Of a stretch of DNA of 64,000 bases, positions 1-64,000 are shown piece by piece; position 1 is the first letter of the stretch, and every line of letters starts with the position of its first letter. Origin of the DNA: Bdellovibrionota bacterium (GTDB taxonomy: Bacteria; Bdellovibrionota_C; UBA2361; JAAYZI01); NCBI GenBank assembly GCA_050950765.1, contig JBMNIF010000003.1, positions 192,001 to 256,000 of the forward strand, given 5' to 3'. The position numbers were made by a program, and so were the translations under genes. The notes beneath the pieces were generated by a model. That model worked only from the letters and a program-made list of their open reading frames with translations, did no database searches and had not been told where the DNA came from.

Positions 1-982
1 GTGGTTGATATCTCTTACTAATTTCAGCTATCGCTGCAATATGTTGCGGCGTTGTGCCACAACAGCCACCGACAATATTCACCAACCCCTCTGCCATAAA
101 CTCAGCCAGATTTTCAGCAAACATCTGTGGAGTTTCATCATACCCACCTATTTCATTAGGCAAACCCGCATTAGGGTGTGCTGAGATTAATACATCTGCC
201 TGCGAGGAAAGCTCTTGAATATGTGGCTTTAACTGTTTTGCTCCAAGCGCACAATTAAATCCGATGCTGATTAAGGTCGGTATATGTTGCAAGGAGAAGA
301 GAAAGGCTTGCGGTGTTTGCCCTGATAAGGTTCTGCCACTCTGATCCGTTATCGTTCCAGAAATCATTACAGGTATATTAGTACCCACCTCTTTTGAAAG
401 CTTAGCAATAGCGTAAGCAGCTGCTTTAGCATTAAGGGTGTCAAAGATCGTTTCAATCAATAAAGCATCAGACCCCCCCTCCCACAGACCTTTTGCAGCG
501 TAACCATAAGCATCGACCAATTCATCAAAGGTAATATCTCTTTTTCCAGGATCGTTTACATCAGGTGAGATGGAAGCAGATTTTGAGGTCGGCCCCAAAA
601 CGCCACAGACGAAACGGGGCTTTTGAAGATCTTGTGTTGTAAATTCATCAGCTGCTGCACGTGCGATTGCGGCACCGTAATAATTTAATTCAAAGACCGT
701 TTTCGGATCGATCTGATAATCCGCCTGCGAGATTGTAGTAGAATTAAAGGTATTTGTTTCTATCAGATCAGCACCGGCAGCTAGATAGCTCTTATGGATC
801 TCTTTAATAATTTCCGGCTTAGTAATGTTTAAAATATCGTTGTTACCTTTTAACTCCTGAGGGTGATCTATAAAACGTTTGCCTCTAAAGTCTTTTTCAG
901 AGAGAGCATACCCTTGAATCATAGTGCCCATTGCACCATCAAGGATCAGAATTCTTTTTTTTGCACCTTCTAAAATTGACAT
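1..982 (-). CDS. metH: Cobalamin-dependent methionine synthase, N-terminal homocysteine S-methyltransferase domain (runs off window start)
   Basis: Manual translation from ATG at 982: MSILEGAKKRILILDGAMGTMIQ...KGNNDIL...YLAAGADLIETNTFNST, a typical MetH N-terminus; not in the ORF track because it is truncated. Confidence 0.93.
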   Translation of the reverse strand, partial: MSILEGAKKRILILDGAMGTMIQGYALSEKDFRGKRFIDHPQELKGNNDILNITKPEIIKEIHKSYLAAGADLIETNTFNSTTISQADYQIDPKTVFELNYYGAAIARAAADEFTTQDLQKPRFVCGVLGPTSKSASISPDVNDPGKRDITFDELVDAYGYAAKGLWEGGSDALLIETIFDTLNAKAAAYAIAKLSKEVGTNIPVMISGTITDQSGRTLSGQTPQAFLFSLQHIPTLISIGFNCALGAKQLKPHIQELSSQADVLISAHPNAGLPNEIGGYDETPQMFAENLAEFMAEGLVNIVGGCCGTTPQHIAAIAEISKRYQP

Positions 983-1022
983 AACGGAGTAGGAAGAACC
1001 ACAACGGGAAGTGAGTTGAGAG

Positions 1023-1057
1023 CGGTGCGGATAACTTTTCTCACTACTTCCGCACCG
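1023..1057. terminator. Hairpin between hsp20 and metH
   Basis: Perfect 9-bp inverted repeat CGGTGCGGA / TCCGCACCG; no strong U tract. Confidence 0.35.
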
Positions 1058-1071
1058 ACACAGAATATCTT

Positions 1072-1497
1072 CTATGCAATAGTGATCTTTTTAACTTGCG
1101 TACTGGATGACTTTACTAAACGAATTTTCAAAACTCCATCTTTCAATTCGGCAGACGGATCATCTGTTGCTGATAAGGCTGAAAAATCAAAGCTCCTGCT
1201 CCCGACCATAGCCCCCCTTTCTTGTAAGAGATAATCTTTTTCCACCTCTTCCTCTTCAGGATCTGTAACAGTAATAATTAATTTTCCACCTTCAAGACTA
1301 ACAGCAATATTCTCTTTCTCCACACCAGGGAGATCCACCTGCACAAGATAAGCATCACCCTCCTCAATGACATCAGCAACGAACGGTCGTCTTCCGGTAA
1401 AAGAAGAGATCTGACGTTCTGCCATTTTTATAGCATCACCAACAGATGAAGAGAGATTATCAATAATATTTCCAATTCCTTGATCTCTTAACACCAT
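1072..1497 (-). CDS. Hsp20/alpha-crystallin small heat shock protein
   Basis: DVIEEGDAYLVQVDLPGVEKENIAV...ERG...RSF...AELKDGVLKI motifs; start moved to ATG 1497, which has a GGGAGG RBS. Confidence 0.9.
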   Translation of the reverse strand: MVLRDQGIGNIIDNLSSSVGDAIKMAERQISSFTGRRPFVADVIEEGDAYLVQVDLPGVEKENIAVSLEGGKLIITVTDPEEEEVEKDYLLQERGAMVGSRSFDFSALSATDDPSAELKDGVLKIRLVKSSSTQVKKITIA

Positions 1498-1734
1498 TTT
1501 AGCCTCCCTATATTCGTAGGATTTAACAACGACAGAGCTAGTATAACCGCTAAAAATAGCGCTGCACAACTGGCACTTTTTTATCCAAAAAAGTATTATT
1601 TTAAAAGAGGCATGAGGATAAAAGTTAAAAACAATCCCTACGAAATGTAACTTTTGGGATGTTTTTAAGGTACGCAAACAGAAGGATTAAAATACTCTTG
1701 CCTACTTTTAACTCTTACGGAAGAATCGACTTCT

Positions 1735-2772
1735 ATGAAAATTATCTTACGCTTTTTTATCTTAGCTATTGTTATAGCGATCGTTGTACTTGGGGTCGGA
1801 GGATACACCTATCACCAATTAAAACTTTGGGGCACGCGCGTTACCCCCTTAGAGCAAGCAGTAGTAATTGATCTAAAAAAAGGTTCTTCCTTAAGGGAGT
1901 TCAGTAAGCAGCTAGAGAGCGCCCAGTTGATCGATAAAGCTATTAAGTTTGAAGTTTGGACACGCCTTTTCTCTTCATATTCCCGTTTTCAAGCTGGTCC
2001 ATATCGCTTTAAAAATAAAGTTTCTCCCCGCTTGATAGCAAGGAAGGTGATAAAGGGTGATGTTTATCGTCCTGTCGTCTTTAAGATTACCATCCCAGAA
2101 GGGTTCACATACAAACAATTTGCTGCAAGAATGCAGCAGCAAGGTGTCGGAGATGAAGAAGAATTTAAAGCTCTTTTTACAGATAAGGATCTTTTGTCGG
2201 AGTTGAATGTACCCTCCACTTCACTAGAAGGCTTTTTATATCCGGCTACATACTCTTTTATTTATATGCCTACTGCAAAAGATGTAATAAGAAAGAGTGT
2301 AAAAACTTTTTACCACAACCTGCCTGAGAATTACGTTGAACACCTTGCGCCACTCGGAATAAACCTCCTCCAAGCAGTTACGATAGCGTCATTAATTGAG
2401 TTAGAGACTCCGCAGAGATCAGAGAAGCCCCTTATTTCAGAGGTCATCTGGCGCAGATTAAAAGCTGCCATGCCACTAGGTATTGATGCCGCTATTATTT
2501 ACGGCATACCTGATTATAACGGCAACATTTCAGCCAAACACCTAGCAGATGCTACAAATCCCTACAACACAAGGATCCATAAAGGGCTACCGCCAACGCC
2601 GATAGGTTCTCCTGCGCTAGATTCGTTAATGGCAGTTATACACTATGCAGACGCTGGGAATTATTATTTTGTAGTAGATCCGGATAATCCGAAGCGTCAT
2701 ATTTTCTCCAAAAACTTTAAAGAACACTCTAAAAACGTGCGCAAATATGTCGCTGCAATAAAACGTCGTTAA
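1735..2772 (+). CDS. mltG: Endolytic transglycosylase MltG (YceG family)
   Basis: N-terminal TM helix; TIPEG, LEGFLYPATY, IASLIELE, PYNTRIHKGLPPTPI motifs. Confidence 0.93.
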   Translation: MKIILRFFILAIVIAIVVLGVGGYTYHQLKLWGTRVTPLEQAVVIDLKKGSSLREFSKQLESAQLIDKAIKFEVWTRLFSSYSRFQAGPYRFKNKVSPRLIARKVIKGDVYRPVVFKITIPEGFTYKQFAARMQQQGVGDEEEFKALFTDKDLLSELNVPSTSLEGFLYPATYSFIYMPTAKDVIRKSVKTFYHNLPENYVEHLAPLGINLLQAVTIASLIELETPQRSEKPLISEVIWRRLKAAMPLGIDAAIIYGIPDYNGNISAKHLADATNPYNTRIHKGLPPTPIGSPALDSLMAVIHYADAGNYYFVVDPDNPKRHIFSKNFKEHSKNVRKYVAAIKRR

Positions 2773-2992
2773 TATGCTTTTTTACACGGTTTTTTACATG
2801 AAAGATCTATTATTTTTTTAATTATCGAACAGGTTTACCTTGCTGATAAGATAGCAAAGTGTAATAGTTTAGAGGTTGTTTATAAACATTAGTTTTAGTA
2901 TGCGCTAAGATTAAGTGTTTACTTTTCAGATCGATCTCCTTGTATTAAATGATCGGTCGTGCGCTTTTTTTTCTTCCATTTTGGAGTGTCAG

Positions 2993-3700
2993 ATGCGTTT
3001 ACGTAATTTAGTTACAATATTATTAACTTTGGTTGCTACTCCGGCAGGAGCAGAAGAACCTGCTGTCAAACTTACTACTGATGCAGAGAAGCTTAGCTAC
3101 GCCATTGGAGTTGATATGGTTGAGGCGATGGATCAGATGCCGAAGGATCTAAATCTAAATAGAGAGCTTGTTGTAAGGGGTCTTCAGGATGCCTTAAAAG
3201 GCAAGGAAGTTTTAACTTCTGACGAGAGAAAGAAGATCAAGATCGATTTTGGAAAAAAGATGCAGGAAGAGATGGAAAAAAAGATTGAAGAGAAACGGAA
3301 CGAAAATATCGCTAAAGGCAAGGAGTTTTTAGAGAAGAACAAAGTTCGCCCTGAAGTGAAGACCACCGCTAGCGGACTTCAATATGAAATACTTACGGAA
3401 GGTACAGGTGAACAACCACAAGCAACTGATACAGTGAGTGTTCATTATAAAGGTTTTCTTATAAATGGCGAAGAGTTCGACAGCTCATATGCTCGTAAAC
3501 AACCAGCTTCATTTCCACTTAACGGCGTTATTAAAGGCTGGGGCGAAGGTGTGCAGTTAATGAAAGTAGGTTCTAAGTTCAAATTTTATCTACCTTCAGA
3601 TCTCGCTTATGGAGAACGTGGAGCTCCACCAAAAATCGGACCAAATGAAACTTTAATTTTTGAAGTTGAATTATTAAGTATCACTCCTTCAACGAAGTAG
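2993..3700 (+). CDS. FKBP-type peptidyl-prolyl isomerase (FkpA/Mip-like) with signal peptide
   Basis: LSYAIG N-domain; TASGLQY, VHYKG, FDSSY, VIKGW, LAYG, TLIFEVELL; ATG 2993 starts a signal-like sequence. Confidence 0.93.
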   Translation: MRLRNLVTILLTLVATPAGAEEPAVKLTTDAEKLSYAIGVDMVEAMDQMPKDLNLNRELVVRGLQDALKGKEVLTSDERKKIKIDFGKKMQEEMEKKIEEKRNENIAKGKEFLEKNKVRPEVKTTASGLQYEILTEGTGEQPQATDTVSVHYKGFLINGEEFDSSYARKQPASFPLNGVIKGWGEGVQLMKVGSKFKFYLPSDLAYGERGAPPKIGPNETLIFEVELLSITPSTK

Positions 3701-3728
3701 TCACTACTTAATACAAAGTTGATACAAT

Positions 3729-3823
3729 AAGTGCCTCTTTATCGATTCAATCAAAGCGCAAAATAAAGCGTTGAACGATAAGAGGCACTTCATAATGATA
3801 AGTGACGATAAGGTTTATCGTCA
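3729..3823. terminator. Two hairpins between convergent genes
   Basis: AAGTGCCTCTT...AAGAGGCACTT long interrupted stem (3729-3790) and perfect TGACGATAA-GGT-TTATCGTCA (3803-3823). Confidence 0.5.
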
Positions 3824-3883
3824 GATTTTATAATGTAAAAAATTATAATTATATTATAACTACAAAAGTTTTAATTTATATAT

Positions 3884-4186
3884 CTACAAAATCCTATTCG
3901 GAGTAGCTAACGACCTAGCAATCTGCAAGCCGCCTTCTGTTATCTGCCACATCTTGGAGGTAAAATCTCCAGCAGGATTTGGAGAAACAAACTTGTGACC
4001 TTCTAATATAAATAAAGATCGTTGTGCTTCACCCTCATCACTACCTAATGCAGCTGCCAGTTCTTGAATATGATATTGTCGAACACTATGCGCATCAGCT
4101 CCCTCTGACATCTTTCTAAGAAGCGCTATCTGCGGGATTAGCCGATCTGCATCATTATTTTTTTTTCCTGTTTTGGAGTTGGTCAT
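3884..4186 (-). CDS. Small hypothetical protein, possibly winged-helix
   Basis: 100-aa ORF with GAGGA RBS; IQELAAALG...LEGHKFV...WQITEGG pattern resembles a wHTH. Confidence 0.6.
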   Translation of the reverse strand: MTNSKTGKKNNDADRLIPQIALLRKMSEGADAHSVRQYHIQELAAALGSDEGEAQRSLFILEGHKFVSPNPAGDFTSKMWQITEGGLQIARSLATPNRIL

Positions 4187-4380
4187 ATAAATTATCTTTC
4201 CTCACAAAAAAATACTTATAAAAAGGGACACTGAAGGATATAACACTATCTCAAATAAAGCAAGGCGAACGGTATTTTACGCTATGCCTCATTGTTAGTG
4301 TCGCCGCACGAAAAAGGTTTAGGGAACTTTCGGGGGGTGCTAGTTATAGCAGTTTTACTCCTTCAGAGGGCAATTTAACT

Positions 4381-5034
4381 TTATTCCCCCAACTGTTGTT
4401 CAACTAAGCGAGTATATTCATCTTCAAGATCCTGTTTCTGCTGTTTAATCTGAGTTAGGCGTTCATTAATGGAGGCATGCTCGGTTATTAGATCCCTAAG
4501 CAAGGCACCGGCAGAGCTTAAAACTTTTGAGAGATCATCTAGGACATCTTTCTGATCAGGAGTTAGCTCCAACTCCTGAACCATCCCATCCAACTCCTTT
4601 AAAGCCTCTGCCAAACAGCGTTCTAATGCTACGGACTCCGTCGAGATATCCTCATAAGAAGACAATAGACCGGCCAATCTTGACTCATCTTCCTCATTGG
4701 AAGATTTCAGCTCTTGCTGTTGTGCTTCTTTTTTCTCAACGAGCTCCTGAGCTTGATCTAGTTTTGACTCAATCCCCTCTAGGCAGGCACGCCCCTTCTC
4801 TAAGTCTTCGGTAACCTGCTTAAGCATATTAGTTAGCGTTTCCAACTGAGCCTTTGAAGCACACATCTCACCACTTTTAATTAAGTTGGCGATCGTTTCT
4901 TCAATTTTTTTAATATTACTGATGGTCGCATCCTTTGAAGAACTTTGAGAAGCTCCCATTTCTTTATAAACAAAGAATGCAGCACCAACTATAATTACTA
5001 TAGCCACTATTAGAGCAATAATAAGTCCTGTCAT
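4381..5034 (-). CDS. Membrane-anchored coiled-coil protein
   Basis: N-terminal hydrophobic helix followed by heptad-rich E/L/Q/K sequence. Confidence 0.75.
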   Translation of the reverse strand: MTGLIIALIVAIVIIVGAAFFVYKEMGASQSSSKDATISNIKKIEETIANLIKSGEMCASKAQLETLTNMLKQVTEDLEKGRACLEGIESKLDQAQELVEKKEAQQQELKSSNEEDESRLAGLLSSYEDISTESVALERCLAEALKELDGMVQELELTPDQKDVLDDLSKVLSSAGALLRDLITEHASINERLTQIKQQKQDLEDEYTRLVEQQLGE

Positions 5035-5130
5035 TATTTCACCTACCTAAAGTGATAAAAAACGCACTCAAACTTACACTATGTTGTAGCAGAATTACAA
5101 AATACTGAATACAGGGAAAAAAATTTTCTT

Positions 5131-5525
5131 AAAATGTTATGGTTCTTATAGTGGACACATATTTAGTGTCTGTTGGGAAATACCAATTTCTAGGGGAAAA
5201 AGATCTTCGCAAAATGTTATGGTTCTTATAGTGGATACGTATTTAGTATCTGTTGGAAAATACCAATTTCTAGGGGAAAAAGATCTTCGCAAAATGTTGT
5301 GGTCTTATACTAGACACCTAATTATATAAAAACAGGGGGTGTAAGATTTTCAAGGAGGAAAAAACTTTCTTGAGATGTTGTGGTTCTTATAGTGGGTACG
5401 TATTTAGTGTCTGTTGGGAAATACCAATTTCTAGGGGAAAAAGATCTTCGCAAGATGTTGTGGTTCTTATAGTGGGCACATATTATACTAAGCAGGAGGT
5501 CGTAAGATTTTTAAACAATTTTTCT
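5131..5525. repeat. Five tandem ~80-bp units (pattern A-A-B-A-B) in a divergent intergenic region
   Basis: Units start at 5131, 5211, 5291, 5372 and 5452; shared block ATGTTRTGGTTCTTATAGTGG (degenerate in unit 3); A units end TACCAATTTCTAGGGGAAAAAGATCTTCGC. Confidence 0.9.
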
Positions 5526-5577
5526 TACAATCCCTCAAAATTTTAGCCTCAAATTTAAAATTTTAGGAGAATAAGTT

Positions 5578-6745
5578 ATGCCAAGTCGATTTTTTAGTTT
5601 TTTTATTTTCCTTTACTCTCTTACCATCAATCTTCAACCGGCATATGCTGACGAAGCAGCCAATATTAAAGCATTAGAGCAAACAGGGTGTACAGCTGAA
5701 ATCCTGATGGAGGCTGAAAGTGGTGACATAATCTATGAGATAAATTCAGATAAGCCCCTACCACCTGCTTCTATGGTAAAAATAATGACCACATATATTA
5801 CACTACAACAGGTAAAAAGTGGTGATTTAAAATGGGACGATATAGTTACGACATCGGCGTTTGCCTCTAAGATCGGGGGTTCTCAGGTTTATTTAAGAGA
5901 GAAGGAGCAATTTACTTTACGTCAGATGCTTGATGCCGTTTTGATTCAATCAGCGAACGATGCTGCTACTGCCATAGCCGAGCATATCGCTGGTTCTCAA
6001 GAGGGGTTTGTTGAATTGATGAATGCAGAGGCTGCAAGGTTAGGGATGAAGAACACCTCATTTCATTCTGCTCACGGACTTCCGCCAGCTAAGGATCAAT
6101 TACCTGACCTCGTTTCCGCACGTGATATGGCGATCCTTTCTAGGGCGCTAATCACAGATTTTCCCGAAGTTTTAGAGACGACTTCTAAAAAAGAGGCGGG
6201 CTTTAGAGATGGAACATTTATTATGCGCAATCACAACCACCTCCTGCATAGATTTCCAGGTTGTGACGGTATAAAGACAGGTTACTATGCGAAAGCTGGA
6301 TTCGGTGTTTCTACGACTGCCCTAAGAAAAGGGGGTGCGGCTAATTGCCGTCGTAATGGGATGTCAAAAACGCGACAAGCGCGATGCTGAGGCAGCACGT
6401 CTTCTTTCAAGTGGCTTTGCAAAATATCGTGCTCTAAATATCGTAAAGAAAGGAGAGGCGATAGCGGAGAAAGTTCCTGTCATTGATGCTTTGGAGAGAG
6501 AGATTTCGCCTATTGCTAAAGATGATATTAAAGTTATTATCAAAGCAGAAGATCGGGAGAACGTAGTAACAGATATTAAACCTTGTGAAAAAGTAACGGC
6601 ACCGGTGGAAAAAGGCTCAACTTGTGGTGAGATAACGGTATCTTTAAATGGTACTGTTATAGGCAGGACAGATCTTATTATCGATAAGGATCTGTCAAGG
6701 TTAGGTTTTAAGGACCGCTGGCTGCGCAAGATCGGGTGGTTCTAA
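5578..6745 (+). pseudogene. dacA: D-alanyl-D-alanine carboxypeptidase (peptidase S11, DacA-like) split by a +1 frameshift
   Basis: SMVK, SAN and KTG motifs in 5578-6390; C-terminal domain continues in another frame (RLIAVVMG..., 6335-6745); junction at AAAAGGGGGT (~6327-6336). Confidence 0.85.
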
Positions 6746-6825
6746 CGTATCGCACTAGATTTAATCTGATGGCGTTAAGTTTAGTGCGTGTCACTCCCTT
6801 CAGGGGCTCTAGCCCTTCAGGGGCA

Positions 6826-7990
6826 GTTGAGCGGGCGATACTACAAAACGACTTAGCTAGACCTGTACGGGGGGGTAAAAATCTGGTGCCACCCTTTGGT
6901 TTGCGCTTTGGGTTGGCTAGGCACTGGTGCCACCCACCAGTGCTAAAAGACTCTAAAATCACAACAGCTAATAATATCAAGACGTTGGCAAAAACCAAAA
7001 ATCTGGTAGTTTTGGTGCCACCCTTCAGTTGGGGCAGTTCAGCTAGCTTTGTCACTGGTGCCACCCTTTAGTGACGACTGGATGGGCTGATACTACAGAA
7101 CGACTTAGCTAGACCTGTACGGGGGTTAAAAATCTGGTGCCACCCTTTAGTTTTGCCGCTTTGGGGCTAGGCTTTGGTGCCACCCTTTAGTTTTACCGCT
7201 TTGGGTTGGCTGGTAGTTTTGGTGCCACCCTTCAGTTTGGGCAGTTATCACTGGTGCCACCCTTTGGTTTGGCAGTTTTGGTGTTTGGCAGTTTTGGTGC
7301 CACCCTTTAGTGACGACTGGACGGGCTGATACTACAAAACGACTTAGCTAGACCTGTACGGGGGGTAAAAATCTGGTGCCACCCTTCTGTTTTACCGCTT
7401 TGGGTTGGCTAGGCTTTGGTGCCACCCTTCTGTCTATGGCTGAATGGCTGGTGCCACCCACCAGTGCTAAAAGACTCTAAAATCACAACAGCTAATAATA
7501 TCAAGACTTTGGCAAAAACCCAAAATTCGGTAGTTTTGGTGCCACCCTTCAGTTTTACCGCTTTGAGTTGGCTAGGCTTTGGTGCCACCCTTTAGTGACG
7601 ACTGGGCGGGCTGATACTACAAAACGACTTAGCTAGACCTGTACGGGGGTTAAAAATCTGGTGCCACCCTTTAGTTTTGCCGCTTTGGGGCTAGGCTTTG
7701 GTGCCACCCTTTAGTTTTACCGCTTTGGGTTGGCTGGTAGTTTTGGTGCCACCCTTCTGTTTTACCGCTTTGGGTTGGCTAGGCTTTGGTGCCACCCTTC
7801 TACTCTACCACCTTTAAAAAATCCTTAGGTACTTTTTCTAGGTACTTTTTTAAAAGCACTCTTCTGAACAATTCTTCTTATATTTCAATATGTTAACTTT
7901 TAGCACAACCAATTTTTAACAAAAAATCAGAAAAAACTCGGAAGTCAGCTAACGGAGAACGGTTAAAAAAACTGGTGCCACCCTTTAGCG
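6826..7990 (+). repeat. Mosaic array A: 19 exact TGGTGCCACCC cores with reused spacer modules
   Basis: Cores at 6884, 6925, 7013, 7056, 7135, 7175, 7220, 7252, 7295, 7374, 7417, 7449, 7537, 7580, 7659, 7699, 7744, 7787, 7973; between convergent genes. Confidence 0.95.
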
Positions 7991-7993
7991 TTA

Positions 7994-8485
7994 TCACCTT
8001 ACATATTCTTTAACGATATCCAAATCATTATCAACACCTTTAACAACACCATCAGGACCGATGATCACGATAGTTGGTATCGCAATCATACGAAATGAAA
8101 CATAAGCCTCATCACGAACATCATTACCGGAGAAGGCGTGTTTTACTCCATCCAACCCTTGCAAATAAATCATATTTTTTAAGGTTGATAATCTATCAAA
8201 TCTGTCAATACTGACCGCAATAAATTCAGTATTCGGATTTTTATGTGTTCGGGCATAATCGCTTAATTCAGTGATAAGAGTTTTTGAACGACTACACCAC
8301 GTCGCCCAAAACATTAAAACGACCGTCTTGCCACGGTATCGACGTAAAGAAACATAATCACCGTCAAGGAATGAAACCCTTGCCGCAGGAGCTGTTTTAT
8401 TCACTAAAGCTAACGTTTCATCAGAGATAGTTGAGCAACCTGTTAATAGAGAAAATAATAAGGAGGCTAAAAATATCTTTTTCAT
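7994..8485 (-). CDS. TlpA/ResA-like thioredoxin-fold lipoprotein (CxxS)
   Basis: Lipobox LLTGC; YRGKTVVLMFWATWCSRS; IPTIVIIGPDG. Confidence 0.85.
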   Translation of the reverse strand: MKKIFLASLLFSLLTGCSTISDETLALVNKTAPAARVSFLDGDYVSLRRYRGKTVVLMFWATWCSRSKTLITELSDYARTHKNPNTEFIAVSIDRFDRLSTLKNMIYLQGLDGVKHAFSGNDVRDEAYVSFRMIAIPTIVIIGPDGVVKGVDNDLDIVKEYVR

Positions 8486-8671
8486 GATCAATAAATCCAA
8501 AATGATAGACAAAAAAAGTTGAAAGATTTTTTTCCTTTCAGTGACAGACTTGACTACCTCAAACGCGGTAATCTAGATCTATAAAAATACGATCGCAACA
8601 AACAAAAAGCATTTACCATTTTAAGCGGTGTACTTCACTTGGAAGGGTTCCATTGCAGCAGTAGAGACTTC

Positions 8672-9256
8672 TTACAGTTCAACAACTTCTCGACCTATCC
8701 GATCAAGGAGTTGTACAGGCTGCGGACGCATCATCCATAAAAGAAGGATACTAAAAACAGTGAGGAGAAGAGCACTGCCCACGCTCTTTAAAACAGTCAC
8801 ACTAAGCACAAAGCCCACTGAGGATATTAACCCAGCAAGCCCATAACAGATAATTAAAAAGGGGGTGTACCTTCTAAGGACTTCAATAATTCTCACCTCC
8901 CTTTCTGTAATCTCCTCTACTGCTGCCGTAGGTATAGCAAGTTTTATATTGTTTTTTAGGGCTGCTATAAATCCTTCAGAAAAGTTAGTTTTTTGATATA
9001 TTTTCTTCAAAAATTTTGTAGAATCGATCCTTTTACAGATATAAAAAACAACGAGTACCCATAATAAAGCAAAAAAATACCGTGGCATTATAAAAAACAC
9101 ATCGCTGGATGGCAGCTCACCTCTTTCGACGGCATATTCAACCATAGAATTGCAGACGAAAAGATTTATTAGATCTCCCATTATAATAGAGCCCCATACG
9201 ATCGTAAGCACTATCTGTTGTTTTTTGACATATTTAGTTGTCGCACTTGAAAGCAT
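8672..9256 (-). CDS. Hypothetical membrane protein
   Basis: 194-aa ORF with about four hydrophobic segments; AAGGTG RBS-like sequence upstream. Confidence 0.65.
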   Translation of the reverse strand: MLSSATTKYVKKQQIVLTIVWGSIIMGDLINLFVCNSMVEYAVERGELPSSDVFFIMPRYFFALLWVLVVFYICKRIDSTKFLKKIYQKTNFSEGFIAALKNNIKLAIPTAAVEEITEREVRIIEVLRRYTPFLIICYGLAGLISSVGFVLSVTVLKSVGSALLLTVFSILLLWMMRPQPVQLLDRIGREVVEL

Positions 9257-9339
9257 ATCTGCACACCTTTTAATAAAGCATAAATAGTAACTTCTTTCTT
9301 GTTAATATAATAAGATAAGATCTAGACTCCCTTCAATCT

Positions 9340-9812
9340 GATATTTTTAAAAACCTTTTATCGCTCGATAAGGCCCTAATATCTTGTCTATTGTTGATTT
9401 ACTGATTGATAAAAGCAGCGCCTTTGATTCTTCCTTATATTGCCTAATTTCGACCTCCTCTAGCCCTTTCATCCAAGCTGCCATGTCAGCTTTCATAATT
9501 GCTGAACAGGGATACTCTTTTATTCGCCACACCTGCCTAAGAGCTTGCTAAATTTTGGATCTTCGTACTATTTGATCGCACAAGATGTCTAATTTTACAC
9601 GGCAACCAACATTTTTGGGCTTACTTAGACGCAATGATTGATGTCCAGTTTATTTTCAACCTTCTTTAAATATTCCTCTTTCTTCTTCTTATTTGCACTC
9701 TGATATTTACGCCTAACGTATTCTAAAAAATACTCTTTTTCCTCTTTGTCCATACCCTCTTTGTCCATAATCCCTCCCCACTATTTCAGTGACATTAATT
9801 ACAAGCCATAAC
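9340..9812 (-). pseudogene. Degenerate transposase remnant (integrase-fold, ISNCY-like N-terminus)
   Basis: Fragments MDKEEKEYFLEYVRRKYQSANKKKK and W..KEYPCS...LLLSISKSTIDKILGPYR, interrupted by stops and frameshifts, resemble the N-terminus of ISNCY-type transposases. Confidence 0.55.
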
Positions 9813-10217
9813 GTAAGAATATAAAAATTTACTTAGTTTTTGAAAGCTAGTAAAATACCAGCGGTAAATATTGGTGCAATAAGTATCGATATTTATTTGC
9901 TGACATTGGCGCTTTGCACTGGCATTGCGTCAACAAGGTTCATACTGAATGTTTCACAATAAATAATCGAATTCGATTATCGTGAGGATTTGGTGTGTCT
10001 AAAAGTGCAAAAACAGTCTGCCTAGCGCAGTAGCTTTTACAGCTACGGTGATCTTGGCAGTGTATGTATGGTGTGCTGCTTGGTTGTATTGACTTCTTAC
10101 TAACTTAAAGAGAGTCAAGATAATTACAGCATAAAAAATGAAGCAATTATACTTTTAGCGTAATTGCTTTAAAACAATCCGCTAGTACTAGCTTCTGCTA
10201 GTTAGGAAGGACTTGCT

Positions 10218-11018
10218 ATGAAAAATAGTAGCAAAAAAACAGATCCAGTACACTGGCTCTGCACTATCGGCTTCTTTTGCATCATCTTTTTGGGAGGTGC
10301 AGTTACGAATGAAATTTGTAACGACTTGGAATCCAAAAGGAATCAAGCTCAAGACGTCGCCGCTCAATCGAACGGCACGACCTTCTGTGATGACGAACGC
10401 TTCCTTGACTACGACGGTAGTTGTAGTGGGAACGGAACCCACTTCCAAGTGGTGAAGTGCGGCGAAGACCTCAGCTCTGCGGGCGATCTCATTGCTGAGG
10501 AGATTGTTCGAAATCGGCGAGGCTCGTTTGACCCGTTCAAAGAACATCCCCTCAAAGTGTATGTCGATGGATTGGTATCATCAGTCGACATGGACAGTTG
10601 GCGAGGAAGTTATGTCTCGCATATGAGTGGCGATCCCGAAGCTACGGATACCTCGCGCGACATGCTGCAAGCTTTTGGACTTATGGCTGAAAATGCCAAT
10701 CGTTTAAAAGTAATTGCAGAAAAAGAGGGCAGCGACGCTCTAAAGAACCCAGAGGCATTACGCTGTGCAGCTAAAATTAAAGTTACTGCATGGTGGATTG
10801 AAAAATCCTTCAGCAATCTCAAATGCAGCGAAGAGCAGCGAGAGGTTTTTAAGACCTACCTTGAATTGCTGTTCTCGTATTGCGACGTAATTATCGCAAG
10901 AGCGTTGCAATACCAAGAGTCGGTGCCTGCTGACTTATTGTCTGATTGTAGATTGCGTGTTTCTGGCGTAAGAATCGAGAAGATTTCAGAGCCTACGACG
11001 AACGCCCTTGCACTTTAG
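10218..11018 (+). CDS. Hypothetical protein with N-terminal hydrophobic segment
   Basis: 266-aa ORF, AGGA RBS, visibly more GC-rich than its flanks, followed by a terminator. Confidence 0.7.
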   Translation: MKNSSKKTDPVHWLCTIGFFCIIFLGGAVTNEICNDLESKRNQAQDVAAQSNGTTFCDDERFLDYDGSCSGNGTHFQVVKCGEDLSSAGDLIAEEIVRNRRGSFDPFKEHPLKVYVDGLVSSVDMDSWRGSYVSHMSGDPEATDTSRDMLQAFGLMAENANRLKVIAEKEGSDALKNPEALRCAAKIKVTAWWIEKSFSNLKCSEEQREVFKTYLELLFSYCDVIIARALQYQESVPADLLSDCRLRVSGVRIEKISEPTTNALAL

Positions 11019-11059
11019 ACGACACACTAGATGTTGCTCGTCAGCAACAATCTTTTTTG

Positions 11060-11089
11060 GAAGCTCTCTTCGGGGAGCTTCTTTTCTTT
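11060..11089 (+). terminator. Rho-independent terminator
   Basis: GAAGCTCTC-TTCG-GGGAGCTTC followed by TTTTCTTT. Confidence 0.85.
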
Positions 11090-11469
11090 AACGCGTTTGG
11101 AGTGCTACTACAATTGATTTCCCAATAAAGTATGGAAATTATGACAATGAAACAATTAATGGATTGGCACTTTAATGTTCGAAAAGGAATGTATTTCGAT
11201 CGAAAAATCTCCGTAGTTTCATGTTCAATTTATCTGAGTGATATTATTGAAGATGGATTTTGGAACTATGCCTTTGTTCCCTCTAGCGTGGATTTATCAG
11301 AAAAACTAGAACTTATTTCTAATCAATTCATCTCTCTGAATCGAAATCCATGCATTTATACAGTAGAGAATGATACACAACAAAAAACTGCTGATTTACT
11401 AACAAAAGCGGGCTATGTACCTTTGTCAGAAGAATCTTTTATGACATACACCTTGAAAAGTAGTATCAA

Positions 11470-13297
11470 CCTAAATTCCGCAATTTTTATCTTTTCTCCA
11501 TTCCAGAAATAAGCCACCGTATTTTTTATTGATATTTTAGTTAGTTATATATTTTTCTATATTGACATTTCCTGTTTGTATGGTATGATTGCCCTATACA
11601 TATTAGGGAGGTTTTTTATGAAAAAAATAACTAAAAAAGTTGACTTACCAGATAGGCAAATTGCTCGTAAGAAAAACAAAAATGGGACTACTTATATCTA
11701 TTACAGGATGAACTTTCGTCGTGAAAATGGAGAGCCTACGTTTGATGAAATAGGTATAGGGAAGCTAGATGAAAGCGGTAAGAAATTAATTCCTAATAGA
11801 AATTACTATGATTTGTTTCCAGATGATTCTAATAGATATGTTATTAGCAATAAATCTTTTGGTCTTACTTATGTTTTAAATAAGATTGTAAAAGATTTAA
11901 GGTTAGACAAGACATTGCTTTCAATTTTTGGAAATGACACATACGAGATTTTAACTTTAGCGTTTTATATTCTAGCAAATGGAAATGTAGTATCACATGC
12001 TTCAAGTTGGATAGATGATAGTGTCTTACCATATGAAATTTCTGAATTAACAAGTCAAAAAATAAGTCGTCTTTTTGAACGTATTGACTACGAGAAAAGA
12101 CTTAATTTTTTTAAGAAATGGACGAAGCGATATTTAGCTCAAGAATGTTGGTATTATGACGTAACTTCCATATCTTCTTATAGTAAAAAAATAAGCATAT
12201 TGGAGTTTGGCTATAATAGGGATATGGATAAATTGCCGCAAATAAATATAGGTATGTGCTACGGCTCTACAACGAAGCTTCCTTTATTCTATCAAGTTTA
12301 TAATGGCAGCATTACAGATAAGACATATTTTAGTTTTCTTTTAAGAGACTTTCCATTTATTAGTCTTAATAATCGTATTAACCTTGTTACGGATCAAGGT
12401 TTTGTGACGCAAGATAATTTAGCGGAAGTAGCAAATGAAGAAGGGCAAAAGTTTGGACTACTTTGTCCTTTGCCACTATATTGGAATGACGCTAAAAGAA
12501 TATTAGAAAATCACACTGCACTTATTAAGCAAGATGCTAATTATATAAAAGGAACCTCTACTTTTGGTTGTTCTGTAATAGATACTGTTATGGGACAACC
12601 TGTAAAGATTTATGTTTATTACAATATGGGAAAGGCGCCATATGAGATAGTTCAATTTTACGAGAAAATTTCTAGAATGGAAGAAGAGTTAGAAGAACTG
12701 AAAAAATTAAAATACTCTTTGCTGGATCGTAAAAAATATAGGAAATATTTTGATATTAAAATAAATGAAGATGGTTTCACTTATGAAAAAAAATCAGAAG
12801 CTATAGATGAATACTTGAGAAATTGTGGCTTCTTAATTTTGATTGGTATTGGTTGTGATTCAAATCCGAGTGAAGCACTTTTTCGTTATCGTCAAAAAGA
12901 TGTAATTGAAAAACAATTTTTCCAGCTAAAAAATGAAATTGATTTTAGAAGACTTAAAACACATAATCTTCAAACCACAGAAGGAAAACTTTTTGTTGGA
13001 TTTTTAGCTCTTATACTTAGAAGTTATATTCTTAATTTACTTAAAAATGATACAAGGCAAAAAAAGTTTAATATACCTGATGTCATTAAAGAGCTTCAAA
13101 AAATTAAAGTTATAGAAACTAAAAATGGCAGTAAATTAATGGTTCCGTTAACAAAAAAACAAAAGGATATTTTGAAAATTTTCAATATTGAAGAAGATGA
13201 CTTTCTAAAAAGTATTTTTAAGAAAAAGTAAGATTATACCGCTCGAAAGCTACCTTTAAAAACACGTTTGTATGGTATAATTTCGCGGGAATTCAGG
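11470..13297 (+). mobile_element. IS1634-family insertion sequence (copy 1)
   Basis: Terminal IRs CCTAAATTCC / GGAATTCAGG; 6-bp TSD TATCAA at 11464-11469 and 13298-13303. Confidence 0.92.
11618..13231 (+). CDS. IS1634-family DDE transposase
   Basis: YYDVTSISSYS, FGYNRD..LPQIN, TDQGF, YRQKDVIEKQF..LK, EGKLFVGFLALIL; GGGAGG RBS before ATG 11618. Confidence 0.92.
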   Translation: MKKITKKVDLPDRQIARKKNKNGTTYIYYRMNFRRENGEPTFDEIGIGKLDESGKKLIPNRNYYDLFPDDSNRYVISNKSFGLTYVLNKIVKDLRLDKTLLSIFGNDTYEILTLAFYILANGNVVSHASSWIDDSVLPYEISELTSQKISRLFERIDYEKRLNFFKKWTKRYLAQECWYYDVTSISSYSKKISILEFGYNRDMDKLPQINIGMCYGSTTKLPLFYQVYNGSITDKTYFSFLLRDFPFISLNNRINLVTDQGFVTQDNLAEVANEEGQKFGLLCPLPLYWNDAKRILENHTALIKQDANYIKGTSTFGCSVIDTVMGQPVKIYVYYNMGKAPYEIVQFYEKISRMEEELEELKKLKYSLLDRKKYRKYFDIKINEDGFTYEKKSEAIDEYLRNCGFLILIGIGCDSNPSEALFRYRQKDVIEKQFFQLKNEIDFRRLKTHNLQTTEGKLFVGFLALILRSYILNLLKNDTRQKKFNIPDVIKELQKIKVIETKNGSKLMVPLTKKQKDILKIFNIEEDDFLKSIFKKK

Positions 13298-13774
13298 TAT
13301 CAAAACAAAACCTACCTCACTCACGGTAAAATGCGTTACAGACGAAAAAACACGTGTTGACTTTGAAGATGTGTTCACTAGTGCATATGGAGGCGATAAA
13401 ACGCCGAGCAACCATATGGCGAATTAGATGAATCTTATATAAGAGCTTTAAGACAATCTTTTAGCAACAAGCAAAAATTTTATCATTTTGTTTGTTACGA
13501 CAATAAAACACCCGTTTCAATAGCTACATTGTGCTTTTTGGATGGTAAGGGAGGACTTTATAATGTCGGAACTGTCCCATCATATCGAAGCAAAGGTTGT
13601 GGAACAGTCGCAACTAAAGCTTGTATAGATAAGTGGATAGAACTAAAAGGGGATACACTTTTTCTCCAAACTGAAACTGGTAGTTTCGTTGAGAAGTGGT
13701 ATTACAAGTTAGGATTTAAGCTAAAATTTACAGCTTAAACCTACTACAAGAATATTTAGTTGTCACACTTAAAA

Positions 13775-15539
13775 CCTAAATTCCCGTAAAATTATAGTAT
13801 ACGTGCCCGCATCTTCATTCTTCGTAGTAATGATACGATTTTTATTTTTTGAATTGTTCCACTCCTATGGCTTTTAAAATGTTTCTTTGCATCTTGGATA
13901 TGGTCAGTAAATCTCTTTTCCCTTCAGAATGAAGTTCGCATATGTTTTCTAATTGCTTAATTGCTTGTTTTATTGTCAAGTTTGAAGTTTCTTCATCTTC
14001 TTTGAGCTTTTTAAGCATGACGCTTCTCACAATAAGGCTAATAAAGACTACAAATGTTTTTCCTTCTGTTGTTTGTACATAATGTGTGCGCATACGACGA
14101 TAGTCCATGCCATTTTTTAATTGGTCAAATGCTTTTTCAATAACATCTTTTTCACGGTAAATAGTCAGGGTTTCTTCAGCTGATAAACTTATGTCCGTTG
14201 ATATGAGCGCAAAATAACCAAGCTTTGATTTGTATTCATCAATGGCATCATAGTCCATCTCGTAGCTAATATCGGTTTTTCCATCCTGATGTATTTTGAA
14301 ATATTTAGTTTGACTTGGTTTAAGCTTCTTTTGTTTTACGATTAAATCTAATGCCTCTTTTTTTCGTTTAATGTCAGCATACAATGCTTTTTCATCCAAC
14401 CTAGCCTTTTCAGAGTTGTAGTACATGTGGACTTTAACTGGAATGCCCTCATAGTTTGCTGTATAACTCCTAGCATAAATATCAACAGAGCTTATGAATT
14501 CCCTAGAAGAAAAAGGCTTCTTAATAGTCTTCTCAATCAGTTCTTTGTAGAGCTTGTAGTTTTTTGACAATAGGGATAATGCTTTGTAGCCCGCATCGCA
14601 AACCATCTTAAAGTTCTTTGGAGACAATAGCCCTTGATCTATAACAATCCGTAGGTTCTTTAAACCGAAGTGCCGACTGTAGGCAAGGATTGACTCAAAG
14701 TAAGATTTATCAACGATACTTCCAGGATAAATCTTGTAAAATAAGGGCAACCTTACATCTTCTCCATAGTACATTCCTAAGTTAATTTGAGCCAAATTGT
14801 CATCATCACGATTATATCCCCATTCAACCAAATGCATGTCGTTGCTATAAGAAGAGATGGATGTGACATCATAAGCGACATAACCATCTGTTTTATTGTA
14901 ATTTGTCCATTTCTCAAAAAAACGAATACGCTCCTCCTCAGTAATGGAAGCAAAGAACTCACTGATTGCTTGAGAACTTAGGGGAATTAAGTCTTCATGA
15001 TAATTACTTTGCGCCCAATTAGGGTAATCCATCATGACATTGCCCTGACTTAACATATAAGAAGCTAAAGAGAGAGCCGCCTTTGCTCTCTCTTGACCCA
15101 TAGTATTTACCAAGAGATTGGTTAAACTTAACTTTTGAGCAATTTCCATAAAGCTCGAAATATAGCCAACAGATTGGACTATTTTCTCTGGAGCATGCTC
15201 TGGGAATAGATCATAATAGTTCCTGTTTGGGATGAGCATTCCCGTTGCGTTGTCAAGTTTCCCAATACTTTTTTCATCTGAAGTAGGCTGACCTTTTTTG
15301 TTTCGATAAGCCCTGAGAGTGTAGTAAACGTACCTCGTATCTCCCTTTCCTTTTTTATAAGTTATTCTTTTTTTTGGTAATGGAACCATTTTTTTTGCCA
15401 CAAAACCACCTCCTTGTATACTGCCATTATAGTATACAAAAAGAAAAAAAGCAAGAGATTAAAATCAAATAAATGCTTGAAATCTCTTGTTTTACAGACT
15501 TTTTTAACTAGGTATACTATGGAAACTCAGGAATTTAGG
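13775..15539 (-). mobile_element. IS1634-family insertion sequence (copy 2, divergent from copy 1)
   Basis: Terminal IRs CCTAAATTCC / GGAATTTAGG; 6-bp TSD TTAAAA at 13769-13774 and 15540-15545. Confidence 0.92.
13842..15401 (-). CDS. IS1634-family DDE transposase
   Basis: AYDVTSISSYS, WGYNRD..LAQIN, IDQG, YREKDVIEKAF..LK, EGKTFVVFISLI; AGGAGG RBS before GTG. Confidence 0.92.
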   Translation of the reverse strand: MAKKMVPLPKKRITYKKGKGDTRYVYYTLRAYRNKKGQPTSDEKSIGKLDNATGMLIPNRNYYDLFPEHAPEKIVQSVGYISSFMEIAQKLSLTNLLVNTMGQERAKAALSLASYMLSQGNVMMDYPNWAQSNYHEDLIPLSSQAISEFFASITEEERIRFFEKWTNYNKTDGYVAYDVTSISSYSNDMHLVEWGYNRDDDNLAQINLGMYYGEDVRLPLFYKIYPGSIVDKSYFESILAYSRHFGLKNLRIVIDQGLLSPKNFKMVCDAGYKALSLLSKNYKLYKELIEKTIKKPFSSREFISSVDIYARSYTANYEGIPVKVHMYYNSEKARLDEKALYADIKRKKEALDLIVKQKKLKPSQTKYFKIHQDGKTDISYEMDYDAIDEYKSKLGYFALISTDISLSAEETLTIYREKDVIEKAFDQLKNGMDYRRMRTHYVQTTEGKTFVVFISLIVRSVMLKKLKEDEETSNLTIKQAIKQLENICELHSEGKRDLLTISKMQRNILKAIGVEQFKK

Positions 15540-15639
15540 TTAAAAGCATATCTGCACACCTTTTGATAAAACATAAACAACAACTCCTTTAGCTCTTAGT
15601 ATATAAGATAAGATCTGGATCCTAACTTCCGCTCCGCTC

Positions 15640-15800
15640 TCTACTGGTGTCACTGGCAGGCTTGTCACTGGCGCTCTCTCTACTGGTGCCACCCTCTTTT
15701 AACCTTTTAAATTAGCAATTATTATAGGCTTGCTTTTAACCTTTTAAATTAGCAATTATTATAGGCTTGTCACTGGTGCCACCCTTCAGCTGGCCAGCTA
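15640..15800 (+). repeat. Mosaic array B (2 exact cores plus variants)
   Basis: Cores at 15684 and 15774; two copies of the module CTTTTAACCTTTTAAATTAGCAATTATTATAGGCTTG. Confidence 0.85.
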
Positions 15801-15863
15801 AAAGCTTTTTTAAAAAAATGTCTAAGCTTAGAAGTTAGGAAATTATTTACAGAGCCAATTATT

Positions 15864-16763
15864 TTACCGAACCCCTATTTTCCCAGTTCTGCGCTTGTCT
15901 TCAATCAGGCGTTTTTGTTTAAGAGCCTCCACATTTTTTGACGAAGTATCATAGGTTCTTATCATTTTTGCATGCTTAATATCTATCTGAGACTTAACGG
16001 TAGAAAGCTCGTTAGTGGCTTTTTTTAAGCGCTCACTACAGGTAGATAGAGCTTCTTTTGAAGGGGAAGCAGATTGTTTTCCCCTTTGCCCTCTATTTGC
16101 CGCTATTGAACAAGAGGATCTATCCTTAATAATAAGATCCAAAACTTTACTGGCGGCAATTAAATCTTTTTCATAACGAAGTTGCTGAGCATCCAAGGAC
16201 ATTTCAAGTTCCTTAAACCATCTCAAATCAGAATTTGAAAAAATGTCTTTTGTCGCCTTTTCACGCAAAAGTTTTTGCATACTATCTTTAAATTTTTTAC
16301 ATTTTATTTGAGTCTCTTTTTTTAGCATTGTTAAGTTATTTAGTAATACCTTACTTTCTTTTTGCACCTCCAAAAACGCACCTACCTCTTCATGAAATCG
16401 GACATTTTTTGGATCTGGAGTTGGAGTTGAACTCTCTTTCATCTCCTTAGCTGCCTTCTCCTCTTCTGCCCTCTTCTGCTTAAGACTCTTCGACTCTTCT
16501 TCAAACTTATCGAACTCCAGATTTAATCTATCAAAAGTATCTAGTGGAGGTTCTGCCTCTGTGGCTTTAGGTTCCAGCTCTCTGACCAACGCTTCAAGAG
16601 GGCTCTCTTTTTGCTGCGCAAAAGCAAGCGGGGTTATAATTAGTGAAAATAAAACACATTTGAAAAGATATCGTGCATAACCACACCTTTTAAGTTTAAG
16701 CATTTTAGGGTGCATTTCAATTTTTACTCCTTCAATATAGTATCGATTTTTTAAATATAGCAT
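15864..16763 (-). CDS. Hypothetical secreted coiled-coil protein (true start uncertain)
   Basis: Signal-like LFSLIITPLAFA followed by K/E-rich helical sequence. Confidence 0.65.
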   Translation of the reverse strand: MLYLKNRYYIEGVKIEMHPKMLKLKRCGYARYLFKCVLFSLIITPLAFAQQKESPLEALVRELEPKATEAEPPLDTFDRLNLEFDKFEEESKSLKQKRAEEEKAAKEMKESSTPTPDPKNVRFHEEVGAFLEVQKESKVLLNNLTMLKKETQIKCKKFKDSMQKLLREKATKDIFSNSDLRWFKELEMSLDAQQLRYEKDLIAASKVLDLIIKDRSSCSIAANRGQRGKQSASPSKEALSTCSERLKKATNELSTVKSQIDIKHAKMIRTYDTSSKNVEALKQKRLIEDKRRTGKIGVR

Positions 16764-16949
16764 TATTCAGCAGTAGTGTGCCTTACACATTAATAACATT
16801 GCTTCATTCATTACATAAGACTATCCTAAGAAGCCGATATTGCTTTAAGATTATTGACTATATCACAATCTTTAGCATATTTTAGGGTACTTATCTTTTG
16901 TACCGATCTTTTGTACTGAAGGTTTCTGGCGCCTATTAGGAGAATAATT

Positions 16950-17312
16950 ATGCCACAAGGAAAAAATACATTCGTCGCAGATGACGCTAATCCTATTTTA
17001 TTAACCCCTACTGCTATTGCCATGGTCAAAGAAGCTATCAAGGAAGATGGTCAAGTCGGAGATGGCTTAAGAGTTGCCGTAGCAGGTGGCGGCTGTTCAG
17101 GCTATCAATATTCACTTGATTTTGAGCAGAAAAAACGTGATGAGGATGTTATTTTAGAATACGACGGTCTTACAGTTTATATTGATCCAATTAGCGCCTT
17201 CTATCTACGTGGCACAATCATTGACTATGTTTCTAATGAAGAAGATTCAGGGTTTAAATTTAACAATCCGAACGCGCACTGCAGAACCTGCAGCGGCTGT
17301 TCATGTGGCTAA
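16950..17312 (+). CDS. A-type Fe-S cluster carrier (IscA/ErpA/HesB family)
   Basis: LRVAVAGGGCSGYQY, LRGTIIDY, GFKFNNPNA and C-terminal cysteines. Confidence 0.92.
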   Translation: MPQGKNTFVADDANPILLTPTAIAMVKEAIKEDGQVGDGLRVAVAGGGCSGYQYSLDFEQKKRDEDVILEYDGLTVYIDPISAFYLRGTIIDYVSNEEDSGFKFNNPNAHCRTCSGCSCG

Positions 17313-17315
17313 AAC

Positions 17316-17778
17316 TGGTGCCACCCACTTTTAACCTTTTAAATTAGCAATTATTGCAGGCTTGTCACTGGTGCCACCCTTCAGGGACGACTGGACGGGC
17401 TGATACTACAAAACGACTTGGCGGGGGTTAAAAAACTGGAAAAAACTGGTGCCACCCACTTTTAACCTTTTAAATTAGCAATTATTGCAGGCTTGTCACT
17501 GGTGCCACCCTTCAGGGACGATTGTGGCTAAAACTGGTGCCACCCTTTAGTTGGGGCAGTTCAGCTAGGGGCAGTTTTGGTGTTTGGCAGTTTTGGTGCC
17601 ACCCTTCAGGGACAACTGGACGGGCTGATACTACAAAACGACTTAGCTAGACCTGTACGGGGGTTAAAAATCTGGTGCCACCCTTCAGGGACGATTGGGC
17701 GGGCTGGAACTGCAAAACGACTTGGCTAGACCTGTACGGGGGTTAAAAAACTGGAAAAACTGGTGCCACCCTTCCAGT
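17316..17778 (+). repeat. Mosaic array C (8 exact cores)
   Basis: Cores at 17316, 17369, 17447, 17500, 17535, 17594, 17673, 17761; begins just after the IscA-like stop codon. Confidence 0.95.
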
Positions 17779-18073
17779 GTCCAGCATTCACAAAACATAC
17801 AGTGTCAACCTGCAACAGGTGCTCATATATGTAAAATTCCATGTTTTTCTTATTTTTCAGAACTATGTTTTTTTATTGATGCAAATTATAAAGCTAACAC
17901 GATATAGAGACGACATCATAAGTACTCGCAAGAGGAACAGGTTGACATGGGTTGCATAGTGCCGTCTGTGTACGGACTTATGCGCAGAACTATCAGATCG
18001 ATAATATTTTACACAAAAATCGCTAGGTAGTTTTTGTGAGCACGATCGGGGATAGGAAAATTGCGGAGGTACT

Positions 18074-18340
18074 ATGGATATAAGCGAGATATCGGGTTTC
18101 CCAAGAGGGCAAAAACTTGCGCCTCGTGAAAATCTTGAAAGTAAAAGAATTAAACTTCAAGAAAAACAAGAAAAATGTGAAAATACGGAATGTGTTTCTG
18201 ATGAGATACACCTTGAAGAAAACCAACGTGCACAGCGTATTAAAGAAATTAAGGCACAAATTTTAGGAGGAACATATAAAATAGATTCTTTTAAGGTAGC
18301 AGATAAAATCTTGCGAGATACCCTAATAGGCATCGCTTAA
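18074..18340 (+). CDS. FlgM-like anti-sigma-28 factor
   Basis: C-terminal RIKEIKAQILGGTYKIDSFKVADKIL matches the FlgM pattern; GGAGG RBS. Confidence 0.75.
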   Translation: MDISEISGFPRGQKLAPRENLESKRIKLQEKQEKCENTECVSDEIHLEENQRAQRIKEIKAQILGGTYKIDSFKVADKILRDTLIGIA

Positions 18341-18351
18341 CTACTGACTTG

Positions 18352-18645
18352 TTACTGCCAGCCCCCCTTGTCACTGGCCTTGTCACTGGTGCCACCCACC
18401 AACGCTAAGCCCTTGTCACTGGTGCCACCCACCAGTACGACCTGCGTTGCTGTTTTTGCTCTTCTGACAGCCTTTTTTCTGCTTACACCACTGCCACCAC
18501 CCACCAGTACGACCTGCGCCCTGGCCCCACCCACCAGCCCCAAGCCCTTGTCTCTGGCCTTGTCTCTGGTGCCACCCACCAGTACGACCTGCGTTGCTGT
18601 TTTTGCTCTTCTGACAGCCTTTTTTCTGCTTATGCCACTGCCAGC
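18352..18645 (+). repeat. Mosaic array D (3 exact cores plus variants; internal direct repeat)
   Basis: Cores at 18387, 18420, 18567; segment AGTACGACCTGCGTTGCTGTTTTTGCTCTTCTGACAGCC present twice; downstream of the Y1 gene. Confidence 0.9.
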
Positions 18646-18794
18646 AAGCTTAACTCACCTTAAATTTCCTTAAATTTGATACTACAACTTACGATTAATT
18701 GACTATTTTCAGATTTTAGATAGATCTTCCCTGTTGAAATTTAGATTTCATATTATTATCGGGTCAAAAAAGCAGCTTTTTTAGGTTACTTTTT

Positions 18795-19763
18795 TCAGGT
18801 CGCCACCCCGCAAAGCCTACCTACAATAGGCATACTCGGACGAAATGCCCCATAAACAAACTTAGCTGAAATATCACCTTGCTTCCACTTCTTCCAAGCC
18901 TTTCTACACTCTTCACAAAAAGCCTTATATTCTGCTATCGCTTTTATCCGTAACTCCTTAATCCAACAAATTAAATACGGCGTACGTGTCTTCTTCTTAG
19001 GTACATACGCAATATTTATCGATTGTTGCTGCACTTTACGCATCCCCATAAAATGCCCCTTCCTTTCAAGTGCAATCTCTTCTTCCCTTTTTGAAATCTC
19101 TGTCATTATTGTTTTAAAGATCTCTTCAGACGTAAGATTTTTTGATTCTTCAAAACAATTCTTCCAAGCATCAGGGGTAATCTTAAGCTCATGACAAGTG
19201 TGCGGAAACATATTAAGCATTTTTAATAAAATAGCATCGCTTATTTTATGAAGTCTCTGCGGTAACTTACGTAAATTAGTAGAAGAGGTATACTTACCCT
19301 GCACTGTTAAAGAACCTGATTTATACATTCTAAAACTACTACACCCTTCCCAATCATCAGCGTGTGCAACAAGGCCTGCTTTTACAGGATTTATATAAAT
19401 ATAGACTATCTTATCGATAACATCATTATGAGTTAACAAACGTTGCTCCTTAAAACGTCCATCCCAAACGTTTCTCCTATATTGCGGCGTTAGTTTCTTA
19501 ATAGCACGTGCAACTGCACTTTCCATCTCTCCCATAAATGAAGAGATGTGCTTTCCTTCACCAACTAATATCATGTGAAAGTGGTTACTCATCCAATTAA
19601 AATGAGCAATTCTAACACGATGGTGCTCTTGGCAACGTGCCATAATCCCTAACAGGATCCATTTCATAAAAAGGCGTGCTAGAAATGGCAAGCCAGATAA
19701 TGTTCTATTGGTGACATGTACCACCATTTTATTAGGATTTCTCCTATCTCGACGATTTCTCAT
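18795..19763 (-). CDS. Stand-alone Y1 HUH transposase-like protein (RAYT/TnpA-REP-like) with C-terminal extension
   Basis: HVTNR; HUH motif MSNHFHMIL; VWDGRF; catalytic-Tyr helix YIYINPVKAGLV..DDWEGCSS; no tnpB next to it; GGAG RBS. Confidence 0.9.
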   Translation of the reverse strand: MRNRRDRRNPNKMVVHVTNRTLSGLPFLARLFMKWILLGIMARCQEHHRVRIAHFNWMSNHFHMILVGEGKHISSFMGEMESAVARAIKKLTPQYRRNVWDGRFKEQRLLTHNDVIDKIVYIYINPVKAGLVAHADDWEGCSSFRMYKSGSLTVQGKYTSSTNLRKLPQRLHKISDAILLKMLNMFPHTCHELKITPDAWKNCFEESKNLTSEEIFKTIMTEISKREEEIALERKGHFMGMRKVQQQSINIAYVPKKKTRTPYLICWIKELRIKAIAEYKAFCEECRKAWKKWKQGDISAKFVYGAFRPSMPIVGRLCGVAT

Positions 19764-19803
19764 AAGACAACTCCAGATGAAAAATAAAAATAATCAATAA
19801 ATT

Positions 19804-19839
19804 GGCAGAATTGCCGGTTAGTTTGGCAGGATTGCCAAA
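19804..19839. promoter_or_regulatory. Tandem palindromic sites upstream of the Y1 gene
   Basis: GGCA-GAAT-TGCC (19804-19815) and TTTGGCA-GGAT-TGCCAAA (19822-19839). Confidence 0.45.
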
Positions 19840-19912
19840 TTCTAACGCTTAATTGTCGCTAGAGTTGGGATTTTATTGTGGGTAAAAATGAAAAAAGTTT
19901 GGAGATTGGGAT

Positions 19913-20195
19913 TGGTGCCACCCTTTAGTGTGAGGATGGTGTTAGAGAAAGAAAAGAAGGGTGGCACCAGTTTACCCCCGTGAAGACCTAGCTGATTCGT
20001 TTTGCAGTTCCAGCCCGTCCGGTCGTCCCTGAAGCGGTCGTCCCTGAAGGGTGGCACCAGTTTTTTAACCCCCGTAGAGATCTAGCTGATCCGTTTTGCA
20101 GTCCCAGCCCGTCCAGTCGTCGTTAAAGGGTGGCACCAGTGACAAGCCTGCAATAATTGCTGATTTAAGGGCAAAAAGAAGGGTGGCACCAGTCT
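19913..20195. repeat. Mosaic array E (1 forward and 4 reverse cores; orientation switch)
   Basis: Forward core at 19913; reverse GGGTGGCACCA at 19959, 20049, 20128, 20181. Confidence 0.93.
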
Positions 20196-20217
20196 AGCCA
20201 GTTGAACAGGCAACTAG

Positions 20218-21105
20218 CTATTTTGCAGCAGGCGGGGCTTTTTTTCCTTTTTTGCTTACGGTTCGTTTGACAGGAGTTTTTGTTTTGACTTTTCTTTTAC
20301 GATTTTTCTTTTTAATAGACTTCTTAGATGGCTCTTCAGAAATTGGTGCCGACACAACACCATCCTCATTAAAGGAGCCGGTAAAGACGGTTGTTCCTCC
20401 TAAATTGATCTGAATTACTTCATGTCCAAACAACTCAATACACGTTAACATATTTCCATAAACCAAACCTGTATCAACTCCAATTTTTGAAGGAAGATCA
20501 AGGTAGACATCATGGTAGGGAGTATGCCCGAAAACTACGGTTTTATTAAAATAATGGGGGCTTAAGATAAACTCATCTCGAATCCAGAGCATATCTTCTT
20601 CAATTTGAGCATCTAGCGCACGTAAGGGATTCAACCCAGCATGTACAACCACAAAATCCCCGATCATTACACATGGCTCCAACGCTGTAAAAAAATTTAG
20701 ATGTGTTTGTATTAGCTTTCGCTCTTCTTCTTCCGGTAATGAAAATTCATCATTCGGCATATTATAACTCTCAAGAGTCTGCATCCCGCCATTAGCAAGA
20801 TATGAATTTTTTAAGATACTATGTTCAGAACTGAGATACGCTAACAACATCTCTTCATGGTTACCCTTTAAGAAAACGGTATCTGGGAATTTTTCTTTAA
20901 AATCTATTAAATACTGAACAACGCCTCTAGCATTATAACCTCTATCTATATAATCCCCACAAAAAACAACCAAATCTTTCTGACAGAGGTGACGCTCTTC
21001 TAAAAGAAACTCTATTATCAGGCGCAACTCATCCAAGCAGCCATGAATATCCCCTACGACATAAAGCCGTTCTGGTATCTCCTTTATCTCTCTAGGATTC
21101 GACAC
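20218..21105 (-). CDS. PPP-family Ser/Thr protein phosphatase (metallophosphoesterase) with basic C-terminal tail
   Basis: GDIHG, GDYIDRG, KGNHE, HAG, GHTP, DTG motifs; probable GTG start at 21105. Confidence 0.9.
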   Translation of the reverse strand: MSNPREIKEIPERLYVVGDIHGCLDELRLIIEFLLEERHLCQKDLVVFCGDYIDRGYNARGVVQYLIDFKEKFPDTVFLKGNHEEMLLAYLSSEHSILKNSYLANGGMQTLESYNMPNDEFSLPEEEERKLIQTHLNFFTALEPCVMIGDFVVVHAGLNPLRALDAQIEEDMLWIRDEFILSPHYFNKTVVFGHTPYHDVYLDLPSKIGVDTGLVYGNMLTCIELFGHEVIQINLGGTTVFTGSFNEDGVVSAPISEEPSKKSIKKKNRKRKVKTKTPVKRTVSKKGKKAPPAAK

Positions 21106-21266
21106 GCTTCCCCAAACTCCTGATAGTCCTACCAAATATAAGAAACAGTACAAAAACTGTCCTCGTCATACATCTTCGACATCCGTGAATTAAAACTATA
21201 CATAAATAAAAAAATATTAAAAATTCAATTTGTTAGACAGATGCAGCAGATAATGATAGAGAGAAA

Positions 21267-22943
21267 ATGTTTTTATCTACTAAGCAATGCCGCTTCAAAG
21301 ATTCACCTATGAAAACACAACCAAAATACATTACTTTCCTTGGCTCAACTGTCTCAGTTTTATTCACTCTGATAGGATTTGTCTTGGTTCTAATCTACGC
21401 CACACTTTATGAAGCACTACAAGGAACAGAATCACCTCACCGTCACGTTTACGATAATCTTTTCTTCGAAGCTATCATCCTCCTAATAGCTGCCAACCTC
21501 TTCATCGCTATTTTGCGCAATTTATCCTCCATAAAAAAAAATTATGCCCTACTCTTAATTTTTCTAGGGCTGGAACTCCTCATCGCAGGAGGGCTTTACA
21601 CCAAACATTACGGCGTACACGGCACAGTACTTTTAGCACAAAATGAAAAGAGCTCTGAAATCGTTAAGGAAAATTCTTATAATTTGCTAATTGAAGAAAA
21701 TAACAAACTTAGATCAATCCCCTTTGATTCACTAAAAAAAGGGCAGATTGTCGCCAAAAATGCTTCAAAAACATTTACAATTGATGATGTAATGAATAGA
21801 TCGTACCTTGATCTACGTGTCCATAATTCAACACAACGTAATCTTGGTATAGATCTAACTTATTCAAATACACAAAACAACACCGAACACAGATTCTGGC
21901 TGATTGCGAATAGCCCTTTCCCTGAGATTCGTAGCGAACGACTTTTTGCTGATACCCTACTCGCGCTTAGAACATTAGATACAGAGCCACTTGATACGCC
22001 ACAATTAAAGATCATCTCAAAGCAAGATAATACCATCTCCATTTTTAATCCCTCTAAAGATCTGAATAATATTACCATTGCTAAGAAATATAAGTTTGAA
22101 AATTTTAAATATTTTCAGAAAGCAGAGGTACATAATGGCGCTCTTGAAGATACAGCATCTTTAAGCAACCCTGCTGTTGAGTTCGATATTATAGAGATCA
22201 AGAGCGACGCTAGAGAAAGTCATACCCGCTTTGCCTTTATCCCGAATTTACCATCTTTACACGGCAAAGCTTCAGATAAAAGCTTTCCACTCTGGATTGA
22301 ACTTGTACCTGCGGTGACAGATTTTCCACAAACATTAACAAAATGTGTATTTGAAGCCTCCGCCACTGACGAGTGGTATTACAGTACAGATTTGACAAAC
22401 AAATTTCCCCTCTCAGTTGGAACAGAGATTCAACTTCCTAACAACAAGAAAATTCATGTAAATAGATTACTAACAAATGCGAAACTTCGTAGGACTGCCA
22501 TCCCTGCACTTGATGGAGATCCCGCACTTCTTATAAAAGATCAATCAGGTAAAAACAGCGATTGGGTATCACCTCTCTTCCCGCTAAAGAGATACCCAAA
22601 TATCTCCTTCTATATTACTCAAACAACACAAACACTGCCCTTTGCTATTGAACTACTAAATATAAACAAACTTTCTCAAGGTAATTCTTTTCATCTTCCA
22701 TCATATCAAGCAGATATTGCACTACATTTAGCGCCTGATACAGAAAGTATTGCAGGTACAGTTACAGTTAACGAACCATTCTACTATAACGGCTATCGTT
22801 TCCTCCTTGATTCATACAAAGAATTTCCTGTAATAGGTAGATTTATTATCGATAGATCCCCTGGCACTCCGCTCTTATGTCTCGGTGCTACCTTAATATT
22901 ACTCGGCATTATTACTGCTTTTCTAGGCAAAAAAGGAGACTAG
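21267..22943 (+). CDS. Cytochrome c biogenesis protein, ResB/CcsB-like
   Basis: Three N-terminal TMs, large periplasmic domain, VNEPFYYNGYRF and SPG + C-terminal TM; upstream of ccsA. Confidence 0.75.
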   Translation: MFLSTKQCRFKDSPMKTQPKYITFLGSTVSVLFTLIGFVLVLIYATLYEALQGTESPHRHVYDNLFFEAIILLIAANLFIAILRNLSSIKKNYALLLIFLGLELLIAGGLYTKHYGVHGTVLLAQNEKSSEIVKENSYNLLIEENNKLRSIPFDSLKKGQIVAKNASKTFTIDDVMNRSYLDLRVHNSTQRNLGIDLTYSNTQNNTEHRFWLIANSPFPEIRSERLFADTLLALRTLDTEPLDTPQLKIISKQDNTISIFNPSKDLNNITIAKKYKFENFKYFQKAEVHNGALEDTASLSNPAVEFDIIEIKSDARESHTRFAFIPNLPSLHGKASDKSFPLWIELVPAVTDFPQTLTKCVFEASATDEWYYSTDLTNKFPLSVGTEIQLPNNKKIHVNRLLTNAKLRRTAIPALDGDPALLIKDQSGKNSDWVSPLFPLKRYPNISFYITQTTQTLPFAIELLNINKLSQGNSFHLPSYQADIALHLAPDTESIAGTVTVNEPFYYNGYRFLLDSYKEFPVIGRFIIDRSPGTPLLCLGATLILLGIITAFLGKKGD

Positions 22944-22948
22944 ATACA

Positions 22949-23827
22949 ATGCTATTAAATATCATTACCTGTTTATACTTCTTAATCTGCTTATTAGCAC
23001 TGTTGAAAACAACTACATGTTTAAAATTGAATACTTCCGTTCCGATTTTAACCATCATAATTTTTATAGGTGCCTTTACATTACATTCTTATATCATTGC
23101 AAGCAGAAGCAACTTACTTCTTTATCCGGCTATTACAAACACCTATGAAGTAACGGTCTTTTTGAGTTGGTGTATCGCCTTACTAGCACTTATTTTTTCT
23201 ATGTTAAAGCATAACGTTACGATTCTACACCTAATATCTCTCGTCTGTGGGGTCTTGTTACTCAATGCAAGTCTTACCCCTTTCAATCAAGAGATACAGC
23301 CACTACCAGCAGTGCTGCAAACAAAATTTTGGCTAATCTTACATGTAGTAACAATTATTTTCGGATATGCAGCAATTACATGTAGTATGGTAATAGCTCA
23401 TAAGTACCTTATAAAAAGGTGGTCAAAACCTGCACAAGCAGAGCTTATTCTGCGCCTATTGCAGATCGGCACCGTTGCTATTGGATTAGGAACAGTTCTG
23501 GGAGGATGTTGGGCAGAAGTTTCATGGGGGCGTTTCTGGGACTGGGATCCTAAAGAAAGTTGGGCTTTAATTACTTTTTTAAGCGCACTAACAATACTTT
23601 TACTATATCACCAAAGTATCATTACAAAACGGGGATTAGCTTACGGAGCTATCATCTCTTTTCTTTTTATATTGATGACTTGGTACGGCGTTAATTTTAT
23701 TCTACAATCTGGCTTACACAGTTATGGATTCGGATCAGGTGGAGGAGCCGTCGTTGTCGTATATTTAATCTGTGAATTAATTTTCCTTATGAGGCTTTCA
23801 GGCTTTTTTATAAAATTTTTTAAATAA
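22949..23827 (+). CDS. ccsA: Cytochrome c biogenesis protein CcsA/ResC
   Basis: WWD domain GGCWAEVSWGRFWDWDPKESWALI, WLILHV, GLHSYG. Confidence 0.93.
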   Translation: MLLNIITCLYFLICLLALLKTTTCLKLNTSVPILTIIIFIGAFTLHSYIIASRSNLLLYPAITNTYEVTVFLSWCIALLALIFSMLKHNVTILHLISLVCGVLLLNASLTPFNQEIQPLPAVLQTKFWLILHVVTIIFGYAAITCSMVIAHKYLIKRWSKPAQAELILRLLQIGTVAIGLGTVLGGCWAEVSWGRFWDWDPKESWALITFLSALTILLLYHQSIITKRGLAYGAIISFLFILMTWYGVNFILQSGLHSYGFGSGGGAVVVVYLICELIFLMRLSGFFIKFFK

Positions 23828-23926
23828 CAACTCAGGGGAAACACGAAAAGGGGAAATGGTGCCGCCCACCTGCTAGAGGTTGTCCTAAGAAAGTGCCTCA
23901 ACTTAAAAAATCAATTACGAAACAAC

Positions 23927-24310
23927 TTACAGATCAAGATCAGCGCGTGTTTCGAACCTTCCACGAACTTCCCTAAAAGGTGGTTCACTCTCTTCTTTAT
24001 TAACGTATTTCTTCCTGTCGGATTTTTTTTCAACGATGTCAGTGAATCTGTATTCCGCTAATCTCTTTTCAATATTCTGTAGACCAAGCGCACAACACTT
24101 CCGAACAGCCTCTACTGAATACAATGCAGCTCTTTTTACTAAAGCATATTCATGTTTTGACAATTCACGACGTGCGCGCTCTAAGACCTCTTTTGACTCA
24201 TACATCCCTTTGGAGTAGCCGGAGTCATCACTATTACGGAGACAAAGATACGTTTTCACTATCTCACGTTGAAACTCTAACACGAATGAAACGGCCAATG
24301 TCTGTTCCAT
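23927..24310 (-). CDS. Hypothetical protein
   Basis: 127-aa ORF with AAGGTG RBS-like sequence; no recognisable motif. Confidence 0.5.
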   Translation of the reverse strand: MEQTLAVSFVLEFQREIVKTYLCLRNSDDSGYSKGMYESKEVLERARRELSKHEYALVKRAALYSVEAVRKCCALGLQNIEKRLAEYRFTDIVEKKSDRKKYVNKEESEPPFREVRGRFETRADLDL

Positions 24311-24554
24311 ATCGTCACCTTTCGTCCTTAGTGTTTATAACAGCTATCCGTTCCCATAGTTAAAAAACAAACGAAAACGGCACAACCATCTCTTTTTTGG
24401 TACGATTCGTTAAAGATAATAAAACAGAATTAAAAAATCAACAAAAAAATGATTTTTAGTCTTGACACGATTTCGCCAAAAGCCCCCTTTTAAAACTATT
24501 GCAGATTTTTCAAGACTAAATATCTCGCACAAGCTGCATGTCATGAGACAACTG

Positions 24555-24870
24555 TGGTGCCACCCTTTAGTTTGGGCAGGATCGGCTGACTTTAGCTCGG
24601 CTGCCACTGGTCAGTAGTTTTGGTGCCACCCATTAATCCGCGCAGCCATTTTTCAAATAGGACACCCAAACTCTAAAACTATAACATCTAATAATATCAC
24701 GATGTTAGCAAAAGCTTAAAATTGACAGATCTGGTGCCACCCTTTAGTTTGAGCGGGATCGGCTGACTTTAGCTCGGCTGCCACTGGTCAGTAGTTTTGG
24801 TGCCACCCACCAGTAAAACGGGTTCGACAGGTGGTTAAAAATTCGGTGCCACCCTTCAGTTGACCAGCTT
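24555..24870 (+). repeat. Mosaic array F (4 exact cores and 1 variant)
   Basis: Cores at 24555, 24621, 24732, 24798; CGGTGCCACCC at 24844; duplicated module GGATCGGCTGACTTTAGCTCGGCTGCCACTGGTCAGTAGTTT. Confidence 0.93.
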
Positions 24871-24916
24871 GAAGTTTAAAAAAAGTTCTTGGTCTCGGAA
24901 AGTCGACTCAAGATAA

Positions 24917-25333
24917 CTACTCTGCACCCTTTTGACCATCAACACTAAAGCAACCTGGACCACTAGCAAGTAATGATAAGGAAACGAAAAATAAGATAAT
25001 ATCCTTATTAGGCAATTCTGGGATAGCAGGATAAGGGAAAAAGCCTATCGGTAAGATAAAGGTTATTATCATAATAGCGGAAAGAACAGCCGCTAAATTT
25101 GTCCATAGCCCGATCAATAGTAACCCACCTACAGTTAACTCAAGATACGGCAAGACAGCAGCATAAAGCATAGAGAGCTTACCCGGTAAAAAGTGAAGTT
25201 GATTTACCGCCTCTACAAAGGTATGCATATTTTGAATTGTAACATACCCTACTATTAAAAAATAAATAGCAAGGGGAATCCTTACTAATAACCCTGTCAA
25301 TCTGGAATCCCATATCGGCTGCCCTAAACTCAT
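24917..25333 (-). CDS. DoxX/MauE-family membrane protein
   Basis: LLVRIPLA, LPYLELTVGGLLLIGLWT, SGPGCFSVD. Confidence 0.85.
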   Translation of the reverse strand: MSLGQPIWDSRLTGLLVRIPLAIYFLIVGYVTIQNMHTFVEAVNQLHFLPGKLSMLYAAVLPYLELTVGGLLLIGLWTNLAAVLSAIMIITFILPIGFFPYPAIPELPNKDIILFFVSLSLLASGPGCFSVDGQKGAE

Positions 25334-25488
25334 ATAAAACTCCTTATAAATCTTGACATCCCGTGCCTAAAATAAACTTGTCGTGGATTTTACCCCCTCA
25401 AATAAGACTTTGCCAATACCGTAAAAACATACGCTTATTCTTAAGTTAACTACTTCCTACGATCTCCCCACTCAAACATCTTACGTAA

Positions 25489-26667
25489 CTACCTTCTGCG
25501 CAATACGACAGCTACATTCTTTTTACTCGCCCGTGTATTCTCTCTCGGTTTTAAACAATTTTTAAGGGTTGGCTGTTTTTGTCTAATCTCAACAGAACAC
25601 TCAGCCTCCCAATACCTACCAAGTTGCTGAGAGACCATCTTAATTAGCATCTCATCCAAAGAGAGAGAGGTATCCTTTCTACGCACATCACTTAAATTAA
25701 AAACAGCTCGGCGGCCTCCTTTTGTAACACGTGCAAGCTCTAATAAAAGCTCATTCATATAATCAAGCCACTGCGGCACACTTTCACACTCTTGCGGATA
25801 CTCTTCCTTCATAGAACATCCTGCAAACCAACGTCGTAACCACATCTCTGACTTATATAAACGGTGATTCGGCAAAGGGGGTGTTGTTAAAACCAAATCC
25901 ACAGAATTCGGTTGCAGTTCAAGAAGGTTACGAGGATCTGAAAGAAGTGCTCTACTTTCAGAAGAAGCCTGATATAAACTAGAAGGAAGCCCGTCTCTAA
26001 GCACCACAGCAGATCGTCTTAAAATTCTTGGAATCGTTGCTCTATAATCAGGTTCTTGACTACGCTTAGCATTTAGTGCCAGTTGATCAGCGGGCGAAAT
26101 AGAAATTTGAGCCCCCGTATAAACAGAAAAAAATCCTGCTCCATGTCCATGCAATAACCCTAATGTGATAGCCTCTATAAAACGTGCCACCCTGCTATTC
26201 TCATGATCTCTTACATAACGACGTAAGTTTACGAGCTCTCTAAAGGTAGCCACATCATAGAATGGAGCAAAATATTGCAGATACGCCCCTAACTCTACCG
26301 GTCTTCTTAGATCTATCATCTGTAAAGCTAAAGTAACTTCTGTAATATCAGCAGGATACATTTTAGAGGCAGTAATTCGAAGCCCCAACGGATCTGTATC
26401 GACTGCAAAAACACATCTCCCCGAAAGCAAAGCCTCTAATGCCACATCCCCTGATCCTGCAAACGGATCTAAAACCAGATCTCCTGTTCGTGAATAATTC
26501 TTTAAAAAATGAGCCATCACATCAGGATTACCACGTTCCGGAATGGGAACTATATAGTGTAAAGAATGAGACCTCTCCTCACCTGAAGAGGATGTAAGAT
26601 CTAATGTTTTCTTTAAGAATGGTATATCTTCTGCGATTTTCATCTTTAAAGCTAACTGACCAGCCAC
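25489..26667 (-). CDS. DNA amino-methyltransferase-like protein with non-canonical catalytic motif
   Basis: Motif I VLDPFAGSG; NSVDLVLTTPPL where SPPY is expected; ELARVTKGG. Confidence 0.75.
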   Translation of the reverse strand: MAGQLALKMKIAEDIPFLKKTLDLTSSSGEERSHSLHYIVPIPERGNPDVMAHFLKNYSRTGDLVLDPFAGSGDVALEALLSGRCVFAVDTDPLGLRITASKMYPADITEVTLALQMIDLRRPVELGAYLQYFAPFYDVATFRELVNLRRYVRDHENSRVARFIEAITLGLLHGHGAGFFSVYTGAQISISPADQLALNAKRSQEPDYRATIPRILRRSAVVLRDGLPSSLYQASSESRALLSDPRNLLELQPNSVDLVLTTPPLPNHRLYKSEMWLRRWFAGCSMKEEYPQECESVPQWLDYMNELLLELARVTKGGRRAVFNLSDVRRKDTSLSLDEMLIKMVSQQLGRYWEAECSVEIRQKQPTLKNCLKPRENTRASKKNVAVVLRRR

Positions 26668-27001
26668 CCCACCATCCTCTTAAAACGGGAAAACAATTAA
26701 AAAATCATGGCTCTTAAGATCTAAAAAACTATCAACCTAACTCGCCAAGCAGCAATCTACGTTCCTCATAGTATAGGTAGAGAGCTTCTTACGCTACACA
26801 CTATCTGAATATAGCTAAATCAAAAAAAGCCGTCATTTGCATATTAATGCACTATTCTGGTCACTTTTTTCACCTCCTCAAGGTTTACCTCTCAGGACAA
26901 ATAAGCGTAGAACAAAGCACTTTTACTTTAAGTACCTTTAAGAATTAGTTAGATCGGGATCTTATTTTGAATTGAAAAAAGAATTTGCAGTTTAAATAAA
27001 A

Positions 27002-27064
27002 CTATGGTTGTTTTTACTCGCAAGCGATTGTAGTGCAGCTCCAACTCTTCTTTCGCTTCTCCTG
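27002..27064 (-). repeat. Degenerate copy of the 3' end of the TPR gene (27426-27490)
   Basis: TTTTTACTCGCAAGCGATTGT...AACTCTTCTTTCGC present at both positions, one on each side of array G. Confidence 0.85.
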
Positions 27065-27079
27065 ACTTCTCTTTAAACT

Positions 27080-27385
27080 AAAGGGTGGCACCAAATTTTT
27101 AACCGGCTGTCCAGATCTAAGCGATTCGTTCTGAAGTTTCAGCCCGCTTAATTCTCACTGGTGGGTGGACGATAGTCCTTGAAGGGTGGCACCAAATTTT
27201 CCACCTGCCGAACCCGTTTTAGTGGTGGGTGGCACCAGCTGCAAAGCCAGCTAAAACTGCCAGATCTACCCCAATTAATGGGTGGCACCAAAACTGCCAA
27301 ATTTTAATTTTCTGCCAACATCTTAATATTATTAGATGTTATAACTTTAGAGTTTGGGTGCCGTATTTAAAAACCTCTGCCGCTC
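27080..27385 (-). repeat. Mosaic array G (4 exact reverse cores)
   Basis: GGGTGGCACCA at 27083, 27184, 27227, 27280; modules shared with arrays A, F and H. Confidence 0.92.
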
Positions 27386-27431
27386 TAAAAGGTAGGAGGA
27401 TCGTCTGAAGGATGAAAATTTCTATCTATAG

Positions 27432-28562
27432 TTATTTTTTACTCGCAAGCGATTGTGCTGCCGCATCAAACTCTTCTTTCGCCTCCACAGCACGCCCTGT
27501 CCGTTCAAAAAGAAGCCCTAAATTGCGATGAGCGGCGGAATTTACAGGATTAAGTTTAAGAGACTCTTTTAAAGATTTTTCAGCTAAGTCATATTTACCC
27601 AACTCAAGTTGAGCCCAACCCAAGACCCCTAATAACCTAGGGAGATGCGGATCATTCTGAAGCAACTTCTCCTTAGCTTCAATAAGCAACTCTTCAGCTT
27701 GAATCTCGGAGTTTTTGCGAATTTTAGAGATCGCAAGATTAATTTTTGAATCGAGATCTGACTTATCAAGCTCAACAGCCCTACTAAAAGCTAATTCGGC
27801 TCTGTCATTCTCTCCAAGCTTATCATAAATCACCCCTAAAGCCCGAAATGGAGCAGCGTCCTCTCCATTTAATTCAGTTGCCCTCGTAAGATTTTTTAGA
27901 GCAGCTTCATAACGGTGCATTTTTTTATTGAGAAGCCCTGAAAAAAGCAAAGTGCTATAATTAGCACCATCTAAATCAAGCGATCTTTTATACGCCTTTA
28001 ATGCCTCTTCACTCTTCTCCATTTTTTCATATAGAACACCTAAATTAAAATACGTCAGCGCATTTCTTTCATCAACTTCTTGAGCTTTTTTAAGATACTT
28101 CAAGGCACGATCGATCCGATCTGTTTTCTCATAAATCACTGCCAACCCCTGCAACGCTCTCACTTCAGATCTATCTTTATCTAAGACCTCTTCATAAAGT
28201 TGTCGCGCACTATCAGGATCCGCAGTCTTTAAACGAACTTCAGCCAAAGCCAAGAGAAACTCTTTTCGACGTTCTTTCTCCAACGCCTTCTCAAAAAGCG
28301 CGATAGCCTCCTCTTCATGACCTTTTTTAAATTCGATTAACCCCAAATTAAAGTTTGCTTCAACTAAATTTGGACACAATTCTAAAGCTTTTTTATAAAG
28401 TTGAGCCTCTTCATCTGAAGCATCAGCAAGATCAACTCCCCTTCTAACTAAGCGCCCCGCCTCCTCGCACTTATCTTCGGCTTTTAATATTATGGAAGGG
28501 AAGCACAGCCCTAAAAAAAACAACGCTAGAAATGAATATTTGCAAGCCTTAGGAATTAGCAT
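27432..28562 (-). CDS. Secreted tetratricopeptide repeat protein
   Basis: Signal-like N-terminus; repeated 34-aa units (ANFNLG..EEAIALFEKAL, TYFNLGVLYE..EALKAYKRSL). Confidence 0.9.
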   Translation of the reverse strand: MLIPKACKYSFLALFFLGLCFPSIILKAEDKCEEAGRLVRRGVDLADASDEEAQLYKKALELCPNLVEANFNLGLIEFKKGHEEEAIALFEKALEKERRKEFLLALAEVRLKTADPDSARQLYEEVLDKDRSEVRALQGLAVIYEKTDRIDRALKYLKKAQEVDERNALTYFNLGVLYEKMEKSEEALKAYKRSLDLDGANYSTLLFSGLLNKKMHRYEAALKNLTRATELNGEDAAPFRALGVIYDKLGENDRAELAFSRAVELDKSDLDSKINLAISKIRKNSEIQAEELLIEAKEKLLQNDPHLPRLLGVLGWAQLELGKYDLAEKSLKESLKLNPVNSAAHRNLGLLFERTGRAVEAKEEFDAAAQSLASKK

Positions 28563-29766
28563 AGATATGCCCTTTTCCCGAGTCAGCGCTTAATACACTT
28601 AAAGAATCAAGCACCTTTTGTAATTTATCTTCAGACGCAACCAGCGCAAATCGAACAAAATTTTTGTAAGCATCACCAAAAGTCCCTCCTGGTAACGCTA
28701 CAATATTAAAAGATTCCAGCAGACTATAAGTTAGATCATCTCCACTCATCCCCATAAACTCTGGAACCTCCGCCCACACGGAAGTACCAGCTTTAGGCAT
28801 GGTAACATTCCAACCGATTTTACGCAGTCCTGACACAAACATCCGACACCGTCTTCGGTATTTATCCATAATCGGCAAAGTCAGATCAGTTGTAGAGGTT
28901 AATCCTGCAGCCGCAGCATCTTGAATCGGTAAAAAGATCCCATAATCAATCCTAGATTTCAATCTTCCAAGTTTAGCTATTAGGTCAGGATTCCCAAGTG
29001 CTGCCGCCACACGCCAACCTGGAACACTATAAGATTTAGAAAGGCTGTAAATTTCGATACTATGATCCATGGCATCAGGAGTAGCCAGTAAGCTCTCTGC
29101 CGCTCCTGTGTCGTACGCCATCTCGCCATATACGAAATCATTAATAATAAAAAATCCTCTCTTAATAGCTAGTTCATGCAACTCATCATAAAATTTCCTA
29201 CTTACGACCACACCACTCGGATTATTAGGAAAATTAAGCAACAACACAGCATAACTTTGACGCGCTGTCATCTCATCAATTTCAGCAAGCATCTTACCTT
29301 CATCATCAGAGATGTGAAAGAAATCATAGTCCATTCCAGCCATATCCAATGCCGGTTGATACGTTGAATATGTTGGTGCCCCTAATAATGCTTTAGATCT
29401 CCTTGAGTCTAGGGCAGATAACGTGTTTAACACCCCCTCTTTTGATCCCATAACAGAACAGATATCTGTCTCAGGATCTAAATCAACATTGAACACAGTT
29501 CTGTATTTGTAAGCAAAAGCTTCCCTTAGTTTTCTAATACCCCGCGAAACTGCATATCGATGTCGATCCGTATGCAAAGAACTTTCAACCAGTTTATCGA
29601 GTAAAAAACGAGGCGGCTCTATATCAGGATTAATCATCGACAGATCAATTATATCCTCACCGGAATAAACCTTTTTAAGCTTCAATTTATTAAACTCTTG
29701 CAAGCAATCCACCCGTAACCACTCAAATGGATTATGCACCCTCGCTATTGCACTAACAGACATCAC
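28549..29766 (-). CDS. PLP-dependent class I/II aminotransferase (AlaC/LL-DAP-AT-like)
   Basis: HRYAVSRGI, GSKEG, NFPNNPSG, DFVY, SLSKSYSVPGWR, KSRIDYGIF. Confidence 0.9.
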   Translation of the reverse strand: MMSVSAIARVHNPFEWLRVDCLQEFNKLKLKKVYSGEDIIDLSMINPDIEPPRFLLDKLVESSLHTDRHRYAVSRGIRKLREAFAYKYRTVFNVDLDPETDICSVMGSKEGVLNTLSALDSRRSKALLGAPTYSTYQPALDMAGMDYDFFHISDDEGKMLAEIDEMTARQSYAVLLLNFPNNPSGVVVSRKFYDELHELAIKRGFFIINDFVYGEMAYDTGAAESLLATPDAMDHSIEIYSLSKSYSVPGWRVAAALGNPDLIAKLGRLKSRIDYGIFLPIQDAAAAGLTSTTDLTLPIMDKYRRRCRMFVSGLRKIGWNVTMPKAGTSVWAEVPEFMGMSGDDLTYSLLESFNIVALPGGTFGDAYKNFVRFALVASEDKLQKVLDSLSVLSADSGKGHIYANS

Positions 29767-30125
29767 GCCCCAAAATAAGCAAAATAAGAAAAAATCCCTC
29801 TAAAACAAGAATCATCACTCTCGAAACGGCACTATATAGCAACCCCCCTTTAAAATAAAGCAAATACCCGAAATTGCTGTTTTTAACACTCTATTTTCTT
29901 TGATATTTTCAGCTTTTAAAGAAGATCCCTTCCCTTTTGTTATAATTTAATAAGAAAAGAACCTTTTTAAAAAAATAATTCCCCAAGAATCCTAAAGAAG
30001 TGGATATAACGTACCGTTATTAAAAGTATTGCTGATAAATAATGCTTAATCCTTTTTATTATTTTTAACAAGGGGGCTTTCCCTTAGAAAAATAAAGAAA
30101 AGTTTCTTGAACAGAGGTATGTATC

Positions 30126-30338
30126 ATGGAAGTAATCCTTGGGAAAACAGACATCCCTAATGAAGCAGAGATCGAACGCGAGCTTGAGAAACGCCCTCGC
30201 AGTGCCACTCTCCTTAGCTTGAAATGGCTAGCTGAACGACTAAAGAAAACTAGAACAATTAAACGTGACTTAGAAAATGGTAGTTATAAAGTGGATAGCG
30301 AAAAATTAGCAAAATCCATTCTTAACGAAGAGGATTAA
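30126..30338 (+). CDS. Second FlgM-like small protein
   Basis: IKRDLENGSYKVDSEKLAKSIL matches the FlgM C-terminal pattern; GAGG RBS. Confidence 0.65.
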   Translation: MEVILGKTDIPNEAEIERELEKRPRSATLLSLKWLAERLKKTRTIKRDLENGSYKVDSEKLAKSILNEED

Positions 30339-30344
30339 GATTAT

Positions 30345-31385
30345 TGCCCCACCCCAGACATGTTTTTAAAAGATCAACGGCTTTCAATTAGGACACCCAC
30401 TTTTAGCTGGTGGGTGGCACCAGTTTTTTAACCCCCATAACAGAACCCGTCTTACTGGTGGGTGCACCAGATTTTTCCCAGCCTAAACCAAACTGACCTG
30501 CCCAAATTGAAGGGTGGCACCAAATTCCCCAAGCCCTAAGCTTTTGCCAACATCCAGATATTATTAACTATTGCAAATTTTGAGTTTGAAAATTCTTGAA
30601 GGGTGGCACCAATTTTTTAACCCCCATAGCAGAACCCGTCTTACTGGTGGGTGCACCAGATTTTTCCCAGCCTAAACCAAACTGACCTGCCCAAATTGAA
30701 GGGTGGCACCAGATCCAAGCCACCCTAGACTTAAAAGATCAATGGCTTCCAATTAGGACACCCACTTTTAGCTGGTGGGTGGCACCAGTTTTTTAACTCC
30801 CGTAGGGATCTAGCTAATCCCACTTTGCAGTCGCAGCCCGTTCAATCATCCCTGAAGGGTGGCACTAGATCTAAGCCCAGCCAAATCTGCCAGATCCCGT
30901 CTTACTGATGGGTGGCACCAAATTCCCCAAGCCCTAAGCTTTTGCCAACATCCAGATATTATTAACTATTGCAAATTTTAAGTTTGAAAATTCTTGAAGG
31001 GTGGCACCAGTTTTTTACCCAACTGACCTAGCCAAATTGAAGGGTGGCACCAGTTTCTTAACCCCCGTAGCAGATCCCGTCTTACTGGTGGGTGGCACCA
31101 AATTCATCCAGTCGCCTAAGCCGTCAAAACGGCAAAAAGAAGGGTGGCACCAAATTCCCCAAGCCCTAAGCTTTTGCCAACATCCAGATATTATTAACTA
31201 TTGCAAATTTTGAGTTTGAAAATTCCTGAAGGGTGGCACCAGTTTTTTAACCTCCGTAGAGATCCAGCTAATCCCGCTTTGCAGTCGCAGCCCGTTCAAT
31301 CATCCCTGAAGGGTGGCACCAAATTCATCAACCCAGCAGCTAAGTCTGGCAGAATCAGCCAGATCTCCCTAAAAGATCAACAGCT
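30345..31385 (-). repeat. Mosaic array H (12 exact reverse cores and 3 variants)
   Basis: GGGTGGCACCA at 30412, 30512, 30601, 30701, 30777, 30910, 30999, 31042, 31090, 31142, 31231, 31311; between convergent genes. Confidence 0.95.
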
Positions 31386-31391
31386 GCACTA

Positions 31392-33611
31392 TCAGGAAAG
31401 TCTGCGTAACGTTTCAGAGCCAGAATGTGTCCTTAACTCTACAACAAAACGTGTGCCATTCGGATAATTATCGAAAACCTTTATCTCGGCATGGTGTTCA
31501 GCAAGAATAGAAGCCACTATTGCCAAACCTAACCCCGTACCCTTCTCCTTTGTCGTGACGTACGGTTCGAAGATCTTACTTCTCTGGCTTTTCGGAATTC
31601 CTGGTCCATTATCAGCCACTTCAAGAGTAACGATATCACGCTCAATATTATACCCTGTTTTAACAACCAACCTTGGACAGCCACGTTTCATAGTAGCCTC
31701 GTCAGCCGAACAAGCTGATAGCCCGTTGTCTAAAAGATTAATCAAAACTCGCCTAATCTGCTCCCGATCTAACGGAATCTGCGGGATCGTATTATCTGCT
31801 ATAAATTGGAAAATAGCTTCAGGATGTTGATCTACAAAACCATTTAGAACATCAGAGATTAAAGTATTCAGATTAATCTCCTCCATCTCCACAGGCGGCA
31901 TCCTAGCAAATTTAGCAAACTCATCCGTTAACCTTTTAATAGATCCAACATGTTCAAGGATAGTTTGCGTGGACTCCATTACAGAAGCTTCAAACTCTCC
32001 CTCTTTGAACAATTTCTGCAACCGTTGTGCTGACAACTGGATAGGAGTTAAAGGATTTTTAATTTCATGCGCGATACGCCTCGCCACCTCTCTCCATGCT
32101 GCTGATTGCTGCGCCATAACTAATTCCGTTACATCGTCAAAAAGCAGCACACTTCCTAGCCTATTCCCTGCATTATCAGCGATAGGACCAACAGTAGCTA
32201 CAACCTTACGCAACCTACCATTATTCGAGATACCCATCTCTCGCTCCGTAGCACTGACATTAGTCGAAACACTGTCAATACACCGCAACAACGCTTCAAT
32301 CTGTAATAAATCAGTAGGAGATAAGATCTCCGACAATTGAAGATTATAATTATCGCTATTTTCATTCACACCAAAAAGTTTCAACGCCGCCTGATTAAGT
32401 GAAGTCACATTTCCATCCATATCAAGCGCAATTACCGCCACCGCCAGTTTTGCTAAAATTGATTCCAAATACAGCTTTCTTGTTTCTATCTCTATACGAG
32501 ATTGCTTCAAATCAGCCGTCATCTTATTAAAGGACTTAACGAGAAAACTAATTTCATCATCTCCCGTTTCGCGCAGTTTAAAATCATAATTACCACGCGC
32601 AACCGCCTTAGTTCCCTCTGCCAATCTCTGCACCGGTCCCGTGATTTCACGCGCAATATAAAAGCCAACCCAAATAGCAGCAAAAAGAATAATAGCCGTA
32701 ACCATCGCCAAAGTTAGTATATAACCTGATTGTAGCGGTCTATGAAAAAGTTTTAACTGTTCATGCTCCCTGTATGAATCATCAATAACAGTCAACATAT
32801 TCATCAATTGCGGATTTAAACGGTAGGTCGCTATTAAAACATCATTATCACCTGCAAGCTTTACAAGATAATAAACCCTAATAAATTTTTTACTATCAGG
32901 TGGTTCTAAAGCATCAAGTGGTTCACCGCCAAGAGCTTGATTAATGGCATCTTGATTCGGAATCGGCTCACTAAGATCGCTTATAGTGGCAGCTGCATTA
33001 TGTGCCGAGATAACTTTTCTTCCATCAGAGGTAAATATACTTAAACTAAACAGTTTATTTTTTTTGCGCGCGTTTTCTAAGAAATCATACAGCACTGTTT
33101 TTTCCCGATATATTAACGGTTTTTTTGAAATCTCTTCAGAAACTTCAGCAGCAAGCCCTGTCAAACTCTTACTAATGAACTCATAATGTAGCTTAGCCAC
33201 TCCCACTGCACTGTCATGCAGATCCTCAGTCGGAGTGCTGAACCAACGATCCATAGCATTCGTCATCATCATACTAGCCAGAACGAAAACGATAATAGTC
33301 GGGACAAGCGTTAAGCCAACAAAGGCCAGCACCAGACGTGATCTAAGGCGAGCTCCAAGTACATTATTTTTTCTATCAAAAACCAACTTGACGATATTGC
33401 GTCCGATCAAAAACCCCATCACACCTAACGCAATAATGTTGAGATTGACCACAGCAACGACTAAGAGGTTCGTCCCCATAAAATTGGAATCTGTCTCGCG
33501 CAGGCAATACATCAAAAGGGCTAAGATTACAGCTGAAGAAACAAGTACAGCTATCCTAAGCAGCCCAGTACGCCTCCATAACAGACGAACTCGCTTACCT
33601 CTCGAAACCAT
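31392..33611 (-). CDS. NtrY-like sensor histidine kinase (HAMP-PAS-HisKA-HATPase)
   Basis: AWREVARRIAHEIKNPLTPIQLSAQRL, NLLDN, DNGPGI, GTGLGL; HAMP DDEISFLVKSFNKM. Confidence 0.93.
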   Translation of the reverse strand: MVSRGKRVRLLWRRTGLLRIAVLVSSAVILALLMYCLRETDSNFMGTNLLVVAVVNLNIIALGVMGFLIGRNIVKLVFDRKNNVLGARLRSRLVLAFVGLTLVPTIIVFVLASMMMTNAMDRWFSTPTEDLHDSAVGVAKLHYEFISKSLTGLAAEVSEEISKKPLIYREKTVLYDFLENARKKNKLFSLSIFTSDGRKVISAHNAAATISDLSEPIPNQDAINQALGGEPLDALEPPDSKKFIRVYYLVKLAGDNDVLIATYRLNPQLMNMLTVIDDSYREHEQLKLFHRPLQSGYILTLAMVTAIILFAAIWVGFYIAREITGPVQRLAEGTKAVARGNYDFKLRETGDDEISFLVKSFNKMTADLKQSRIEIETRKLYLESILAKLAVAVIALDMDGNVTSLNQAALKLFGVNENSDNYNLQLSEILSPTDLLQIEALLRCIDSVSTNVSATEREMGISNNGRLRKVVATVGPIADNAGNRLGSVLLFDDVTELVMAQQSAAWREVARRIAHEIKNPLTPIQLSAQRLQKLFKEGEFEASVMESTQTILEHVGSIKRLTDEFAKFARMPPVEMEEINLNTLISDVLNGFVDQHPEAIFQFIADNTIPQIPLDREQIRRVLINLLDNGLSACSADEATMKRGCPRLVVKTGYNIERDIVTLEVADNGPGIPKSQRSKIFEPYVTTKEKGTGLGLAIVASILAEHHAEIKVFDNYPNGTRFVVELRTHSGSETLRRLS

Positions 33612-33615
33612 AACA

Positions 33616-34197
33616 CTATTCCTTATCTGCAGATTTTACGTGTTTAAATTCAAAATCAATCCAGCCCGTATCAAAACCACTCATTCGATACAATCCGAAC
33701 GTTAAGAAATTGGAGATGCTTCCTACCGTGCGATTATAGTCACCAAGACAATCAGAAAAAGCTCTGGCTCTTAAATAACTTTGCGGATCTTCCAGATACG
33801 AAGAATCTTCATGCGCAATAAAGTGCATCGAGAGATCTTCAACTACAAAAAAAGCCCGTTGAGCCTCATTCAACGAGTTATAATACGTAACAAGTGCAGG
33901 CTGGTCATCTCCGATCCGATCCGCTTCCATTTTGTATTGATTCGTAATTGAATTATAAGTCAGTTGATATTTAATACGTCTTTTACGTGGACAATCATCA
34001 AACCAAAAACGATTTTTCTTACAGATCTGACTTTCAAAATTATAACGTAAAACAAAACCACTTTTAATGCAGTGCTCGAAAAGAGGATCTTTTCCCTGTA
34101 AATTAACTGTAATAGAATTTTGAACACGATCTATTACTAACTGCAAATCTGGCACTGCTAACAGAAATGAAAAAATCGCTAAAAATGCTGCGTGCAT
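33616..34197 (-). CDS. DUF4390-like exported protein
   Basis: Signal-like N-terminus, LTYNSITNQY, FDTGW; usual position upstream of ntrY. Confidence 0.65.
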   Translation of the reverse strand: MHAAFLAIFSFLLAVPDLQLVIDRVQNSITVNLQGKDPLFEHCIKSGFVLRYNFESQICKKNRFWFDDCPRKRRIKYQLTYNSITNQYKMEADRIGDDQPALVTYYNSLNEAQRAFFVVEDLSMHFIAHEDSSYLEDPQSYLRARAFSDCLGDYNRTVGSISNFLTFGLYRMSGFDTGWIDFEFKHVKSADKE

Positions 34198-34213
34198 GAC
34201 ACCAAATCCTTTA

Positions 34214-35293
34214 TTAACTTAATTTTAGACTAATCTGCTGTGACTTAAAAGGTCGTCCTAAATGAAGATATCCTTTCTCCATCACTGCACGCCCCCTTCT
34301 TGTGCGTGCAATATACCCTTCCTGTACAAGATAAGGTTCATAAACATCTTCAATAGTCTCACGCTCTTCACCAACAGCTGCCGCTATCGTTTCCACACCT
34401 ACGGGACCACCTGAAAAACGATCGATGATTGTTTCAAGAATGAGCCTGTCCATTTTGTCTAAACCGCATTCATCGATATCAAGTAAAGATAAGGCCTGCC
34501 GTGTCAGCTCTTTTGTTATCACACCGTCAGCCTTATCTTCTGCAAAATCCCTAACACGTTTCAACAATCTATTAAGAATACGAGGAGTCCCTCTAGCACA
34601 TCCTGCCAACTCATAAGCAGCGTCTTCCTGCAAAACAACACCCAAAATATCTGAAGACCTTTGCGCTATCTTTTTCAATTCCTCTTTAGTGTAGTAATTT
34701 AATCTATACACTAACCCAAAACGATCCCTTAACGGTGAAGTCAATAAGCCTGTGCGTGTTGTCGCACCAACTAAAGTAAACGGCTTCAGATCTATTCGTA
34801 CAGACTTGGCAGCAGGTCCTTGCCCTATCAAAATATCAAGTTCGAAATCCTCAAGTGCAGGGTAAAGCACCTCTTCTACAACTCGCGGCATCCGATGAAT
34901 TTCATCGATAAACAAAACATCATTAGTATCAAGCGAGGTTAAGATCGCTGCAATATCCCCTGGCTTCTCAATTACAGGACCAGAAGTAGACTTAAACCCA
35001 ACTCCCAACTCTCCAGCGACAACTTTCGCAAGCGATGTCTTGCCTAACCCTGGAGGCCCATGCAACAAGAGATGATCTAAAGAATCGCCCCGCTTCTTAG
35101 CAGCACGACACGCTATCAATAAATTTTCTTTTATTTTTTCCTGACCGATATATTCAGAGAAGCCTTGAGGTCTTAAAGTAACAAAACTTTGTCTATCATC
35201 AGCCGTCTCCTCTTCAACATTTCTAAGACCAAGCCAAGTTTCAATATCGTCATCCGACGATCTTATTAAAACTTTATCGCCGGAACTGTTCAT
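34214..35293 (-). CDS. ruvB: Holliday junction branch migration helicase RuvB
   Basis: [41 protein letters not shown]. Confidence 0.98.
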
Positions 35294-35377
35294 AATATAA
35301 GACCTCTCAAAAACTAAAACAAAAAATCTCTCTCTTAACAGATTTTACAACACCGTTAACACCATTCAAGGTGTTCA

Positions 35378-35980
35378 TTAAACATAACGTAACGCTTCTT
35401 TAACAACACGACCTGAATCAATCTCACCTTTCAAACCACTCTTCGCCACACTGTGCACCGCAGCTTCAGCCTCTTTGCGTGCAAACCCCAAAGCTAGCAA
35501 GGCTTGTAAAGCTTCTTCATAAATCTGTGCAGAACCTACCGTCACAACATCAGCAGCACTTGAACGGTGATCCAAAGCAAACTCTCCGACTTTATCCTTT
35601 AACTCAACAATAATTCGTTCCGCTGTTTTTTTCCCAACCCCCTTCACCGTTTGCAGAAGGGCAGCATCTCCAGCTCCTATGGCACGCAAAAGATCGAGCT
35701 TATCAATATGTGAGAGGATATCTGATGCACTGCGCGCACCAACCCCTTTAACCTTCAGCAACAATAAAAAAGCCTGCTTTTCCAAACGATCTAAAAAACC
35801 ATACAGATTGATAGCGTCTTCCCTAACATCAGTATAGATCACCAAACGTGCTTCTTCACCTTGAACAAGACTTCCAGCACATGCCAAAGAACAACGCACT
35901 TCATACCCCACTCCGCAAGCTTCAACGGTAGCAATGCGTCCCTGTAATTCTGTAACAACACCACACAAAGAGGAGATCAT
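35378..35980 (-). CDS. ruvA: Holliday junction binding protein RuvA
   Basis: GVGYEV, VREDAINLYGF, VKGVG, GVGKKTAERIIVELKDK, ALLALGF. Confidence 0.97.
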   Translation of the reverse strand: MISSLCGVVTELQGRIATVEACGVGYEVRCSLACAGSLVQGEEARLVIYTDVREDAINLYGFLDRLEKQAFLLLLKVKGVGARSASDILSHIDKLDLLRAIGAGDAALLQTVKGVGKKTAERIIVELKDKVGEFALDHRSSAADVVTVGSAQIYEEALQALLALGFARKEAEAAVHSVAKSGLKGEIDSGRVVKEALRYV

Positions 35981-36013
35981 AAAACACATCCCCTAAAAGA
36001 CAAAAATAACAAA

Positions 36014-36766
36014 CTATTGTTGTCCTTCAATAGCTTCTAAATCAGCATCATCCATCTCAAAGTTGGCAGAAACGCTCTGCACATCATCAAGTTCATCCAA
36101 AGCATCAAGAAGTTTTAAAAGTTTTTCAGCATCTTCACCCGCAACATTTACCTTTGTCTCAGGCACAGGACAAACCTCCCCCTCAAGGTTTGGAACGATC
36201 TCCTCCAAAGCCGCCTTAACATCTTCAAACGCTTTTGGTGAGGTCAAAATCTCCCAGACTTCGCCTTCGTCTTTGATATCATCAGCACCTGCTTCCAGAG
36301 CTACATCAAAGATCTTTTCCTCTTCAGCTGCTGTCTTTTCAATTGTAATAAGACCAGCCTCTTTAAAAAGATAAGCAACGGAGTTGGCATTAGCCATACT
36401 GCCACCATTTTTTGAAAAAGCGTGTCTAACTTCAGCAACAGTGCGATTTCTATTATCAGTTAAAGCTTTTATAAGAATAGCTACGCCACCTGGACCATAA
36501 CCCTCATACACGATATCCTCGTAATCAGCACCGTCAACTTCTCCCGCTCCACGTTTTATAGCTCTATCTATACTATCATTGGGAACACTTTGAGACTTTG
36601 CGGCTTGCACGGCTGTCTTCAATCTAACATTGCCCTCTACATTTCCTCCACCCATCTTTGCCGCTACTTGAATCTCTCTTAAAAGCCGCGTAAAGATCTT
36701 ACCCCTTTTCGCATCAACAGCTGCTTTTTTACGTTTAATGGTCGCCCACTTGGAATGTCCTGACAT
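36014..36766 (-). CDS. yebC: YebC/PmpR family protein
   Basis: MSGHSKWATIKRKK, YEGYGPGG, TDNRNRT, DDVQSV. Confidence 0.97.
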   Translation of the reverse strand: MSGHSKWATIKRKKAAVDAKRGKIFTRLLREIQVAAKMGGGNVEGNVRLKTAVQAAKSQSVPNDSIDRAIKRGAGEVDGADYEDIVYEGYGPGGVAILIKALTDNRNRTVAEVRHAFSKNGGSMANANSVAYLFKEAGLITIEKTAAEEEKIFDVALEAGADDIKDEGEVWEILTSPKAFEDVKAALEEIVPNLEGEVCPVPETKVNVAGEDAEKLLKLLDALDELDDVQSVSANFEMDDADLEAIEGQQ

Positions 36767-37032
36767 ACGATCACGCTCCCACAACAAATAAATTCAAACA
36801 AAATCAGACGTTTAATCACGCTCTAGGCAAGTGAAGTATAGAAGCTTTTTTGATTCACTGTCAAATTATCTCTTCAAAAGATCCCTTCTTACATTTTAAA
36901 ACAATAAGTGCAACTTTCAATTCTAATATTTAGGAATTCCTCAATTTTTTACCTTTTGCTTTGTCATCCTTCCACATTATGGTATTAGAGCAAGGTGTTT
37001 TGTGATTTTTTAATAAGAAAAGAGGGCTTCAG

Positions 37033-37752
37033 ATGCTCCCAGCACACGAACTATATCAATACAAACCTTTTGACGGTTCCAGTCACCTCTGGGCACAAAA
37101 CATCCTCGCAAAAATTTCTCCACAAGCAGCGGTACTAGATTTCGGTGCAGGTAGTGGCTGTATGGGCAACTACTTAAAATCTATCGACATTACTGATATT
37201 TATGCTGTGGAAATCGATCCTGAGGCGCAAGAACATCTTTCAACTATATATAAAGAGGTCAAGGATGACATTTCAGCTTTTGACGGAAAAAAGTTCGATG
37301 TTGTGTTGTTACTCGATATCCTTGAACACCTCCCGAACCCGAGATCGTTCTTGCAACAACTTAAATCATACCTTGCAAAAGATGCTCTTATTTTGGTTTC
37401 TATCCCCAACATCGCGCATTGGAGCATCCGTTTTTCACTTCTTTTCGGATCTTTTAATTACACGGAGCGCGGCATCTTAGATCGTTCTCACCTTCATTTC
37501 TTTACAAGAAAAAGTTTTAAACACCTTATAAAAGAAAGCGGTTTTTCAACTTTAGAATTAAGCCAATCAGTCATTCCGTTAGAGCTGATACTTCCGAAAT
37601 GGCTATACTCCAACATCTTTTTTAAATTTTTTACATTAATAAGAAAAAGTGGCGCACGACTACACCCTTCCTTTGGCGCATTTCAACACTTGGCACTTTT
37701 AAAAGCACCTTCAGAAGAATTTTTCGAAGATAAAATTAGCACTCTAAACTAA
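37033..37752 (+). CDS. Class I SAM-dependent methyltransferase
   Basis: VLDFGAGSG, FDVVLLLDILEHL, SIPNIAHW, GILDRSHLHFF. Confidence 0.88.
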   Translation: MLPAHELYQYKPFDGSSHLWAQNILAKISPQAAVLDFGAGSGCMGNYLKSIDITDIYAVEIDPEAQEHLSTIYKEVKDDISAFDGKKFDVVLLLDILEHLPNPRSFLQQLKSYLAKDALILVSIPNIAHWSIRFSLLFGSFNYTERGILDRSHLHFFTRKSFKHLIKESGFSTLELSQSVIPLELILPKWLYSNIFFKFFTLIRKSGARLHPSFGAFQHLALLKAPSEEFFEDKISTLN

Positions 37753-37861
37753 ACAAAGGCGACGATAGTTTTTTTTTATTTACAAAGCTCATCGTAACTT
37801 AGAGAATCAATTGTATTATCAAAACACTCCAACGATTGAATATAAACTTAACTTCGCCCTT

Positions 37862-38470
37862 TTATAATTTATCACTCTTTGCCAAGTATATTAGAGGCAT
37901 CCCGAGTAACGAAAAAAGATATTTAACCACAAAATTAAAGAGAAAGATCTGCAGCACCACCTCCCAAGAATAATCAAATGCAAATGCTCCGACACAAAAG
38001 ATTAAATTATCGATCGGAATACTGATACTATTACTAAGCAAAACCCGCCCCCACTTATAGCGATCTTTAAAACGTCTTACAAAGAGTTGATAAATTTCTG
38101 TATCAACCATTTCACTAACGTACTGCGCCAAGATAGAGAAGATAACGACTCTCCATATCGGAGACATCGTCTTATCAAACGTAGCAGAAGTTGAGGTCGA
38201 AAGCTCTGTTGGGAAAATTGAAATAAAATAGAAATAAAGCACCATTAAAAAATTAAAGAGAGCGGTGTAAACAATCACTTTCTTAGTTAATTTTTTTCCT
38301 AACTCTCTATGTATCAGATCTCGTAAGGTAAAGGTAAGGGGATATAAGAAAACCCCCATATCAACAGCATAACCGCAAACTATACCGATCTTAAGAGCAG
38401 CCACATTTGCTATCAATTGAAACGAAACATAACTGATAATTGAAAAAAGTAAGAGATTATTCATACCCAC
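37862..38470 (-). CDS. Queuosine precursor transporter (YhhQ/VUT family)
   Basis: ANVAALK, YPLTFTLRDL, SEMVDT, SNSISIPIDN; multi-TM. Confidence 0.85.
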   Translation of the reverse strand: MGMNNLLLFSIISYVSFQLIANVAALKIGIVCGYAVDMGVFLYPLTFTLRDLIHRELGKKLTKKVIVYTALFNFLMVLYFYFISIFPTELSTSTSATFDKTMSPIWRVVIFSILAQYVSEMVDTEIYQLFVRRFKDRYKWGRVLLSNSISIPIDNLIFCVGAFAFDYSWEVVLQIFLFNFVVKYLFSLLGMPLIYLAKSDKL

Positions 38471-38515
38471 TCTGAAAGTTCTAAGATCTGTTTAAAAAAT
38501 AAAATTACCCTTTCA

Positions 38516-40276
38516 CTATCTCCTTAGCGTTTTGCTTTTTGAATAGATAGCCAGACTCTCTTTTATATGTAAAATCTGTTTTTCGGAAAGACCATACAAT
38601 CGATAAATCTCATCTTGTAACGGCAAATCTCGTTTAAAATCTCCTGCCAAAATACCATCAACCTCCCTCGTTAGATAACGATTTTCAACTTCAGAAAGGT
38701 GCGGGAACGGTAGCTGCTTTAAATTACCCTTTAAGATTTTAATATCCTCAAAGAGGTGCCAATAAAGGTATTGAAAGAGATCTGAGTTTAAGAAAGCTAA
38801 AGCTGCTTTTATGGAAAGGTTCGGGATTTTCGGTATTAAAATATTTGCACTGTTTAAAAAAAGGTACTGCTTATTATCATAAGCAAAAGTTAAACGTTTT
38901 GAGATAAATTTATATACCAACTTTTCAGCGGCATAGTAACAATCTCCTTTATCAACTTGCTGCAATTGTAACGGATCATATAAGAGATAATTTGAAGGTG
39001 GTTTTAAGAGATACCTCTCAAGATCTTTTCCCGTTCCGATAGCTTGCCACCCCTTGTGACAGATCTTACTTAGTTTGTTTTTATTATCACCTGTTACAAT
39101 CCCAAGCGCCCACTCACTATCTGAAAGGGTGTAGCGAGCTTTTTTGCGTACAGCACCTAAAACAGAGAGATCTTGCGGTGAAAGAAAGGAAAAAACATTA
39201 TCTTCCGTTTGATAGAAACTTAGTAGTTGCAGATCACGTGTGCCACGCGCATCAGAAACAAGTAACTCTTGCTGCGGAGGTGATTTTTTACAAGTTATAC
39301 AAACACCTTTTGTTGTTACGCCTGAAAAAATGTGCTCATAAACCTTAATACGATCTATACAGGTACGCTTCAACATAAAAGACCTGATGCCTTTATGGAC
39401 TTTTATTTTTAATATCGACTCAGGGAATAAAAAACTGATAGTCCCCCCTTCAAGCAACTGTTTATAAGCAGTCATAAAAAAGATTACGGCGGACTCTTTT
39501 GTTGCGATCTCTTGCAAGAACGATTTTTGTACGACCATTCCCCCCCAAGGCGGATTAGTTGCAATATAATCGAAGGAGCGTTCAAACAATCCACATTTTT
39601 TACTTACACTATCGCACTCTGCCTCTTCTAAATAATTTAAACAAAAGACCTGCGGGATAAAATACTCATCACTATACTTCAAGAGAAGATTGACCTCTGC
39701 TATCATAACGGCGATAGCATCATTATCACATCCAAAAAGGTTTAGCGGAGAAGTAGCCTTTACCGCCAAAAGAAAAGCTCCACTCCCGCAACACGGATCA
39801 AAAAAGGTCTCTCCCTTCAAAAAATCAAAACCTGCTGTCATATCTTTAGCAATAGCAGCTGGTGTATAATAAGAACCGTTTATATTTTTTTCCCCTTCAG
39901 AACGTAAACTTTGATAGATTACACCCAAGAGATCGAACTCATCTTGCGGTAAGTCTAACGAAGAGAACTTTTTAATTTCAACCATCTCGTATCTTTGCAA
40001 AACTTGTTGCACATGTTCTTTTTTAAGAATCCCTTTTTGACGCAAAAGAGCCACCGCAAGAGAATATATCGCCTCTTCGATCTTACACCTCTCTTCCTCA
40101 ATTAAGGTAACCAATCTCCGCACAAAAGTTAGATTCGATTGATTTAGTAGACATTCTTCAGGTAATATTTTTTTCTTTGAGCAACGTTTATTTGCCCTTG
40201 AAGTTAAACGAACGCTACCGTCTGTCTTAAGTCGTTTCCAATTCTTTGCGGTAGCGCTTGAAATTAAGCTTTCCAT
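38516..40276 (-). CDS. N6-adenine DNA methyltransferase, TaqI-like, apparently orphan
   Basis: GSYYTP, FDPCCGSG, NPPW, GIVTGDN, KLVYKFIS, FLNS (TaqI_C-like). Confidence 0.88.
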   Translation of the reverse strand: MESLISSATAKNWKRLKTDGSVRLTSRANKRCSKKKILPEECLLNQSNLTFVRRLVTLIEEERCKIEEAIYSLAVALLRQKGILKKEHVQQVLQRYEMVEIKKFSSLDLPQDEFDLLGVIYQSLRSEGEKNINGSYYTPAAIAKDMTAGFDFLKGETFFDPCCGSGAFLLAVKATSPLNLFGCDNDAIAVMIAEVNLLLKYSDEYFIPQVFCLNYLEEAECDSVSKKCGLFERSFDYIATNPPWGGMVVQKSFLQEIATKESAVIFFMTAYKQLLEGGTISFLFPESILKIKVHKGIRSFMLKRTCIDRIKVYEHIFSGVTTKGVCITCKKSPPQQELLVSDARGTRDLQLLSFYQTEDNVFSFLSPQDLSVLGAVRKKARYTLSDSEWALGIVTGDNKNKLSKICHKGWQAIGTGKDLERYLLKPPSNYLLYDPLQLQQVDKGDCYYAAEKLVYKFISKRLTFAYDNKQYLFLNSANILIPKIPNLSIKAALAFLNSDLFQYLYWHLFEDIKILKGNLKQLPFPHLSEVENRYLTREVDGILAGDFKRDLPLQDEIYRLYGLSEKQILHIKESLAIYSKSKTLRR

Positions 40277-40303
40277 TGATGCCGTTTGAGAAGAGAGAGC
40301 TTT

Positions 40304-41119
40304 TTAGAGCTCAAGAAGATCAGTCAGAGCAGGATTTAAATAATCTATTTTTATATCTTCAATCTTTCCACCATCACACGCTTTTGCGATTTCAGGATCT
40401 ATCGGCAACCGTCCCAGAACTTTCAAATTAAAGTCTTTAGCGACTTCATTAACTTTTCCTTCCCCGAACAATGCAATCTCCTTAGCGCAATCGGGGCACC
40501 GCACATAACTCATGTTTTCGACCACGCCTAAAACAGGGATGTTCATCATCTGCGCCATTTTTACAGCCTTTTCAACGATCATCGAAACCAATTCTTGTGG
40601 ACTGGTTACCACAATAATTCCATCAACCTTTATTGATTGAAAAACCGTGAGTGGCACATCGCCTGTTCCTGGAGGGCAATCAACAAACATATAATCAACC
40701 TCCCCCCAGACAACGTCAGTCCAGAACTGTCTGACCATACCGGCGATTAGTGGTCCTCTCCAGATAACAGGATCGTTTTCATTCTGTAGCAATAAATTGG
40801 AGGAGATTATCTTAATTCCATCTCTACTACTACGCGGTTCTAGATCACCTTCAATACCAGTAATACCGCCTTTTATACCGAACATTTTTGGCACAGAAGG
40901 TCCCGTAATATCGGCATCCAAGATAGCACATTTTTTACCTTGCGCAGTCATCAAGACAGCCAGTAGTGCCGTTGTTAAAGATTTCCCAACGCCACCCTTT
41001 CCACTAATAACAGCTATCACTTTTTTTATTTTAGAAAGGTGGTGTGGTTCAGCGACGAGACTCTCTGCCTTTTCACACTTATTAGCGCAACTATCACAAT
41101 CATGACTACAATCACTCAT
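40304..41119 (-). CDS. Mrp/NBP35 (ApbC) ATPase
   Basis: SGKGGVGKS, DADITGPS, IWRGP, DCPPGTGD, ENMS, CPDC. Confidence 0.95.
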   Translation of the reverse strand: MSDCSHDCDSCANKCEKAESLVAEPHHLSKIKKVIAVISGKGGVGKSLTTALLAVLMTAQGKKCAILDADITGPSVPKMFGIKGGITGIEGDLEPRSSRDGIKIISSNLLLQNENDPVIWRGPLIAGMVRQFWTDVVWGEVDYMFVDCPPGTGDVPLTVFQSIKVDGIIVVTSPQELVSMIVEKAVKMAQMMNIPVLGVVENMSYVRCPDCAKEIALFGEGKVNEVAKDFNLKVLGRLPIDPEIAKACDGGKIEDIKIDYLNPALTDLLEL

Positions 41120-41185
41120 CTCTAACCCCTCACTCCAAAACTATAAAAAAAGATCTTATCTAATAAGAAACAGAGCTCCTCACAC

Positions 41186-41677
41186 CTACTTCCTATGCAC
41201 AGCCGCCAAAATAGCTTTCTCGTTATAACCCTCTATCACTTTTTTACCAACCATCAAGACCGGCACTCCGGAAACGTTTAATTTTTCATATATTTTTCGT
41301 CCCTGTGAATCTTTCCCGAGATCTATTCGACGGTAATTAACTCGCTTCTTTTTTAAGAGTTGTTCCGTTAAAACACAAAATCCACACCCTTCTCTAACAA
41401 AGAGCAAGACCCTCCCCGAAGGGTGCAAATAACTTGACTCTGCTTGAAGTGTTTCTGAAAAATTAAGTATTTTTGTTTTCCCGATACTTGGTAGTTTTAA
41501 ATCTTTTTCAATAGCACCTTTATATTCCTCAGGAACCTTCGAAGGATCCGTGACATAGTGCTGCACCCCTTCCTTATCTACATATTTAATAATCTCCGCT
41601 TTAGCGAAATCGCCACTTAAAAATATAATCAACGTTATAAAACACCACTTGAAGACCTGTTGCATAATATTCAACAT
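41186..41677 (-). CDS. Exported glutaredoxin-like protein with DUF4124-like N-domain
   Basis: Signal peptide, KYVDKEGVQHYVTDP, CGFC, GVPVLMVG. Confidence 0.8.
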   Translation of the reverse strand: MLNIMQQVFKWCFITLIIFLSGDFAKAEIIKYVDKEGVQHYVTDPSKVPEEYKGAIEKDLKLPSIGKTKILNFSETLQAESSYLHPSGRVLLFVREGCGFCVLTEQLLKKKRVNYRRIDLGKDSQGRKIYEKLNVSGVPVLMVGKKVIEGYNEKAILAAVHRK

Positions 41678-41903
41678 ACTAAATCAATGCAGCGCTCTAT
41701 CAAAGGAGTATTTTTAAACAAACTGAGAAACGGTACTACAAAAGAGCGACGCTTACTTCAAAGTTTCTCGACGGTTTAAATTAAGCAAATTTCGAGTAAA
41801 ATTTCTTACGAAATATTCCTGTCTTTATATGAAAAATTCTCATTTTTAACTTTTATAACAAAGTTTGATTGACGCTCTAAAGACTTTGAGAGATCATAAA
41901 AAG

Positions 41904-42030
41904 ATGAGGTTTCTTCTAAAACAGGTGGTATTCATACCCTCCCCATAGAAGCTTCCCAAACGCCTGTTAAGAAGATAATCTCAGATTGAGATTGGGGCAC
42001 CCGATGCACACCACGTTGGGTGCCTTTTTT
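41904..42030 (+). ncRNA. Candidate small regulatory RNA
   Basis: TTGACG-17-GATCAT promoter-like element; long stem 41905-41983 closing a 33-nt C-rich loop; ends in an intrinsic terminator; no matching ORF. Confidence 0.5.
41996..42030 (+). terminator. Rho-independent terminator
   Basis: GGCACCCGATG-CACACCA-CGTTGGGTGCC followed by TTTTTT, with no + strand CDS upstream. Confidence 0.8.
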
Positions 42031-42155
42031 GTATCTTCTTTTGCAGACGATATCCTTACACTTCGTAAACTTCACACGATATCCTTTCTTTTCACAAAGC
42101 CATCATTAAGATATAGTCCTTTAAAATATCGCTAGACGGATTTAAAAAGGAGCTT

Positions 42156-43202
42156 GTGATGCTTAAAGAATATTCCATCGCTGAAATAGCTGAAAAAGTT
42201 GCAGGTACAGTTCAAGGAGATTCATCTCTACTCATCAAGGGGCTTTGCGCACTAAACGAACCGAAAGAAAGCGCTCTTACCTTTTCAACTGCCAAAACTC
42301 AAACTGCCTTAAAAAAAGCCTTAGCCGATCATCAACATAGCGCAGTCCTAATTAAAGAGGGGCTTAACCGTCCGGAAGATTCCTCTGCTACATGTATCGT
42401 AGTAAAAGATCCGCATCGTGCCTTACTAACATTGATTCCACTCTTTAGGGAAAAACTTGAAGTCCCGCGAGTAATCAGCCCAAAAGCAGAGATAGCAGAG
42501 TCTGCCAAGATCGGTAAAAACGTGGCGATAGGTGCCTTCTCTGTAATCGGTGAAGATTGTATTATTGAAGATGACGTTACAATACATCCACACGTCGTAA
42601 TCTATCGCGGTGCGCACATAGGAAAAGGTTCGGTTATTCACGCAGCCGCCATTATTCGTGAATTTTGCATTATCGAAAAAGGGGTAATTATTCAAAATGG
42701 CGCTGTTATTGGAGCTGATGGATTCGGATACATCCCCAATCAAGATGGTTCGCTATACCCCGTACCACAGATCGGTATCGCCCACTTAGAAGATGATGTT
42801 GAAATAGGTGCTAATAGTTGTGTTGACCGCGCCGCTCTCGGCACTACACGGATCGGTCAAGGTACAAAGATCGACAATCAAGTCCAGATCGGTCACAACA
42901 CCACGATTGGCAAACATTCAATAGTGTGTGGACAGGGAGGCATTGCAGGTAGCGCCCAGATCGGAGACCATGTTATGTTAGGAGCACGGATCGGAGTAAC
43001 CGATCACGCCAAAATAGTTTCAGGGTGTCGTTTTGCAGCCAGCACCAACGTTTATCAAAGTATTTTAACACCTGGAGATTATGCGGGCTCCCCTGCCATG
43101 CCGATTATGGAGTTTCGACGTGGTATGAATATCACTAAAAAACTTCCGAGTTTACTCTCCTCAATAAAAAAACAACAGAAAGGTTCCAATGAAAATCAAT
43201 AA
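42156..43202 (+). CDS. lpxD: UDP-3-O-(3-hydroxyacyl)glucosamine N-acyltransferase
   Basis: IGADGFGY, VPQIG, EIGANSCVDR, KIDNQVQIGHN, hexapeptide repeats. Confidence 0.96.
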   Translation: MMLKEYSIAEIAEKVAGTVQGDSSLLIKGLCALNEPKESALTFSTAKTQTALKKALADHQHSAVLIKEGLNRPEDSSATCIVVKDPHRALLTLIPLFREKLEVPRVISPKAEIAESAKIGKNVAIGAFSVIGEDCIIEDDVTIHPHVVIYRGAHIGKGSVIHAAAIIREFCIIEKGVIIQNGAVIGADGFGYIPNQDGSLYPVPQIGIAHLEDDVEIGANSCVDRAALGTTRIGQGTKIDNQVQIGHNTTIGKHSIVCGQGGIAGSAQIGDHVMLGARIGVTDHAKIVSGCRFAASTNVYQSILTPGDYAGSPAMPIMEFRRGMNITKKLPSLLSSIKKQQKGSNENQ

Positions 43203-44811
43203 AATCTCACTACTTTTCATCCCATTATTAGTAGTCATAAGCGCTTGTAACGGCAAGCAGGAAGAAGTTGAGCCTACACCTAAAAAAGAAGAGCTGACGC
43301 TGAAACTTGTTTATGATCCTGAAATAGCGCCTGTTGCAAAATGGATTCAATCCCAGTACGAGGAGTTTGAACCACTCACAAACGGCAGAAAAGTGCAACT
43401 GAAGCTTCTTGAAAAACGGGGGGTAGTCGCTGCTGAGGAGATCGCTTCTGGGAAACTAAAAACGGATGTCTGGCTTTCTCCATCTACTGCCTTAACCGAC
43501 TATGCTAATTTTAACGTACGCAACCTCGGAGCCAAACAGGTAGATTGCACAGGTTTATTTAGTACGCCGATGATTGCAGCAGCCAAACAAAGCACCAAGA
43601 GCTTTCTTAAAGCAGAAAATAACACCATAAATCTTAGCCGTTTTTTAGAAGAAGATACTAAGAGCTTAGGACTGTTTTCAATTAATCACACCTTACCTGA
43701 ACTCTCTCAAAGCGGACTATCTGCCTTGATTGAACTGCTACACATCGCCACAACCGAAAATTCGGGGATGCTGCAACCAAAGATCTTAGATCAAGCTACG
43801 GTAAAAAAGAACTTATCTAAGTTTGAATCTTATGCTTCCACTTATAAGGAGTCTGCCGCTGATATTTTAGAGTGGATTGCTAAATCTCCTATTAGCACAC
43901 ATCCATTGGCGATCGTCTCTGAACAAGAGCTTATTCAACACAACCTTAAAAACACTACCTCCAGTCGTGCAGAATTAGTCTCACTTTATCCCGTAGAAGG
44001 ATCTTATTGGATGAGTTACAACATCTGCAGATCTGATGTTGATTGGATAGATCAAGCCACCATCTCCGCCTATAAGCAACTTGTCACCTTTTTAACATCA
44101 GAAGATGCACAGAAATATATCTTAAGTTTAGGATTCCGTCCTGTTAGAATTTCAACTTTATCGGCACCATTTACGAAGGCTCTCGGAGTTGATCCGAAAC
44201 TACCAACAAAACTACTATTACCTCCGCAAGGAGCGCTTATCACAGATCTCTTAAAAGCGTGGCCATCTTTAAAACGTCCTGCGGCAACAACGTTTATCGT
44301 TGATACTTCAGGCAGTATGGAGGGAGAGGATTTAATCTCCGTAAAAAATAATCTTTTGATCGCTGTCGATAAGATGTCTAATGAAGATGTTGCTGCATTG
44401 ATTACCTTTTCAGCATCTGCAAAAGTTGATCTAGAATTTTCAAATAACAAACGTAAATTAAAAGATAAGATCTCAAGCCTGACGGCAGCTAGCGACAGCG
44501 CTCTATATGATGCTATTAACTTAGGCTTGCAATCGTTATCATTTTCAAAATTCCCCAATCATAGAAAAAATATTATTCTGATTACAGACAGTAAAGATAG
44601 TGGTTCCTCGATTTCATTTTCAGTTTTGCAGGAATCGCTACAAAATACTTTGCGGCATCACCAAGTAAATCTTCATATCGTAGCTATTGATCGCAGTGAT
44701 TTACAGATTGAACCTCTAAAGAATCTGGCAACACTTTCAGGAGGAAATCTCATACAAACTAATAGTGCAGCTCTATACAACGTCTTAACAATGCTGTTGA
44801 AGCAGCTGTGA
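43189..44811 (+). CDS. Lipoprotein with solute-binding-like domain and C-terminal VWA domain
   Basis: Lipobox ISAC; DVWLSPS, YPVEG; MIDAS VDTSGSM, ALYDAI, ILITD. Confidence 0.85.
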   Translation: MKINKISLLFIPLLVVISACNGKQEEVEPTPKKEELTLKLVYDPEIAPVAKWIQSQYEEFEPLTNGRKVQLKLLEKRGVVAAEEIASGKLKTDVWLSPSTALTDYANFNVRNLGAKQVDCTGLFSTPMIAAAKQSTKSFLKAENNTINLSRFLEEDTKSLGLFSINHTLPELSQSGLSALIELLHIATTENSGMLQPKILDQATVKKNLSKFESYASTYKESAADILEWIAKSPISTHPLAIVSEQELIQHNLKNTTSSRAELVSLYPVEGSYWMSYNICRSDVDWIDQATISAYKQLVTFLTSEDAQKYILSLGFRPVRISTLSAPFTKALGVDPKLPTKLLLPPQGALITDLLKAWPSLKRPAATTFIVDTSGSMEGEDLISVKNNLLIAVDKMSNEDVAALITFSASAKVDLEFSNNKRKLKDKISSLTAASDSALYDAINLGLQSLSFSKFPNHRKNIILITDSKDSGSSISFSVLQESLQNTLRHHQVNLHIVAIDRSDLQIEPLKNLATLSGGNLIQTNSAALYNVLTMLLKQL

Positions 44812-45069
44812 TGATTGATCTACATGATACAGGAACGACAGAATATCTGCCACTAAAGCAAAACTTTCCGCTGGGATGGCTTGTCCAATACCAACACCGT
44901 TAAGCATCTGAACTAAAGTTTCATCTTGCCGAACAGGAATGCCGTGTTCTTCAGCAAGCGCTATTATATGTTCAGCCATACGGTTAGATCCGACTGCTGT
45001 TACCTGAGGCAACTCTTCCTGTTCACTATATTGCAAAGCTATCGCTTTATCAGGTCTTTTAGTCTGCAC
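44785..45069 (-). CDS. FlhB C-terminal-like (EscU/YscU family) small protein
   Basis: AIALQY...PQVTAVG...AEHIIALAEEHGIPV...IP.ESF..VADIL. Confidence 0.85.
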   Translation of the reverse strand: MQTKRPDKAIALQYSEQEELPQVTAVGSNRMAEHIIALAEEHGIPVRQDETLVQMLNGVGIGQAIPAESFALVADILSFLYHVDQSSQLLQQHC

Positions 45070-45550
45070 AAATAATACCCTTCTCTACCGCCTTCTTTTT
45101 TAGCCGTTCCAGCTCTTGCGGCAAACGCCAACCTCCCAATTTAGGCTGTTCATCGTCACCAAACAAAAGTTGATTTGATTTTTCATAATCGTATAACGCA
45201 CCGACAAAGGTTAAAGTAGAACGTGTCGAATACTCTTCAATAAAATGATTCAGGGAACGATTAGCATGTGCCAGCGAGCGACGAATATCTCTCTCAACAG
45301 ATTCCATATTGTCGCCATTTTTTATAAAGGCTGCTCTGAAACGATCCGCCAACTCTTCTGCTGATACGGAATCATCCCACTCCATCTGTTCGATAGCACG
45401 GTGTGCCCGACTCCTTTTTGATTCTCGTAACACGATAAAACGTGCCACAAAAGCCGTCCTTCGAGCCCTAACCAACGACAACCCTGACGGCTTCCCACCA
45501 TTCGTATCCCATTGCTGCATTACAGATACCTCCATGCCATACCTCCACAC
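45059..45550 (-). CDS. Hypothetical protein
   Basis: 163-aa ORF overlapping the start of the FlhB-like gene; start uncertain. Confidence 0.65.
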   Translation of the reverse strand: MWRYGMEVSVMQQWDTNGGKPSGLSLVRARRTAFVARFIVLRESKRSRAHRAIEQMEWDDSVSAEELADRFRAAFIKNGDNMESVERDIRRSLAHANRSLNHFIEEYSTRSTLTFVGALYDYEKSNQLLFGDDEQPKLGGWRLPQELERLKKKAVEKGIICAD

Positions 45551-45822
45551 ACAACTCTTCTCTTATCCCCAGATATTTTCCTATTTTCTTTTACAAACTA
45601 ACCTTTCCCCTTTTTATGACCTCTGTTTTCATATTTCGACAAAACCTATTTTCAACTTAAAGAATAATTTTATCATCAATAAATGCCAGTTAATTCAAGA
45701 TATTAGACACCTGTTTTATCTATTACGACCCTTTTAGATCCAAGCACTTTGAGATAGGAAGCCACACGTTTTTTACCGTATAACTTGTAATAATAAAGTG
45801 TCTGACGGATACTGCCGCCACT

Positions 45823-46941
45823 ATGAACGAGAACTTGTCAGATAAAATAGATAGCTTTAAAGAGAGAGGGATAGCACTGCTATATGACGACAGCTCTGAT
45901 CTAAACAACGCCGTACTGGTCGCTGCAGCGCAAACTCTTTCACCTAAACTAATGAATGATGTTCTTGAATTAAGTAAAGGCGGTATCACTTCCGTTGCTA
46001 TTAGTGCCGATCGAGCCACAGCTTTAGAACTCCAACCGATGACTAGACCGCGCACAACACCTACAAAACTGAATATTAATTCTAAGTTTTGTATCTCTGT
46101 AGATGCTAGAGAAGGTATTACAACAGGAATCAGCGCTTCTGACCGTGCAGATACCATCCGTATCATCGGGGAAGAGTTCCCCTCTCCTCGCAAACTTGTT
46201 AAACCTGGACACGTTTTTCCATTAGAAACAGTTACAGGCGGAGTTTTAGTAAAAAATGCTTTGCCGGAAGGAGCTTTAGACCTTGTCAAGTTAGCAGGCT
46301 ATACCGATGCAGCTCTCTTTGTTGATGTCCTTAATGATCTGGGAGATTTTTTAGAAAAAGAGGGGCAGCTAAAATTAGTAGAAAAACACCACCTTGCTAG
46401 GATCTCACTAAGCGATCTTATAAAATACAGGCTTAGTACAGAACAATTGATTCAAAGGGTAGCTGAAGCAAAACTTCCCACAAAAACAGATGATGGACTC
46501 CGTTCTTATATGTACAAGTCGAAGTTTTTTAGTGGAGAGCATATCGCTCTTGTGCATGGAGAGATTGACCCGTCGAAGCCAGTCCTGACTCGCGTACAAA
46601 CAGAAGCTACATTAGCTGATGTTTTTGGAGGCAATACTCCTCCGACACGTCGCTTATTACAAGCCTCGATTGCTGCTATAAAGCAACGTGAATGTGGAAT
46701 CTTTTTATATCTAAAAAATACTAACCTCGGATATCTGCAACAACAGGTAAAAAACACAAAACCTGCCGAACTTAATTTAGAAGCTCCAACTATTATAAGA
46801 GAATACGGTATCGGTGCGCAGATTTTATACGATCTAGGAGCACGTAAAATAGAGATTTTAAGCAACTCCTCAAAAAATTTAGTCGGCTTAAAATCATACG
46901 GGATTGAGATAGTCTCTCAAATTCCGATACCGCAAAATTAA
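45823..46941 (+). CDS. RibBA-like fusion (DHBP synthase and GTP cyclohydrolase II folds) lacking catalytic residues
   Basis: TTGISASDRA, PGHVFPL and REYGIGAQIL are retained; DRENEGD, RxGHTE and the Zn-binding cysteines are absent. Confidence 0.85.
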   Translation: MNENLSDKIDSFKERGIALLYDDSSDLNNAVLVAAAQTLSPKLMNDVLELSKGGITSVAISADRATALELQPMTRPRTTPTKLNINSKFCISVDAREGITTGISASDRADTIRIIGEEFPSPRKLVKPGHVFPLETVTGGVLVKNALPEGALDLVKLAGYTDAALFVDVLNDLGDFLEKEGQLKLVEKHHLARISLSDLIKYRLSTEQLIQRVAEAKLPTKTDDGLRSYMYKSKFFSGEHIALVHGEIDPSKPVLTRVQTEATLADVFGGNTPPTRRLLQASIAAIKQRECGIFLYLKNTNLGYLQQQVKNTKPAELNLEAPTIIREYGIGAQILYDLGARKIEILSNSSKNLVGLKSYGIEIVSQIPIPQN

Positions 46942-47130
46942 TTTCCCCCCAACGAAAAATCGCTAGAGTGAACCTCTCCTTTAACCTTTTATCTTAGCAG
47001 ATCTATTCGATAATGTTGGACATTCCCGCATATTGATGACATAACATGCCTATTTGATTTATAAACTAAATCGGCATCTTGAAATATAAACAAGATTAAG
47101 AAGTACTTTTTATTTTCCAATGGAGACAAA

Positions 47131-48405
47131 ATGGGAGAGATCTCGTTTGCTGATGTGGTACACCAATCAATTACATTTTCAAAGGACGATCCTAATGAAC
47201 GTTTGGTACTAGATTTAATAGATACAAAATGGGTTCAACGTTTACGCGACATCAGTCAAACAGCCAATACTAAACTGGTCTATATGTTCTCTGAGCATTC
47301 CCGTTTCGGGCACAGTGTCGGAGTTGCTTACCTAGCCTGCCAGTTAATGGCTCGTCTTTCTCGTCACTACTACACTGATATCGAACCTTATCGGATGGCA
47401 GTAGCAGTTGCTGCTCTTTTGCACGATATCGGACACCTTGCTCCAGGATCTCATGCCGCACAACGAGCTTGGTTTCCCGATCAGAAAGACGGGCATGAAA
47501 AAACTGCCGTTAATATCATTAAGTCAGATCCGGAGATATGCGGACTTTTATCATCTAAGGGTATAGTCGAAACAGTTGCCGCAATCTTAAGCGAAGATCC
47601 TGATCTACCGCCTTGGACATGGGAGATTATCTCAGGAGGTGGCTGGAACGTTGATAGAGGCAACTGGTGTACAGTTGATAGTATCTTAGCTGGAGTTTCG
47701 TATGGCAAATACAATATTCCTGCTTTAACAGATGCTATCCTATTAACAAAAGATAAGCATCTTGCGCTACAAGAGAGTCGTCTTGATGCTATGTTGCATT
47801 TTGCAATCTCCAGACAAGCTATGTATCGACAGGTATATCAACATCGAGTTCTGCTAGCGTGTGATATCTTGGCGCAATCTATAGTTATGCGTGCTCGAGA
47901 TCTTATCAAACACGATAATTTTGCTGATATCTTTTGCGATCAAACTATGCAACACGCCCTCCACGCCGAAACCACAGAAGACCTCTCTTTACAAGACATT
48001 TTTAAAATGCGCGAATCTTGGTTCAAGTATCACTTAGGGTGTTGGAGTGATTCTTCAGATCCAATCTTAGCTGATCTAAGCTCCAGACTTCTTTACAGAC
48101 GCCTTCTAAAAACAGTTCGTATCAATGATGACGATGATGAAGAAAAATTAACACAAGAAGCAGAAGCCGCCGTAACAAAATGTGGTTACGACCCACGTTA
48201 CTACCTCTTTAAGGTTAAAACTGCTGATATCAATGCCGGAGATGCTGAGCAATCGATCCTTGTGCAGATGGATAACGGTCAGATAAAACCGTTTTATAAA
48301 TCAGAGCCACTTTATAGCAGTATGCTTATGGAGTCGAAAACAGAGCTACGTCAATGGCTAGCTTTGCCTGAGGATGCTAAAAAGTTATTAAAAAGGGAGC
48401 GATAA
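47131..48405 (+). CDS. HD-domain phosphohydrolase (SAMHD1/YwfO-like)
   Basis: VQRLRDISQ, EHSRFGHSVG, LLHDIGH, SH, HE, RQAMYRQVYQH. Confidence 0.88.
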   Translation: MGEISFADVVHQSITFSKDDPNERLVLDLIDTKWVQRLRDISQTANTKLVYMFSEHSRFGHSVGVAYLACQLMARLSRHYYTDIEPYRMAVAVAALLHDIGHLAPGSHAAQRAWFPDQKDGHEKTAVNIIKSDPEICGLLSSKGIVETVAAILSEDPDLPPWTWEIISGGGWNVDRGNWCTVDSILAGVSYGKYNIPALTDAILLTKDKHLALQESRLDAMLHFAISRQAMYRQVYQHRVLLACDILAQSIVMRARDLIKHDNFADIFCDQTMQHALHAETTEDLSLQDIFKMRESWFKYHLGCWSDSSDPILADLSSRLLYRRLLKTVRINDDDDEEKLTQEAEAAVTKCGYDPRYYLFKVKTADINAGDAEQSILVQMDNGQIKPFYKSEPLYSSMLMESKTELRQWLALPEDAKKLLKRER

Positions 48406-48474
48406 TTTGCTAATTTTACAGTTTATAACCCACTAAAAAACTTTTATAATACTTTAGTTAATTACTATGAGGGT

Positions 48475-49503
48475 ATGCTAAAAATGTCAGCTGAAAATTT
48501 CGCAGGGAAAACAGTTCTAATTACGGGTGGAACGGGAAGTTTCGGTAGACAGTTTGCTTTGACGTTTTTAAACAGATATCCAAACTTAAAAAAACTGATT
48601 ATCTTATCACGAGATGAATTTAAACAGTTTGAGATGCAAAATCTGGAAGACTTTAAAAAACATTCTTCAGTTTTGCGTTTCTTTATTGGAGATGTCCGCG
48701 AGAAAGACCGCCTGATGCGAGCCTTTGAGGGAGTTGACTTCGTTATTCATGCCGCCGCTCTAAAACAGGTACCAACGTGTGAATACAACCCTTTTGAAGC
48801 GATAAAAACAAATATTTTAGGTGCACAAAACGTTATCAACGCTGCTCTTGATATGGGAGTGCAAAAAGTTATTGCACTTTCTACTGATAAGGCTTGTGCT
48901 CCGATTAATTTATACGGTGCCACAAAATTATGTTCGGATAAATTATTTATCGCCGCCAACGCTTATGCTGGAACAAAGAATTGTAAATTTGCTGTTGTAA
49001 GATATGGGAATGTCGCGGGATCACGTGGATCTGTTGTGCCGTTTTTTCAAAAGCTCGTAAGAGAAAATGCCTCGGAGATACCGATTACAGATTATCGTAT
49101 GACCCGCTTTTGGTTAAACTTAGAGCAGGCTGTTGAGATGGTTCTCCAAGCGTTGAACACGATGCGTGGTGGTGAGTTATATGTAAAAAAGCTTCCGTCA
49201 ATGCGCATAGTTGATTTAGCAACTGCCATAGCTCCTAATATTAAAACGGTAGAGATCGGAGTTCGTCCAGGAGAAAAGATCCACGAACAGATGATCGTAA
49301 ATGAAGATGCCTTACGAACAGTTGAGTTCGACGATCACTACATAATTTTACGTGAAAAAGAGTTCAAAACAGGCACCCCCGATTGTAGAGGCGGAAAACT
49401 CGTAGCACCTGATTTCGAATACCACTCCGGCAAAAACACAGAGTGGCTAACAGTTGAGGATATTAGATCTCTTTTAAAGGTAAGAAAATCTTCTGCTATT
49501 TAA
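48475..49503 (+). CDS. pseB: UDP-N-acetylglucosamine 4,6-dehydratase (inverting)
   Basis: TGGTGSFG, SRDEFKQ, HAAALKQVP, STDKA, LYGATK, RYGNV, MTRFW, RPGEKIHE. Confidence 0.95.
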   Translation: MLKMSAENFAGKTVLITGGTGSFGRQFALTFLNRYPNLKKLIILSRDEFKQFEMQNLEDFKKHSSVLRFFIGDVREKDRLMRAFEGVDFVIHAAALKQVPTCEYNPFEAIKTNILGAQNVINAALDMGVQKVIALSTDKACAPINLYGATKLCSDKLFIAANAYAGTKNCKFAVVRYGNVAGSRGSVVPFFQKLVRENASEIPITDYRMTRFWLNLEQAVEMVLQALNTMRGGELYVKKLPSMRIVDLATAIAPNIKTVEIGVRPGEKIHEQMIVNEDALRTVEFDDHYIILREKEFKTGTPDCRGGKLVAPDFEYHSGKNTEWLTVEDIRSLLKVRKSSAI

Positions 49504-49756
49504 ATATTTTTACCTTCCCCAATTAGCTTTACATAAACACCATTTCTGGCGGTAATATCTTCACAAACTTTTCCTTTTTTTTTGCTGCTATTTGCGACTT
49601 CTTCATCACGCTTATTTTCACTGCTATTAGCACAGTATTTAATTTCTCGCTTAATATTACACCCTTTCTAAAAACAGACTTAAGTCATCGTTTTTCTTGA
49701 ATCTATTATAATCTGCTTTACATCAAATATTAGTCCCTTACCCTCTTGGAGAAAAC

Positions 49757-51715
49757 ATGGATAATTCTTTTGATAAAGCACACGATTTGATTCTTTTTTA
49801 TAGTCCAGAAAGTGCAATTGATCCTCACTTCACCACCCAATGCTATCTAGCAAAAACCCTTCAAGAACTGGGATATAAAGTTATAATGGCACGTTGCACA
49901 GGAGTTTTTTTCCGCTGCCCCGTTATGGATATGTTCAAGTTGGGTGATCCTCCTCAAAAAGAAGAAAGTTGCGCTATCTGCCGTTTCCAAAGTAAAAAAA
50001 TGCAGCTCAGCTACAACCTTCAATTTCTTGAGTTGGGTGATTTTGTTACTCCTGATATAATCAATATCCTTAATGAAAACACTTCAAAGATCGCCAACGA
50101 TCCTTTTAATTTTGAATTTGACGGCATTAAGTTCGGGAAACTTTGCTCATCAGATGTAGTCCTTGCAAAAAAGGAATATCAATTTGATGGAGAGTTACGC
50201 CAAGATATTCATGCAAGCTTTATATATTATATCAACAGCGCACTTTTAAGTTATCTCTTGGCGGATACCTTATTTAAAACATTACCAATAAAGCGCATCT
50301 TATATTTTAATGAATACTCCCTCTTTCACGCTGCCGGTCTAGCTGCTCAAAAAAATGGAATTTTAGTCAGTGCCGTAACCTTAGCTCCTCATCAAAACAA
50401 TGACCGCAGACAGATCGTTATAATGCACGATTTAATGCTTAGCGAGTTTCTTGAAAGAAACAAGATCTGGGATGACTGGCGCAATCTCCGTTTGTCAAAG
50501 GAACAAATTCAAGGTATCAGTCGTGATAGTCTGATGCGTTTCGGGTGTGGTGGAAATTGTACCTACTCTCCTTCAAAAACATTAGAAACAGGTGATATCC
50601 GTGCAAAATTCGGTATTCCCAAAGGGCGTAAACTCTTGGTTGCTTATACCAGCTCCTTTGATGAATTTTTTGCTACCTCTTATCACTTAGAAGGGGCAAA
50701 TTATGTGCGGAAGCCACGCTTTGAAACATTTAAAACTCAGATAGAGTGGCTACAAGCATTATTAGATCTCGTTTCAAGACGGGATGATCTATACCTGATA
50801 ATTCGGATTCATCCTAGGGAAGGATCAGGTGAAAGAAATGCTGCGGAATCTGCACACCTGCAACAACTACGTAAAGCATTCCCTGATACCTATCAAAATT
50901 GCCGTATTATCTGGCCAACAGAAAACACCTCAAGTTATGATTTAGGAGAACAAGCCGATCTCGTTCTGGTCAGTTGGAGCACTATCGGACTGGAGATGGC
51001 TCGTCTAGGAGTACCCACTCTAGCCATGACTCAAGAATACTGGGCATTTCCTAAAGATGACTTTCTCGAATATGCCAGCACACCAAAAGAATATTTTGAG
51101 AAGATAGGTCTCCTTTTAAAAGCTCCTCCTCTACTTAAAACTATCAAACACGCTTATCGCTGGTACTTTGCATACGCCTTAGCTAACGCTTTAGATTTTA
51201 GTGATGTTATCGAAAATAATAATTTTAGCGGCATACCACCTTTTAAATTGTCTGAATCAGCAAAAACATTAGAAGATGTTATCATCAATCACACCTCAAC
51301 AGATGATTTTAATTTACAAAAACAACGTACTCTACAAGCTACCGTTTCTAATGAAGAAGAGGAATCTGCCTTACGTTGCGAATGCCGCCGAATTATCCAT
51401 TTTCTATGCTGCGCTAAGCTTATAGAGGGAGATAATAAACTTCTACTAGTGCAGTGCTCTGATGATCTTTTTGAAGAGATAAGCGCTCAACACTTAACAG
51501 AGATTAACCCCCAGAAAATTAACATTATCTTGTATAACTCCACAGGACTTCTAAAGTATTTTAACAATGAAGAGCTTATTTTAAAAACATCCCCTATGGC
51601 TATTCGTTTAGCACTCCTCTCTGCTAACGATTTTATGCTTGCTACAAATAAGCAGGAACTTGCCGATAATTTAAAAAAAATAACAGATTCTATCTCTGCA
51701 AATGATGTCTTATAA
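49757..51715 (+). CDS. Capsule-synthesis-like (KpsS/LipB-type) protein, candidate nonulosonate transferase
   Basis: IIRIHPRE, SSYDL, SWSTIGLE motifs; N-terminal Cys cluster; located in the Pse cluster. Confidence 0.55.
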   Translation: MDNSFDKAHDLILFYSPESAIDPHFTTQCYLAKTLQELGYKVIMARCTGVFFRCPVMDMFKLGDPPQKEESCAICRFQSKKMQLSYNLQFLELGDFVTPDIINILNENTSKIANDPFNFEFDGIKFGKLCSSDVVLAKKEYQFDGELRQDIHASFIYYINSALLSYLLADTLFKTLPIKRILYFNEYSLFHAAGLAAQKNGILVSAVTLAPHQNNDRRQIVIMHDLMLSEFLERNKIWDDWRNLRLSKEQIQGISRDSLMRFGCGGNCTYSPSKTLETGDIRAKFGIPKGRKLLVAYTSSFDEFFATSYHLEGANYVRKPRFETFKTQIEWLQALLDLVSRRDDLYLIIRIHPREGSGERNAAESAHLQQLRKAFPDTYQNCRIIWPTENTSSYDLGEQADLVLVSWSTIGLEMARLGVPTLAMTQEYWAFPKDDFLEYASTPKEYFEKIGLLLKAPPLLKTIKHAYRWYFAYALANALDFSDVIENNNFSGIPPFKLSESAKTLEDVIINHTSTDDFNLQKQRTLQATVSNEEEESALRCECRRIIHFLCCAKLIEGDNKLLLVQCSDDLFEEISAQHLTEINPQKINIILYNSTGLLKYFNNEELILKTSPMAIRLALLSANDFMLATNKQELADNLKKITDSISANDVL

Positions 51716-51897
51716 AATTTACTACATTTTCACTGACATTATCAGGAAGTTCAAAAGTAAGTTGACCTCTATTTTGCCTCACTAGGCACGCCTCAAGTAT
51801 AGCAAAAAACGCTTCTTCCTCTGTAATTAAGGCTATCGTTTTGTTAAGATAAAACGTGCAGCTATCTTCCCTGCGCCAAAAACAGCAACCGAAAAAG

Positions 51898-52593
51898 TCA
51901 TCTTGCCCTTTCCATTAGAATCTTAAATTTCACTTCAGCCGTCTCCCAATCCTCTAGCGTATCAATATCTTGAACCTCAGAATCTGAAAGCACGATCGCT
52001 CTGGAGTTTTCACAAAAAAGGCGTTTATCACGCTCTAAGGCAGGCGCCCGCAAACAGTAAAACTGTCCGGCATCGTGATACTGCGCTTCTAAATCTTGAG
52101 ATCGGACATTGTAGTTTTCAGGATAAAGCATCTTTAGCTCCTGCCCTCTGATAACCAACGCACGCGCCGGAGGGTATGAAAACTTAACAACAGGAACTAC
52201 ACTATCTACATTCTCCGTTATAAGTAGCTGCATAGCGTCCCTCAATCTTGCCGCTTTAATAAACGGTGCACACGGATAAACACAACTAAGATAATCAAAA
52301 GATTGCCCCAACGCTTTATACTTCTCTAAACACTCCAGCAAAACAGGTACCGTCATAGCTAAATCGCTAGCAGTCTCTGCACTTCTAAAAAAGGGGACAT
52401 CTGCTCCATACTGTTTAGCGATCTCTGCTATCTCAGCGTCATCCGTAGAAACCATTACTTCATCAAAAACTTTACTTTCCAAAGCTGCTTCAATAGAAAA
52501 AGCTATAATAGGACGTCCTAGAAAAGGTTTAATGTTTTTACGCGGGATACGCTTACTTCCACCACGTGCTGGGATAATAGCGATACTTTTCAT
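51898..52593 (-). CDS. pseF: Pseudaminic acid cytidylyltransferase
   Basis: IIPARGGSKRIPRKNIK, VSTDD, RSQDL, HDAGQFY, QDIDT. Confidence 0.92.
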   Translation of the reverse strand: MKSIAIIPARGGSKRIPRKNIKPFLGRPIIAFSIEAALESKVFDEVMVSTDDAEIAEIAKQYGADVPFFRSAETASDLAMTVPVLLECLEKYKALGQSFDYLSCVYPCAPFIKAARLRDAMQLLITENVDSVVPVVKFSYPPARALVIRGQELKMLYPENYNVRSQDLEAQYHDAGQFYCLRAPALERDKRLFCENSRAIVLSDSEVQDIDTLEDWETAEVKFKILMERAR

Positions 52594-53606
52594 ACTAAAT
52601 CCTCTAACAATAAACGATCCCCGAAAAAAAGATCCCTCTTAACAACCTTTCCGATAACAGCAGCATAATAAGTAGGATCTGCCCCGTAGCCTGGACGAAT
52701 AACTTTAACATGATCGCAGGAAAGCCTCTCTCCAGCTTTAATATCTTTTACAATATATAAAGAACGTCGAAATCTAAGCGAAAGCTTCTCCTTAGCACTC
52801 ATCTCATAAGAAACACACCCCAAAGCATCAAAGGCTTTTCTTGCTTCCTGCACTAAAAGTTTCATTTAAGAAGGCTCTAAAGAAAATGCACTATCAACAC
52901 CCCCCTCAGACCTTGAAAGGGTAAAATGTTTCTCTATAACAGTTGCCCCCACCCCGATAGCAGCTAAAGCAACACCGATCCCTGTTGTATGATCGGAAAG
53001 CCCTATACGACAATCAGGGAACCGTTTCTTTAGATCTGATATAGTTAAGAGATTACTCTCTTTAGGATCTGCCGGATAAGTTGAAGTGCACTTAAGTAAA
53101 GTTAGATCCGTACACCCTGCTCTACGTAATCTCCCGACGCTCTCTTCTATCTGCTCCACTCCAAGCATCCCGAGTGAGATAATGATCGGCTTTTTTGTTG
53201 AAGCAACCTTTTCCAGTAAGGCAGGATAGGAGTTCTCAAAACTAGCTATCTTATAAAAGGGGCAATCTAACTCTTCTAAAAAATCCACCGCTTCTAAATC
53301 AAAGGGAGTGGAAAAAACAGGTAACTTCAATTTTTTGCAGTACTCAAAAATAGGACGATGCCACTCATACGGCGTAGCTGCTTTTTGATAAAGCGCATAG
53401 AGCGTCTCTCCACTCCAGAGGGAGTTTTCATCAGTCACAACAAAATCAGGCTTATCGCAATCAATGGTAAGACTGTCTGCCGTATAGGTCTGCAATTTAA
53501 GAGCAGAACAAGCACAAGTTGCCGCTGCTTCTGCAATTTTTAAAGCCCTTTCAAGAGAGGCATTGTGATTACCCGACATCTCAGCAACTATAAAAGGTCT
53601 ATTCAT
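52590..53606 (-). pseudogene. pseI: Pseudaminic acid synthase interrupted by one in-frame TAA
   Basis: AEMSGNHN, KLQTY, KIASFE, LKCTS, GLSDHT, EKHFT, LEPS*MKLL, then SAF domain FRRSLY..IRPGYG; stop at 52866-52868. Confidence 0.9.
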
Positions 53607-54252
53607 ACCGTTCAACCTTTAATTTATAGCGGTGCCCATCCAATTCAAAAAAAGCAGGATAGCGCGCATTATCAACTACTCGTAATAAATTAAACTGCTC
53701 ACGCAGAGTTTTATCAAGATTGAGTCTACTACATTCTGGCGTACGTCTCTCATAAAAAGATCCGTTACCGATCTGCTTTCGGGCAGAAGTTAAAATTTCA
53801 GGATAACGTTTCGTAAAATTTAAACACATCTCAAAGATCTTTTTCCCTAGAAGATCGCGCCACTCCTCAATTAGCTCATAGCCAGACAAGCGCACTATAT
53901 CTTGTAGATAGATATCACCGGAATCTACCCCCACTTGCGCCTCAAAAAGGGTTACAGGAATCTCATTTTTATCTTCTAAAATCTGCCAAGTCATGGGTGA
54001 CCAACCTTTACCATTTGGCAAAGCACTAGCATGAACCACCAAATTGTTTTTATGTAAAGCAAGCTTCTCCTGCTTAACGATCTCAAAACATCCTAAGAAA
54101 AAAGCGAGATCGCCCTCTCTCAACTGTTCTGCCTTGTTTAACAACTTAACTTCATGCCCGTCTTCTTCAAAACGATCTTTTAATTCTGAAAGATGCGCTA
54201 CCATCCAACTTGTTGAATCACTTAAAATATCTATCTTAAGTTTTTTACCCAC
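53599..54252 (-). CDS. Formyltransferase-family protein (sugar N-formyltransferase candidate)
   Basis: VVHASALPNGKGWSP, TLFEA, VDSGDIY, FNLLRVVDN.RYPAFF. Confidence 0.85.
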   Translation of the reverse strand: MGKKLKIDILSDSTSWMVAHLSELKDRFEEDGHEVKLLNKAEQLREGDLAFFLGCFEIVKQEKLALHKNNLVVHASALPNGKGWSPMTWQILEDKNEIPVTLFEAQVGVDSGDIYLQDIVRLSGYELIEEWRDLLGKKIFEMCLNFTKRYPEILTSARKQIGNGSFYERRTPECSRLNLDKTLREQFNLLRVVDNARYPAFFELDGHRYKLKVERYE

Positions 54253-55016
54253 GCCACATCCTCCACAAAATCATCCAAATTATCAGGAGCGCTATGCTCA
54301 GTTTCTATCGCCAGATCCACTTCAGGATCTATGATTTCAAAGATCTTTTTCAGATCGTAATCCCCCTTCCCAAAATGAAAATGTTCATCAACTTCATTCC
54401 AGACATAATTATCTGAAAGGTGATAACAGCGCGGCTGAAGTTTATTGAACTCAGCAACAAATTGATACGGATCGTTAAATATAATGCTCCCTTCAAAATC
54501 TCCCCTTTTTTTAAAGGTATTATAAGCACAGATAGCGTGCCCAATATCTAAGCAACAACCACATTGCAATTCAGACATAGCAAAAGAAAGCTCAGAGATA
54601 GAGGAGCCACGAAACCTCGAACTCTCGTTAAACTCCGTTTTACACGGTTTATTTTCAAGCAAAACATCTCTTAGCCCTGTTAATCTTAACTGCCTGATAG
54701 ACTCTTCTATCGTGCCATCCATACCTAAATGAACAATTGTATAAGGCACTAGAAGAGCCTCCGCAAAGAGTTTAACCTCTGCAAAAGCTTTTAGATTAAA
54801 GTTCAACTTTTCAGGATCTGCTAAATTAACACCATGACTGGAGTGTGGAGCGTGCAACCTGAAAGGGATCCCTGTTTCGCGCCACAATGATAACGTCTCT
54901 TTAGAATCCGGCACTACATATAACTCAATATAATCGAAAGCTCCCTTTTCATAGAGCTTAAGCGCTTCCGGTAGATAAAAATCAGTATTGATTGACCACA
55001 ATTTTAAACCAAGCAT
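54231..55016 (-). CDS. TIM-barrel metal-binding protein (AP endonuclease/xylose isomerase-like)
   Basis: LHAPH, IVH, LLENK, CLDIGHA, YHLSD, DEH, AIET. Confidence 0.8.
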   Translation of the reverse strand: MLGLKLWSINTDFYLPEALKLYEKGAFDYIELYVVPDSKETLSLWRETGIPFRLHAPHSSHGVNLADPEKLNFNLKAFAEVKLFAEALLVPYTIVHLGMDGTIEESIRQLRLTGLRDVLLENKPCKTEFNESSRFRGSSISELSFAMSELQCGCCLDIGHAICAYNTFKKRGDFEGSIIFNDPYQFVAEFNKLQPRCYHLSDNYVWNEVDEHFHFGKGDYDLKKIFEIIDPEVDLAIETEHSAPDNLDDFVEDVAWVKNLR

Positions 55017-55060
55017 TACAAAACCACCCTTTTCCCTTCTTACATTTTCTCCTAGTTCTT

Positions 55061-56161
55061 TTATAAAATCACCTTTATTCTTTTCACAATCTCTTTTAGA
55101 TCTTTATCTTTCAACGTTGGATAAAGAGGTAATGAAATAGTTTTACTATAATAAGTTTCAGTATTCTTATAATCAGTAGCGGAAAAGCCAAATTGAGCAT
55201 AATACGGCTGTTTATAAAGGGGAATATAGTGGATCTGTAAATTGAGCCCACTTTCTTTAGCTCTCTTATAAAAACGCCCCCGATCGGGTAACAAAATAGG
55301 ATAAAGGTGAAAACACGCCTTTGAAAAACTTTTTTCTTCCAGATGCGGCAACGCTAAGTTTTCATTATAAAAATCCACAATTTCACGACGTCTTTTTTTA
55401 AATTTTTCTATCTTTTTTAGTTGTGAAATGCCAAGCGCCGCTTGTACATCAGATAGACGATAATTAAAGCCTAATGCCCGCATCTCATAACGCCAATCGT
55501 TACTCATCTCTCCATCTTTATAAGTTCCGTGAGACCTTAAAGCGCATAACTTTAAATAGAGAGCTTCATCATTAGTTGTAATGGCACCCCCTTCTGCGGT
55601 TGTAATATTTTTCACAGGATGAAAAGAAAAAATTGTCATCGTTGAAAAACGGCAACTTCCAACCTTAGTTTCTTTGTAATCAGAACCGATAGCATGCGCA
55701 CCATCTTCTATCACAAAAAGATTATGTTTTTGTGCAATCTGATAGATCCTTTCCATATCGCAACTTTGTCCAGCAAAATGCACTGGGATAATTGCTCGAG
55801 TTTTGGGAGTGATCTGTTTCTCTATTTCAATAGGATCAATATTTGCTGTATCACTTTCGATATCTGCAAATTTAGGCGTAGCACCTATATACAAGATGCA
55901 ATTCGCACTTGCTAAAAACGTTAGCGGAGAAGTAATAACCTCATCTCCTGCTTTTAGATCCAAAGCCAACATAGCCAGATGTAACGCAGCCGTTCCCGAA
56001 GAAACAGCTACACAATATTTTGCAGTAGTATATTTACAAAGTGCCGCTTCAAACTCAGCAACTTTCGGTCCACACGTTAAAAAGTCTGAATGTAGTGTTT
56101 TTAATACTGCTAGATAGTCTGTAATTGACAAGGAGTGTTTTCCATAGTTGTACTGTTTCAT
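55061..56161 (-). CDS. pseC: UDP-4-amino-4,6-dideoxy-N-acetyl-beta-L-altrosamine transaminase
   Basis: SDFLTCGP, SSGTAALH, EDGAHA, FSFHPVKNITTAEGG, GFNYR. Confidence 0.92.
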   Translation of the reverse strand: MKQYNYGKHSLSITDYLAVLKTLHSDFLTCGPKVAEFEAALCKYTTAKYCVAVSSGTAALHLAMLALDLKAGDEVITSPLTFLASANCILYIGATPKFADIESDTANIDPIEIEKQITPKTRAIIPVHFAGQSCDMERIYQIAQKHNLFVIEDGAHAIGSDYKETKVGSCRFSTMTIFSFHPVKNITTAEGGAITTNDEALYLKLCALRSHGTYKDGEMSNDWRYEMRALGFNYRLSDVQAALGISQLKKIEKFKKRRREIVDFYNENLALPHLEEKSFSKACFHLYPILLPDRGRFYKRAKESGLNLQIHYIPLYKQPYYAQFGFSATDYKNTETYYSKTISLPLYPTLKDKDLKEIVKRIKVIL

Positions 56162-56214
56162 ACCGAAATTAACCTTTTTTATAAAAACTGTCCTGCCATT
56201 ATAATTATAAGAAC

Positions 56215-58356
56215 TTACAACTTAGGAAATATTATCTTTTTTCTCCCTACCTGCTTTTTCTTTTTTTTCTCCACAGTGTATAGTTTCTTCCATGAATTAT
56301 AGGTATTGATTACACTATTAACTTTACGCTTAATATTCTCCGGAACACGCTCCACTCGCTTTGCTCTATAAAGCTTAGCAAAATCATCTAGCCCCCAAAA
56401 GAACGCACTTAATACATAACGATCGTTATTATCAAAGATTCTACGCAACAAGGTGACGTAAGATACCATCAGACGTAAGGAGAACTCCGGATCTTTTAAG
56501 CCACCTTTTCCGGCCCAAGAAACACGGCTACGTTTTGCCATACGCTCCCCCTCAGCCTCTGTCAGTTGCAAAAGTCCAATCCTTTCAACAGGCTTTTTAG
56601 TATGCGCATACCAGTAAAAATTACTCTGCTCCTTAACTATTGCTGCAACCAATAATGAGTCCATATTGCCTCTAAAAGCACTCATTACTATATGGCGTGC
56701 AATTCTAGTAGCATCTTTTTCCTCCAACCCGTACATCTTTATAATATACGAGATACGCGCTACATCACTCTCAAAGGCAACAGGCTTTTCATTTTTCGGA
56801 AGAGTATTAGGACCCCACTCTTCATCAAAATTACTCTCAATACTATCTTCTTCGAAGATAGGAAGTTCTGGCTTTTCCAGTTCCTCTAAATATATAAGAT
56901 CTGCCGTCGGGTTTTCTATTTTTCGTTTTTCTGGAAGGGGTGTCTTTTTCTCCTCCACTAACTGTTTGTAACGTTCAAGGATTAGCTTCAACTGCTTCTG
57001 AAATTTAGCAGGAATCTCTTTTTTTGTTTTTATGGCTTGTAAGAATTCTCTTGGATCCCAGATGTATGATAAAATAGCGTAGCCCTTTTTGCTGCCGAAG
57101 ATCTTTGTTTGAAGAAACTCAAAATATGCAACCCCCATACTGAGATTGTAATCAGGATCTTTTAAAGCAGCCTCCCCCTTCCATTTTTTTTGACATATTT
57201 TTGCAATATAATCCCCCTTTTTAGGGCTAATCTGCATTAAACCTACTTTACCATCTTCAGAAACATACTGTGAATTAAACTTGCTTAGCACCTCAATTAA
57301 ACTTGAAATTAACAAGGGATCTGTCTGATTTGCAGTTGTATGTTTAAGTATTAACTTCACGAGATCGGCTTTATTTTCAACTAAATTGTTAGCTGGTAAT
57401 TGCTGCAACATCTTTTCTATTACATCTTTATCCGTTGGATAACGCCGCACGCTCTCAGAACTCTCTGTTTGCCTTACAGGAACAAACAACTTCATTGAAT
57501 CAGGGGTATCCTGTTTCCAATATTCGTACGTTTTTAAAACATCAGTGGCAAACTGCCATACTTTAGCAGGTACTTTTTCCTGTACATTAATGATACGTAA
57601 TTTTTCACCTTCCCCCCAATAAGAAGCCATAATCGCTAAGCGCATATCCTTGGCTGAAGAATTAAAGAGGTAGCGTAGCATCGCCAGACCTGTTTGTAGG
57701 TTATAATCAACATCAAAAAGCTTCTCTTCCCCAAGGTCTTTCAATCCTAAATTTTGTGAGAAGAACGAGAGCGCTTTGGGGTGAATCTGTAATAATCCGA
57801 TACGCCCTAACGGAGATTTGGAGTTTTTTCTAAAAGCACTAACGTGATTTATTAGAGCAGTAATAAAGATCGGATCGAATCTAGTTTGACGACCAGCTGC
57901 TACAATCTGCGTAGCAAGCTCTTTACTCTCTGTCACACCTATGTTTGAAAGTATTTTTTGTACTTTTTCTTCATGGATCTCTTGTGTCGTATTTATATCA
58001 TATCCGAAGGTAACTCTTTCCTGCATAGGGGGGGGTGACATCTGACCCTGCTTAGTAGCCCCGTTTTGTGCCGTAGCATTAGAACTCTCTTCTTTCTCCT
58101 GCTCCATTCTTTGAGCTACGGTTTCAGAGCTTTCGTCCAACTTATATCCTTCAATTTCAGCGATTGAAGATCCCGTTTCTTCTTGAACTGTTTTTTGAGG
58201 ACGATCCAGTAAGAGATAAGCTGCTATAAAAAGTAACCCCACCCCCAACAAGATCAATAAGATGAAAACTATCTTTTGAAAAAGACTACCGTTATGATGT
58301 CGCACATCAATCTTTCTTCTGGCATCTTGGAAGCGTTGTCTTTTATCTCGTGTCAT
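56215..58356 (-). CDS. Membrane-anchored protein with three tandem SLT-like transglycosylase domains
   Basis: One TM; three GL(L/M)Q motifs (IGLLQ, VGLMQ, IGLLQ), each followed by L.D..(Y/F)(N/S)L; the ES catalytic motif is replaced in all three. Confidence 0.8.
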   Translation of the reverse strand: MTRDKRQRFQDARRKIDVRHHNGSLFQKIVFILLILLGVGLLFIAAYLLLDRPQKTVQEETGSSIAEIEGYKLDESSETVAQRMEQEKEESSNATAQNGATKQGQMSPPPMQERVTFGYDINTTQEIHEEKVQKILSNIGVTESKELATQIVAAGRQTRFDPIFITALINHVSAFRKNSKSPLGRIGLLQIHPKALSFFSQNLGLKDLGEEKLFDVDYNLQTGLAMLRYLFNSSAKDMRLAIMASYWGEGEKLRIINVQEKVPAKVWQFATDVLKTYEYWKQDTPDSMKLFVPVRQTESSESVRRYPTDKDVIEKMLQQLPANNLVENKADLVKLILKHTTANQTDPLLISSLIEVLSKFNSQYVSEDGKVGLMQISPKKGDYIAKICQKKWKGEAALKDPDYNLSMGVAYFEFLQTKIFGSKKGYAILSYIWDPREFLQAIKTKKEIPAKFQKQLKLILERYKQLVEEKKTPLPEKRKIENPTADLIYLEELEKPELPIFEEDSIESNFDEEWGPNTLPKNEKPVAFESDVARISYIIKMYGLEEKDATRIARHIVMSAFRGNMDSLLVAAIVKEQSNFYWYAHTKKPVERIGLLQLTEAEGERMAKRSRVSWAGKGGLKDPEFSLRLMVSYVTLLRRIFDNNDRYVLSAFFWGLDDFAKLYRAKRVERVPENIKRKVNSVINTYNSWKKLYTVEKKKKKQVGRKKIIFPKL

Positions 58357-58663
58357 TATCTTTTACCGGCGCTATAATTAAAAAAATCAAAGTATTACTT
58401 ATATCTGATACTACTCCGAGCGATAGAAAAGCATCAAGCATAAGATTTTTATATATAAGTCGTGTCTTATCCGCATCTGCCTCAAGACAAAACAGAGTAA
58501 AATTTAAAAAAGAGGAGAAACAAAAAAAATTAAGGAATCCTCTCTTGTACTTAATCGGAACTCACGTTATTTAATTAATGGTTATTTCCGCTTTTATGAG
58601 ATCCCTACCCTTTCGGCCGGCTCAGGCGGAATATTTTATAACGATAGAAACTAGGGAGTAATT

Positions 58664-59641
58664 ATGGCTACTAGCTACAAAGAACTTGGGCTCGTAAATT
58701 CGCGCGAGCTTTTCGCAAAAGCTGTAAAAGGTGGATATGCCATTCCAGCTTATAATTTCAATAACTTAGAGCAACTACAAGCTATTATTCAAGCTTGTGC
58801 AGAAGTTGAAAGTCCTGTCATTTTGCAAGTTTCAAAGGGTGCTAGACAGTATGCCAACCAGATCCTTCTAAGATATCTGGCTAAAGGAGCTGTTGAGTAC
58901 GCCAAAGAGTTGGGGAATGGGAGGAATATCCCAATTGTGCTTCACCTTGATCACGGCGATTCTTTTGAGATCTGCAAAGACTGCATTGAATCAGGCTTCT
59001 CTTCAGTTATGATTGATGGTTCTGCCTTGCCGTATGACGAAAATATCGCACTTACAAAACAGGTTGTTGAATATGCTCATCAGTATGATGTAACGGTGGA
59101 GGGCGAGCTTGGCGTTTTAGCCGGTGTTGAAGATGATGTCGAAGCAGCTGCTCACGTCTACACACAGCCGGAACAGGTTGAAGATTTCACAAAGCGCACC
59201 GGTGTTGATAGTCTAGCTATCTCTATTGGAACTTCACACGGCGCTTATAAGTTTAAACCAGGCCAAAAAGCAGAGATCCGTTTGGATATTCTTAAGGAGA
59301 TTGAGAAAAGGATCCCTGGATTCCCAATTGTAATGCACGGCTCTTCTTCCGTACCTCCACAGTATGTAGCAACCATCAATCAATATGGTGGTGCCTTGCA
59401 AGACGCTGTTGGTATCAGTGAAGAGCAAATTCGTGAAGCAACCAAGAGCGCAGTTTGTAAAGTTAACATCGACTCCGACGGTCGTTTGGCGATGACGGCA
59501 GCTATCCGTAAGGTATTTGCCACAGAACCATCCAAGTTTGATCCTCGCCAATATCTCGGACCAGCACGTGAAGAGCTAAAAGCACTTTACAAACACAAAT
59601 GTATCAATGTACTCGGTTCAGCAGGTCATGCTTTCGATTAA
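58664..59641 (+). CDS. fba: Class II fructose-bisphosphate aldolase
   Basis: LHLDHG, SVMIDGS, VEGELG, GTSHGAYK, HGSS, KVNIDSD, FDPR. Confidence 0.97.
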   Translation: MATSYKELGLVNSRELFAKAVKGGYAIPAYNFNNLEQLQAIIQACAEVESPVILQVSKGARQYANQILLRYLAKGAVEYAKELGNGRNIPIVLHLDHGDSFEICKDCIESGFSSVMIDGSALPYDENIALTKQVVEYAHQYDVTVEGELGVLAGVEDDVEAAAHVYTQPEQVEDFTKRTGVDSLAISIGTSHGAYKFKPGQKAEIRLDILKEIEKRIPGFPIVMHGSSSVPPQYVATINQYGGALQDAVGISEEQIREATKSAVCKVNIDSDGRLAMTAAIRKVFATEPSKFDPRQYLGPAREELKALYKHKCINVLGSAGHAFD

Positions 59642-59669
59642 ACTTTAAAACAGTTAATTTGCTAAGATT

Positions 59670-59709
59670 AAACGGGCAATAAGTTATCTTGTTGCCCGTT
59701 TCTCTTTTT
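59670..59709 (+). terminator. Rho-independent terminator after fba
   Basis: AAACGGGCAA...TTGCCCGTTT followed by CTCTTTTT. Confidence 0.8.
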
Positions 59710-59789
59710 ATCTGTTACAATTAGAAGAGGTTTAGGTGTAACAAATAGAGAGAGTTTTATTTTTATCACTACACATCAGCGGCATCATT

Positions 59790-60080
59790 ATGAAAGGAAC
59801 TTCAAGAAAAACAGTTATCTTAAAAAGAGGGCTGCTGTTTATTATGCCTGCTCTTTTATTTACAAGTTGCGATCTTCGTAAAGACCTGCCACCTGATTAT
59901 GCCGTAAAAGTTTGTCTCCGTCGTGCAGATGCCAGTTATCCTGAACGCAATAGATCGACGCAGATAGCAAAGCTACACCTTATGGCGCAAAATGACTGTC
60001 TCAAGCAACAATCTTATTGCGACAGATCTCCTAGACACCCAAAGTGTATTAAATTTAAGAAAAAATATATCGGGAGATAA
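59790..60080 (+). CDS. Small Cys-containing lipoprotein
   Basis: Lipobox-like FTSC after a hydrophobic stretch; four further Cys. Confidence 0.6.
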   Translation: MKGTSRKTVILKRGLLFIMPALLFTSCDLRKDLPPDYAVKVCLRRADASYPERNRSTQIAKLHLMAQNDCLKQQSYCDRSPRHPKCIKFKKKYIGR

Positions 60081-60213
60081 TTTTTTCCTAAGAAATACCT
60101 GAAAGTTGTGTATGGCTAAATAAGCCTCCTTTTAAGACCTCTTTCAACAACTTTTATGCTTTCTTTAGCAGATTGACGCAAAACGTAAGCTTTAACTATT
60201 CGCCTAAAAAAAA

Positions 60214-61428
60214 TCACTCATCATGCAGGGGTACGGTAATTAAAAAACACCGTCCACTATCACATACGACAGTATAGTCCAAACCACTTGCAGGGATAAA
60301 AAAAGAATTGCCACTTTGAAAAGCCACATCCTCACTGCCGAATTCGATCCGTCCCACTGCATCAATAGATAAGATCACAGCTGGGCCATCATCTGAGATA
60401 ATTACCTCTGCACCATCTTGAATAAGTTGTACCTTAAATTCAGAGTTTTGCAACGGAGAGAGGTACTCTATAAAGTTTGAAGAGACGGAAGAAGCCTTTG
60501 TAATAGTCGGACAACCAGCCGTATAATCAAGCATGGTAAGCAACGTTTCAATATCTTTAGACTTAGGCGTTAATCCACCACGCACCACGTTATCAGAATT
60601 AGCCATGCACTCTGCAAATTCTCCAGAAAGATAAGCATGCGCTGTATTAGGCGGAACAAAGATAGCATCGCCAGCAGAGAGCAACATTAAATTCATGGTA
60701 TATAAGATAAAGATCCCAGCATCTCCATCAATAAAATCTTCACTCAAAAGTTTAAGCGCCCAAGCATCTCTACGACAAAGCTTATCATGATCCTCTAAAC
60801 GTTTCCTAAGTAAAGCACTCTGCTTCCGTAAAATATCTTCCGGCAACATCAACAGCTTTGAACAAAGCTCCTTTAAAATAAGTTTCTCCGAAAGTTCATC
60901 TCGTTTAACTAGTTTATTAAAAAGCTCCTCGCCAATACACCCCTTTAGTTCAGGCAGGCGTGCAAAATCAACAGCGATATCGGAAAGGTGTCTAAAACCG
61001 CACAATATCTCCGATTCCCTTAAAGCGATCCCCATCTCGGGCTTATGGTTTTCATCAGGATACCCCTTATCTCGATAAAGTCTCTCTGCAAGTTTTTTAT
61101 CAGGGTGCGCTTGAATTGAAAGTGGCTTACCAACTGAAAGGATCTTAAAAAGGAACGGCAAGCCACGCCCATAGTGTTCAATGACATCATGCCCAAGCAT
61201 CTCTAAGGGGTGTTCATCAATCAAACTTTTTAGATCATAAGTCACACCATCCACCACGATATCAGCAGGCAGATCTGGATGTGCTCCGATCCATAATTCG
61301 GCACAAGGGATATCTCCCTTCGTTTGAGTTAATTTTCCGACCAGCGAAAGATCGGCCGGTAATCCCCAATGATAGTGTTGAACATGCGGAACGATCACTA
61401 ACGGTTTAAAAAAAACAGACTCTTCCAT
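60214..61428 (-). CDS. manA: Mannose-6-phosphate isomerase, class I
   Basis: YHWG, AELWIGAHP, LPFLFKIL, LSIQAHP, DENHKPE, HAYLSG, ANSDNVVRGGLT. Confidence 0.96.
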   Translation of the reverse strand: MEESVFFKPLVIVPHVQHYHWGLPADLSLVGKLTQTKGDIPCAELWIGAHPDLPADIVVDGVTYDLKSLIDEHPLEMLGHDVIEHYGRGLPFLFKILSVGKPLSIQAHPDKKLAERLYRDKGYPDENHKPEMGIALRESEILCGFRHLSDIAVDFARLPELKGCIGEELFNKLVKRDELSEKLILKELCSKLLMLPEDILRKQSALLRKRLEDHDKLCRRDAWALKLLSEDFIDGDAGIFILYTMNLMLLSAGDAIFVPPNTAHAYLSGEFAECMANSDNVVRGGLTPKSKDIETLLTMLDYTAGCPTITKASSVSSNFIEYLSPLQNSEFKVQLIQDGAEVIISDDGPAVILSIDAVGRIEFGSEDVAFQSGNSFFIPASGLDYTVVCDSGRCFLITVPLHDE

Positions 61429-61698
61429 AAGTTAGAACTAAAATGAGCTACATAATATAAGCGCTCTGCCCATAACTCTCTTCCCAGATCTTAAAAAAAG
61501 CCAGAACTTTTAAAAATAAGAGAGCTGCTAAGCCTTATAACAAAAAAGCACTCCTTTTTCCCATACTAAAAAACACAAAATAAACCTTCTCCACCTCTCG
61601 ATCTATCAAAGGTCAGAGATAAGATCAAAATTTATCTAAAAACTCACCTTGTCGTAATATTTTTTATTAGGCGGCTATAATTATTATTCAGTATCGAC

Positions 61699-63453
61699 TC
61701 AATCTGTTATGCGCCAGACATCATCTTTTAAAAACTCTTCTCTGATATAGCCTGGTCGTCCTGATTGCGAAAGGATCTCCACCCAACCACGTCTGATTTT
61801 TGCAACACGTACACGATCCCCACTGATTAAAGTGTCAACCTTAGCAGCGCTTGACCTCGGTGCTGCATAAACCTCCGTCATCCGTTTTATCTCACGCATT
61901 TTTGTGGCGCTGTTTTTCCCCAGTGGAATCATATATGCGGGGATTATCGGATCCGTACTGCCGTGTCCCGCCACTATCGGTTTATTTACTCGATCAATCT
62001 CCCTTGAAGAATCAATTAAATCTCTACCCCTTCCACCGACAGCATCTACAAGATCACCTCGTTCAAAAGCTTCAACAGCAACTCTTAAATTGTGGGGCTC
62101 TAACGGCGATTTAGTATTGATAACAGCTGTTTTAGTATCCGCACTTCCTGTTTTTTCAGCTGCAACTTTTGCTACACTCACATCACGTTGGGGTATTTTT
62201 TCATCTTTAAGATCATCTTTAACAATAGACCCTTTATCACTATCAGAGCCACTAGCAGTATTACTATCTAAAACTCGTAAGATTCCACCAAGGCTATCTG
62301 CCCTTAATGGAGCCACAGGAGTTGCTAACGGTAGCTGCAGCTGCGGCACAGGATCTGCTGCATATGAGACAACTTCATCACCTTGCTCCACCACTTCAAC
62401 ATTTATTATCTCCCCCAAATACCCCAATAACGAAGGGAAACGATCAAAAGCCATCCACCCTACACCAAGAACGGCCAAGATAAAGATTAGACCCAAAATT
62501 CCGGTACTATTTCCAACTTTTCTCTCCTCTTGTAAATTTAGATGATCAGATATACCGGTACCATCTTTTTTAACACTGCTAAAATCACTTTTATCTTCGT
62601 CTTTAATCTTCTTTATTTCCGTCGTTTTTAAAGCATTTTTTAATTCTGCAACCTTCTTCTCCACGACCTCAATTCTAGCAGATACAGATCTCGTGCACGG
62701 CTTTGCCTGTAACAACAGCAATTCTTTTTGCAGTGCCGTAAAAAACACTTCGCCATTTTTCCGATTAATCTTATACGCTCTTTCAAAAAAGAGGTTGCCG
62801 AACTCATAGTCTTCAGACTCACATAACTTTTTTGCCGTTATAAGGAGCACCGATTCCGTCAAATTAAGTAAGGCTGGATCTGTTCGCGAGTGAGTGCACT
62901 TTTCTACTACCTCCCTCGAAACCGTATCTAACGGCACAGCTAAAATTCCACTCGGCATACTATCCAAAACGATCTGCGCTCTCACCCACCACAATCTAGC
63001 TTTTAATGCAGTATCACCACTTGCAGATTGCAACACCGTTTCTGCCAATGTAATAATATCATCCCATTTTTTAGCAGAAGCTAATCTTGAATATTCTCCT
63101 GAAGCACCATCATCATCTGCATTAAAAAGCGCTTCATCAGGTTGTTCATTAAATTCCCCTTGAAAGTTAGAGGCTTCATCCTGTTTTGCTTCCGATACTA
63201 TATCTTCGGAAGCACCGTTTTCCGACAAACTCTTTTGATCGTCATAGATCTCTGACAACATCTCATTCTGGTCATCCCCTTTAGAATCTGTTTCTTGATA
63301 GCGCTCTGCTAAGGGCAATAAACCGTCAATATTTCTATCAACAGCTAACTTTGCAATATACTTACCGAGATCAAGGCGAGCTTTTTTACTTGCAGTACGC
63401 TCCTCCTGCACCACTCCCTCTGATATGTTGTTTTCATTTTCCTTTAATGACAT
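61699..63453 (-). CDS. Hypothetical membrane protein with C-terminal SH3-like domain
   Basis: Acidic N-terminus, central TM, C-terminal VYAAP..SGDRVRV..GWVEI..GRPGYI. Confidence 0.7.
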   Translation of the reverse strand: MSLKENENNISEGVVQEERTASKKARLDLGKYIAKLAVDRNIDGLLPLAERYQETDSKGDDQNEMLSEIYDDQKSLSENGASEDIVSEAKQDEASNFQGEFNEQPDEALFNADDDGASGEYSRLASAKKWDDIITLAETVLQSASGDTALKARLWWVRAQIVLDSMPSGILAVPLDTVSREVVEKCTHSRTDPALLNLTESVLLITAKKLCESEDYEFGNLFFERAYKINRKNGEVFFTALQKELLLLQAKPCTRSVSARIEVVEKKVAELKNALKTTEIKKIKDEDKSDFSSVKKDGTGISDHLNLQEERKVGNSTGILGLIFILAVLGVGWMAFDRFPSLLGYLGEIINVEVVEQGDEVVSYAADPVPQLQLPLATPVAPLRADSLGGILRVLDSNTASGSDSDKGSIVKDDLKDEKIPQRDVSVAKVAAEKTGSADTKTAVINTKSPLEPHNLRVAVEAFERGDLVDAVGGRGRDLIDSSREIDRVNKPIVAGHGSTDPIIPAYMIPLGKNSATKMREIKRMTEVYAAPRSSAAKVDTLISGDRVRVAKIRRGWVEILSQSGRPGYIREEFLKDDVWRITD

Positions 63454-63826
63454 CTCTAACTACTAAAAAATAAAAAACAGTGTAGAACAACACCCACTAC
63501 ACCTGTTATAATTCTCCACTAATCCATTCATACCTATAACATATCGTATGCTAAAACATTCTGTTTCAAATAAAATACCTTATATTTCATCTTCACCGCA
63601 TAGTATTAACACTCTAATTCTACTATTTTCTCTTATATTTCTTACAACCTCTTGCGTAGTTACGCCACTTTCTCCTCCCCCTCTTTCAGATGATATTATA
63701 AGGTTGTCAGAGTTAAATTATAATTCAATTATTTTAGATGTTTCAGATACTTCCAGCACTTCTCAAAGTAACAAAACAGTTGGAAGACAGTTCCTCTTCA
63801 TTATACTACCTTTTGGCAGGATAGAG

Positions 63827-64000
63827 ATGCAAAAACCTACTACTACACTCTTCAACACTGCCTTTAACTCATTAACTTTACACGGTTATAAGCCGACAGA
63901 GGCAGGGGCAAGACTAAAGAAATTAAAGATCTCTATCGAAGATGTATCACTTTACGGCTACGATCTTATCTTTTTAAGGAGGGTCTCTGCTTCTGTCACT
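63827..64000 (+). CDS. Partial ORF running off window end
   Basis: AGGA RBS, ATG at 63827, 58 codons open to the edge (MQKPTTTLFN...). Confidence 0.4.
   Translation, partial: MQKPTTTLFNTAFNSLTLHGYKPTEAGARLKKLKISIEDVSLYGYDLIFLRRVSASVT

Follow-up and report, generated by a model that had tools for sequence, protein, structure and literature searches.

On the reverse strand of the window (the whole 64-kb stretch of DNA analysed here) lies a HUH/Y1 transposase gene coding for a protein of 322 amino acids, with flgM and a metallophosphoesterase gene as its neighbours and no tnpB, as the sequence-only reading had it. The gene is one of six copies in the host genome (G000) and sits in a unit bounded by inward-pointing copies of an 11-bp core, TGGTGCCACCC. 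The features of the locus are:

18387..18566, forward strand: downstream end array with 2 further cores
18567..18577, forward strand: downstream terminal core, 217 bp past the gene stop
18567..19969, no strand assigned: conserved unit of 1,403 bp common to the six copies, with the inward-pointing downstream and upstream cores as its ends
18795..19763, reverse strand: HUH/Y1 transposase gene, 322 aa
19913..19969, no strand assigned: head-to-head core doublet with a 35-nt spacer and a 13-14-bp stem (z about -4.5)
19959..20191, reverse strand: upstream array, 4 cores pointing toward the gene

The downstream terminal core folds together with the ACCAG that follows it into a 6-bp stem with a 5-nt loop, and a 69-nt segment of the downstream end array (18431-18499) is a recopy of the element's own 3' end. 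The head-to-head doublet stands upstream of all six gene copies and is also found without a gene at C1:385498 of the host genome. The number and order of modules in the upstream array vary between the copies.

The exact core occurs 57 times in the window, against a mean of 0.03 in shuffled sequence, and the eight intergenic clusters reported from the sequence alone were recovered:

6826..7983, forward strand: mosaic array between dacA-like and thioredoxin-like genes, 19 cores (cluster 6884-7983)
15684..15784, forward strand: array of 2 cores
17316..17771, forward strand: array of 8 cores, starting 3 bp past the stop of an iscA/erpA-type gene
18387-18577, forward strand: cluster of 3 cores
19913-20191, one core forward and four reverse: cluster of 5 cores
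24555..24808, forward strand: array of 4 cores, with a second repeat, GGACACCC, inside at 24660
27083..27290, reverse strand: array of 4 cores
30391..31385, reverse strand: mosaic array of 12 exact cores (cluster 30412-31321) plus degenerate ones, with GGACACCC at 30391 and 30756

In agreement with the earlier description, a stop codon lies no more than about 150 bp from at least one end of every cluster, and the statement that the core is usually followed by TTTAG, TTCAG or ACCAG is only just true (32 of 57 cores). The 12 nucleotides preceding the first core of the 17316..17771 array (17304-17315) reappear at 17523-17534, a repeat that we read as local flank capture. Parts of the arrays and their flanks are matched with 0 differences by short contigs from four other studies, none of which covers a whole array. 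No Rfam match was found in 6000-32000, and promoter and terminator scans gave results at chance level.

The catalytic core of the protein spans approximately residues 1-145 (H61, H63, W100, Y121, N125, P126) and carries the motifs NHFH (H61, H63) and YIYINP (Y121), with 60 residues from H61 to Y121 and a match to PF01797 (E 7e-7). H61, H63, Y121, N125 and P126 are invariant in 24 of 24 family members. The score against NF047646 is 67 bits, which does not reach the cut-off of 80. The closest fold to the protein model is PDB 4ER8 (Z 13.3, rmsd 2.9, 155 residues). The long C-terminal extension pointed out previously is real, a domain of ~180 amino acids that matches no Pfam family; no HTH family was found among 24 family members. 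This part matches unnamed clusters only, most commonly from Myxococcota (TM 0.81). A fold search with the whole model gave no match past residue ~250, which is not evidence for a new fold, and the homodimer prediction returned a score of 0.00, which carries no verdict.

The six gene copies lie at unrelated loci and are 99-100% identical (0-14 nucleotide differences in 969), and 15 of their 18 variable codons are synonymous. Terminal cores bound all of them: the common DNA stops at the downstream core, and on the upstream side it runs into variable arrays. Genome-wide there are 943 exact cores in 129 clusters, and module-like DNA makes up 3.4% of the genome. Since the gene is multicopy and the window holds only 8 of the 129 clusters, its description as "stand-alone" and "at the centre" of the arrays is an artefact of the window, and a multicopy gene with element-like ends is not the single domesticated RAYT that had been implied.

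A related possibility, a domesticated and immobile RAYT with a host function, whose six old duplicates have been kept alike by gene conversion, deserves hardly any credence. It would agree with this mostly synonymous variation, with the mosaic SNP patterns across the six copies, with the detection of the family (E <= 0.001) in 36 of the 40 relatives from the order (no congeneric genome being among them), and with the lack of matches in plasmids and in viral contigs (0 of 79 candidates). However, the copies stop at cores in unrelated contexts, tandem fragments of element ends exist, and several relatives also contain multicopy sets bounded by cores. Because the SNP patterns are mosaic, gene conversion may inflate the similarity of the six copies. 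The contig carrying the gene is 2-6 times deeper than its flanks in four of four sequencing runs, a depth that does not give a copy number and is not counted here. Searches of the genome and of four other sequencing runs revealed no empty insertion site; in the genome, one search gave solely module-to-module matches among those listed, and another gave six rows, all inside a single 230-bp local repeat (C2:454-455 kb). At the flanks, target-site duplications were no commoner than in the control (6 of 151 versus 8).

The cores are mostly in direct orientation, as had been noted: among neighbouring cores less than 400 bp apart, 792 pairs are direct, 18 head-to-head and 4 tail-to-tail. The absence of a GTAG-type foot also holds, GT[AG]G standing immediately before 1 of 943 cores. 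Array orientation shows no replichore bias (36/39 and 37/31), and the structure of the 68-nt module is no better than that of shuffles on either strand. A coarse breakpoint count on this module was no more than suggestive.

New here is the endpoint of tandem duplications near cores, TGG^TGCCACCC. In a genome-wide set of 248 perfect tandem duplications of 8-40 bp, 42 are near a core, and 20 of these stop exactly at TGG^TGCCACCC (core +3), with four further ends at +4, one at +2 and 0.12 per offset elsewhere. Of the 25 duplications ending at +2 to +4, 24 are 8-14 bp long and 17 are without microhomology. Two such scars are present in the locus:

18366..18389, forward strand: 12-bp tandem duplication ending at the TGG of a core
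18546..18569, forward strand: 12-bp tandem duplication ending at the TGG of a core

Scars of this kind are borne by 35 of 240 distinct cores in relatives, and 21 end at +3 to +5. In one relative (G027), 36 of 68 units share at least 6 nt with the outer flank of their own array, compared with 4.9% for the flanks of other arrays. Among 122 simple units in relatives, an inner flank joined to an outer one accounts fully for only 38, or for 54 if 2 nt of slack are allowed. In long units, the ends of the element itself have been copied inward, starting at either of the two cores. The closest module is in the same array for 349 of 709 modules (~10 by chance) and in a different array for 285. Local capture of at least 10 nt of 5' flank was seen in only 4 of 57 host-genome arrays with unique flanks.

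The scars fit the nick, copy and rejoin model put forward for E. coli BIMEs, given in Fig. 7B of Ton-Hoang 2012 (PMC3333891, available portion) as nick, extension, second cut and rejoining with the gain of one unit, and they suggest the position at which copying stops. We consider it probable that the locus is a selfish TIRtron-type element, a class 2 TnpA-Y1 gene with inverted 11-bp cores, whose arrays grow in this way. A long-form class 2 TnpA-Y1 (HUH/Tyr) gene between inverted 11-bp cores would have spread as a unit to six loci, its enzyme treating every core as a substrate. The enzyme would bind the core, nick 8-14 nt to the 5' side of TGG^TGCC and remain attached to the 5' end at the nick, while the free 3'-OH would prime strand-displacement synthesis into the core. 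The new strand would be joined to the enzyme-held end further downstream or right after TGG, the latter through another cut or because the polymerase halts where the enzyme is bound. Each round would add one head-to-tail unit composed of a short outer flank, the core and a variable inner piece, and modules would be shuffled and spread via exchange between cores and host recombination. What the sequences themselves show is the number of copies and their boundaries, the pairing of core with protein, the build of the units and the sharp breakpoint; that the 322-aa enzyme performs the cleavage and strand transfer is what we infer from these patterns, as we do the succession of steps and the way in which the whole element moves.

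Shuffling of cassettes from core to core, with cuts only at TGG^ on one strand and single-strand circles excised and reinserted at other cores, seems unlikely as the principal process. The gene would then be a large module between the same-strand cores 18567 and 19913, and it does lie between two same-strand cores in six of six copies, with the gene-less doublet at C1:385498 as a further point in favour. Modules act as units between cores, and the left and right flanks of the core look near independent. Each position of TGG has about three times as many one-mismatch variants as a position in the rest of the core, and positions -2 and -1 are W in 897 and Y in 925 of 943 cores, like a target motif; a precedent is found in Fig. 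7A of Ton-Hoang 2012 (PMC3333891), as far as the available text goes. This scheme leaves the 8-14-bp core-free duplications and the local outer-plus-inner-flank units unexplained, however, and there is no peak of cores trimmed exactly to TGCCACCC (17 at 8 nt, against 12, 36, 40 and 68 at 7, 9, 6 and 5 nt). Most relatives have inverted ends only, with a direct repeat of at least 10 bp at 16 of 64 family loci. In mature arrays, cassette shuffling is probably at work in addition to the main mechanism.

Another view, which we find improbable, is that the Y1 element merely seeded the cores, and that host slippage, unequal crossover and gene conversion grew the arrays, which were kept as REP-like 3' elements. 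Local similarity inside arrays is indeed strong. Across 22 biallelic sites in 89 distinct 68-nt modules there is near linkage equilibrium (r2 about 0.02-0.04 beyond 5 nt). With crude ORF calls, arrays of at least three cores are enriched in convergent gaps (39 of 98, versus 255 of 1352 gaps) and are co-oriented with tandem genes in 35 of 47 cases. There are also 56 module-like regions without an exact core, and one other genome (G019) has arrays and no detected gene. Against this, slippage depends on microhomology, and nothing in it would favour an end at core +3; the core remains exact (943 versus 140 one-mismatch copies) though the modules differ at a mean of 17.6 of 68 sites.

That enzyme and core belong together, as the sequence-only reading held, is borne out by the core bounding all six copies and homologues ~28-30% identical in two other genomes, and by its variation along with the protein within the family. 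On the other side, three proteins placed on separate branches have the same core. Relatives ~30% identical have inverted cores of their own, in many cases accompanied by tandem arrays at the ends. Of 88 family loci, 73 had a near-full gene, and 64 with enough flank remained once 9 were set aside for short flanks. An inverted repeat of at least 10 bp flanks 35 of these 64, as against 24 of 187 mismatched pairs, and is lacking at the other 29. The family core pattern, drawn by eye, is YTG(G/T)W-N5-6-C-W-H-C. Four relative cores, each searched over 41 genomes, are genome- or genus-specific: 104 in G027 and 1 elsewhere, 7 in G031 and 0 elsewhere, 11 in G007 and 2 elsewhere, and 17 in G009 and 6 in its two congeners. 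A Mantel test of cores chosen by eye against proteins (rho 0.53, p 0.001, 33 loci) is explained by the common descent of linked DNA and does not prove co-evolution. Most carriers have few cores, and the main core itself numbers 943 in the host genome versus 0-37 in other genomes. The 37 are those of G019, in which three queries detected no gene; taken at face value, this is one of the observations that the sequence-only reading had named as refuting it. Five contig ends of G019 share core-flanked sequence, so an unassembled multicopy element is likely present.

The host genome contains a second Y1 protein (350 aa, single copy, C1:418239-419291) with subclass 2.3-like motifs. On either side of its gene stand inverted doublets of a motif of its own, GGACACCC. 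TTAGGACACCC occurs 129 times, 153 of 194 AGGACACCC sites lie within 300 nt of a main core, and both motif and main core contain CACCC. In spite of these associations, it is very improbable that this protein builds or co-builds the arrays. No main core is present within C1:404,640 to 425,198 around its gene, and among 221 sites of its motif a single scar ends inside and two end before it. In the arrays the motif is mostly in opposite orientation within a few module types (121 of 153), as for captured cargo, and the main core bounds genes of the 322-aa protein family (P0001) in other genomes.

Returning to the selfish TIRtron-type element, we tentatively raise a wider possibility, that the long-form family belongs to the RAYT side of the Y1 tree and forms an autonomous insertion sequence, with inverted ends and rolling-circle-like copy-and-join from either end, and that firing at any core makes and shuffles modules, which filled 3.4% of the genome. 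Its hosts are of Bdellovibrionota and Myxococcota type. If this is true, the TGG^ scars would record within a genome the reaction described by the REP/BIME amplification model; that nick-copy-rejoin model, of 2012, was a proposal. The element offers a minimal 11-nt substrate and predicts a junction, TGG^TGCC, together with a second site 8-14 nt further upstream. Natural pairs of enzyme and core are numerous and differ in sequence, which suits them to swap tests. Six near-identical core-bounded copies make it a clear candidate for a mobile class 2 gene and a possible link between IS200-type elements and domesticated RAYTs.

Among known systems, as described in the available portions of the papers cited, subclass 2.3 (Quentin 2018, PMC6006769) resembles the present protein in its median length of 325 aa, long C-terminal tail and several copies per genome. 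It was rejected, since it needs a 55-aa insertion (HUH-to-Y distance 110) and YVDLNP/TS, which are absent from the 322-aa protein (H61 to Y121, 60 residues) and present in the second Y1 gene. The E. coli REPtron (TnpA-REP/RayT, REP/BIME-2) provides the closest structural match, PDB 4ER8, and likewise has intergenic mosaic tandem arrays with local amplification, spread and captured flanking DNA (PMC3333891, PMC8266576). Its REPs are 20-40-nt GTAG-footed hairpins in inverted doublets and its enzyme cleaves at CT, whereas here one short core forms direct repeats; the multicopy gene here also contrasts with its single-copy one, which "does not appear to transpose as a unit". A canonical REPtron (subclasses 2.2, 2.4, 2.5, 2.7, 2.8) was rejected on the lack of GT[AG]G-footed hairpin REPs in inverted doublets and on the six gene copies.

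IS200/IS605 TnpA (IS608, ISDra2) shares the Y1 HUH fold (Z 8.1 to IS608) and high-identity multicopy spread; a flanking target duplication was not found. It has Y---Q rather than Y---NP, distinct LE/RE hairpins and often tnpB, whereas the present element has inverted ends, no tnpB, no replichore bias and a protein twice as long as the ~150 aa usual there; subclass 1.1 was rejected (NF033573, 18 bits versus a cut-off of 55; no Y---Q, no tnpB). IS91, ISCR and Helitron elements resemble the present one in making one-ended, variable-length copies from a fixed end, with neighbouring DNA carried along. Their HUH proteins are longer and unrelated and their ori/ter ends asymmetric, whereas copying here seems to start from both ends.

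The gene and its cores are best classified, from their sequences, as a TIRtron-type element of TnpA-Y1 class 2, allied to subclass 2.1 and with an unnamed C-terminal domain. The HUH motif, Y---NP and RAYT-like fold are those of class 2 (RAYT-like), and NH[YF]H, W, Y---NP, SS and the normal HUH-Y distance of 60 are those of subclass 2.1. In the tree (FastTree, core region) the family clade (support 0.94) is sister (0.96) to one NHVH/YIELNP protein, L164, a position in keeping with 2.1, though L164 was called 2.1-like by motif alone and the tree held no published 2.1 exemplar. TIRtrons consist of a RAYT-like gene enclosed by terminal inverted repeats from which repeat families arise (Di Nocera 2013, PMC3733652, available text), and TIRtron/TIRYT has been equated with subclass 2.1 and RAYT group 1 (Quentin 2018, PMC6006769, available text). 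As in these, the gene here stands between inverted repeats at fairly fixed distances, GTAG REPs are lacking, and the terminal repeat is also a dispersed family of single, dimeric or grouped repeats (943 cores, 129 clusters). It differs in its core, TGGTGCCACCC rather than the GGGGWSAS of the majority of examples (not all), and in its apparently distinct 180-aa C-terminal domain without a Bac_DnaA_C or HTH Pfam match. Published families are "moderately abundant", compared with 943 cores in nearly all direct orientation, and mean intragenome identity in subclass 2.1 is 49%, compared with six near-identical copies. The Quentin 2018 supplements gave no match for five myxobacterial or Bdellovibrio names, nor for the motif, and a literature search outside most subscription journals found no paper on this core or the long family. 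Since TIRtrons, so described, already cover such genes, this is not the new type of system that had been suggested; the element is a variant of a known, barely studied kind.

The 11-bp core that bounds the element, TGGTGCCACCC, occurs 57 times exactly in the window (shuffle mean 0.03), in eight clusters that all have a stop codon no more than ~150 bp away on one or both sides, in agreement with the sequence-only reading; TTTAG, TTCAG or ACCAG, said there to follow the core usually, does so at 32 of the 57 copies. As also claimed, the accompanying Y1 gene, which adjoins flgM and a metallophosphoesterase gene, has no tnpB among the 20 ORFs scanned:

18795-19763, minus strand, gene of the 322-aa Y1 protein (PF01797, E = 7e-7)

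The protein scores 67 bits against the NF047646 model, under the cut-off of 80, and 18 bits against the IS200 model. Elsewhere in the window, a D-Ala-D-Ala carboxypeptidase lies in two frames (Peptidase_S11 5578-6390, PBP5_C 6335-6745), split near an A/G run at ~6325-6335 by either a true frameshift or an assembly error; two convergent DDE_Tnp_1 transposase genes, unrelated to the core arrays, occupy 11576-13231 (+) and 13842-15401 (-) in a low-GC stretch (31-36%); and ResB-like and cytochrome c assembly genes (system II type) are adjacent at 21267-23827.

Across the source genome (2.64 Mb, 5 contigs; its DNA is also found in digester and bioreactor metagenomes), the core is the commonest 11-mer, with 943 exact copies grouped in 129 clusters, and module-like DNA amounts to 89 kb, or 3.4% of the genome, with the longest regions at 2.1 kb. 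Only 12 of the 943 cores fall within ORFs by crude ORF calls. The gene had been taken for a stand-alone one at the centre of the arrays, which is not the case: the genome holds six copies with 99-100% amino-acid identity, all sharing a unit of core doublet (35-36-nt spacer), 149-nt leader, gene, 217-nt trailer and terminal core, outside of which their sequences diverge or turn into variable array. Three of the six are followed by 3'-end fragments in tandem. Since 15 of the 18 variable codons are synonymous and the SNPs form a mosaic pattern, the copies are under selection and may recombine. No empty insertion site was found in this genome or in four other sequencing runs, and no flanking target duplication was found either (6/151, control 8). 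A MITE-like head-to-head core pair with a 114-nt spacer (C3:471305-471440) starts with the element's own right-end sequence.

The AlphaFold model of the protein (mean pLDDT 90) is matched best by E. coli TnpA-REP (Z 13.3), with IS608 TnpA behind (Z 8.1), and 24 family sequences all carry H61, H63, W100, Y121, N125 and P126. The long C-terminal extension noted earlier is indeed present; these ~180 residues have no Pfam match and resemble unnamed clusters only, most commonly from Myxococcota. Named relatives at 28-36% identity come mostly from Bdellovibrionota or Oligoflexia assemblies, and a profile search returned 505 representatives at E < 1e-30. The long proteins form one clade in the core-domain tree (support 0.94), whose sister (0.96) is a single protein with the subclass 2.1 signature.

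The family is matched in 36 of 40 relatives of the order. Among 88 family loci, 73 have a near-full gene and 64 enough flank. Enzyme and core go together: inverted repeats of at least 10 bp surround the gene at 35/64 loci, against 24/187 mismatched pairs, and in alignable paralogues, among the matches listed, homology stops at or near the inverted cores. The relatives' cores all vary a common theme; four of them, sought in 41 genomes, were each limited to the carrier or the carrier's genus. One of the four, that of G027, has 104 copies there, with as many as 15 in one direct array. Two gene copies in G025 (~30% identity to the 322-aa protein) and one in G040, with a one-mismatch core downstream, lie between TGGTGCCACCC inverted repeats. 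Arrays in a genome lacking the gene had been named as evidence against the association; G019 has 37 cores, and protein, Pfam and alignment searches found no family gene there, with one core-flanked sequence common, whole or in part, to five contig ends, which suggests a collapsed repeat. We also noticed head-to-head core pairs without a gene (spacers ~45-155 nt) at L029 and L031-L035 in G019 and L107 in G007, the pair in the latter genome occurring twice, 2.3 kb apart, with the 8-nt outer flank in common. A CAACTT ... CGA(T) motif, possibly a promoter or autoregulatory site, recurs by eye 20-60 nt upstream of family start codons (e.g. L003, L005, L011, L013, L025).

The sharpest signal of array building is a scar, a short perfect tandem duplication of the form X-TGG-X-TGG-TGCCACCC that ends inside the core after TGG, two of which lie in the window:

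18366-18389, scar
18546-18569, scar

Perfect tandem duplications 8-40 bp long number 248 in the source genome, 42 of them near a core; 20 of these 42 end at core position +3, four at +4 and one at +2, compared with 0.12 per offset elsewhere (maximum 3). Among the 25 ending at +2 to +4, 24 measure 8-14 bp and 17 are without microhomology. A second method gave 24 scars with 17 distinct +3 sequences, and 10 of 20,000 random positions at +2 or more; some scars may reflect common descent rather than independent events. The break point is mostly +3 in G019 and G040, which have the same core, and +4 or +5 with other cores.

Units of the relatives' simple arrays run from core to inner-flank piece to local outer-flank piece, the outer piece plus first core bases spanning 10-13 nt in 66/122 units, and only 38/122 are fully accounted for as inner plus outer flank. 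In G027, 36/68 units match their own outer flank over at least 6 nt (other arrays' flanks, 4.9%), and one G025 unit starts 7-8 nt outside the core and extends into the gene start. In the mature arrays of the source genome the nearest module lies in a different array for 285/709, indicating spread between loci; a 68-nt module family shows fine shuffling, for which recurrent mutation is a possible alternative. A ~230-bp local repeat at C2:454,130-455,270 has a core-less 68-nt module in three copies and lacks it in one, possibly a filled/unfilled pair with an unclean junction.

Y1 enzymes cut to leave a 3'-OH and a 5'-phosphotyrosine. Here the enzyme-held 5' end would lie 8-14 nt upstream of the break point and the 3' end of the new strand at it or further in, the TGG end arising from a second cut or from a polymerase stop, as the sequence fits both. 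In the scheme proposed in the Fig. 7B legend of Ton-Hoang 2012 (PMC3333891), synthesis starts from the first cut, and the phosphotyrosine formed there is attacked by a 3'-OH that arises later, with the gain of one unit; homology-free tandem junctions are predicted by this scheme, and such junctions are seen. Array orientation is independent of replichore and follows transcription in 35/47 tandem gaps, which may stem from selection or from the non-template strand being single-stranded.

A second, single-copy Y1 gene has to be weighed as author of the main arrays:

C1:418239-419291, gene of a 350-aa Y1 protein with subclass 2.3 motifs

Inverted GGACACCC doublets stand on both of its sides, and this repeat also occurs inside the main core arrays, three times in the window. 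Its ~30 further copies near the gene form local clusters in the surrounding 15 kb (C1:408,900-424,100). The 350-aa protein is a weak candidate, and GGACACCC in the main arrays is likely cargo. Spaced near-identical repeats holding GGACACCC also lie far from both Y1 genes (C2:1243412-1243610, C3:4800-5097). REP-like flanks for subclass 2.3 are given as not found where Quentin 2018 (PMC6006769) treats them.

Neither this core nor the long protein family turned up in the literature searched. What gives the finding its weight is that the breakpoint is mapped, that a class 2 gene appears to be mobile, and the extent to which the cores have expanded. REPs clustered in tandem together with flanking DNA, and TIR families that form groups, had already been described in Di Nocera 2013 (PMC3733652). 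The element belongs neither to canonical REPtrons (TnpA-REP plus REP/BIME arrays) nor to IS200/IS605 or subclass 2.3, and unlike most examples of TIRtrons (a RAYT-like gene between terminal inverted repeats, seeding a repeat family) it does not carry the GGGGWSAS motif; its protein shows no HTH tail. Not a new RAYT/REP-type system as proposed, the element builds intergenic mosaic arrays as REPtron/BIME-2 does, spreads in the manner of an insertion sequence and has the known layout of a TIRtron, with an affinity to subclass 2.1.
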